From the sequence record SRR20825006_492: 20,000 nt of DNA; one strand, given 5' to 3'. Below, one piece after another: positions 1 through 20,000 of the stretch. Within the stretch, counting starts at the first letter, position 1. Each line of letters opens with the position of its first letter. The position numbers were made by a program, and so were the translations under genes. The notes beneath the pieces were generated by a model, which had not been told where the DNA came from, did not search any database, and worked only from the letters and a program-made list of their open reading frames with translations.

Positions 1-2
1 GT

Positions 3-1901
3 GATTATGCTCCAGAAAATGCCTTTTACTTTTCCATTAATAGTGAATCTGTATATTTTAGATCATTAGATATTATAGAGAATAACTGGGTATTTTTGAC
101 CGCAACCTATGATGGTCAGCAAGTGAAGCTTTTTCTTAATGGGGAGCTTAAAGCTATTAAAAAATTGGAGACGGAATCTTTTGTAACCGAGTCTGATTTA
201 TATATAGCTGGTAAACCAGGATATGGAAAATACGAAAAAGGCTATGATGGTGCTTTGGATGACCTTTTTCTCTACAACTATGTTTTGTCTGATTCTGCGA
301 TAGCTCAAATTTATGATTTAAATAAAGAAGGTAGAAAATACCCTCCCAAGTTATTAGTCAATCTGGATTTAAAAGATTCTCTTGTTATCTCTAATCATGG
401 TTCTGAAATAGAATTATCAGAGATAGAAGCGGATAAAGGTAGGTTTGAAGAGTCTGGTGGAGCTTTGAAGTTTGGAGATGAATCAGATTATATAAGAATT
501 GTCAATACTGGTGAAAATTTAGACTCTTTGTACTCGGGTATTACTCTTAATGCGTGGGTAAAATTAGCTGACTATTCAGAAGAGCCAATGTCGATAATTG
601 ATAGAAATAGTTCTGGAGACAAAGGTTTTTATCTAGGAATAGTTAATAAAGAATTCATTTTTAAAATAAATAATGCCTCTATCCCTTCTCGGTTTTATCC
701 TAGTAGAGGCAAATGGTATTTGCTTACAGGCACTTTAGAAAATACAGAAATGAGACTCTTTATAGATGGGGAATTAACTTATAAAGGAGAATACTCTGGG
801 AAAATGGAAGTAAGTGATACAGATATTTTCATTGGTAATAACCAAGATCTTAGTAATCCATTTATTGGATTAATTGATGAAATACAGATTTATAATTATG
901 CATTAAGTGACTCTTCAATACGTGAATTATATAGTGATAGATTTCATGGGTACAATTCGGTTGATTCTAAAATATTGGATATTGGTTTCGATAATTCGAT
1001 AGAAGACATGAGTGGGGCTGGTCAAACCTTGCAGGTTAATGGAGGTACTTTTATATCAGATAGATTAAGCCAAACTGAGTCAGCGTATTATTTTGATGGA
1101 GATGATATTACAGTCGTAGACACAGACAATGGTTTTGATTCTCTAAGTAATAGTTTAACAATTAGTTCTTGGGTTATTATGGGTACTAGGGACGGTGTGT
1201 ATCCAAAATCAAATCTTATAAGTAGAATAGATACTGAATTTGATAAATATTCAATATCTATTCAGGAAAGTCCACAACCAAGTTATCAGTATCCTGATTC
1301 AAAAGAGCTATTCTTTCAAATTGATGATGTATCAATTTCTCATAAAGATTTTACAATCAAGCCCGGGTACTGGTTTCATTTTGCAGCTACATATTCCGAT
1401 AATTTAATGAAATTGTATTTAAACGGAGTCAAAGTTAGTGAAAAATTCTATGATGGATTAATCACAGTCTCTGAATCAGATTTACTCATTGGTAATAGTC
1501 AAGACGGTTCAGAACCTTTTAAAGGAGTATTAGATGAAATTCAGATATATAACTATGCCCTTTCTGATAGTGCAATTGCTGATATGATTGATATTGAGGT
1601 CCTTCCAGTAGCTCTTGAAGTGGAAAATGAAGTCCCTTCATCAGTAATACTCAATCAAAACTATCCTAACCCATTTAATCCCACGACTAGCATCTCGTTC
1701 TATTTACCAAAAACTGATTTGGCGAATTTAAAAGTTTACGACTTATTGGGTAGAGAAGTGGCAGTATTGATAAATCAAACTTTACCTTCAGGTGAGCATA
1801 CTTACCACCTTAACGCGAGTGGCTTCTCAACAGGAGTATATTTCTACCGGCTTAGTACCGGGAACGCTGTTATAACTAAAAAAATGCTACTTATTAAATA
1901 A
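3..1901 (+). CDS. Secreted multi-LamG (concanavalin A-like/pentraxin fold) protein with T9SS type A C-terminal sorting domain; 5'-truncated by the window edge
   Basis: The frame is open from base 3 (DYAPENAFYF...NNWVFLTATYDG), so the TTG at 96 is not the true start. There are three LamG-type repeats (W.h.a.tydg..mkLylnG...lDei.iYNyaLSds.I). The C-terminus LNQNYPNPFNPTT...VYDLLGREVA...STGVYFYRL...KKMLLIK is a typical T9SS sorting domain. Confidence 0.88.
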   Translation, partial: DYAPENAFYFSINSESVYFRSLDIIENNWVFLTATYDGQQVKLFLNGELKAIKKLETESFVTESDLYIAGKPGYGKYEKGYDGALDDLFLYNYVLSDSAIAQIYDLNKEGRKYPPKLLVNLDLKDSLVISNHGSEIELSEIEADKGRFEESGGALKFGDESDYIRIVNTGENLDSLYSGITLNAWVKLADYSEEPMSIIDRNSSGDKGFYLGIVNKEFIFKINNASIPSRFYPSRGKWYLLTGTLENTEMRLFIDGELTYKGEYSGKMEVSDTDIFIGNNQDLSNPFIGLIDEIQIYNYALSDSSIRELYSDRFHGYNSVDSKILDIGFDNSIEDMSGAGQTLQVNGGTFISDRLSQTESAYYFDGDDITVVDTDNGFDSLSNSLTISSWVIMGTRDGVYPKSNLISRIDTEFDKYSISIQESPQPSYQYPDSKELFFQIDDVSISHKDFTIKPGYWFHFAATYSDNLMKLYLNGVKVSEKFYDGLITVSESDLLIGNSQDGSEPFKGVLDEIQIYNYALSDSAIADMIDIEVLPVALEVENEVPSSVILNQNYPNPFNPTTSISFYLPKTDLANLKVYDLLGREVAVLINQTLPSGEHTYHLNASGFSTGVYFYRLSTGNAVITKKMLLIK

Positions 1902-1931
1902 TAAATCATTTCAAAAAACATTCATCTCATT

Positions 1932-1964
1932 AAAAAAGAAGCCTCTTATCGGGAGGCTTCTTTT
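1932..1964. terminator. Bidirectional intrinsic terminator between the LamG gene and ftsZ
   Basis: AAAAGAAGCCTC (1934-1945) and GAGGCTTCTTTT (1953-1964) form a perfect 12-bp inverted repeat with a 7-nt loop. T-tracts follow on both strands, and it lies between convergent genes. Confidence 0.9.
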
Positions 1965-2105
1965 GTTGTTAGCAATCTATAGCCTATCTGTATAAAACAG
2001 ACAATGAGCTATAATCCAGTAAATTCAATGTTCATAATCTGGCAATTGGAGATTCCTATTCCAAGGCGTCTTACAACTACCAGGTATCCATCATAATTAA
2101 AAAGT
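1932..2105 (-). ncRNA. Candidate structured 3'-UTR / 3'-derived small RNA of the dcw operon
   Basis: Two hairpins (2039-2083 and 1978-2013) have mismatches that are G-U pairs only on the minus strand, and are followed by the terminator. The region contains segments complementary to the mraZ, ftsA and ftsZ leaders. No expression evidence. Confidence 0.4.
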
Positions 2106-3449
2106 TTAATCCATGATTTTGCGTAAGAACGCTGGTTGATCAGAATCATCTTTTTTAATGCGTTCTGTACGGCTTTGGAAAGGAGCGATGTTGTCTTTTG
2201 GTGCTTGTCTTTCTTCAGCTTTGTATTCCTCTTCGCGATAATCATTTGACTCATTGCGGTCAATAGCGTCATCATTTTTTGCAGATAAATCACGTCTTAA
2301 GTAAGAAGGAGTGTCTAATCTTTTTAGATTTCCTTCCCCTTTGTAATAATCATTTGATGTGCGATTAAAACGAGATGGAACTTCATCTACTTTAGCTGTC
2401 TGAGTGCGAGCGATATTTTCAGCAGCAGCTCTAAGAGGAGCGTTTGGTGCTACTTTTACTGTAGTACGATCTTCAGTAAGTTCAAACCCAGTAGCAATTA
2501 CTGTTACACGGATTTCGTCACCAAAGGACTCATCAAGAACTGTTCCTAGAATAATCTCTGCGTTGTCGCCAGCTTCTTGCTGTACAATACTTGTAGCAGT
2601 GGTTGTTTCGCGCATTCCTAAACCGGAACCTGCTGAGATGTTAACCAATACACTTCTTGCACCGCGAATACTTACGCCGTCGAGTAGTGGAGAGTTTATA
2701 GCAGCACGAGCAGCGATTTCTGCACGGTCAGGACCTTCAGCTGTAGCTGAGCCCATAATTGCAGCACCACCGTCTGTCATCGTTGTTCTTACATCTGCAA
2801 AATCGAGGTTTATTAAGCCTGGCATTAGGATGAGGTCGCTGATACCACGTGTGGCATTATAAAGCACCTCGTTTGCTAGTGCAAAAGCTTCAACTAAAGA
2901 AGTATTTTCGTCGGCAATGTCGAGCAAACGTTCGTTTGGAATAACAATTACCGTATCGCAGTTTTTTTTAAGCTCTGTAATTCCTTCTAGTGCATAACGC
3001 TTACGGATTTTACCCTCACACTCAAATGGTGTTGTGATGATACCAACGGTTAAAATGCCTTTACGTTTTGCCATGCCAGCAACAACGGGTGCACCGCCAG
3101 TTCCTGTTCCACCGCCCATTCCTGCAGTCACAAAAATCATATCTGCAGTTTCGAGTGATTCCTCGATCTCATGTCGGTTTTCTTCAATAGCTTCTCGGCC
3201 AACTTCTGGTCGAGCTCCGGCGCCTAATCCATTGGTTAGTGTAGTACCAACCTGAATTTTGATATTAGCCTTGCTATTTTTTAGTGCTTGGGCGTCTGTG
3301 TTCAGTGCGATATACTCTACACTGTCGAGACCCATATTTATCATATTATTGATAGCGTTTCCGCCACCGCCGCCTACGCCGATTACTTTTATCTTAGCGT
3401 TTTCTTGGCTCTGTTCGTCAAAAAAGAAACGAGTATTATGGTTAGCCAT
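2106..3449 (-). CDS. ftsZ: Cell division GTPase FtsZ
   Basis: IKVIGVGGGGGNA, tubulin signature GGGTGTG, T7 loop INLDFADV, C-terminal PAFLRK; last gene after ftsA. Confidence 0.99.
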   Translation of the reverse strand: MANHNTRFFFDEQSQENAKIKVIGVGGGGGNAINNMINMGLDSVEYIALNTDAQALKNSKANIKIQVGTTLTNGLGAGARPEVGREAIEENRHEIEESLETADMIFVTAGMGGGTGTGGAPVVAGMAKRKGILTVGIITTPFECEGKIRKRYALEGITELKKNCDTVIVIPNERLLDIADENTSLVEAFALANEVLYNATRGISDLILMPGLINLDFADVRTTMTDGGAAIMGSATAEGPDRAEIAARAAINSPLLDGVSIRGARSVLVNISAGSGLGMRETTTATSIVQQEAGDNAEIILGTVLDESFGDEIRVTVIATGFELTEDRTTVKVAPNAPLRAAAENIARTQTAKVDEVPSRFNRTSNDYYKGEGNLKRLDTPSYLRRDLSAKNDDAIDRNESNDYREEEYKAEERQAPKDNIAPFQSRTERIKKDDSDQPAFLRKIMD

Positions 3450-3454
3450 GATAA

Positions 3455-3459
3455 CTCCT
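3455..3459 (-). promoter_or_regulatory. Shine-Dalgarno sequence of ftsZ
   Basis: AGGAG lies 5 nt upstream of the ATG (ACAGGAGTTATCATG). Confidence 0.7.
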
Positions 3460-3509
3460 GTTTATATTATTTTACTGGATTATTATTTGTTGTATTTGAT
3501 TGCTGATTG

Positions 3510-4769
3510 CTAAAGTTCTTTGAACCAACTCTTCATGCGGTCGGCAATTTTGCCCATCACCTGTTCCATATTGTTTCCGCCTTTTTGAGAAGTTGATACA
3601 ATATTTTTTTTGCTGTCTGCGCCTGTTTTTAAAGCATGCACAACTAAGCCTACACCCGTGGCATAAACAGGGCTATTTACTTCCTCAACTAATCCACCGG
3701 TAAGACCAAGTGGAATTCCCACTTTTGCATCCATACCTAGGATTTCGTTAGCCAATGGACATATATTTTTAATAAGAGCGCCTCCACCAGTTAGTACCAC
3801 ACCAGCACTTAGTGAATCAGAATAACCACTGCGCTTAATTTCGATGCCAACTATCTCGAGGATTTCTTCCATTCTAGCTTGAATAATTTTAGCTAGAATG
3901 CTCTTTGTAATTTCTTTGGGTGGACGACCAGCAATTCCAGGAACGGTAATTACTTCGTCTTCTTGAATCATATCTGCAAAGCTTTCGCCATGTTTTCTTT
4001 TGAGTGATTCTGCTTGGTCGTCAAGTACGCTTAATCCTAAACGGATATCATCGGTTACTTTTTGCCCTGCAATTGCAATTACTGCAGTATGGCGAATCGT
4101 ATTATCTTGAAAAATAGCTACATCAGTAGTGCCTCCACCAATATCAACGAGAACAACGCCAGCTTCTTTTTCTTCTTCGTCTAGAACAGAATATGAAGAT
4201 GCTAGTGGCTCAAGAATGATATCTGCTACTTGGTAACCTGCTCGTTCAACACATCTATAAATATTTTTTGCCGCCGAAACTAAACCAGTGATAATGTGAA
4301 CCTCAGCTTCCATACGCATTCCGCTCATCCCAACAGGGTCACTGATGCCGTCTTGGCCATCAACCACAAATTCCTGAGGAATTACGTGTAGAATTTGTTG
4401 ATCGGTAGGCAGCATGATGCGTTGACAATCTTCCAACAGACGTTCTACATCATGTGCTGTAATTTCGTTATCGCGGTTATTAATAGTAATTACGCCTTTG
4501 CTACGCATGCTACGAATGTGGTCGCCAGCAATACCAACATTAACAGAATTAACCTGAATACCTGATGCAAGTTCAGCCTGAGCTATAGCATCTTTTATGG
4601 CATTTACCGTTTTATCGATGTTTACAACAACACCACGATTAAGACCTTCACTAGGAGATTTACCAACTCCTAGAATGTTAATTCGATTATGTTCAATTGA
4701 AGCTACGATTGCACAAATCTTAGTAGTTCCGATGTCCAGCCCTACCATTATGTTTTCTTGTTCTGACAT
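3510..4769 (-). CDS. ftsA: Cell division protein FtsA
   Basis: VGLDIGTTKI, VDIGGGTTD and VLTGGGA actin-fold motifs; C-terminal amphipathic helix (RMKSWFKEL); lies between ftsQ and ftsZ. Confidence 0.99.
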   Translation of the reverse strand: MSEQENIMVGLDIGTTKICAIVASIEHNRINILGVGKSPSEGLNRGVVVNIDKTVNAIKDAIAQAELASGIQVNSVNVGIAGDHIRSMRSKGVITINNRDNEITAHDVERLLEDCQRIMLPTDQQILHVIPQEFVVDGQDGISDPVGMSGMRMEAEVHIITGLVSAAKNIYRCVERAGYQVADIILEPLASSYSVLDEEEKEAGVVLVDIGGGTTDVAIFQDNTIRHTAVIAIAGQKVTDDIRLGLSVLDDQAESLKRKHGESFADMIQEDEVITVPGIAGRPPKEITKSILAKIIQARMEEILEIVGIEIKRSGYSDSLSAGVVLTGGGALIKNICPLANEILGMDAKVGIPLGLTGGLVEEVNSPVYATGVGLVVHALKTGADSKKNIVSTSQKGGNNMEQVMGKIADRMKSWFKEL

Positions 4770-4834
4770 GTCAGTACCGGTGTATATTATTGATTGCTAA
4801 ATTGGTTCTAGTATCAGGTGTTAAATATGTTTTG

Positions 4835-5587
4835 CTAACTTTCACGGGTAACCACCTGGTTTAAAAATCTTAAATCTACTTGTTGAATTTTGTTGATCCC
4901 TTTAACTCGAATCACTTCCGTATAAAAGGCTTTCCAATTCTCAAATTTTGTATCGAAATCGTTTTCTCCAAAAAGAAGTTTTACTCCATTTTCTTGGCTC
5001 AAAGCTACTACGCCTTCTTCTTGGCTATAAGCTACTTCACTAATAGTAGCCCAACCAAATTTGTTGGTTCTGGCCGAAACCAATAGGTCTCTAATTTGTC
5101 TAAAAGCAGCGCTTTTCAAGGTGTCTTTTGAGAAAGAAGTACTAAATCCATAAACCAATGGTAGATTTTGTGTTTTACCTTTTAAAATTGGAAGGCGAAC
5201 ACCTTCTGCATCTACATAAACTCGGTTTGCATCTTGTATTAATAGAGCTAATGGTTTTCTTTCTGTGATAGTGATGTTTAAATCACCATTTGGTTCGATA
5301 TAGGGAGTCGCTTTTTTCACATAATGAAGTGCTTCTAAACGAAGAACAATTGTTTCTAAATCGATACTATCTGGGTTTACTCCAAAAGGAACGGCTGCAG
5401 TTTTAGTAAGCTGTTCTGTGTCAGTGAAGTAATTCCCAGCAAATTTGACGCTATCAACTTTCACATTTCTATTCCAATAGATTGCCGCAACCATAGCAAG
5501 CCCAACAATCATTAAAATGGCTGTGATAATAGGAAGTTGACTTCGTCTCTTCGACTCAGTTTCAATATGTGGAGTGGCTTCACTCAC
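4835..5587 (-). CDS. ftsQ: Cell division protein FtsQ/DivIB
   Basis: Short cytoplasmic N-terminus, one TM helix, POTRA-like region, ITITERKP and VDLRF motifs; lies between murC and ftsA. The GTG start overlaps the murC end by 8 nt. Confidence 0.9.
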   Translation of the reverse strand: MSEATPHIETESKRRSQLPIITAILMIVGLAMVAAIYWNRNVKVDSVKFAGNYFTDTEQLTKTAAVPFGVNPDSIDLETIVLRLEALHYVKKATPYIEPNGDLNITITERKPLALLIQDANRVYVDAEGVRLPILKGKTQNLPLVYGFSTSFSKDTLKSAAFRQIRDLLVSARTNKFGWATISEVAYSQEEGVVALSQENGVKLLFGENDFDTKFENWKAFYTEVIRVKGINKIQQVDLRFLNQVVTRES

Positions 5588-7016
5588 TATCGATAGTAGG
5601 TTTAAAGGTTCCAGATTTCAAATCGTTTGCAAAAGCTTCGCCGAATTTATAAATGTCTCCAGCGCCCATCGTTATAACAATATCTCCAGCTCGGGTAATA
5701 GCCTTCAACTTCTCAGTTACTTCCTCTTTGTTCTCTACATAAATAACTTTTTTATGGCCGTACTGCTCTGCAGTGTCAGCTATAAGCTTGCCAGTTACAC
5801 CTTCAATTGGTTTCTCACGAGAAGGATAGACATCCGTAATTAGCAGAACCTCAGCATCAAAGAAAGAAAGACCGAATTCTTTGTATAAATCTTGAGTTCT
5901 TGAATACAAATGAGGTTGAAATACAGCTACTAATCTGCGATCTGGCCAGCCTTTGTGGGCAGCACTTAGAGTAGCTTGTACTTCGGTTGGATGATGTGCG
6001 TAATCATCAATCACCATAATACCTTGTTCTTCAGCTTTGCGCTGAAAACGGCGGAAAACTCCAGAAAAGCGTTCAAGACCAGCCTTTATTAACTTGAAGT
6101 CGATGCTTAATTCAATTCCTGTAGCTACAGCTGCGAGAGCATTGTTTACGTTATGATCACCTGGTGAGTTTAACGTAATCACACCTAGCTTTTTACCGTC
6201 GTTTGTTACGGTGAATGTGCTAGTAAATTGGTTCATTTGGATATCAACTGCACGAATTTGTGCTTGAGGTGTTAGCCCATAGGTGATAATTCTTTTCTCT
6301 AGCTGAGGTAAAATGCTTCTTACATTTGAATCATCTAAACAGACAATTACCGCACCATAGAAAGGTACCTTGTTAGCATAATCTATAAACGCATTTTTAA
6401 CGTCTTCTAAGTCGTCATAAATATCTAAATGATCTGCTTCTATATTTGTGATAATAGCAATAGAAGGAGTGAGTCGTAGGAAAGTACGGTCAAACTCATC
6501 GGCTTCAACAATAATCAAATCTCCTTTTCCAACAACAGCATTTGTCTTGTCAAAGCTATGAACTTTCCCGCCTACAATAATTGTCGGGTCATAGTGTCCA
6601 TCTTGAGCAACATGCCCAACCATAGTGGTAGTTGTTGTTTTGCCATGTGTACCTGCAACACCAATACCGAATTTCATTTTCATGAGTTCGGCTAGCATTT
6701 CAGCTCTTTTAATAGTTGGAATGCGTTTTTCGAGAGCCGCTTTTGTCTCTGGATTTTCAGAAGCTTTTACGGCACTGGTATAAACTACAACGTCTGCGCC
6801 CTCGATATTTTCTTCAGAGTGACCTAGATAAACGGTAGCGCCAAGCTTTTCTAAACGTTCTGTAGTTTCGCTACGTGCCCCGTCAGACCCAGATATTTTA
6901 TATCCACGTTGGATTAGGATCTCGGCCATGCCGCTCATTCCAATTCCTCCAATTCCCACCATATGAATGTGGCGAGTTCGTCCAAAAACGGGTTGTGTTT
7001 CTATTCTATGCTCCAT
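5580..7016 (-). CDS. murC: UDP-N-acetylmuramate--L-alanine ligase
   Basis: HMVGIGGIGMSG, AGTHGKTTTT, EADEFD, DDYAHHPTE and FQPHLYSRT motifs. Confidence 0.99.
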   Translation of the reverse strand: MEHRIETQPVFGRTRHIHMVGIGGIGMSGMAEILIQRGYKISGSDGARSETTERLEKLGATVYLGHSEENIEGADVVVYTSAVKASENPETKAALEKRIPTIKRAEMLAELMKMKFGIGVAGTHGKTTTTTMVGHVAQDGHYDPTIIVGGKVHSFDKTNAVVGKGDLIIVEADEFDRTFLRLTPSIAIITNIEADHLDIYDDLEDVKNAFIDYANKVPFYGAVIVCLDDSNVRSILPQLEKRIITYGLTPQAQIRAVDIQMNQFTSTFTVTNDGKKLGVITLNSPGDHNVNNALAAVATGIELSIDFKLIKAGLERFSGVFRRFQRKAEEQGIMVIDDYAHHPTEVQATLSAAHKGWPDRRLVAVFQPHLYSRTQDLYKEFGLSFFDAEVLLITDVYPSREKPIEGVTGKLIADTAEQYGHKKVIYVENKEEVTEKLKAITRAGDIVITMGAGDIYKFGEAFANDLKSGTFKPTIDSE

Positions 7017-8116
7017 CAGTTCAAACGGGATTTAGCGAGTTCTAAAATTTCGTTAGCAATTTGTTTAGCGGCATCTGGCTTAGCATGCTTTAATGCTGCT
7101 ATGTTCATTGCAGTTAGTTTTCTTTGGTCGTGTAAAAGGGTGTGTACAATATTAGATAAAGAGCGTGTTGCATGTGCATCAACTAGCAATACTGAAGCTC
7201 CAGCTTCAACCATAGCTTTGGCGTTTTGTGTTTGATGGTCTCCAGCCACATTAGGAGAAGGAATTAACACGCTTGGCTTTCCTGTAAGCATCAATTCGGA
7301 ACAAGAACTAGCGCCAGCACGACTAACTATCAAATCTGAAGCAGCATACGCTTCAGGCATATTTTCTATGTAAGGAAGTAACCGTACATTCGGATATGCG
7401 TTTAAATCTATCTCGGAAGAAAGAGTTTCGAAATATTGGCTACCACATTGCCAAATAACTTGTACGCTTGCAAGAGCGTTTAAATTCGCTTTTACTGCGT
7501 TGTTTATAGATCTCGCACCAAGACTACCACCAAGTACAAATAGCACAGGTTTAGTGCTATCGAAATCAAAAACTTTTAAACCCACTTCTTTTTCAACAGC
7601 GGTTAGTGAATTACGAGTAGGATTTCCTGTTTCAATAATTTCACTATTTGGGAAGAATGTTGATGCGGCTTTAAAAGCGATAAATATTTTTGAGGCGTAT
7701 TTTGCAAGCATTCTATTTGTAACGCCAGGGAAACTATTCTGCTCTTGAATTACAAGGCTGATATTCTTTTTAGCGGCAACCCAACCTATCGGACCAGCAA
7801 CATAGCCACCACAAGAAACTACAACTTGTGGTTTAAAAGAACTTAAAATGCTGAAACTCTGGAAAATGCTTGTTATTAACTTAATGGGGAACAAGAGGTT
7901 TTTAAGCGTGAATCTTCTTTGGAAACCACTTATCCAGACGTTTACAATCTCAAAACCAGCTTTTGGTACAGCGTTCCATTCCATATGATTCTTAGTTCCT
8001 ACAAAAAGAATCTCAGTGTCTGGATTTTGTTCTTTTAAAGCTGAAGCGATAGCAATAGCAGGATAAACATGCCCACCCGTTCCGCCAGCTGCAATTAATA
8101 CTCTTGGATTATGCAT
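7016..8116 (-). CDS. murG: Undecaprenyl-PP-MurNAc-pentapeptide GlcNAc transferase MurG
   Basis: AGGTGGHVYPA, EQNSFPG, TGNP, GGSLGA, SRAGAS and HQTQNA motifs. Start reassigned to ATG 8116 (MHNPRVL), which has an AGGAGG SD at 8127-8132 and overlaps the ftsW stop by 8 nt. Confidence 0.98.
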   Translation of the reverse strand: MHNPRVLIAAGGTGGHVYPAIAIASALKEQNPDTEILFVGTKNHMEWNAVPKAGFEIVNVWISGFQRRFTLKNLLFPIKLITSIFQSFSILSSFKPQVVVSCGGYVAGPIGWVAAKKNISLVIQEQNSFPGVTNRMLAKYASKIFIAFKAASTFFPNSEIIETGNPTRNSLTAVEKEVGLKVFDFDSTKPVLFVLGGSLGARSINNAVKANLNALASVQVIWQCGSQYFETLSSEIDLNAYPNVRLLPYIENMPEAYAASDLIVSRAGASSCSELMLTGKPSVLIPSPNVAGDHQTQNAKAMVEAGASVLLVDAHATRSLSNIVHTLLHDQRKLTAMNIAALKHAKPDAAKQIANEILELAKSRLN

Positions 8117-9299
8117 AGAACAACTGCCTCCTGTCTCGGTTATGTTTCGAGATATTGAGAAGAATGCCAACCATCAATCCAGTAAAAAGCATACTTGTTC
8201 CGCCATAGCTCACAAAAGGCATTGGCAAACCTGTTACGGGAAGTAAACCACTTGCCACACCAGCGTTTACATAGCCGAATAATACGATGGTGAGTGTGCA
8301 ACCTATCGCAAGTAAGGTTCCTAAATTATCTTCCGCTCGTTTAGATATATAAACTACGCCACGGAATAGAATGAGAGTGAAAAAGAAAATCAAAGTGAGT
8401 GCACCAACCATGCCGTACTCTTCTGCGATAATTGCAAAGATAAAATCGTTATAGGGAGCTGGGAGAAAATCTCGTTGCGTACTTTTTCCAATTCCGACGC
8501 CCATCAATTCGCCTTTGGCAATGGCAATCTGCGCTTGTTGGGCTTGATAACCTCTTCCTTGAAGAATCTCGGCACTCTCTATGTCTTTAATCTGACGAAC
8601 ATATTCATCTATTCTACTTTGGCGCACCTCAGATTGACCTAAAAGAATCGAACCGCCTAAAACGGCTAGAATAACAAGTGAACCAAGTTGTACAACACTT
8701 GCTCTACCAATAAACATAACAATTAAGCAAATGCTCATAAGGAGCCCTGCGCTACTAAAATCTTGAATTCCTATGAGACCACAAGTAACAATCACCCAAA
8801 ACATAATAGGGAGGAAGGTCTTTTTAAAATCTTTGATATAATCCTGTTTCTCAGCTAAGAGAACACAAACGTGTAAAATCAGAGCAACCGATGCAAAGGT
8901 AGACGGTTGGAATGTAAATCCACCTACATTCAGCCAACGTTTTGCACCAAACTGTGCAGTACCAAATACAAGTACAGAAATCAAGAGTATCCAGCTCAAA
9001 ACCATACCTAAACGACTGAATTTAGCTAGAGTATGGTAATTGATTTTTGAGACAAGAAGCATCACTACAAACGCGATACCAAGCTTGATGATGTGCCCAG
9101 TAACTAATTGGAATGCTGTTGTAGACTTAGACTCTGCGAAGTAAGCAATAGATGAATACACAGCAAGAATCCCGAAAATCATAAGCATAATAACCGACAT
9201 TAACAGAACGCGGTCGCTACCTTGCGTTTTTGTATCGATATCTTCAGGGCTTGTACCCAAGATGCTCTTAATGTTTCTATTTGGACTGGTGTGTAACAT
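8109..9299 (-). CDS. ftsW: SEDS family peptidoglycan polymerase FtsW
   Basis: About 10 TM helices; GAKRW, FQPS, LPAPYNDFIFAIIAEEYG and PVTGLPMPFVSYGGTS motifs; lies between murD and murG. Confidence 0.97.
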   Translation of the reverse strand: MLHTSPNRNIKSILGTSPEDIDTKTQGSDRVLLMSVIMLMIFGILAVYSSIAYFAESKSTTAFQLVTGHIIKLGIAFVVMLLVSKINYHTLAKFSRLGMVLSWILLISVLVFGTAQFGAKRWLNVGGFTFQPSTFASVALILHVCVLLAEKQDYIKDFKKTFLPIMFWVIVTCGLIGIQDFSSAGLLMSICLIVMFIGRASVVQLGSLVILAVLGGSILLGQSEVRQSRIDEYVRQIKDIESAEILQGRGYQAQQAQIAIAKGELMGVGIGKSTQRDFLPAPYNDFIFAIIAEEYGMVGALTLIFFFTLILFRGVVYISKRAEDNLGTLLAIGCTLTIVLFGYVNAGVASGLLPVTGLPMPFVSYGGTSMLFTGLMVGILLNISKHNRDRRQLFYA

Positions 9300-9310
9300 G
9301 TATTCTTTTT

Positions 9311-9335
9311 TCGAAGCTTTTTGTTAAAGCTTCAA
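9311..9335 (-). other. Intergenic stem-loop between murD and ftsW
   Basis: GAAGCTTT (9313-9320) / AAAGCTTC (9326-9333) is a perfect 8-bp stem with a 5-nt loop, extendable to 10 bp with a G-U pair on the minus strand. No downstream U-tract on either strand. Confidence 0.55.
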
Positions 9336-9340
9336 CTCGG

Positions 9341-10696
9341 TTAGATTTTGTTTACTTCTTCTTTAAATACTCTTCCGCGATGTTCGTAATCGTCGAACAT
9401 GTCGAAGGAAGAGCAAGCTGGACTTAACAGTACAATTTCTCCACGTTTTGCTACTTTCTTCGCCACTTTTACAGCAGCCCACATATTTTCGGCAGTAACA
9501 AAGTTGGGTACAGCACTTCCTAATTGTTCTTCAATTCTACTTTTAGATTCTCCGATGGCAATAATGGTGTGAACTTTCTCTTTAACCTGATCTAATAATT
9601 CGGTGTAGTCATTTCCTTTATCTCGGCCACCAAGAATTAATGTCATAGGCTCGTTAAAACTATCTAAAGCGAACCAAACAGCATTTACATTCGTAGCTTT
9701 GCTATCGTTAATGTATTTCACGCCATCTACAATGCGTACAATCTCTAAACGATGCTCAACTCCGACAAAAGTTTTTAAACTCTCTCTAATAGCTTCATTC
9801 TTAATTTCAGCGGCGCGGGCAGCAAGTGCCGTAGCTAAACCATTACTTAGATTATGTCGTCCATTTAATCCTATCTCGTGCACTGCCATCAGAGGTTCTT
9901 CCTTATTGTTGAATTTGAAGATAATTTGTTCGTCGCGTACAAAGGCTCCTTCAGAAACCTCGTTGATATTAGAAAAAGCCCATAATTTTGGAGCGTTTTC
10001 TTTCTGTTTTAGCGCTTCAACGTGATTGCGAATGAGTGGGTCGTCGTAGTTGAAGATGAACCAACTGTTTTTGTCTTGGTTCTCAGATATTCTGAATTTT
10101 GATGCTGCATAAGCTTCTAAACTATTTCCATACCTGTTTAAATGATCTGGAGTAATGTTTAGTAACAAGCTTATAGTAGGCTTAAAAGTCTCTATGTGGT
10201 CGAGTTGGAATGAACTCACCTCAAGTATAAAGTCATTGTGTTCAGCTTTTACTTTCTCTGAGAAAGCAAAGCCGATATTGCCAGCAAGCGAATAGTCACG
10301 ATTTGCATGCTTCCAAACGTCAGCAATCCATGAGGTAACTGTGGTTTTTCCGTTACTTCCAGTTATTGCAATAATATCATTACTAGTGAACCAACTGGCT
10401 ACTTCAATTTCAGAAAACACTTTTTTCTGCTTATTCAGATAATGCTGAATAATTGGAGCCTCAGTGGGTACGCCAGGACTTACCACCGCAAAGTCGGCAT
10501 CAAATGCACGTTGGGTATGGCCGTTTTCTTCAAACTCAATGTTAGCAACAGTAAGGCGTAATTTTTGATGCTCTCCAATTTTTCCGAAATCAGACACAAA
10601 GATGTTAGCTCCTTCTTGTTGAAGGAGAATGGCTGCGGCAACACCACTTCTAGCTGCACCAATCACGACGATATGTTTATCCCTCACAGTCATCAT
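9341..10696 (-). CDS. murD: UDP-N-acetylmuramoyl-L-alanine--D-glutamate ligase
   Basis: VVSPGVP, AITGSNGKTT, LEVSSFQL, NDSKATN and LLSPACSSFD motifs. Confidence 0.99.
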   Translation of the reverse strand: MMTVRDKHIVVIGAARSGVAAAILLQQEGANIFVSDFGKIGEHQKLRLTVANIEFEENGHTQRAFDADFAVVSPGVPTEAPIIQHYLNKQKKVFSEIEVASWFTSNDIIAITGSNGKTTVTSWIADVWKHANRDYSLAGNIGFAFSEKVKAEHNDFILEVSSFQLDHIETFKPTISLLLNITPDHLNRYGNSLEAYAASKFRISENQDKNSWFIFNYDDPLIRNHVEALKQKENAPKLWAFSNINEVSEGAFVRDEQIIFKFNNKEEPLMAVHEIGLNGRHNLSNGLATALAARAAEIKNEAIRESLKTFVGVEHRLEIVRIVDGVKYINDSKATNVNAVWFALDSFNEPMTLILGGRDKGNDYTELLDQVKEKVHTIIAIGESKSRIEEQLGSAVPNFVTAENMWAAVKVAKKVAKRGEIVLLSPACSSFDMFDDYEHRGRVFKEEVNKI

Positions 10697-11826
10697 CGTA
10701 TTTTGAGTGTTAGAAGACTAATAATGGCAAGCATGACTGTTATAATCCAAAAACGAACCACAATTTTTTGTTCCGACCAGCCTTTCTTTTCAAAATGATG
10801 ATGGATCGGAGTCATCAGAAAGACTCGTTTTCCTTCTCCATACTTCTTTTTGGTGTACTTGAAGTAAGTTGTTTGAATAATTACCGAAAGTGTTTCGAAA
10901 AAGAATACTCCACAAACAAAGGGTAACAGAAGTTCTTTGTGAAGCATCAATGCTAATGCGCCGAAGATTCCACCAAGAGCTAATGAGCCTGTATCTCCCA
11001 TAAATACGGAGGCAGGATTACTGTTATACCATAAAAAGCCCATGCACGCGCCTACTAAAGCGGCACAGAAAATAGTGAGTTCGCCGGCGCCAGGTAAATA
11101 CATGATGTCGAGGAACTGAGAAAAATCTGTACGACCAGATACGTATGCAAAAATTGCGAAAACGAAGCCACAAATCGCTGAGATTCCTGAAGCGAGTCCA
11201 TCTAAACCATCAGTTAAATTTGTGGCATTACTAACTGCTGTAATTACAAAAATGGCTACAGGGATATAGATAAGCCACCCAAGCTCCACACCTAAGAATG
11301 CGTAATCAATGTTTACATTCTTAACAAATGGAACGGTAGAAAGTGTATTTACATCGGCGAAGTTAGGATGGAAATAAAGCGTTGTTCCAACTACTAAACC
11401 AACTACAACCTGTCCAGCAATTTTAAAACGTCCTGCAAGGCCGCTCTTGTCTTTCTTAACTACTTTGATATAGTCATCGATAAAACCTACTAAGCCAAGC
11501 GCAATGGTCACAAAAACGATTAATAGCGCATAAACACTATCCATCTTCATAAAAAGAACAGCAGGGATAAGCACTGCAAGTATAATGATGACACCACCCA
11601 TTGAAGGTGTTCCCGCTTTGGATTGATGATCTAAGCCAACATCATCTCTTATAACTTCTTTAAGTTGCATGCTACTTAGCCACTTAATAATTCGATGGCC
11701 AATAATTAAACTTATTAGCAAAGAAGTAACAGCAGCTAAACCTGTTCTTGTTGAGATATATGCAAAAGCTCCTGTACCAGGAACATCGTAGGTTTGGTCT
11801 AGCCAATAGAATAATTCAAACAGCAT
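10693..11826 (-). CDS. mraY: Phospho-N-acetylmuramoyl-pentapeptide transferase
   Basis: KAGTPSMGG, GFIDDYIK, NATNLTDGLDGL, FMGDTGS and PIHHHFE motifs; multi-TM. Confidence 0.99.
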   Translation of the reverse strand: MLFELFYWLDQTYDVPGTGAFAYISTRTGLAAVTSLLISLIIGHRIIKWLSSMQLKEVIRDDVGLDHQSKAGTPSMGGVIIILAVLIPAVLFMKMDSVYALLIVFVTIALGLVGFIDDYIKVVKKDKSGLAGRFKIAGQVVVGLVVGTTLYFHPNFADVNTLSTVPFVKNVNIDYAFLGVELGWLIYIPVAIFVITAVSNATNLTDGLDGLASGISAICGFVFAIFAYVSGRTDFSQFLDIMYLPGAGELTIFCAALVGACMGFLWYNSNPASVFMGDTGSLALGGIFGALALMLHKELLLPFVCGVFFFETLSVIIQTTYFKYTKKKYGEGKRVFLMTPIHHHFEKKGWSEQKIVVRFWIITVMLAIISLLTLKIR

Positions 11827-13286
11827 TAAAGGCCCCCTTCATTTTTGAGGTGAAGTGCTTTTCTAGCAACCACACGATCGTCGAAAGGATGTCGAACTCC
11901 ATTAACCTCTTGGTAATCCTCATGACCTTTTCCAGCAATGAGAACAATGTCGTTATTCGAAGCTCTTACAATGGCCTCATTTATAGCTTCTTCTCTAAGA
12001 GTAAAACTAGTAACGTTCTTTGTCTCAGAAAAACCTTGAAGGATATCAGCAATTATTAAATCTGGATTTTCTCTTCTAGGGTTGTCGCTAGTAACTATAA
12101 TCTGATCAGCTAGACGTTCACAAACTTCAGCCATTTCAGGGCGTTTTGTTGTATCTCTATCTCCACCAGCACCAAATACTACATACAATTGTTGGTTCTG
12201 GTTTTTAAGTTCTTTTAGTGTTTTAAGTACATTCTCAAGAGCATCGGGAGTGTGAGCGTAATCCACAATTACTTTTGGTGCATCAAAATCTACATCAATG
12301 CTTTCCATTCTACCTGCAGCACCTATAGAGCTGTTTAAAGCGGATGTAATATCTTTTTCAGCTATTTCAAGTGCAGAAGCTATCAGAAAAGCTTGAGCTA
12401 CATTGTATGCGTTGAAAGTTCCAATAAGTGGCGTTCTTATTTCGGTTCCATTAATAGAAATCACCAAACCATTTTGTGAACTGGAGATGATAGACGCATT
12501 ACTATTATTAAACCCAAAAGGCATTGCTTTAGCTTTGGTATCGCATAGCATATGTCTCCCAAAAGCATCATCAGTATTTACTACGGCAGTTGTAGATTCA
12601 GAAAGTCCATCGAAAAGCAATTTTTTGGCATTAGCGTATTCTTCTAATGTTTCGTGATAATCTAGATGATCGTGACTCAAGTTTGTGAATGCAGCTACAG
12701 AGAAATCAATTCCTCCAACGCGCTGCTGGTGCAATGCATGTGAAGAGACTTCCATTACTAAGTACTCAGAGCCTGCATCAACCATAGCTCGCATATCAGC
12801 GGCTAGTTCAATTGGATCTGAAGTGGTGAGTTTACTTTCTAATACTTCATCATTAATAACTTTAGAAACGGTTCCTAAAAGAGATGCTTTTCTACCAACA
12901 GCGGTTAGTATTTGATATACAAGTGTAGCGGTAGTGGTTTTGCCATTCGTTCCTGTAATACCAATTACAGTTAATTCCTTAGCAGGATTTCCTTCAAATT
13001 GTTGAGATAGTGGGCCAATGAGTGATCTAGTGTTTTCAACTTCTATCACACAAACTCCAGGCGCATCTGTGTAGAAAGACTCTTCACAAATTAAAACTTT
13101 TGCTCCTCTATGAATAGCATCTTCCAAAAAGAGATGTCCGTCTACTTCAGTGCCTCTAATAGCAATAAAAACTGCTCCATCGGTTACTTGTCGAGAATTT
13201 TGGACAAGCGGACCAATTTCACCCTCCGGTTTTGTACGGGAGACATCAAGTGGATTAACCAGCTCTATGAGTTCTTTAATAGTCAA
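11826..13286 (-). CDS. murE: UDP-MurNAc-L-Ala-D-Glu--meso-diaminopimelate ligase
   Basis: GITGTNGKTT, MEVSSH, DHLDYH, VDYAHTPD and AGKGHE motifs. The DNPR motif indicates meso-DAP specificity. The TTG start directly abuts the ftsI stop. Confidence 0.98.
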   Translation of the reverse strand: MTIKELIELVNPLDVSRTKPEGEIGPLVQNSRQVTDGAVFIAIRGTEVDGHLFLEDAIHRGAKVLICEESFYTDAPGVCVIEVENTRSLIGPLSQQFEGNPAKELTVIGITGTNGKTTTATLVYQILTAVGRKASLLGTVSKVINDEVLESKLTTSDPIELAADMRAMVDAGSEYLVMEVSSHALHQQRVGGIDFSVAAFTNLSHDHLDYHETLEEYANAKKLLFDGLSESTTAVVNTDDAFGRHMLCDTKAKAMPFGFNNSNASIISSSQNGLVISINGTEIRTPLIGTFNAYNVAQAFLIASALEIAEKDITSALNSSIGAAGRMESIDVDFDAPKVIVDYAHTPDALENVLKTLKELKNQNQQLYVVFGAGGDRDTTKRPEMAEVCERLADQIIVTSDNPRRENPDLIIADILQGFSETKNVTSFTLREEAINEAIVRASNNDIVLIAGKGHEDYQEVNGVRHPFDDRVVARKALHLKNEGGL

Positions 13287-15443
13287 TTATCTTTTATCCG
13301 ATTGAGATACAAATTCTAGTGATTTCGCTTTACCACGTAAAGTTATAGTGCTGTTTAAGCGCATTTTTTCTCCCTTGAGAGGAAATTGAGCATAAACGGT
13401 TCCAGAGCCAATCATTTTGGTATTAAAGCCAAGTTCACCAAGTAAATTATTGGCAGCTCGCATATTCATTCCACGTAACTCAGGAACTATTACAATCCCT
13501 TTATTTGTGCTTGCACTATCAGCGGGAACATAGGTTTCAGAAAGGGTGAGAATAATTTTATGTCCAGCCTCAATGGGGTTTCCAGCTTCAATACTTTGAC
13601 TAACTATAGAGCCAGTTTTTCCTTTAAATTTAAATGGGATATCGAGTTCGCCCAATAGGTATTCGGATTGATTTTTTTCTAAACCGACTAAACTCGGTAC
13701 ACGAACAACCTCTTCAGCATCTTGTTCCGCTTGAGTCAAATTGCGTTGAATATCATTATCTAAACCGGCAATTCTCTTAGTAGTTTCTCTAAAAATTGGC
13801 GCGGCAACTACGCCACCGTATCCACTTGTCTTTGGCTCGTTAAGCATGATTAAGCAAACATATTTGGGGTCATCAACGGGGAAAAACCCTATAAATGAAG
13901 CTAAATATCTATTGGTATAGCGGCCGTCAACAACTTTCTTAGCGGTTCCTGTTTTACCCGCAATTCTGAGTCCGTTAATCTGAGCAGCGTCTCCAGTTCC
14001 AGAATCACTAACTACACTTTCAAAAACAGGTAGTAATTTCTTTAACGTACTTTCTTTGGCAACTCTTCTAATTTCTGTAGGCTCGTTTCTAAGAATTACT
14101 TCTCCATTTTCATTCTCAATATAATCTACAACGTAAGGGCGCATCATAATGCCCTTATTCGCAAAAGCTGAATAGGCTTGAGCTACTTGAAGCGGTGTTG
14201 CAAGAACCTCATAACCATGCGACATCCACGGTAAACTAACTAAACTCCAGTCGTAGGGCTTTTTTAAAGAACCAGCTACTTCTCCAGATAAATCAATCTG
14301 TGTTTCGGAACCAAACCCAAGATTTCTAACATATTGATAGAATACTTTAGGCTTTAAACGCATCGCAATTTCAGCAGTTGCCACATTTGAAGACTTCTGT
14401 ATAACCTGCTGGAAGTTGATGTTTCCGAGTGGATCATGATCTCGTAATGTGAGGCCATGAATTTGAACCTCACCATTAGCTGGCGTTTCAAAAATCTCAT
14501 TAAAATCTACTACATTTTGCTCAACGGCAGCAATAGCAGTTATTAACTTGAACGTTGAGCCAGGCTCAACCATATCAGAAATAGCAAAATTTCTACGATT
14601 TATATCTTCATCATTTCCTGGGAAATTAGGATCATAAGTTGGGTAATTAGCCATCGCTTTAATAGCGCCTGTCCTAGGGTCAATAATTATTCCTGTTCCA
14701 TACAGTGAGGATGTTTTCTCAACTCCATTTTTTAATTCATCTTCTAGGATGGCTTGGATATAAGAATCGATAGTAGTGTGAAGCGAATTTCCATTTTCTG
14801 GAAGTTTTTTGGGAGCGCCCACATAGGCTGAAATTCTATTTCTAGGATCGCGTCTCACTTGTTGTAGGCCATCAGCACCTTTTAGCTCGTCGTTGTAATA
14901 AGCTTCAAGCCCGATTCTACCATCAGTGTTATGGTTTACAAAGCCTAAGGTGTGAGCTGCTAAACTGCCAAAAGTATATTTTCTACGGAAACTCTCTTCA
15001 ATTATTACACCCTTAATATTCAAATTTTTGATAACATCTCGAGCAACAGGCGAAAGGTTTTTTGCTAGGATGATATATCTAGAGCGAGAAGGCGCACTTT
15101 TAATTTTGTTGTTAAAATCTGATAGTGGCTGCTTTGTTACAGTAGCAAGAGTTTTAGTAAGCTCGTTAATCTGAGCTTTAGAAAGCCCGTCAATTTTTGG
15201 ATCGAGCGCAATTTGGTAGTTGGCAGCGTTTGTAGCTAACAAAGTGCCGTTCACATCATAAATATTACCGCGCTGAGCAGGTATTGGAATAGAATCTATC
15301 GCTTGTTGACTCCAAAGCGTACGCAGCTCATCACCATTCAGGTAATTTATCCTGAAAAGCTGAAACGCAAGTACACAAGGAATGAGCAAAAGTAGCCCAA
15401 ACACAAGAAACATACGGCTCAATATGGCTGTTCTATCCGTCAT
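13287..15443 (-). CDS. ftsI: Class B penicillin-binding protein (FtsI/PBP3-type) with two C-terminal PASTA domains
   Basis: N-terminal TM, RGNIYD, catalytic STFK / SSN / KTGT motifs. Two PASTA-like repeats start at VPSLVGL and VPELRGM. Confidence 0.95.
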   Translation of the reverse strand: MTDRTAILSRMFLVFGLLLLIPCVLAFQLFRINYLNGDELRTLWSQQAIDSIPIPAQRGNIYDVNGTLLATNAANYQIALDPKIDGLSKAQINELTKTLATVTKQPLSDFNNKIKSAPSRSRYIILAKNLSPVARDVIKNLNIKGVIIEESFRRKYTFGSLAAHTLGFVNHNTDGRIGLEAYYNDELKGADGLQQVRRDPRNRISAYVGAPKKLPENGNSLHTTIDSYIQAILEDELKNGVEKTSSLYGTGIIIDPRTGAIKAMANYPTYDPNFPGNDEDINRRNFAISDMVEPGSTFKLITAIAAVEQNVVDFNEIFETPANGEVQIHGLTLRDHDPLGNINFQQVIQKSSNVATAEIAMRLKPKVFYQYVRNLGFGSETQIDLSGEVAGSLKKPYDWSLVSLPWMSHGYEVLATPLQVAQAYSAFANKGIMMRPYVVDYIENENGEVILRNEPTEIRRVAKESTLKKLLPVFESVVSDSGTGDAAQINGLRIAGKTGTAKKVVDGRYTNRYLASFIGFFPVDDPKYVCLIMLNEPKTSGYGGVVAAPIFRETTKRIAGLDNDIQRNLTQAEQDAEEVVRVPSLVGLEKNQSEYLLGELDIPFKFKGKTGSIVSQSIEAGNPIEAGHKIILTLSETYVPADSASTNKGIVIVPELRGMNMRAANNLLGELGFNTKMIGSGTVYAQFPLKGEKMRLNSTITLRGKAKSLEFVSQSDKR

Positions 15444-15859
15444 TAATCATTTATAGTTATTACTTTATCTGCTGGTCCACCATTTACAAAGCCTGCTTGT
15501 TCAGCATTTCTGTAAATATCTGCTGGCCCAACCATTTTGTCGTACTGTAATTTTAAAGCATCATGTTTACTTCGCGCTTTGTTGAACTCTACTTCCAGAA
15601 TTTGAACTTCTTCTAAGAGGCTCTGTGTAGCAAAAACGTGTGTCAAATACATGAATCCGAACACGCCAGCTATTACAGATGCCAAAATTACTTTCCAAGG
15701 TTTGATGTCTTGGATTCTGCTTTTTACAGAACTTGATTTTACTTTAGTAGCGGTTCTTTTGCTTGTATGGGATGGAGTTGGGGACTCTACATTTGGCTTA
15801 TGAACTCTACGAAGGTTAGGTCGAGTTTCACGCTTACGAAGTGGTGATTGAACGATCAT
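15443..15859 (-). CDS. ftsL: Probable FtsL-like cell division protein
   Basis: Lies between rsmH and ftsI. Basic N-terminus, single TM (VILASVIAGVFGFMYL), then a heptad coiled coil. GGAGG SD at 15866-15870. Called from synteny and topology rather than strong homology. Confidence 0.7.
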   Translation of the reverse strand: MIVQSPLRKRETRPNLRRVHKPNVESPTPSHTSKRTATKVKSSSVKSRIQDIKPWKVILASVIAGVFGFMYLTHVFATQSLLEEVQILEVEFNKARSKHDALKLQYDKMVGPADIYRNAEQAGFVNGGPADKVITIND

Positions 15860-16782
15860 TTTTTACCTCCATCTACTTTTTCAGCAATTCGAAGTTTAGC
15901 GCTTCTAGCTGCTGCATTACGAGCTACTTCTTCGTCACTTGGAGTGATGATTTGACGATTTATAGCTCTAATTGGGGAAATTACGTTTCCGTAAAAATCT
16001 TTTTCAATCTCGCCTTCTAAATTTCCAGCTTTGAAAAATTTCTTAACAATTCGATCTTCTAGTGAATGGTACGACATCACTACAATACGTCCTTCAGGTT
16101 TTAGCAATTCGAGTGATTGCTCTAAAACACTTTTTAAAACATCTAATTCACGATTCACTTCAATTCTAATTCCTTGAAATACTCTTGCCAAGGACTTAAT
16201 TGCAAATTTGGGACTTACAACACCTTTAATAACTTTGGCAAGTTGACCAGTGGTGTCAATAGGGCGAGCTTCGATAATAGCTTTGGCAATTTCCTTGCTA
16301 CCACGTTCTTCACCATAATGGAAAATAACATCACGTAATGCTTCGTATTCGTAGTTATTCACTACTTGATAAGCAGAAACACCGGATAAATTACCCATAC
16401 GCATATCCAAAGGACCATCTTCTTGGAAACTAAACCCTCGTTCAGCTTCTTTAATTTGATGTGTGGATACACCGAGATCTAATAAAATTCCAGAAACCTG
16501 ACCTATCGTTTGGGGAGGTAGGAGAGTAGTCAAGTATCCAAAGTTTCCTTTTACAGGAATAAAACGGGTATCATCACCAATGCGTGCTTTGGCTGCAGCA
16601 TGAGCTTCGTCATCTTGATCCACTCCGTAAAGTGTGGCCTCAGGTCCTATTAAAGAAAGAATTTCCTTTGCATGTCCGCCTCCGCCTAAAGTTCCGTCTA
16701 CATAAATGCCATTCTCATCAGTGATGAGGGCATCCATACATTCGTGTAGCATAACAGGGAAATGCTCATGATAAATTTTCAT
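15856..16782 (-). CDS. rsmH: 16S rRNA m4C1402 methyltransferase RsmH (MraW)
   Basis: HFPVMLHE, DGTLGGGGH, DLGVS, PLDMRM, SYHSLEDR and RSAKLR motifs. AGGAG SD at 16789-16793. Confidence 0.99.
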   Translation of the reverse strand: MKIYHEHFPVMLHECMDALITDENGIYVDGTLGGGGHAKEILSLIGPEATLYGVDQDDEAHAAAKARIGDDTRFIPVKGNFGYLTTLLPPQTIGQVSGILLDLGVSTHQIKEAERGFSFQEDGPLDMRMGNLSGVSAYQVVNNYEYEALRDVIFHYGEERGSKEIAKAIIEARPIDTTGQLAKVIKGVVSPKFAIKSLARVFQGIRIEVNRELDVLKSVLEQSLELLKPEGRIVVMSYHSLEDRIVKKFFKAGNLEGEIEKDFYGNVISPIRAINRQIITPSDEEVARNAAARSAKLRIAEKVDGGKK

Positions 16783-16783
16783 C

Positions 16784-17254
16784 TTAAGCTCCTTCGCCTT
16801 GATTATTATTACCTAGAACCTGCTCAAAAATTTCTTCAATCGATTCTGGACTCATATTTTCATCTGCTTCATTAAGCTTTTCGGGAGACCATATTTCGAT
16901 ATATTCTCCCATACCAATAAAAACAACTTTTGAATCTATGCCTGAGTAGGTGAGATGATCTGTGGGGATGGCAATTCGATTCTGTTTGTCGAGGGAGGCA
17001 TCTTCTGCAAAACGTAGGAAGTAACGCTTAGCTAAACGGCCGTTTTTACTGAAAGAATTAATGTGAGAAAGCTTGTCTTCAACAAGTTCCCACTCATTTT
17101 CTGGGTATAGATACAGGCATTCTTCGGTTTGACCACGTACTACTGTGAAGCGGTCTTGTGCGTCGGGACTGAGATTTTTACGCAGTTTGGCAGGGAAGGC
17201 TACACGACCTTTTTCGTCTATACTATGCTCGTATTGTCCTTTAAAGCTAGGCAC
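16784..17254 (-). CDS. mraZ: dcw cluster transcriptional repressor MraZ
   Basis: FKGQYEHSIDEKGR and LDKQNRI (two DxxxR SpoVT/AbrB repeats), IEIW. Start reassigned to GTG 17254 (MPSFKGQY, 156 aa), because the ORF-track start at 17326 falls inside the operator boxes. Confidence 0.97.
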   Translation of the reverse strand: MPSFKGQYEHSIDEKGRVAFPAKLRKNLSPDAQDRFTVVRGQTEECLYLYPENEWELVEDKLSHINSFSKNGRLAKRYFLRFAEDASLDKQNRIAIPTDHLTYSGIDSKVVFIGMGEYIEIWSPEKLNEADENMSPESIEEIFEQVLGNNNQGEGA

Positions 17255-17306
17255 GGCTTTACCAAATGGTTTTAGATTGCTAAAATTTTTGAATCTGGAA
17301 GAAGTC

Positions 17307-17331
17307 CCCACTATCTCCCACTTCACCCCAC
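17307..17331 (-). promoter_or_regulatory. MraZ operator: three GTGGG direct repeats with a 10-bp period
   Basis: The minus strand reads GTGGG-GTGAA-GTGGG-AGATA-GTGGG (17331-17327, 17321-17317, 17311-17307). This matches the known MraZ (G)TGG(G) repeats with ~10-bp spacing and overlaps the predicted transcription start. Confidence 0.88.
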
Positions 17332-17361
17332 AATGTACCCTAAACTATTGTAATGTGTCAA
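17332..17361 (-). promoter_or_regulatory. Sigma70-type promoter of the dcw operon
   Basis: -35 TTGACA (17361-17356), 18-nt spacer, -10 TACATT (17337-17332), immediately followed by the MraZ boxes. Confidence 0.78.
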
Positions 17362-17511
17362 GGATTTTGTTGTTCTACTTATTAAATATTTTTAAAGTCC
17401 TAAATGGGGTTTTATAGCGAGTAGAAAAAGCATAGCAAAAACACGTTTAAAGCATCAAATTATGAGGAGAATGAAGTTCTAAACCTGTCGCTTATATATA
17501 AGGTGTAAAAT

Positions 17512-17526
17512 GTGGGGGAGAGTGGG
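17512..17526 (+). promoter_or_regulatory. Possible auxiliary MraZ site in opposite orientation
   Basis: GTGGG-GGAGA-GTGGG (17512-17516, 17522-17526) has the same 10-bp period, in otherwise AT-rich intergenic DNA. Confidence 0.55.
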
Positions 17527-17565
17527 GAGGTTTTATTGGATATTTGGAATCAGGAGAGTTCTTCT

Positions 17566-18360
17566 TCACAAATCAAAAAAATCCAACACCGTTTTTATAT
17601 AGGTATCTCGATCTTTCAGAATGGCCAGTGCATGTCTACTTCCGTGAAAGATCTTAATTTCGGCTTTTGTGTTCGCCGCTTCTTTCATTCGTTCTGCCAT
17701 TGACACTGGCGTGTAAATATCGGTATCTGAAGTAATAAGCAAAATATGGTCACAATTCTTAGTGTGTCTAAGGTGTTCCTCGAAATTAGCGTAACGCTTA
17801 TAAAATGGACCAATGACATAAAAGAACTTGAGCATTCTGTATGCGAAGGGGAAGTGAATCCAAAATTCTGGAAGGTTTACAGGTGAACTTTCTAGGATGA
17901 TTTTTTTAAAAGAATTATCGGGCTCTGTGATAGATACGGTTCCCCAGTTAGAACCAAACGAAACCCCATGATAGTACAAATCTGTATTTGGGAAAGTTTG
18001 CATGGTAAAATCTCTTACTACCAGCACATCGTTATGAAACATCCAATTGCCCATGCTGCTTTCGCCAAATCCGTTAAAGTCGAATAAGACCACATTGTAA
18101 CCATTGGCAACTAATTCATCAGCATAGCCCGTTTTTAGAAATTCGCCTTTGGCTGGTTTCCCCATAGAATGAGCCAGAACAATTGTAGCTTTTACGTCTT
18201 TTTGGGAGGTAGACTTATACCAAACTCTGAGTTGGGCTTTAGTTTTACTTTTTATCCAGGTCTTAAACCAAGTCGCGGTTTCTTTATCAGAAAGTGGATT
18301 TTTCCATTTCACCATGAACTGCCCAAAGAATGGCTTTTTTAAAATCTTGTACAATCCCAT
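17566..18360 (-). CDS. Alpha/beta fold hydrolase (serine aminopeptidase S33 / Hydrolase_4-like)
   Basis: FDFNGFGES, nucleophile elbow GVSFG (GxSxG), Asp in DTDIYTP, His in GSRHA. The start is probably ATG 18360 (MGLYKIL); the TTG at 18408 is possible. Confidence 0.82.
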   Translation of the reverse strand: MGLYKILKKPFFGQFMVKWKNPLSDKETATWFKTWIKSKTKAQLRVWYKSTSQKDVKATIVLAHSMGKPAKGEFLKTGYADELVANGYNVVLFDFNGFGESSMGNWMFHNDVLVVRDFTMQTFPNTDLYYHGVSFGSNWGTVSITEPDNSFKKIILESSPVNLPEFWIHFPFAYRMLKFFYVIGPFYKRYANFEEHLRHTKNCDHILLITSDTDIYTPVSMAERMKEAANTKAEIKIFHGSRHALAILKDRDTYIKTVLDFFDL

Positions 18361-18453
18361 GAAAATAAAGTGGTATAAATTCCAATTTCTATCTGTTTTG
18401 AAGGGCAAAGATAGGAATTACAAGAATAGGAAATGGCTAGGAGGGGTGGTGGG

Positions 18454-18488
18454 AGTTGAGAATTAAGAATTCAAAATTAAGAATTGGG
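18454..18488. repeat. Short degenerate heptamer tandem repeat
   Basis: AGTTGAG-AATTAAG-AATTCAA-AATTAAG-AATTGGG; AATTAAGAATT occurs twice (18461-18471, 18475-18485). Confidence 0.55.
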
Positions 18489-18818
18489 CTTTATCCTCGT
18501 TCAGTAGCTCTGCTCCAAATACAATCATCTTATTTATATCTGTGCTTTAGGTTTGGCTTCCTTGCTAGTTAAAGGGTTTTGAAGGTTCTTCGGCAGTAGC
18601 CTCTGAATGACGGCGTACTCACAACGCATCAGTTTCTAAATTCGCCAACAAAACATCTTCTTTTTGTTGTTTTACAGCTATATGTGTATAGTAACATCAG
18701 TTGATAAATCAAATGGTTATGAGCCTAGCCTATCGATTCGGTAGAAGATTAATTCTCAGTAATTTCTTGAGAAAGCTTTTAAATACTCTATTACCAAAAA
18801 AATTATAGAAGAGATTCA

Positions 18819-19970
18819 ATGAGACTAATAACAAGCACACTGATGTTGGTTCTTTTTTGGAGCTGTGGATATAATGAGAAGTCTGAAATACAACATCCTA
18901 CTCCCGAAAATTTACCTTCCGTAAATGAAGAGAATACCATTGTTTTAGATATTGAAAAGCAATCGGACAAGAGTATAAACCAAATTAAAGGGATACAGAA
19001 ACTTGAAAATATTCAGCTAGTATCCCAAATTGGTCAACTATACGGTGCCCCGAATGAAATTTTTGGACTTATAGAAGATATCAAAATTGACTCATTTAAT
19101 AGAATCTATATTCTAGATAAAACTCAGCAGCATATTAAAGTGTATAAGCCAAATGGAGATTTTATAACTACACTTGGTAATAAAGGGCAAGGTCCTAGGG
19201 AATTTGAAAAAGCCAATTCTATGGATACCTATAAAGATAGTTTACTGTATGTAAGCAATGGGTATCGTATCGAGGTTTTTAATATTTCTAAGAATGAGAT
19301 AGAGTTTGTAGAGACCAAAAGTATTAAACAAAGCGTGCGTAGCTTATGTGGAGTAGATAAAAAATTATTTATACATCCAATTCGATTGACAGAGCCAGAT
19401 GAGATAATTAATGAAAAGGACTATAAGAGTATGATTTACGCATACTCGATAGATACATTTCAAGAATCATTCTTGTTTGGTAAGTCTTACATTTCATCAA
19501 ATCCATTCCTGTTAGACAGGCTATCAACCGGTTCACTTAGTTGTAATAAGGCTACCTCTACGGTTATGTTCAGTTTTGAAAAATTCCAAGTTCTCCATGG
19601 GTATTCCGTTGAGGATGGAGACTTAGAATGGCAAACTCGTATTGATGGGTTAAGGTTAGTTGGTTTGCTTCAAGGGAGTAAAAACGGAAAAGTGGTATTG
19701 AAATATAGCCAACCAGACGACATTTTTGATATGAAACTAAAACCAATTAGTTATGATGACCGATACAATATTGTTCAAATTGATAGAAGGACTCTAGATG
19801 AGGTTGGTTATCATATTGGTAGCAAAATTATAACCTTAGTTGTGGATTCAAAAAGTGGGGAATCATTTAAATTAGATATAGACTTACCAAGAATATTACA
19901 TATTAAAAATAACCTAATGGTTACAGTTGATGAAGACCGTGTAATAAGTAAAGTATATAGCTTGAATTGA
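18819..19970 (+). CDS. Lipoprotein with a 6-bladed beta-propeller (NHL/TolB-like) domain
   Basis: Signal peptide with lipobox (LVLFWS-C16). The segment IDSFNRIYILD...IKVYKPNGDFITTLGNKGQGPREF is typical of NHL-like 6-bladed propeller proteins. Confidence 0.78.
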   Translation: MRLITSTLMLVLFWSCGYNEKSEIQHPTPENLPSVNEENTIVLDIEKQSDKSINQIKGIQKLENIQLVSQIGQLYGAPNEIFGLIEDIKIDSFNRIYILDKTQQHIKVYKPNGDFITTLGNKGQGPREFEKANSMDTYKDSLLYVSNGYRIEVFNISKNEIEFVETKSIKQSVRSLCGVDKKLFIHPIRLTEPDEIINEKDYKSMIYAYSIDTFQESFLFGKSYISSNPFLLDRLSTGSLSCNKATSTVMFSFEKFQVLHGYSVEDGDLEWQTRIDGLRLVGLLQGSKNGKVVLKYSQPDDIFDMKLKPISYDDRYNIVQIDRRTLDEVGYHIGSKIITLVVDSKSGESFKLDIDLPRILHIKNNLMVTVDEDRVISKVYSLN

Positions 19971-20000
19971 TGACAGTTTTAATAAATTAAACAACGCTCA

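Follow-up and report, generated by a model that had tools for sequence, protein, structure and literature searches.

We asked whether the short complementary segments that lie just before and just after the cell-division gene ftsZ in a Balneola-like bacterium reflect a selected RNA pairing, and if so what such a pairing might do. The window we analysed is the whole 20,000-nucleotide stretch of record SRR20825006_492. A sequence-only reading of it had proposed that two nested helices enclose the ftsZ message much as processing stems enclose rRNAs, allowing either excision or stabilisation of a monocistronic ftsZ mRNA by a nuclease such as RNase III, or translational control, and that this could help supply FtsZ in excess over FtsA. 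The observation itself proved exact, while its interpretation is only partly supported by our data.

Complementary segments around ftsZ

The segment at 3471-3483 (TTTACTGGATTAT) is the exact reverse complement of 2011-2023, and 3505-3513 (GATTGCTAA) is that of 1969-1977; neither match extends further. Because ftsZ and ftsA lie on the minus strand, the order on the mRNA is A, B, ftsZ, B', a hairpin, A' and then the terminator, and the helices are nested as had been claimed (Table 1). Helix B ends 21 nt before the ATG and 11 nt upstream of the Shine-Dalgarno (SD) sequence, which is left free, so direct occlusion of the ribosome site is not evident in the window. To assess chance, we made 5000 dinucleotide shuffles of a 64-nt leader against a 140-nt trailer. 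Runs of 9-10 were common, however a longest run of 13 or more arose in only 11/5000 (0.0022), two nested runs of 9 or more in 17/5000 (0.0034), and a run of 13 together with a nested run of 9 or more in 0/5000.

Table 1. Features of the ftsZ region and of related sites in the window (position 1 is the first letter of the window)
Position	Strand	Feature	Support
2106..3449	-	ftsZ coding sequence (447 aa)	ORF list; Pfam Tubulin 4.8e-51, FtsZ_C 4.9e-29
3510..4769	-	ftsA coding sequence (419 aa), directly upstream on the same strand	ORF list; Pfam FtsA, SHS2_FTSA
3450..3509	-	ftsA-ftsZ spacer, i.e. the ftsZ 5' leader (60 nt), A-rich and predicted almost unstructured	Leader alone folds at -2.6 kcal/mol
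3505..3513	-	Helix A, leader arm UUAGCAAUC; overlaps the ftsA stop codon UAG (3512-3510)	Exact complement of 1969-1977; the copy paired in the cofold
3498..3504	-	Second tandem copy of AGCAAUC	The copy conserved in position in most relatives
3471..3483	-	Helix B, leader arm AUAAUCCAGUAAA	Core AUCCAGUAAA conserved
3455..3459	-	SD AGGAG of ftsZ, not covered by helix B	Read from the sequence; conserved in the leader alignment
2039..2083	-	3'UTR domain H1: a stem enclosing a small conserved hairpin (CCUUGGAAUAGG here, CCAUGGGAAUGG in most relatives)	Cofold structure; inner hairpin covaries (CG/GC, AU/UA)
2011..2023	-	Helix B, trailer arm UUUACUGGAUUAU (B')	Unpaired and nearly invariant within the 3'UTR
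1978..2010	-	P2: stem UAUAGC/GCUAUA closing a variable hairpin, between B' and A'	RNAalifold: 5 invariant pairs plus 2 covarying pairs (CG/UA/UG); inserts vary in length and sequence
1969..1977	-	Helix A, trailer arm GAUUGCUAA (A', the seed), a few nt upstream of the terminator	Unpaired and invariant
1932..1964 (approximate)	.	Hairpin plus U-run: intrinsic terminator of ftsZ, bidirectional and shared with the converging T9SS gene 96-1901(+)	Covarying stem in RNAalifold; cofold structure
4792..4800	-	UUAGCAAUC in the ftsA leader, ending 22 nt before the ftsA ATG; complementary to A'	AGCAATC within 60 nt of the ftsA start in 54 of 72 loci
17273..17283	-	UUAGCAAUCUA in the mraZ leader, an 11-nt exact complement of trailer UAGAUUGCUAA; downstream of a TTGACA promoter-like site and three GTGGG boxes	AGCAATC in 25 of 31 mraZ upstream regions, including all 24 of the genus

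RNAcofold predicts the same multi-branch closure, with helices A and B formed and P2 and the terminator intact. The ddG was -21.3, against -8.3 +/- 2.7 for 60 shuffled leaders, none of which was as low (0/60). The cofold also predicts a third helix, between the start-codon region and UAUGAUGG just after the stop codon, however this is not visibly conserved and we make no claim for it. A' and B' lie upstream of the terminator hairpin and U-run, and the leader arms lie in the ftsA-ftsZ spacer such that any transcript entering from ftsA holds them. A consensus scan found no sigma-70-like promoter on the minus strand in 3500-3650 and none in the 3'UTR; by its own rule it also found 0 terminator-like sites, although the hairpin and U-run are evident. 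Three RNA-labelled sequencing runs with small shares yielded only short assembled contigs on parts of the CDS and one 175-nt piece over 3426-3600 from a relative, with no cover of the 3'UTR and no transcript ends.

Conservation of the complementarity

Conserved complementarity in relatives had been named beforehand as a test of the idea. The relatives found were Balneola, Gracilimonas and other Balneolaceae. Of 90 distinct ftsZ loci of Balneolaceae and relatives, 70 carry both helix-B arms and 20 carry neither, and never one without the other, while 63 carry both helix-A arms; the surrounding UTR sequence has diverged. TAGATTGCTAA with at most 1 mismatch is present in 89 of the 90 trailers, although the match at one locus (L027) is probably spurious. 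In most relatives the helices are 10-11 and 7 bp, compared to 13 and 9 bp here. In 32 aligned 3'UTRs, A' and B' are unpaired, invariant stretches flanking a covarying hairpin just upstream of the terminator, and H1, P2 and the terminator show compensatory changes at 13 of 21 predicted pairs.

We next looked for changes within the helices themselves. On an ftsZ tree of 25 rows, one helix-B pair changed from C-G to U-A twice independently (loci L012 and L019) and to U.G three times (L005, L051 and L086), but never to C-A. In contrast, alignment-based covariation within Balneolaceae is weak. After excluding the window, L001, L003 and L004, dropping rows without anchors and merging identical rows, 30 distinct rows remained for B and 21 for A. 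Standard pairs made up 84% for B and 80% for A, against 19-45% and 8-32% when the arms were slid, however column shuffles reached the observed value in 298/500 for B and 500/500 for A. The helix cores are almost invariant and too uniform to be informative here, and sequence conservation alone could have another cause. Helix A has 4 A-C cells against 2 G.U cells, and in the L086-L097 clade it carries an internal mismatch. RNAduplex z-scores over 87 loci were noisy (median z -2.2, z below -3 in 30 of 87), because our terminator finder cut many trailers short and RNAduplex allowed huge interior loops, and we do not rely on them.

Other families keep a leader-trailer duplex with different sequences: CCAUAAGCAAUA/UAUUGCUUAUGG, CAAUCUACAU/AUGUAGAUUG, AUAAACAGGU/ACCUGUUUAU, CAAUCAGGG/CCCUGAUUG, CGAUACAG/CUGUAUCG and GCUGAACCACAACC. 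In other orders of the class, 9 of 20 loci have a leader hairpin loop UGCUC[AG] together with a trailer hairpin loop [UC]GAGCA, against 0 of 20 for swapped or reversed words, and this includes one compensated variant, UGCUCG/CGAGCA. CCUCC occurs in 13 of 20 of these trailers, against GGAGG in 2 of 20. In some sister lineages the 3'UTR is complementary to the SD itself, as in L177, L186 and, in other orders, CUGGAGGG/CCCUCCAG. Start codons of these distant loci and of those in other classes were set by a simple rule.

To test whether orientation matters, we compared each match to 200 shuffles. The antiparallel complement was significant (p<0.05) in 17/26, 6/11 and 6/20 representatives, whereas the direct, reversed and parallel-complement controls gave 0/26, 2/26 and 0/26, then 0/11 for all three, then 0/20, 0/20 and 1/20. 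We picked these representatives ourselves and kin among them are not independent; in addition, the L027/L028 matches are in a crossing rather than nested order and are individually weak (p=0.06). In other classes of the phylum, ftsZ gave 2 of 20 loci at p<=0.05, the same as the controls (2, 0 and 1), so nothing is seen there.

Interpretation and alternative readings

Taken with some confidence, our reading is that the ftsZ 3'UTR is a structured RNA whose two exposed, invariant stretches (B' = UUUACUGGAU, A' = GAUUGCUAA) flank a hairpin just upstream of the intrinsic terminator and base-pair with two stretches of the ftsZ leader (A = AGCAAUC, B = AUCCAGUAAA). In this view the message, once transcribed to its end, can close into a three-way junction around the ftsZ cistron, as a selected long-range RNA-RNA interaction of the kind described for icaR and hbs. 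We infer that its main effect would be to limit or tune ftsZ translation initiation and nuclease access in the ftsA-ftsZ spacer after the transcript is complete, because in sister lineages the equivalent 3'UTR segment covers the SD. The complementarity, its conservation, its orientation specificity, its replacement by other complementary sequences in other families and its thermodynamic plausibility are shown by our analysis; that the pairing forms in vivo, that it affects translation or mRNA decay, whether it represses or stabilises, and whether it acts in cis, in trans or both remain inferences from sequence.

The proposed purpose of an FtsZ excess over FtsA stays a hypothesis, and the analogy with rRNA processing stems is weak. 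Not foreseen by the sequence-only reading, the same 3'UTR seed also matches the ftsA and mraZ leaders. This and the SD complementarity in sister lineages favour translational control, or a 3'UTR acting on several leaders, over simple excision of a monocistronic message.

A tentative alternative, which overlaps with our reading because cis and trans action can coexist, is that the 3'UTR is cut off and accumulates as a small RNA whose seed GAUUGCUAA, with B' as a second seed, acts in trans on the mraZ, ftsA and ftsZ leaders. This would couple completed dcw transcription to expression of the first and last genes of the cluster. UUAGCAAUC(UA) lies 20-30 nt before the start codons of ftsA and mraZ and is conserved there while its flanks vary, and the seed is unpaired, invariant and next to the terminator, as in 3'UTR-derived sRNAs (PMC9438474). 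Cofold ddG was -13.8 for ftsA (3/60 shuffles as low) and -12.3 for mraZ (2/60). In one relative's genome (G001), TTAGCAATCW gave 37 hits against 19 control hits, mostly inside ORFs; of 30 hits inspected about 7 are intergenic, and 4 of those are the three dcw leaders and the trailer, indicating that the motif is dcw-specific rather than marking a general regulon. However, no conserved promoter is visible inside the 3'UTR, and Hfq (PF17209), which is usual in enterobacterial cases though not strictly defining, was found in 0 of 3 genomes searched (G001, G012 and G043; 99-100% complete). Furthermore, the ftsA and mraZ sites are limited to Balneolaceae, whereas the ftsZ leader-trailer match extends across the order and probably the class, and helix B exists only for ftsZ.

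It is also possible, though we consider it doubtful, that the pairing protects rather than represses, by shielding the spacer or a processed 5' end from endonuclease attack as in B. subtilis hbs, which would stabilise an ftsZ-proximal message and raise FtsZ relative to FtsA. In the window both helices leave the SD and start codon free, an RNase E/G homologue is present in 3 of 3 genomes, and the A/U-rich, unstructured leader is the typical substrate. In contrast, the overlap of the complementary 3'UTR segment with the SD in sister families and orders fits repression better, and RNase Y, the enzyme involved in hbs, is absent from the two Balneola genomes searched.

A similarly unlikely but more far-reaching possibility is that the ftsZ 3'UTR is the hub of an ancient RNA circuit, found across the Rhodothermia class, that governs the whole dcw operon. 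When RNA polymerase reaches the last terminator, the exposed seeds would contact the ftsZ leader and close the cistron, and in Balneolaceae they would also contact the ftsA and mraZ leaders, either by looping the 15-kb transcript or as a released small RNA. Completion of operon transcription would then feed back on translation or decay of its first and last genes and set the FtsZ:FtsA ratio. The interaction would have been rebuilt many times in evolution, as linear seeds, kissing hairpin loops or anti-SD segments, while the principle stayed the same.

We think it improbable that the motifs are DNA sites for a dcw-specific protein, with GATTGCT/AGCAATC upstream of mraZ, ftsA and ftsZ and, inverted, downstream of ftsZ, and the complementarity a by-product of inverted copies. 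The motifs are nearly invariant, the same 7-9-mer recurs before three dcw genes, sometimes in 2-3 copies, and five base pairs of P2 are also sequence-invariant. However, all leader copies are in mRNA sense and the only antisense copy is in the 3'UTR, and the changes at the helix-B pair passed through U.G, which pairs only as RNA of this strand, and ended in U-A twice. Other families keep the complementarity but not the sequence, the arms sit in single-stranded parts of a covarying RNA fold, and B and B' are gained or lost together. Finally, chance complementarity between two A/T-rich non-coding stretches (the window is 38% G+C and the leader 25%) is refuted by conservation over 90 loci and several families, and the rarity of such runs in shuffles also speaks against it.

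Comparison with described systems

In the icaR mRNA of Staphylococcus aureus a 3'UTR segment is complementary to the SD region of its own 5'UTR, and the pairing is proposed to control translation and to create a double-stranded nuclease substrate (PMC3868564). The ftsZ 3'UTR of sister lineages similarly carries an anti-SD (CCUCC, or longer matches over the SD). In the window, however, two nested helices surround a hairpin and the SD is not covered, ftsZ is essential and the last gene of a 15-kb operon rather than a monocistronic regulator gene, the feature is conserved over an order and probably a class, and the seed also matches two other leaders of the operon; for ftsZ the evidence comes from sequence alone. 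The hbs mRNA of Bacillus subtilis uses a 14-bp 5'/3'-UTR interaction that modulates RNase Y cleavage (PMC5737220). Its helix is of similar length to the 13 bp here and likewise joins leader and trailer of a highly expressed housekeeping gene, and because the paired ftsZ leader segment lies upstream of the SD an effect on nuclease access is plausible. Here there is a second helix, the seed is shared with other leaders, and RNase E/G and RNase III are present.

3'UTR-derived small RNAs such as CpxQ, SdhX and NarS (PMC9438474) have a conserved single-stranded seed just upstream of the parental terminator with complementary sites near the start codons of other genes, as seen here for ftsA and mraZ with 9-11-nt matches. 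For ftsZ, however, the strongest target is the parental mRNA's own leader, and we found no evidence for a separate small RNA. DicF, a prophage-derived sRNA that blocks ftsZ translation in E. coli (PMC9438474; PMC5069750), also pairs with the ftsZ 5' region, but it is trans-encoded, horizontally acquired and Hfq-dependent and pairs at the RBS, whereas the putative regulator here is the vertically conserved 3' end of ftsZ's own message. The leader-trailer stems of rRNAs that are cut by RNase III also enclose a long RNA in a loop by nested complementarity, and an RNase III gene is present, however those stems are long, near-continuous duplexes of about two helical turns, while the ftsZ helices are short and separated by a hairpin on one side and a 12-22-nt spacer on the other.

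Only a handful of bacterial mRNAs are known to pair their 3'UTR with their own 5'UTR, of which icaR and hbs are the textbook cases; none of them concerns the central cell-division gene and none is known to be conserved beyond close relatives. We found no description of the ftsZ feature in print: searches on ftsZ mRNA, UTRs and base pairing returned only DicF-type regulation for ftsZ, and the top-ranked papers on transcriptomes or small RNAs in Balneola, Balneolaceae and Gracilimonas were taxonomy, community and genome studies with no RNA-regulation work. Here the complementarity surrounds ftsZ and is kept, with changing sequences, across an order and probably a class of Bacteroidota-related bacteria. 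If it works as proposed, it would give a simple and testable answer to how these bacteria tune FtsZ output from the end of a long operon, and would be a clean natural system for studying long-range RNA pairing in bacteria.

A search of 1800-3700 of the window against Rfam at E up to 10 gave a best hit of 28.7 bits against a gathering score of 60, and 13 related loci gave 0 matches at gathering score. Among the 20 loci from other classes of the phylum there is one outlier, L234, which has a 14-nt match over the SD.

Features of the ftsZ locus and its relatives

The window contains the end of a dcw (cell division and cell wall) cluster on the minus strand, with mraZ, mraW, a 138-aa ORF, a PBP gene, mur genes, ftsQ, ftsA and ftsZ, and a T9SS-tailed lectin-like gene that converges on it from the left. 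The 138-aa ORF has no Pfam match, and by its position between mraW and the PBP gene it is probably FtsL. The sequence-only reading had reported two nested complementary segments in the ftsZ leader and trailer, and this observation was confirmed, both matches being exact. In 5000 dinucleotide shuffles a run of 13 or more occurred 11 times, and a run of 13 plus a nested run of 9 never occurred.

Positions of the ftsZ leader and trailer elements, listed in mRNA order within the transcript, and of related features of the cluster
Feature	Position	Strand	Sequence or remark
mraZ promoter region	17300-17360	minus	TTGACA, about 17 nt, then GGGTACATT, followed by three GTGGG boxes
A' complement in the mraZ leader	17283-17273	minus	UUAGCAAUCUA, 11-nt exact complement
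mraZ	16784-17251	minus	
138-aa ORF	15443-15859	minus	between mraW and the PBP gene
A' complement in the ftsA leader	4800-4792	minus	UUAGCAAUC, 22 nt before the ftsA ATG
ftsA	3510-4769	minus	
Arm A	3513-3505	minus	UUAGCAAUC, overlaps the ftsA stop codon
Arm B	3483-3471	minus	AUAAUCCAGUAAA
Shine-Dalgarno (SD) sequence of ftsZ	3459-3455	minus	AGGAG
ftsZ	2106-3449	minus	followed by a structured 3'UTR domain
Conserved small 3'UTR hairpin within a longer stem (H1)	2039-2083	minus	
Arm B'	2023-2011	minus	UUUACUGGAUUAU
Hairpin between B' and A' (P2)	2010-1978	minus	closed by UAUAGC/GCUAUA
Arm A'	1977-1969	minus	GAUUGCUAA
Terminator hairpin with U-run	about 1964-1932	bidirectional	four bases after A'
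T9SS-tailed lectin-like gene	96-1901		converges on ftsZ

The terminator is a single hairpin with A-runs and U-runs on both sides, which serves both ftsZ and the converging lectin-like gene; a simple terminator scan missed it. A search for related loci identified the relatives as Balneola, Gracilimonas and other Balneolaceae, and together with a search of genomes this gave 91 distinct leader/trailer combinations, 90 of them with a complete trailer.

Conservation of the leader and trailer segments

Among these relatives, FtsZ itself drops to 72-86% identity and the rest of both UTRs diverges freely. Even so, the leader keeps AGCAAUC(AUCUACA) ... AUCCAGUAAA ... AGGAG, and the trailer keeps UUUACUGGAU-UAUAGC-[variable hairpins]-GCUAUA-GAUUGCUAAC-terminator. 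B and B' occur together in 70 of the 90 loci and are both missing in the other 20, whereas A (as an exact AGCAATC) occurs together with A' in 63 of 90. Cultured relatives that carry all four arms include Gracilimonas tropica DSM 19535 (locus L103) and Balneola sp. EhC07 (L048). A' with at most 1 mismatch is found in 89 of 90 loci, although the match in one of them (locus L027) lies far downstream and is probably spurious. Many Gracilimonas-type ftsA-ftsZ spacers (loci L064, L066, L067, L069, L071, L074, L075, L077, L078, L080, L060 and L050) carry one or two inserted repeats of about 100-150 nt with inverted ends (GGAATGAAACCGTCTGACGA ... TCGTCTGACGGATGGAATTCC), which look like miniature mobile elements. 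Each insert is flanked by an AGCAATCA-like copy on both sides, so the ftsZ leader motif may be their target site or may be duplicated by them.

RNAalifold was run on 32 trailers, two of the 34 prepared (L016 and L079) having been left out because of long inserts. The predicted structure consists of a hairpin H1, the P2 stem and the terminator, and 13 of the 21 predicted pairs show compensatory changes. B' and A' are unpaired and invariant in this prediction, which is how seed regions look. The H1 domain holds a conserved small hairpin (columns 57-68 of the trailer alignment; CCAUGGGAAUGG in most relatives, with a GGGA-type loop) inside a longer stem (CCGGCUU...AAGCCGG in many species), which is not part of either leader-trailer helix.

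We next asked whether the pairing, and not just the sequence, is selected. The helix-B pair under the first C of CCAGUAAA is C-G in most loci. On a ftsZ tree of 25 rows it became U-A twice, on branches separated by well-supported forks (L012, L019), and U.G three times (L005, L051, L086), but never C-A; U.G pairs only in RNA of the ftsZ sense strand. The column flanking the 3' end of arm B shows C-G (12), A-U (4) and U-A (3) among 30 distinct rows, with 9 non-pairs. Furthermore, species that have lost AGCAAUC carry AUCUAUA, which pairs with UAUAGAU in a shifted register. However, inside Balneolaceae the helix cores are nearly invariant, and an anchored count of pairs did not beat column shuffles, with 298/500 shuffles reaching the observed value for B and 500/500 for A, although the count does far exceed the slid registers. 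Helix A has more A-C cells (4) than G.U cells (2), and one clade (L086-L097) has an internal mismatch in this helix. The matches in L027 and L028 are in crossing order and individually weak, and a first survey with RNAduplex was technically poor.

Other Balneolales families have different duplexes at the same places, that is, next to the SD in the leader and next to the terminator in the trailer.

Leader/trailer duplexes at ftsZ loci of other Balneolales families
Locus	Duplex	Remark
L182-184	CCAUAAGCAAUA / UAUUGCUUAUGG	11-12 nt
L176	CAAUCUACAU / AUGUAGAUUG	
L177	AUAAACAGGU / ACCUGUUUAU	covers the SD
L186	CAAUCAGGG / CCCUGAUUG	
L178	UAGCAA + CGAUACAG / CUGUAUCG..UUGCUA	nested
L180	UAGCAA + CUGAG / CUCAG..UUGCUA	nested

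In other orders of the same class, which are GC-rich, 9 of 20 loci have a leader hairpin whose loop reads UGCUC[AG] and a trailer hairpin whose loop reads [UC]GAGCA, one of these being a compensated variant (UGCUCG with CGAGCA, L204). With the words swapped or reversed the count is 0 of 20. CCUCC occurs in 13 of 20 trailers, against GGAGG in 2 of 20, and two genomes share a 14-nt match. The core of the conserved duplex seems to have swapped sides between these groups, with AGCAA in the leader and UUGCU in the trailer of Balneolales, whereas in the other orders the leader loop has UUGCU(CA) and the trailer loop (UG)AGCAA. This could be coincidence or a flipped helix.

We also carried out an orientation-controlled test on representatives that we picked. 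The other classes of the phylum show no signal in this test, and the statistic is therefore not inflated for ftsZ loci in general.

Number of representative loci with p<0.05 by 200 shuffles for each orientation of leader-trailer match
Group	Antiparallel complement	Direct	Reversed	Parallel complement
Balneolaceae (n=26)	17	0	2	0
Other Balneolales (n=11)	6	0	0	0
Other orders of the class (n=20)	6	0	0	1
Other classes of the phylum (n=20)	2	2	0	1

Predicted pairing and matches in the ftsA and mraZ leaders

RNAcofold of the 70-nt leader with the 174-nt trailer predicts helix A, helix B, P2 and the terminator all together, with a ddG of -21.3 kcal/mol against -8.3 +/- 2.7 for 60 shuffled leaders, none of which was as low. 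The leader alone is essentially unstructured. The predicted result is a three-way junction, in which the unpaired strand is the 21-nt leader spacer between the paired arms A and B. Because arm A overlaps the ftsA stop codon in this clade, we infer that ribosomes finishing ftsA would melt helix A.

The complement of the A' seed also lies in the leaders of ftsA and mraZ, an extension that was unexpected. In the mraZ leader it sits just downstream of the TTGACA promoter-like site and the three boxes (GTGGGG / GTGGGA / GTGGGG, at 10-11-nt spacing). This promoter region is strongly conserved across the order (loci L116-L145) and looks like an MraZ operator of the E. coli type. AGCAATC is present in 25 of 31 mraZ upstream regions, including all 24 of the genus, and lies within 60 nt of the ftsA start in 54 of 72 loci, and its flanks vary. 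In G001, the nearest genome available for comparison, the 10-mer TTAGCAATCW has 37 hits against 19 control hits. Of the 30 hits inspected, most lie inside ORFs, and the three dcw leaders and the trailer are 4 of about 7 intergenic ones; the motif is therefore dcw-specific. Cofolding with the trailer gave -13.8 kcal/mol for the ftsA leader and -12.3 for the mraZ leader, with 3/60 and 2/60 shuffles as low.

Interpretation and known systems

We are fairly confident that these data reflect a selected 3'UTR-to-leader RNA pairing. The complementarity, its conservation and its orientation specificity are seen directly in the sequences, whereas formation of the pairing in the cell and any effect on translation or decay are inferred. 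We favor an effect in which the pairing tunes or limits translation initiation and nuclease access once the transcript is complete, because sister lineages place the complementary segment on the SD itself. Protection of the spacer in the manner of hbs is the main alternative for this particular window, where the SD is free. RNase III and RNase E/G are present in 3 of 3 genomes searched, whereas Hfq is absent from 3 of 3 and RNase Y is absent from the two Balneola genomes searched. The 3'UTR might also act as a released small RNA on the ftsA and mraZ leaders. The explanations based on DNA sites or on chance are unlikely for the reasons given above. The proposal that the nested segments close the ftsZ mRNA into a loop, for excision, stabilization or translational control, is supported in part, and the finding is broader than the sequence-only reading envisaged.

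The closest cases are icaR (PMC3868564) and hbs (PMC5737220), and both 3'UTR-derived sRNAs and DicF, the known RNA regulator of ftsZ, are treated in PMC9438474. No Rfam family matched. Pairing between a 3'UTR and a leader is already known, and the pairing proposed here differs in that it involves ftsZ, for which our literature searches found no description of a 5'/3'-UTR interaction; the papers examined on Balneolales were taxonomy, community and genome studies with no RNA-regulation work. We regard the finding as one of high interest.

In trailers of the L100-L110 group of Balneolaceae the seed can fold on itself as a 6-bp hairpin (UAGAUU-GCUA-AAUCUA), and the 5' arm of the terminator reads AAAGGAG, like the SD region of the leader. 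So the 3'UTR partly mimics the leader, and alternative structures seem possible. Outside the class, in a locus from another class of the phylum (L234, genome G089), a 14-nt exact complement, ACCACAACAAGGAG, joins the ftsZ leader (ending 6 nt before the ATG and covering the SD) to the trailer (position 72), with p=0.005. This is an isolated case and may be an independent invention of the same arrangement.

What the first reader, a model, noticed from the sequence alone, without database searches (positions are those of the whole stretch)
1969..17283. One motif (TTAGCAATC) in the mraZ, ftsA and ftsZ leaders, with its antisense copy at the operon's 3' end: candidate 3'-UTR sRNA feedback system
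Seen: mRNA-sense TTTAGCAATC occurs in the mraZ leader (17275-17284), the ftsA leader (4792-4801) and across the ftsA stop/ftsZ leader (3505-3514, with a tandem AGCAATC at 3498-3504). A partial GTTAGCAA spans the ftsQ stop (4832-4839). The antisense copy UAGAUUGCUAAC lies between the last hairpin and the terminator (1968-1979), where a single-stranded sRNA seed would sit. The best match is to mraZ, 15 kb away: 11 exact bp (17273-17283 vs 1969-1979), extendable to about 19 of 22 positions with one G-U pair and one bulge. Paired segments end 18 (mraZ), 22 (ftsA) and 21 (ftsZ, helix B) nt before the start codons, at the edge of the ribosome footprint. Inference: the end of the dcw transcript, or an sRNA processed from it, regulates the repressor gene at the start and the ftsA/ftsZ pair. 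Known RNA control of dcw genes (DicF on E. coli ftsZ; UpsM/StsR at Rhodobacter mraZ) has a different architecture. Alternatives: an orientation-independent DNA-binding site, or a boxA-like antitermination signal (it resembles CTTTAACAAT of E. coli rrn boxA).
Basis: partly seen in the sequence, partly recalled or inferred. Interest (0 to 1): 0.85.

Follow-up and report, generated by a model that had tools for sequence, protein, structure and literature searches.

The report
ftsZ mRNA tail pairs with division-gene leaders
In this Balneola bacterium the untranslated tail of the cell-division gene ftsZ carries two exposed stretches that are exact complements of short boxes in front of ftsZ, ftsA and mraZ, and this match has been kept through evolution, so it is most likely an RNA feedback loop on cell division that has not been described before.

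Summary
TTAGCAATC occurs 4 times in the window against 0.23 expected. Three copies are mRNA-sense, in the mraZ, ftsA and ftsZ leaders. One is antisense, just 5' of the ftsZ terminator.

It is not a common word. In the nearest genome, 4 of 59 copies lie in the dcw cluster and 49 of the other 55 lie inside ORFs.

It is conserved:
- Antisense GATTGCT followed by a terminator is present in 79 of 79 Balneolaceae ftsZ trailers that had sequence.
- The sense box is in 23 of 23 mraZ leaders and 22 of 22 ftsA leaders of the genus.
- Strand bias is nearly absolute: leaders 78 sense to 3 antisense, trailers 90 antisense to 0 sense.

A second helix is 13 bp here: leader AUAAUCCAGUAAA with trailer UUUACUGGAUUAU. 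Its one variable pair changes only as C-G, U-G or U-A, never C-A.

Other lineages of the class keep ftsZ leader/trailer complementarity with different sequences.

I conclude that the structured ftsZ 3'UTR base-pairs with dcw leaders, probably as autoregulation. This resembles OppZ or icaR, but there is no Hfq and the ribosome-binding site is not covered in this organism. No transcript or functional data exist.

The parts
1932..2105 (-). ftsZ 3'UTR (trailer), about 174 nt from the stop codon to the end of the terminator U-run. It is a structured RNA conserved across Balneolaceae.
   Evidence: Alignment A1 of 63 trailers. The consensus fold has 21 pairs, 14 of them with compensatory changes. There is no terminator between the ftsZ stop and the seed.
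1968..1979 (-). Seed A' UAGAUUGCUAAC, single-stranded between hairpin 2 and the terminator. It is antisense to the leader boxes.
   Evidence: Unpaired in the MFE and consensus folds. CTATAGATTGCTAAC is invariant in the 63 aligned trailers. GATTGCT plus a terminator is in 79 of 79 loci.
2011..2023 (-). Box B' UUUACUGGAUUAU, complementary to ftsZ leader box B.
   Evidence: Unpaired for its first 10 nt in the MFE fold. Duplex energy -16.3 kcal/mol. Pair table.
2032..2096 (-). Hairpin 1 of the trailer. Its apex in relatives is CCAUGGGAAUGG. Role unknown.
   Evidence: MFE fold. The apical 4 pairs covary: A-U 35 against U-A 18 at one pair.
1978..2013 (-). Hairpin 2 (UAUAGC...GCUAUA) with a variable, covarying interior.
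   Evidence: The seventh pair is U-A in 24, C-G in 20 and U-G in 18 sequences.
1934..1964 (-). Intrinsic terminator hairpin followed by a U-run. It is the only terminator after ftsZ.
   Evidence: MFE fold. Covarying stem. The simple consensus scan did not list it.
3471..3483 (-). ftsZ leader box B AUAAUCCAGUAAA, at -34 to -22 from the ATG.
   Evidence: ATCCAGTAAA is kept in most Balneolaceae.
3498..3513 (-). ftsZ leader box A: UUAGCAAUC (3513-3505, containing the ftsA stop) plus a tandem AGCAAUC (3504-3498).
   Evidence: Duplex energy -13.5 kcal/mol. AGCAATC is in 63 of 90 unique Balneolales ftsZ leaders.
4792..4800 (-). ftsA leader box UUAGCAAUC, 22 nt before the ATG.
   Evidence: Present in 22 of 22 genomes of the genus. 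Of 71 unique Balneolaceae leaders, 56 hold AGCAATC; in 53 of those the only copy starts at -25 to -29. Duplex energy -12.0 kcal/mol.
17273..17283 (-). mraZ leader box UUAGCAAUCUA, 18 nt before the GTG start. It is an 11-bp exact complement of 1969-1979.
   Evidence: TTAGCAATC is in 23 of 23 genomes of the genus, and the next base is T in 21 of 23. AGCAATC is in 14 of 20 genomes of other Balneolaceae genera. Duplex energy -16.0 kcal/mol.
17307..17361 (-). mraZ promoter (TTGACA 17361-17356, TACATT 17337-17332) and three GTGGG repeats at 10-nt spacing (17331-17327, 17321-17317, 17311-17307). These are context for the leader, not part of the pairing.
   Evidence: Read. Conserved in relatives. Calling them MraZ operator repeats rests on recalled E. 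coli work.
2106..3449 (-). ftsZ (447 aa).
   Evidence: Pfam Tubulin and FtsZ_C.
3510..4769 (-). ftsA (419 aa).
   Evidence: Pfam FtsA and SHS2_FTSA.
16784..17254 (-). mraZ (156 aa, GTG start).
   Evidence: Pfam MraZ. The start is conserved in relatives.

Best explanation
The ftsZ 3'UTR is a conserved, folded RNA: hairpin 1, box B', hairpin 2, a single-stranded seed GAUUGCUAAC, then the terminator. I propose that it base-pairs with the 5' leaders of genes in its own dcw cluster.

- With the ftsZ leader it forms two colinear antiparallel helices. Helix A is AGCAAUC with GAUUGCU. Helix B is AUAAUCCAGUAAA with UUUACUGGAUUAU.
- With the mraZ and ftsA leaders the seed alone pairs (11 and 9 bp), ending 18-22 nt before the start codon.

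Because the element is made once per completed ftsZ transcript, it would report operon output back to the leaders, which is autoregulation.

Shown here: the complementarity, its strand specificity, its conservation, pairing-preserving substitutions, the exposed state of both boxes in predicted folds, and the replacement of the pairing sequences by other complementary pairs in sister lineages.

Inferred, not shown:
- that the RNAs pair in cells;
- that it acts in trans on mraZ and ftsA, either as the mRNA tail or as a fragment released by the RNase E/G homologue;
- that the effect is negative (less translation initiation, or cleavage of the duplex). I favour a negative effect because in the sister order Rhodothermales the ftsZ trailer is complementary to the ftsZ Shine-Dalgarno region itself.
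For: 1. Enrichment. There are 4 copies against 0.23 expected in the window. In G001, 4 of 59 genomic copies are in the dcw cluster, and 49 of the other 55 are inside ORFs.

2. Conservation.
- Trailer GATTGCT plus a terminator is in 79 of 79 Balneolaceae loci with sequence.
- The exact 15-mer CTATAGATTGCTAAC is in 28 of 61 sampled family genomes. It occurs once in 27 and twice in 1. The reversed control has 0 copies. Where ftsZ coordinates were listed, the copy lies about 100-150 nt past ftsZ on the same strand.
- The mraZ box is in 23 of 23 genomes of the genus and 14 of 20 genomes of other genera.
- The ftsA box is in 22 of 22 genomes of the genus and 56 of 71 unique family leaders, at a nearly fixed distance from the ATG.

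3. Strand specificity in 90 unique Balneolales sets. Leaders have 78 AGCAATC against 3 GATTGCT. Trailers have 90 GATTGCT against 0 AGCAATC.

4. Helix B. Among 78 unique ftsZ loci the variable pair is C-G in 55, U-G in 9 and U-A in 2; 12 lack the box; C-A never occurs. On an ftsZ tree the two U-A cases are separate and U-G arises in at least 5 places. In the -45..-20 zone the mean longest complementary run is 9.88 against 5.79 for shuffled trailers.

5. Changes of whole modules. L138 and L139 have two AGCAATC in the leader, two GATTGCT in the trailer, and no box B. Lineage-specific flanks also match: G041 has 12 nt TAGCAATCAAAA and G037 has 10 nt AGCAATCTAA. G029 and G035 lack both boxes but have their own 10-nt pairs. 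Family f6 pairs across the GTG start.

6. Class-wide test. For 36 lineage representatives the longest own leader/trailer complementary runs sum to 333. Shuffled trailers give 249.4, sd 6.5, maximum 268 in 300 shuffles. Seventeen of 36 are individually at P<=0.05. In 34 Rhodothermales the Shine-Dalgarno window gives 226 against 195.8, sd 4.9, maximum 209. Different Shine-Dalgarno flanks are each matched in the genome's own trailer.

7. Structure. The consensus fold of 63 trailers has 21 pairs, 14 with compensatory changes, and leaves the seed unpaired. The MFE fold leaves both boxes unpaired. Duplex energies are -12 to -16.3 kcal/mol, and the leaders are unstructured at the boxes.

8. The sequence downstream of the terminator differs between species, so the element travels with ftsZ and not with the neighbouring gene.
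Against: - There is no transcript evidence. The four runs laid were contigs, and the three runs listed as RNA or probable RNA did not cover the trailer.
- The helix A core is invariant, so it shows no internal covariation. A 7-mer match alone is close to chance.
- Box A in the ftsZ leader is degraded in 25 of the 88 sets that have a trailer seed, several with 2-4 mismatches. The mraZ box is absent in 6 of 20 genomes of other Balneolaceae genera. The contacts are therefore not all obligatory.
- Helix B covariation rests on one position and two fully compensated species. The tree is FastTree on ftsZ, midpoint-rooted, and branch supports were not examined.
- The genomes are related, so counts and shuffle tests overstate independence.
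- In Rhodothermales only 6 of the 20 representatives pass individually at P<=0.05.
- Outside the class the pooled test on 20 genomes is not significant: 133 against 123.3, sd 8.1.
- In Balneolales the Shine-Dalgarno window is not complementary to the trailer (5.58 against 5.27), so the mode of action here is unclear.
- The simple scan did not call the terminator.
Confidence: 0.7

Rival explanations
1. Cis-only end-to-end pairing. The trailer pairs only with the leader of the same ftsZ mRNA molecule, as in icaR or hbs, to set its stability or translation. No RNA acts in trans, and the mraZ and ftsA boxes serve another purpose.
For: The two colinear helices A and B exist only for the ftsZ leader, and B is the strongest. 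In Rhodothermales the trailer matches the ftsZ Shine-Dalgarno region, as in icaR. No promoter-like site was found just upstream of the trailer. There is no Hfq in 0 of 3 Balneola genomes.
Against: The seed complement is kept in the mraZ leader (23 of 23 in the genus, 14 of 20 in other genera) and the ftsA leader (56 of 71), at fixed distances from the start codons. The trailer seed stays invariant even where ftsZ box A has decayed, in 25 of 88 sets. This implies that other partners hold it in place.
Confidence: 0.17
2. DNA-level site. AGCAATC is the binding site of a transcription factor or nucleoid protein that marks the promoters and the end of the dcw cluster, and it works in either orientation.
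For: The core is invariant and short, as protein sites are. There are tandem copies in some leaders.
Against: - Orientation is nearly absolute: leaders 78 to 3, trailers 0 to 90.
- The antisense copy always sits between a hairpin and the terminator.
- The second box pair tolerates U-G and U-A but never C-A.
- Sister lineages replace both partners by other complementary sequences.
- The word is not enriched in other intergenic DNA of G001.
Confidence: 0.05
3. The sense box is a signal read by a protein or the transcription machinery, such as a boxA-like antitermination site or an RNA-binding-protein site. The antisense copy in the trailer is unrelated, or is a decoy that masks it.
For: Leader sequence beside box A (ATCTACA) is also conserved without a visible partner in the trailer.
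Against: The 420 nt upstream of both 16S genes of Balneola G005 hold no AGCAATC. This reading gives no reason for the exact antisense copy, for helix B, or for the lineage-specific complementary pairs.
Confidence: 0.04
4. Chance plus slow divergence. The matches are coincidental words frozen by relatedness.
For: The genomes are related. 7-mers match by chance. Many Rhodothermales representatives are individually not significant.
Against: In the genus, MraZ falls to 71% and FtsZ to 67% identity, and the sequences flanking the boxes differ between species. The 13-bp and 11-bp matches were reached by 0 of 200 shuffles. The sequence downstream of the terminator is not conserved.
Confidence: 0.03

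Closest known systems
OppZ and CarZ of Vibrio cholerae: 3'UTR-derived sRNAs that autoregulate their own operon (PMC7398697, seen as search listing and start of abstract; passages of the review PMC9438474)
   Same: The regulator sits at the 3' end of an operon mRNA and shares its terminator. Its seed is complementary to an intergenic leader inside the same operon. The logic is feedback from completed transcripts.
   Different: - OppZ depends on Hfq, and no Hfq was found in 3 Balneola genomes.
- Here there are three leaders plus a second helix, and the pairing lies 18-22 nt upstream of the start codon, not on the ribosome-binding site.
- Release by RNase E and Rho-dependent termination are untested.
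- The operon is the cell-division cluster, and conservation reaches class level.
icaR mRNA of Staphylococcus aureus: 5'UTR-3'UTR pairing that controls translation (PMC3868564, listing and start of abstract; details recalled)
   Same: The 3'UTR of an mRNA is complementary to its own 5'UTR. In Rhodothermales the ftsZ trailer matches the ftsZ Shine-Dalgarno region in the same way.
   Different: In the window organism the Shine-Dalgarno region is not matched. The boxes lie upstream of it. Other genes' leaders (mraZ, ftsA) carry the same target box.
hbs mRNA of Bacillus subtilis: a 5'/3'-UTR interaction that controls ribonuclease access (PMC5737220, listing and start of abstract)
   Same: Long-range pairing between the mRNA ends, proposed to affect stability.
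   Different: Different organism and nucleases. There is no multi-target seed, and no comparative evidence of this breadth is known to me.
DicF, the prophage sRNA that represses ftsZ in E. coli (PMC5069750 listing; review passages)
   Same: An antisense RNA aimed at the ftsZ leader.
   Different: DicF is prophage-encoded, needs Hfq and pairs at the ftsZ ribosome-binding site. No Rfam family, DicF included, matches the window at E<=1.
StsR/UpsM at the Rhodobacter dcw 5' end (PMC8266604) and the Klebsiella sRNA regulator of cell division (PMC10907235); both seen as listing and start of abstract only
   Same: RNA control of dcw or ftsZ expression.
   Different: Those regulators are encoded elsewhere or at the 5' end and are stress-induced. 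Here the regulator is the constitutive 3' end of the ftsZ message itself.

Membership tests
Autoregulatory 3'UTR-derived sRNA (OppZ/CarZ type) | The regulator sequence lies at the 3' end of the operon mRNA and shares its intrinsic terminator. | tested here: met
   The seed lies 3-4 nt before the only terminator after ftsZ. There is no terminator between the stop codon and the seed. The arrangement is the same in 79 of 79 related loci.
Autoregulatory 3'UTR-derived sRNA (OppZ/CarZ type) | The seed is complementary to a leader or intergenic region of its own operon. | tested here: met
   There are 9-13 bp exact matches to the ftsZ, ftsA and mraZ leaders. They are conserved and strand-specific.
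Autoregulatory 3'UTR-derived sRNA (OppZ/CarZ type) | A stable small RNA is released by RNase E. | not testable with these tools
   An RNase E/G homologue is present in 3 of 3 Balneola genomes. No read-level RNA data were available.
Autoregulatory 3'UTR-derived sRNA (OppZ/CarZ type) | Dependence on Hfq. | tested here: not met
   Pfam Hfq (PF17209) was found in 0 of 3 Balneola genomes that are 99% complete. The control genomes rang.
Autoregulatory 3'UTR-derived sRNA (OppZ/CarZ type) | Represses translation of the target and so causes premature Rho-dependent termination. | not testable with these tools
   This needs experiments.
Cis 5'UTR-3'UTR pairing (icaR type) | The 3'UTR is complementary to the Shine-Dalgarno region of the same mRNA. 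| tested here: not met
   In Balneolales the Shine-Dalgarno window against the genome's own trailer gives 5.58, against 5.27 shuffled. The feature is met in many Rhodothermales: 226 against 195.8, sd 4.9.
Cis 5'UTR-3'UTR pairing (icaR type) | The 3'UTR is complementary to the 5'UTR of the same mRNA anywhere. | tested here: met
   Helices A and B with the ftsZ leader.
DicF (Rfam RF00039) | Match to the family covariance model. | tested here: not met
   No Rfam family matches the window at E<=1.
boxA / Nus antitermination signal | The same box is present in the rRNA operon leaders of the organism. | tested here: not met
   There is no AGCAATC in the 420 nt upstream of either 16S gene of Balneola G005.
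MraZ operator | Direct GTGGG-type repeats at 10-nt spacing at the mraZ promoter. | tested here: met
   Three GTGGG repeats lie at 17331-17307 and are conserved. They are a separate element upstream of the TTAGCAATC box, so the motif is not the MraZ site.

The most novel reading that the evidence does not exclude
An ancient RNA counter for cell division. Throughout the class Rhodothermia, and possibly in other Shine-Dalgarno-using Bacteroidota lineages, the 3' end of the ftsZ message pairs with the 5' leader of ftsZ. In Balneolales it also pairs with the leaders of ftsA and of the operon repressor gene mraZ. Each finished transcript would therefore throttle new synthesis and hold FtsZ, FtsA and MraZ dosage constant without any protein regulator or Hfq. 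The pairing sequences have been swapped several times while the interaction was kept.
Probability: 0.45. Interest if true: 0.9.

Novelty: new variant of a known kind. Interest (0 to 1): 0.8.

Why it matters
How bacteria hold FtsZ at the right level is an old open question. The known RNA regulators of ftsZ are accessory, either prophage-encoded or stress-induced.

Here the regulator would be built into the ftsZ message itself. It would also touch the first gene of the operon (the repressor MraZ) and the FtsA/FtsZ pair, whose ratio matters for division. It is conserved over a whole family in one form and over a class in other forms, in a phylum where RNA regulators are little studied and Hfq is absent.

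It gives directly testable predictions. Seed and compensatory mutations can be made, and a 100-170 nt 3' fragment can be looked for, in cultivable relatives such as Gracilimonas tropica DSM 19535 or Balneola sp. EhC07, both named.

It would also extend the short list of bacterial mRNAs whose two ends talk to each other.

Tried and rejected
- RNA evidence. One run search and one laying of four runs gave only contigs. The runs listed as RNA or probable RNA covered parts of the ftsZ coding region and not the trailer. This says nothing either way.
- Whole-length duplex prediction of leaders against the full trailer gave long unrealistic duplexes, not better than shuffles for ftsA (95 of 200) and mraZ (22 of 200). 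I replaced it with short-segment duplexes.
- The sigma-70 and terminator consensus scan found no promoter-like site on the minus strand between 2106 and 2300. It also missed the evident terminator, so it is a weak test.
- Rfam found no match in the window at E<=1.
- A third copy of the box B complement at 8177-8186 lies inside the ftsW coding sequence. It is not conserved in 17 relatives, so it is chance.
- Two other intergenic TTAGCAATC sites in G001 precede a DUF445 gene and an alpha-amylase gene. They have no link to division, and conservation was not checked.
- Anti-Shine-Dalgarno pairing in Balneolales was not found.
- The boxA idea: no AGCAATC in the rrn leaders.
- Phylum-wide extension. 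Twenty genomes outside the class are not significant when pooled, although three are individually striking.
- Earlier notes of this scan held nothing on this genome, and the DicF notes do not bear on it.
- Literature searches found no paper on an ftsZ 3'UTR element or on Balneola RNA regulation. 'ftsZ 3 UTR' returned 0 papers.
- Not done: a covariance model of the trailer, CopraRNA or IntaRNA target prediction, and R-scape. The count of structure pairs on a leader-to-trailer alignment was skipped because a 60-sequence by 1.9-kb alignment would be too large to print; pairs were tabulated by script instead.

Full report
**What the window is.**
The minus strand carries a complete dcw cluster, called from ORFs and Pfam:
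- mraZ (16784-17254, GTG start);
- ORFs that by order and length look like rsmH, ftsL, ftsI, murE, mraY, murD, ftsW, murG and murC (named by recall, not scanned against Pfam);
- ftsQ (4835-5587), ftsA (3510-4769) and ftsZ (2106-3449).

A convergent LamG/T9SS-tail protein ends at 1901. Record titles of the closest loci name Balneola sp. (Balneolaceae). No whole genome is held for the window. The nearest held genome is G001, which shares 50% of the sampled 31-mers.

TTAGCAATC occurs at 1969 (+), 3505 (-), 4792 (-) and 17275 (-). That is 4 matches against 0.23 expected, and 0 of 200 shuffles reached 4.

In G001 the word occurs 59 times in 3.7 Mb, against 31 for the reversed control. Four copies lie in the dcw cluster with the same spacing as in the window. 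Of the other 55, 49 lie inside ORFs of at least 100 aa in either orientation, and 6 are intergenic. The word is therefore not a common intergenic one. The bare 7-mer core is only weakly enriched in the window: 8 against 3.56 expected, with 7 of 200 shuffles reaching 8.

**Conservation.**
I fetched mraZ and ftsZ loci from 41 relatives, 80 named Balneolaceae ftsZ loci and further regions by coordinate.

- *mraZ leader.* The exact 9-mer is in 23 of 23 genomes of the genus, and the next base is T (a 10-nt complement) in 21 of 23. Flanks vary, and MraZ identity falls to 71%. In 20 genomes of other Balneolaceae genera AGCAATC is present in 14. It always lies downstream of three GTGGG repeats.
- *ftsA leader.* The 9-mer is in 22 of 22 genomes of the genus. 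AGCAATC is in 56 of 71 unique family leaders. In 53 of those the only copy starts at -25 to -29 from the ATG. Fifty-two hold the full 9-mer.
- *ftsZ leader.* The 9-mer is in only the 5 closest genomes. AGCAATC is in 22 of 22 genomes of the genus and in 63 of 90 unique Balneolales sets.
- *Trailer.* GATTGCT followed by a terminator hairpin is in 79 of 79 loci that had trailer sequence (L061 is cut by a contig end). It is also present in other Balneolales families: G037/G031, G041, G032/G026, and G033/G027/G039.
- *The 15-mer.* CTATAGATTGCTAAC occurs in 28 of 61 sampled family genomes (11 of 30 genera). It occurs once in 27 and twice in G060, and the reversed control has 0 copies. Where ftsZ coordinates were listed, the copy lies about 100-150 nt beyond ftsZ on the same strand.

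The sequence after the terminator is unrelated between species. The element therefore belongs to ftsZ and not to the neighbouring gene.

**The trailer is a folded RNA.**
An alignment of 63 trailers (A1) shows four parts in order:
- a first hairpin with the apex CCAUGGGAAUGG;
- the near-invariant UUUACUGGAU;
- a second hairpin, UAUAGC...GCUAUA, whose interior varies from about 8 to 90 nt;
- the invariant GAUUGCUAAC, followed by the terminator.

The consensus fold has 21 pairs, 14 of them with compensatory changes, and leaves the seed unpaired. The MFE fold of the window's trailer leaves both UUUACUGGAU and GAUUGCUAAC unpaired. No Rfam family matches the window.

**A second helix.**
The ftsZ leader carries AUAAUCCAGUAAA (3483-3471), the exact complement of the trailer's UUUACUGGAUUAU (2023-2011). 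In the leader, box A lies 5' of box B. In the trailer, B' lies 5' of A'. This is the order expected for two antiparallel helices between the same two RNAs.

Predicted duplex energies:

| Contact | Energy (kcal/mol) |
|---|---|
| ftsZ leader, helix B | -16.3 |
| ftsZ leader, helix A | -13.5 |
| mraZ leader | -16.0 |
| ftsA leader | -12.0 |

The leaders are predicted to be unstructured at the boxes.

In the -45..-20 zone of 90 unique Balneolales leaders, the mean longest complementary run with the genome's own trailer is 9.88, against 5.79 for shuffled trailers. In the Shine-Dalgarno window it is 5.58 against 5.27, so there is no anti-Shine-Dalgarno contact here.

**Evidence that the constraint is on RNA pairing.**
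1. *Strand bias.* Leaders have 78 AGCAATC against 3 GATTGCT. Trailers have 90 GATTGCT against 0 AGCAATC.
2. *The variable pair of helix B.* Among 78 unique ftsZ loci it is C-G in 55, U-G in 9 and U-A in 2; 12 lack the box; C-A never occurs. On an ftsZ tree the two U-A species (L067, L074) are not sisters, and U-G appears in at least five places. The tree is FastTree, midpoint-rooted, and branch supports were not inspected.
3. *Module swaps.* L138 and L139 lack box B but have two AGCAATC in the leader and two GATTGCT in the trailer.
4. *Flanks that differ between lineages still match within a genome.* G041 has TAGCAATCAAAA (12 nt), G037 has AGCAATCTAA (10 nt) and L131 has TAGCAATCTA (10 nt).
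5. *Replacement of both partners.* G029 and G035 are the only Balneolales sets without either box. They carry their own 10-nt pairs, ACAGGAAACC and AGCGGAAACA. Family f6 pairs across the GTG start, with ATAAACAGGT and AACAGGTGA.

**Beyond the order.**
In 34 Rhodothermales genomes the AGCAATC/GATTGCT pair is absent, but the ftsZ leader and trailer are again complementary.
- Leader hairpin loops (UGCUCA) match trailer hairpin loops (UGAGCA).
- A helix lies just upstream of the Shine-Dalgarno sequence. In family f9 it is GCUGAACCACAACC, 14-15 nt in 5 of 6 genomes and 11 nt in the sixth. In f12 it is (U)ACAGCC(AA), UCAGCCAA or ACAGCCC, each matched in the genome's own trailer. In f22/f23 it is ACAACCCUGGCG, 10-12 nt.
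- The Shine-Dalgarno region with its lineage-specific flank (CUUCGGAG, UUUCGGAGG, CGACUAGAG, CUGGAGGG, CCGGAGG) is matched in the genome's own trailer.

The Shine-Dalgarno-window sum is 226, against 195.8 (sd 4.9, maximum 209 of 300) for shuffled trailers.

Over 36 lineage representatives of the class, the sum of the longest own runs is 333, against 249.4 (sd 6.5, maximum 268). Seventeen of 36 are individually at P<=0.05, and 19 are not.

Outside the class, 20 genomes are not significant when pooled: 133 against 123.3, sd 8.1. Three stand out: G213 with 11 nt, G240 with 12 nt (ACCACAACAAGG) and G234 with 9 nt across the Shine-Dalgarno sequence. All these genomes are related, so the tests overstate independence.

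**Mechanism.**
The simplest reading is that the ftsZ 3'UTR pairs with the dcw leaders. The mraZ and ftsA leaders keep the seed complement at a fixed distance from their start codons. The seed stays invariant even where ftsZ box A has decayed, in 25 of 88 sets. For these reasons I favour action in trans on at least those two leaders, in addition to the two-helix contact with ftsZ.

The active form could be the mRNA tail or a released fragment; this is open. An RNase E/G homologue is present in 3 of 3 Balneola genomes, and Hfq in 0 of 3.

I guess the sign is negative, by analogy with the Shine-Dalgarno occlusion seen in Rhodothermales and with OppZ. This is inference. At mraZ a negative effect could either lower the repressor or terminate the operon early, and I cannot tell which.

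**Alternatives.**
- A DNA-binding site does not fit the strand bias, the position next to the terminator, or the U-G tolerance.
- A boxA-like signal does not fit. The 420 nt upstream of both 16S genes of Balneola G005 hold no AGCAATC.
- Chance does not fit the conservation amid diverged flanks.
- Cis-only pairing of the ftsZ mRNA ends remains a serious rival.

**What is known.**
- 3'UTR-derived sRNAs that autoregulate their own operon are known: OppZ and CarZ (PMC7398697 listing; review passages).
- 5'-3' UTR pairing is known for icaR (PMC3868564) and hbs (PMC5737220); I saw only listings and the starts of the abstracts.
- Known RNA regulators of ftsZ or dcw are DicF, StsR/UpsM and a Klebsiella sRNA. 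They are encoded elsewhere (listing).

Searches for an ftsZ 3'UTR element or for Balneola RNA regulation found nothing. The review's passages mentioning ftsZ that I was shown (12 of 24 matched places) concern DicF only. I did not see supplements.

**Verdict.**
It is a new variant of known kinds of RNA control, and it still needs transcript mapping and mutational tests.

Noticed in passing
L194-L207, L234-L253 (ftsZ loci of 34 Rhodothermales genomes): The ftsZ trailers are complementary to their own ftsZ leaders, with sequences different from Balneola. Three contacts appear: loop-loop UGCUCA with UGAGCA; a helix just upstream of the Shine-Dalgarno sequence (up to 15 nt in family f9); and the Shine-Dalgarno region with its lineage-specific flank.
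   Followed up: partly
L262 (G213), L263 (G240), L254 (G234): Three Bacteroidota genomes outside the class also show long ftsZ leader/trailer complements: CACCACAACAA (11 nt), ACCACAACAAGG (12 nt) and AAAGGAGAC (9 nt). The ACCACAAC word recurs in Rhodothermales f9 and f24. The pooled test on 20 genomes was not significant.
   Followed up: partly
window 17307-17361 (-): A TTGACA/TACATT promoter is followed by three GTGGG repeats at 10-nt spacing, overlapping the likely transcription start. They are conserved in nearly all relatives examined and look like the MraZ operator (name recalled).
   Followed up: partly
L293:1001-1022 (G060, contig 9): One Balneolaceae genome has a second, exact 22-nt copy of CTATAGATTGCTAACAATAAAA away from ftsZ. 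It sits beside a bidirectional terminator-like hairpin. It lacks hairpin 2 and has no terminator of its own. It may be a remnant or a stand-alone seed.
   Followed up: partly
window 2040-2075 (-) and alignment A1 columns 50-75: The apex of trailer hairpin 1 (CCAUGGGAAUGGUAUCUC in most relatives) is conserved in sequence as well as in pairing. No partner was found in the leaders, so it may be a protein or nuclease site.
   Followed up: no
L065-L128, ftsZ leaders: Directly 3' of box A most Balneolaceae leaders keep ATCTACA. Many trailers hold the same-sense CCTACAGAC inside hairpin 2. These are not complementary to each other, and I have no explanation.
   Followed up: no
window 8177-8186 (+): There is a third exact ATCCAGTAAA. 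On the mRNA strand it reads UUUACUGGAU, inside the ftsW coding sequence near the murG start. It is not conserved in 17 relatives, so it is probably chance.
   Followed up: yes
window 3450-3462, 4770-4790, 17255-17272 (-): ftsZ has a strong, conserved AGGAG Shine-Dalgarno sequence 7-8 nt before the ATG. The ftsA and mraZ leaders show no evident Shine-Dalgarno sequence. The 16S 3' end of a Balneola genome does carry CCUCC (L291).
   Followed up: no
L291:3098, L292:3097 (G005 rrn operons): AGCAATC occurs about 67 nt past the 16S 3' end in both rRNA operons, in the spacer and possibly inside a tRNA gene.
   Followed up: no
L177:1001 and L154 (G001): Two other intergenic sense copies of TTAGCAATC lie 66 and 60 nt upstream of a DUF445 gene and an alpha-amylase-family gene. 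They are possible extra targets, but conservation was not checked.
   Followed up: partly
window 3-1901 (+): The convergent neighbour encodes a LamG-domain protein with a T9SS C-terminal sorting domain. It ends 30 nt before the shared terminator, which is bidirectional in shape.
   Followed up: no
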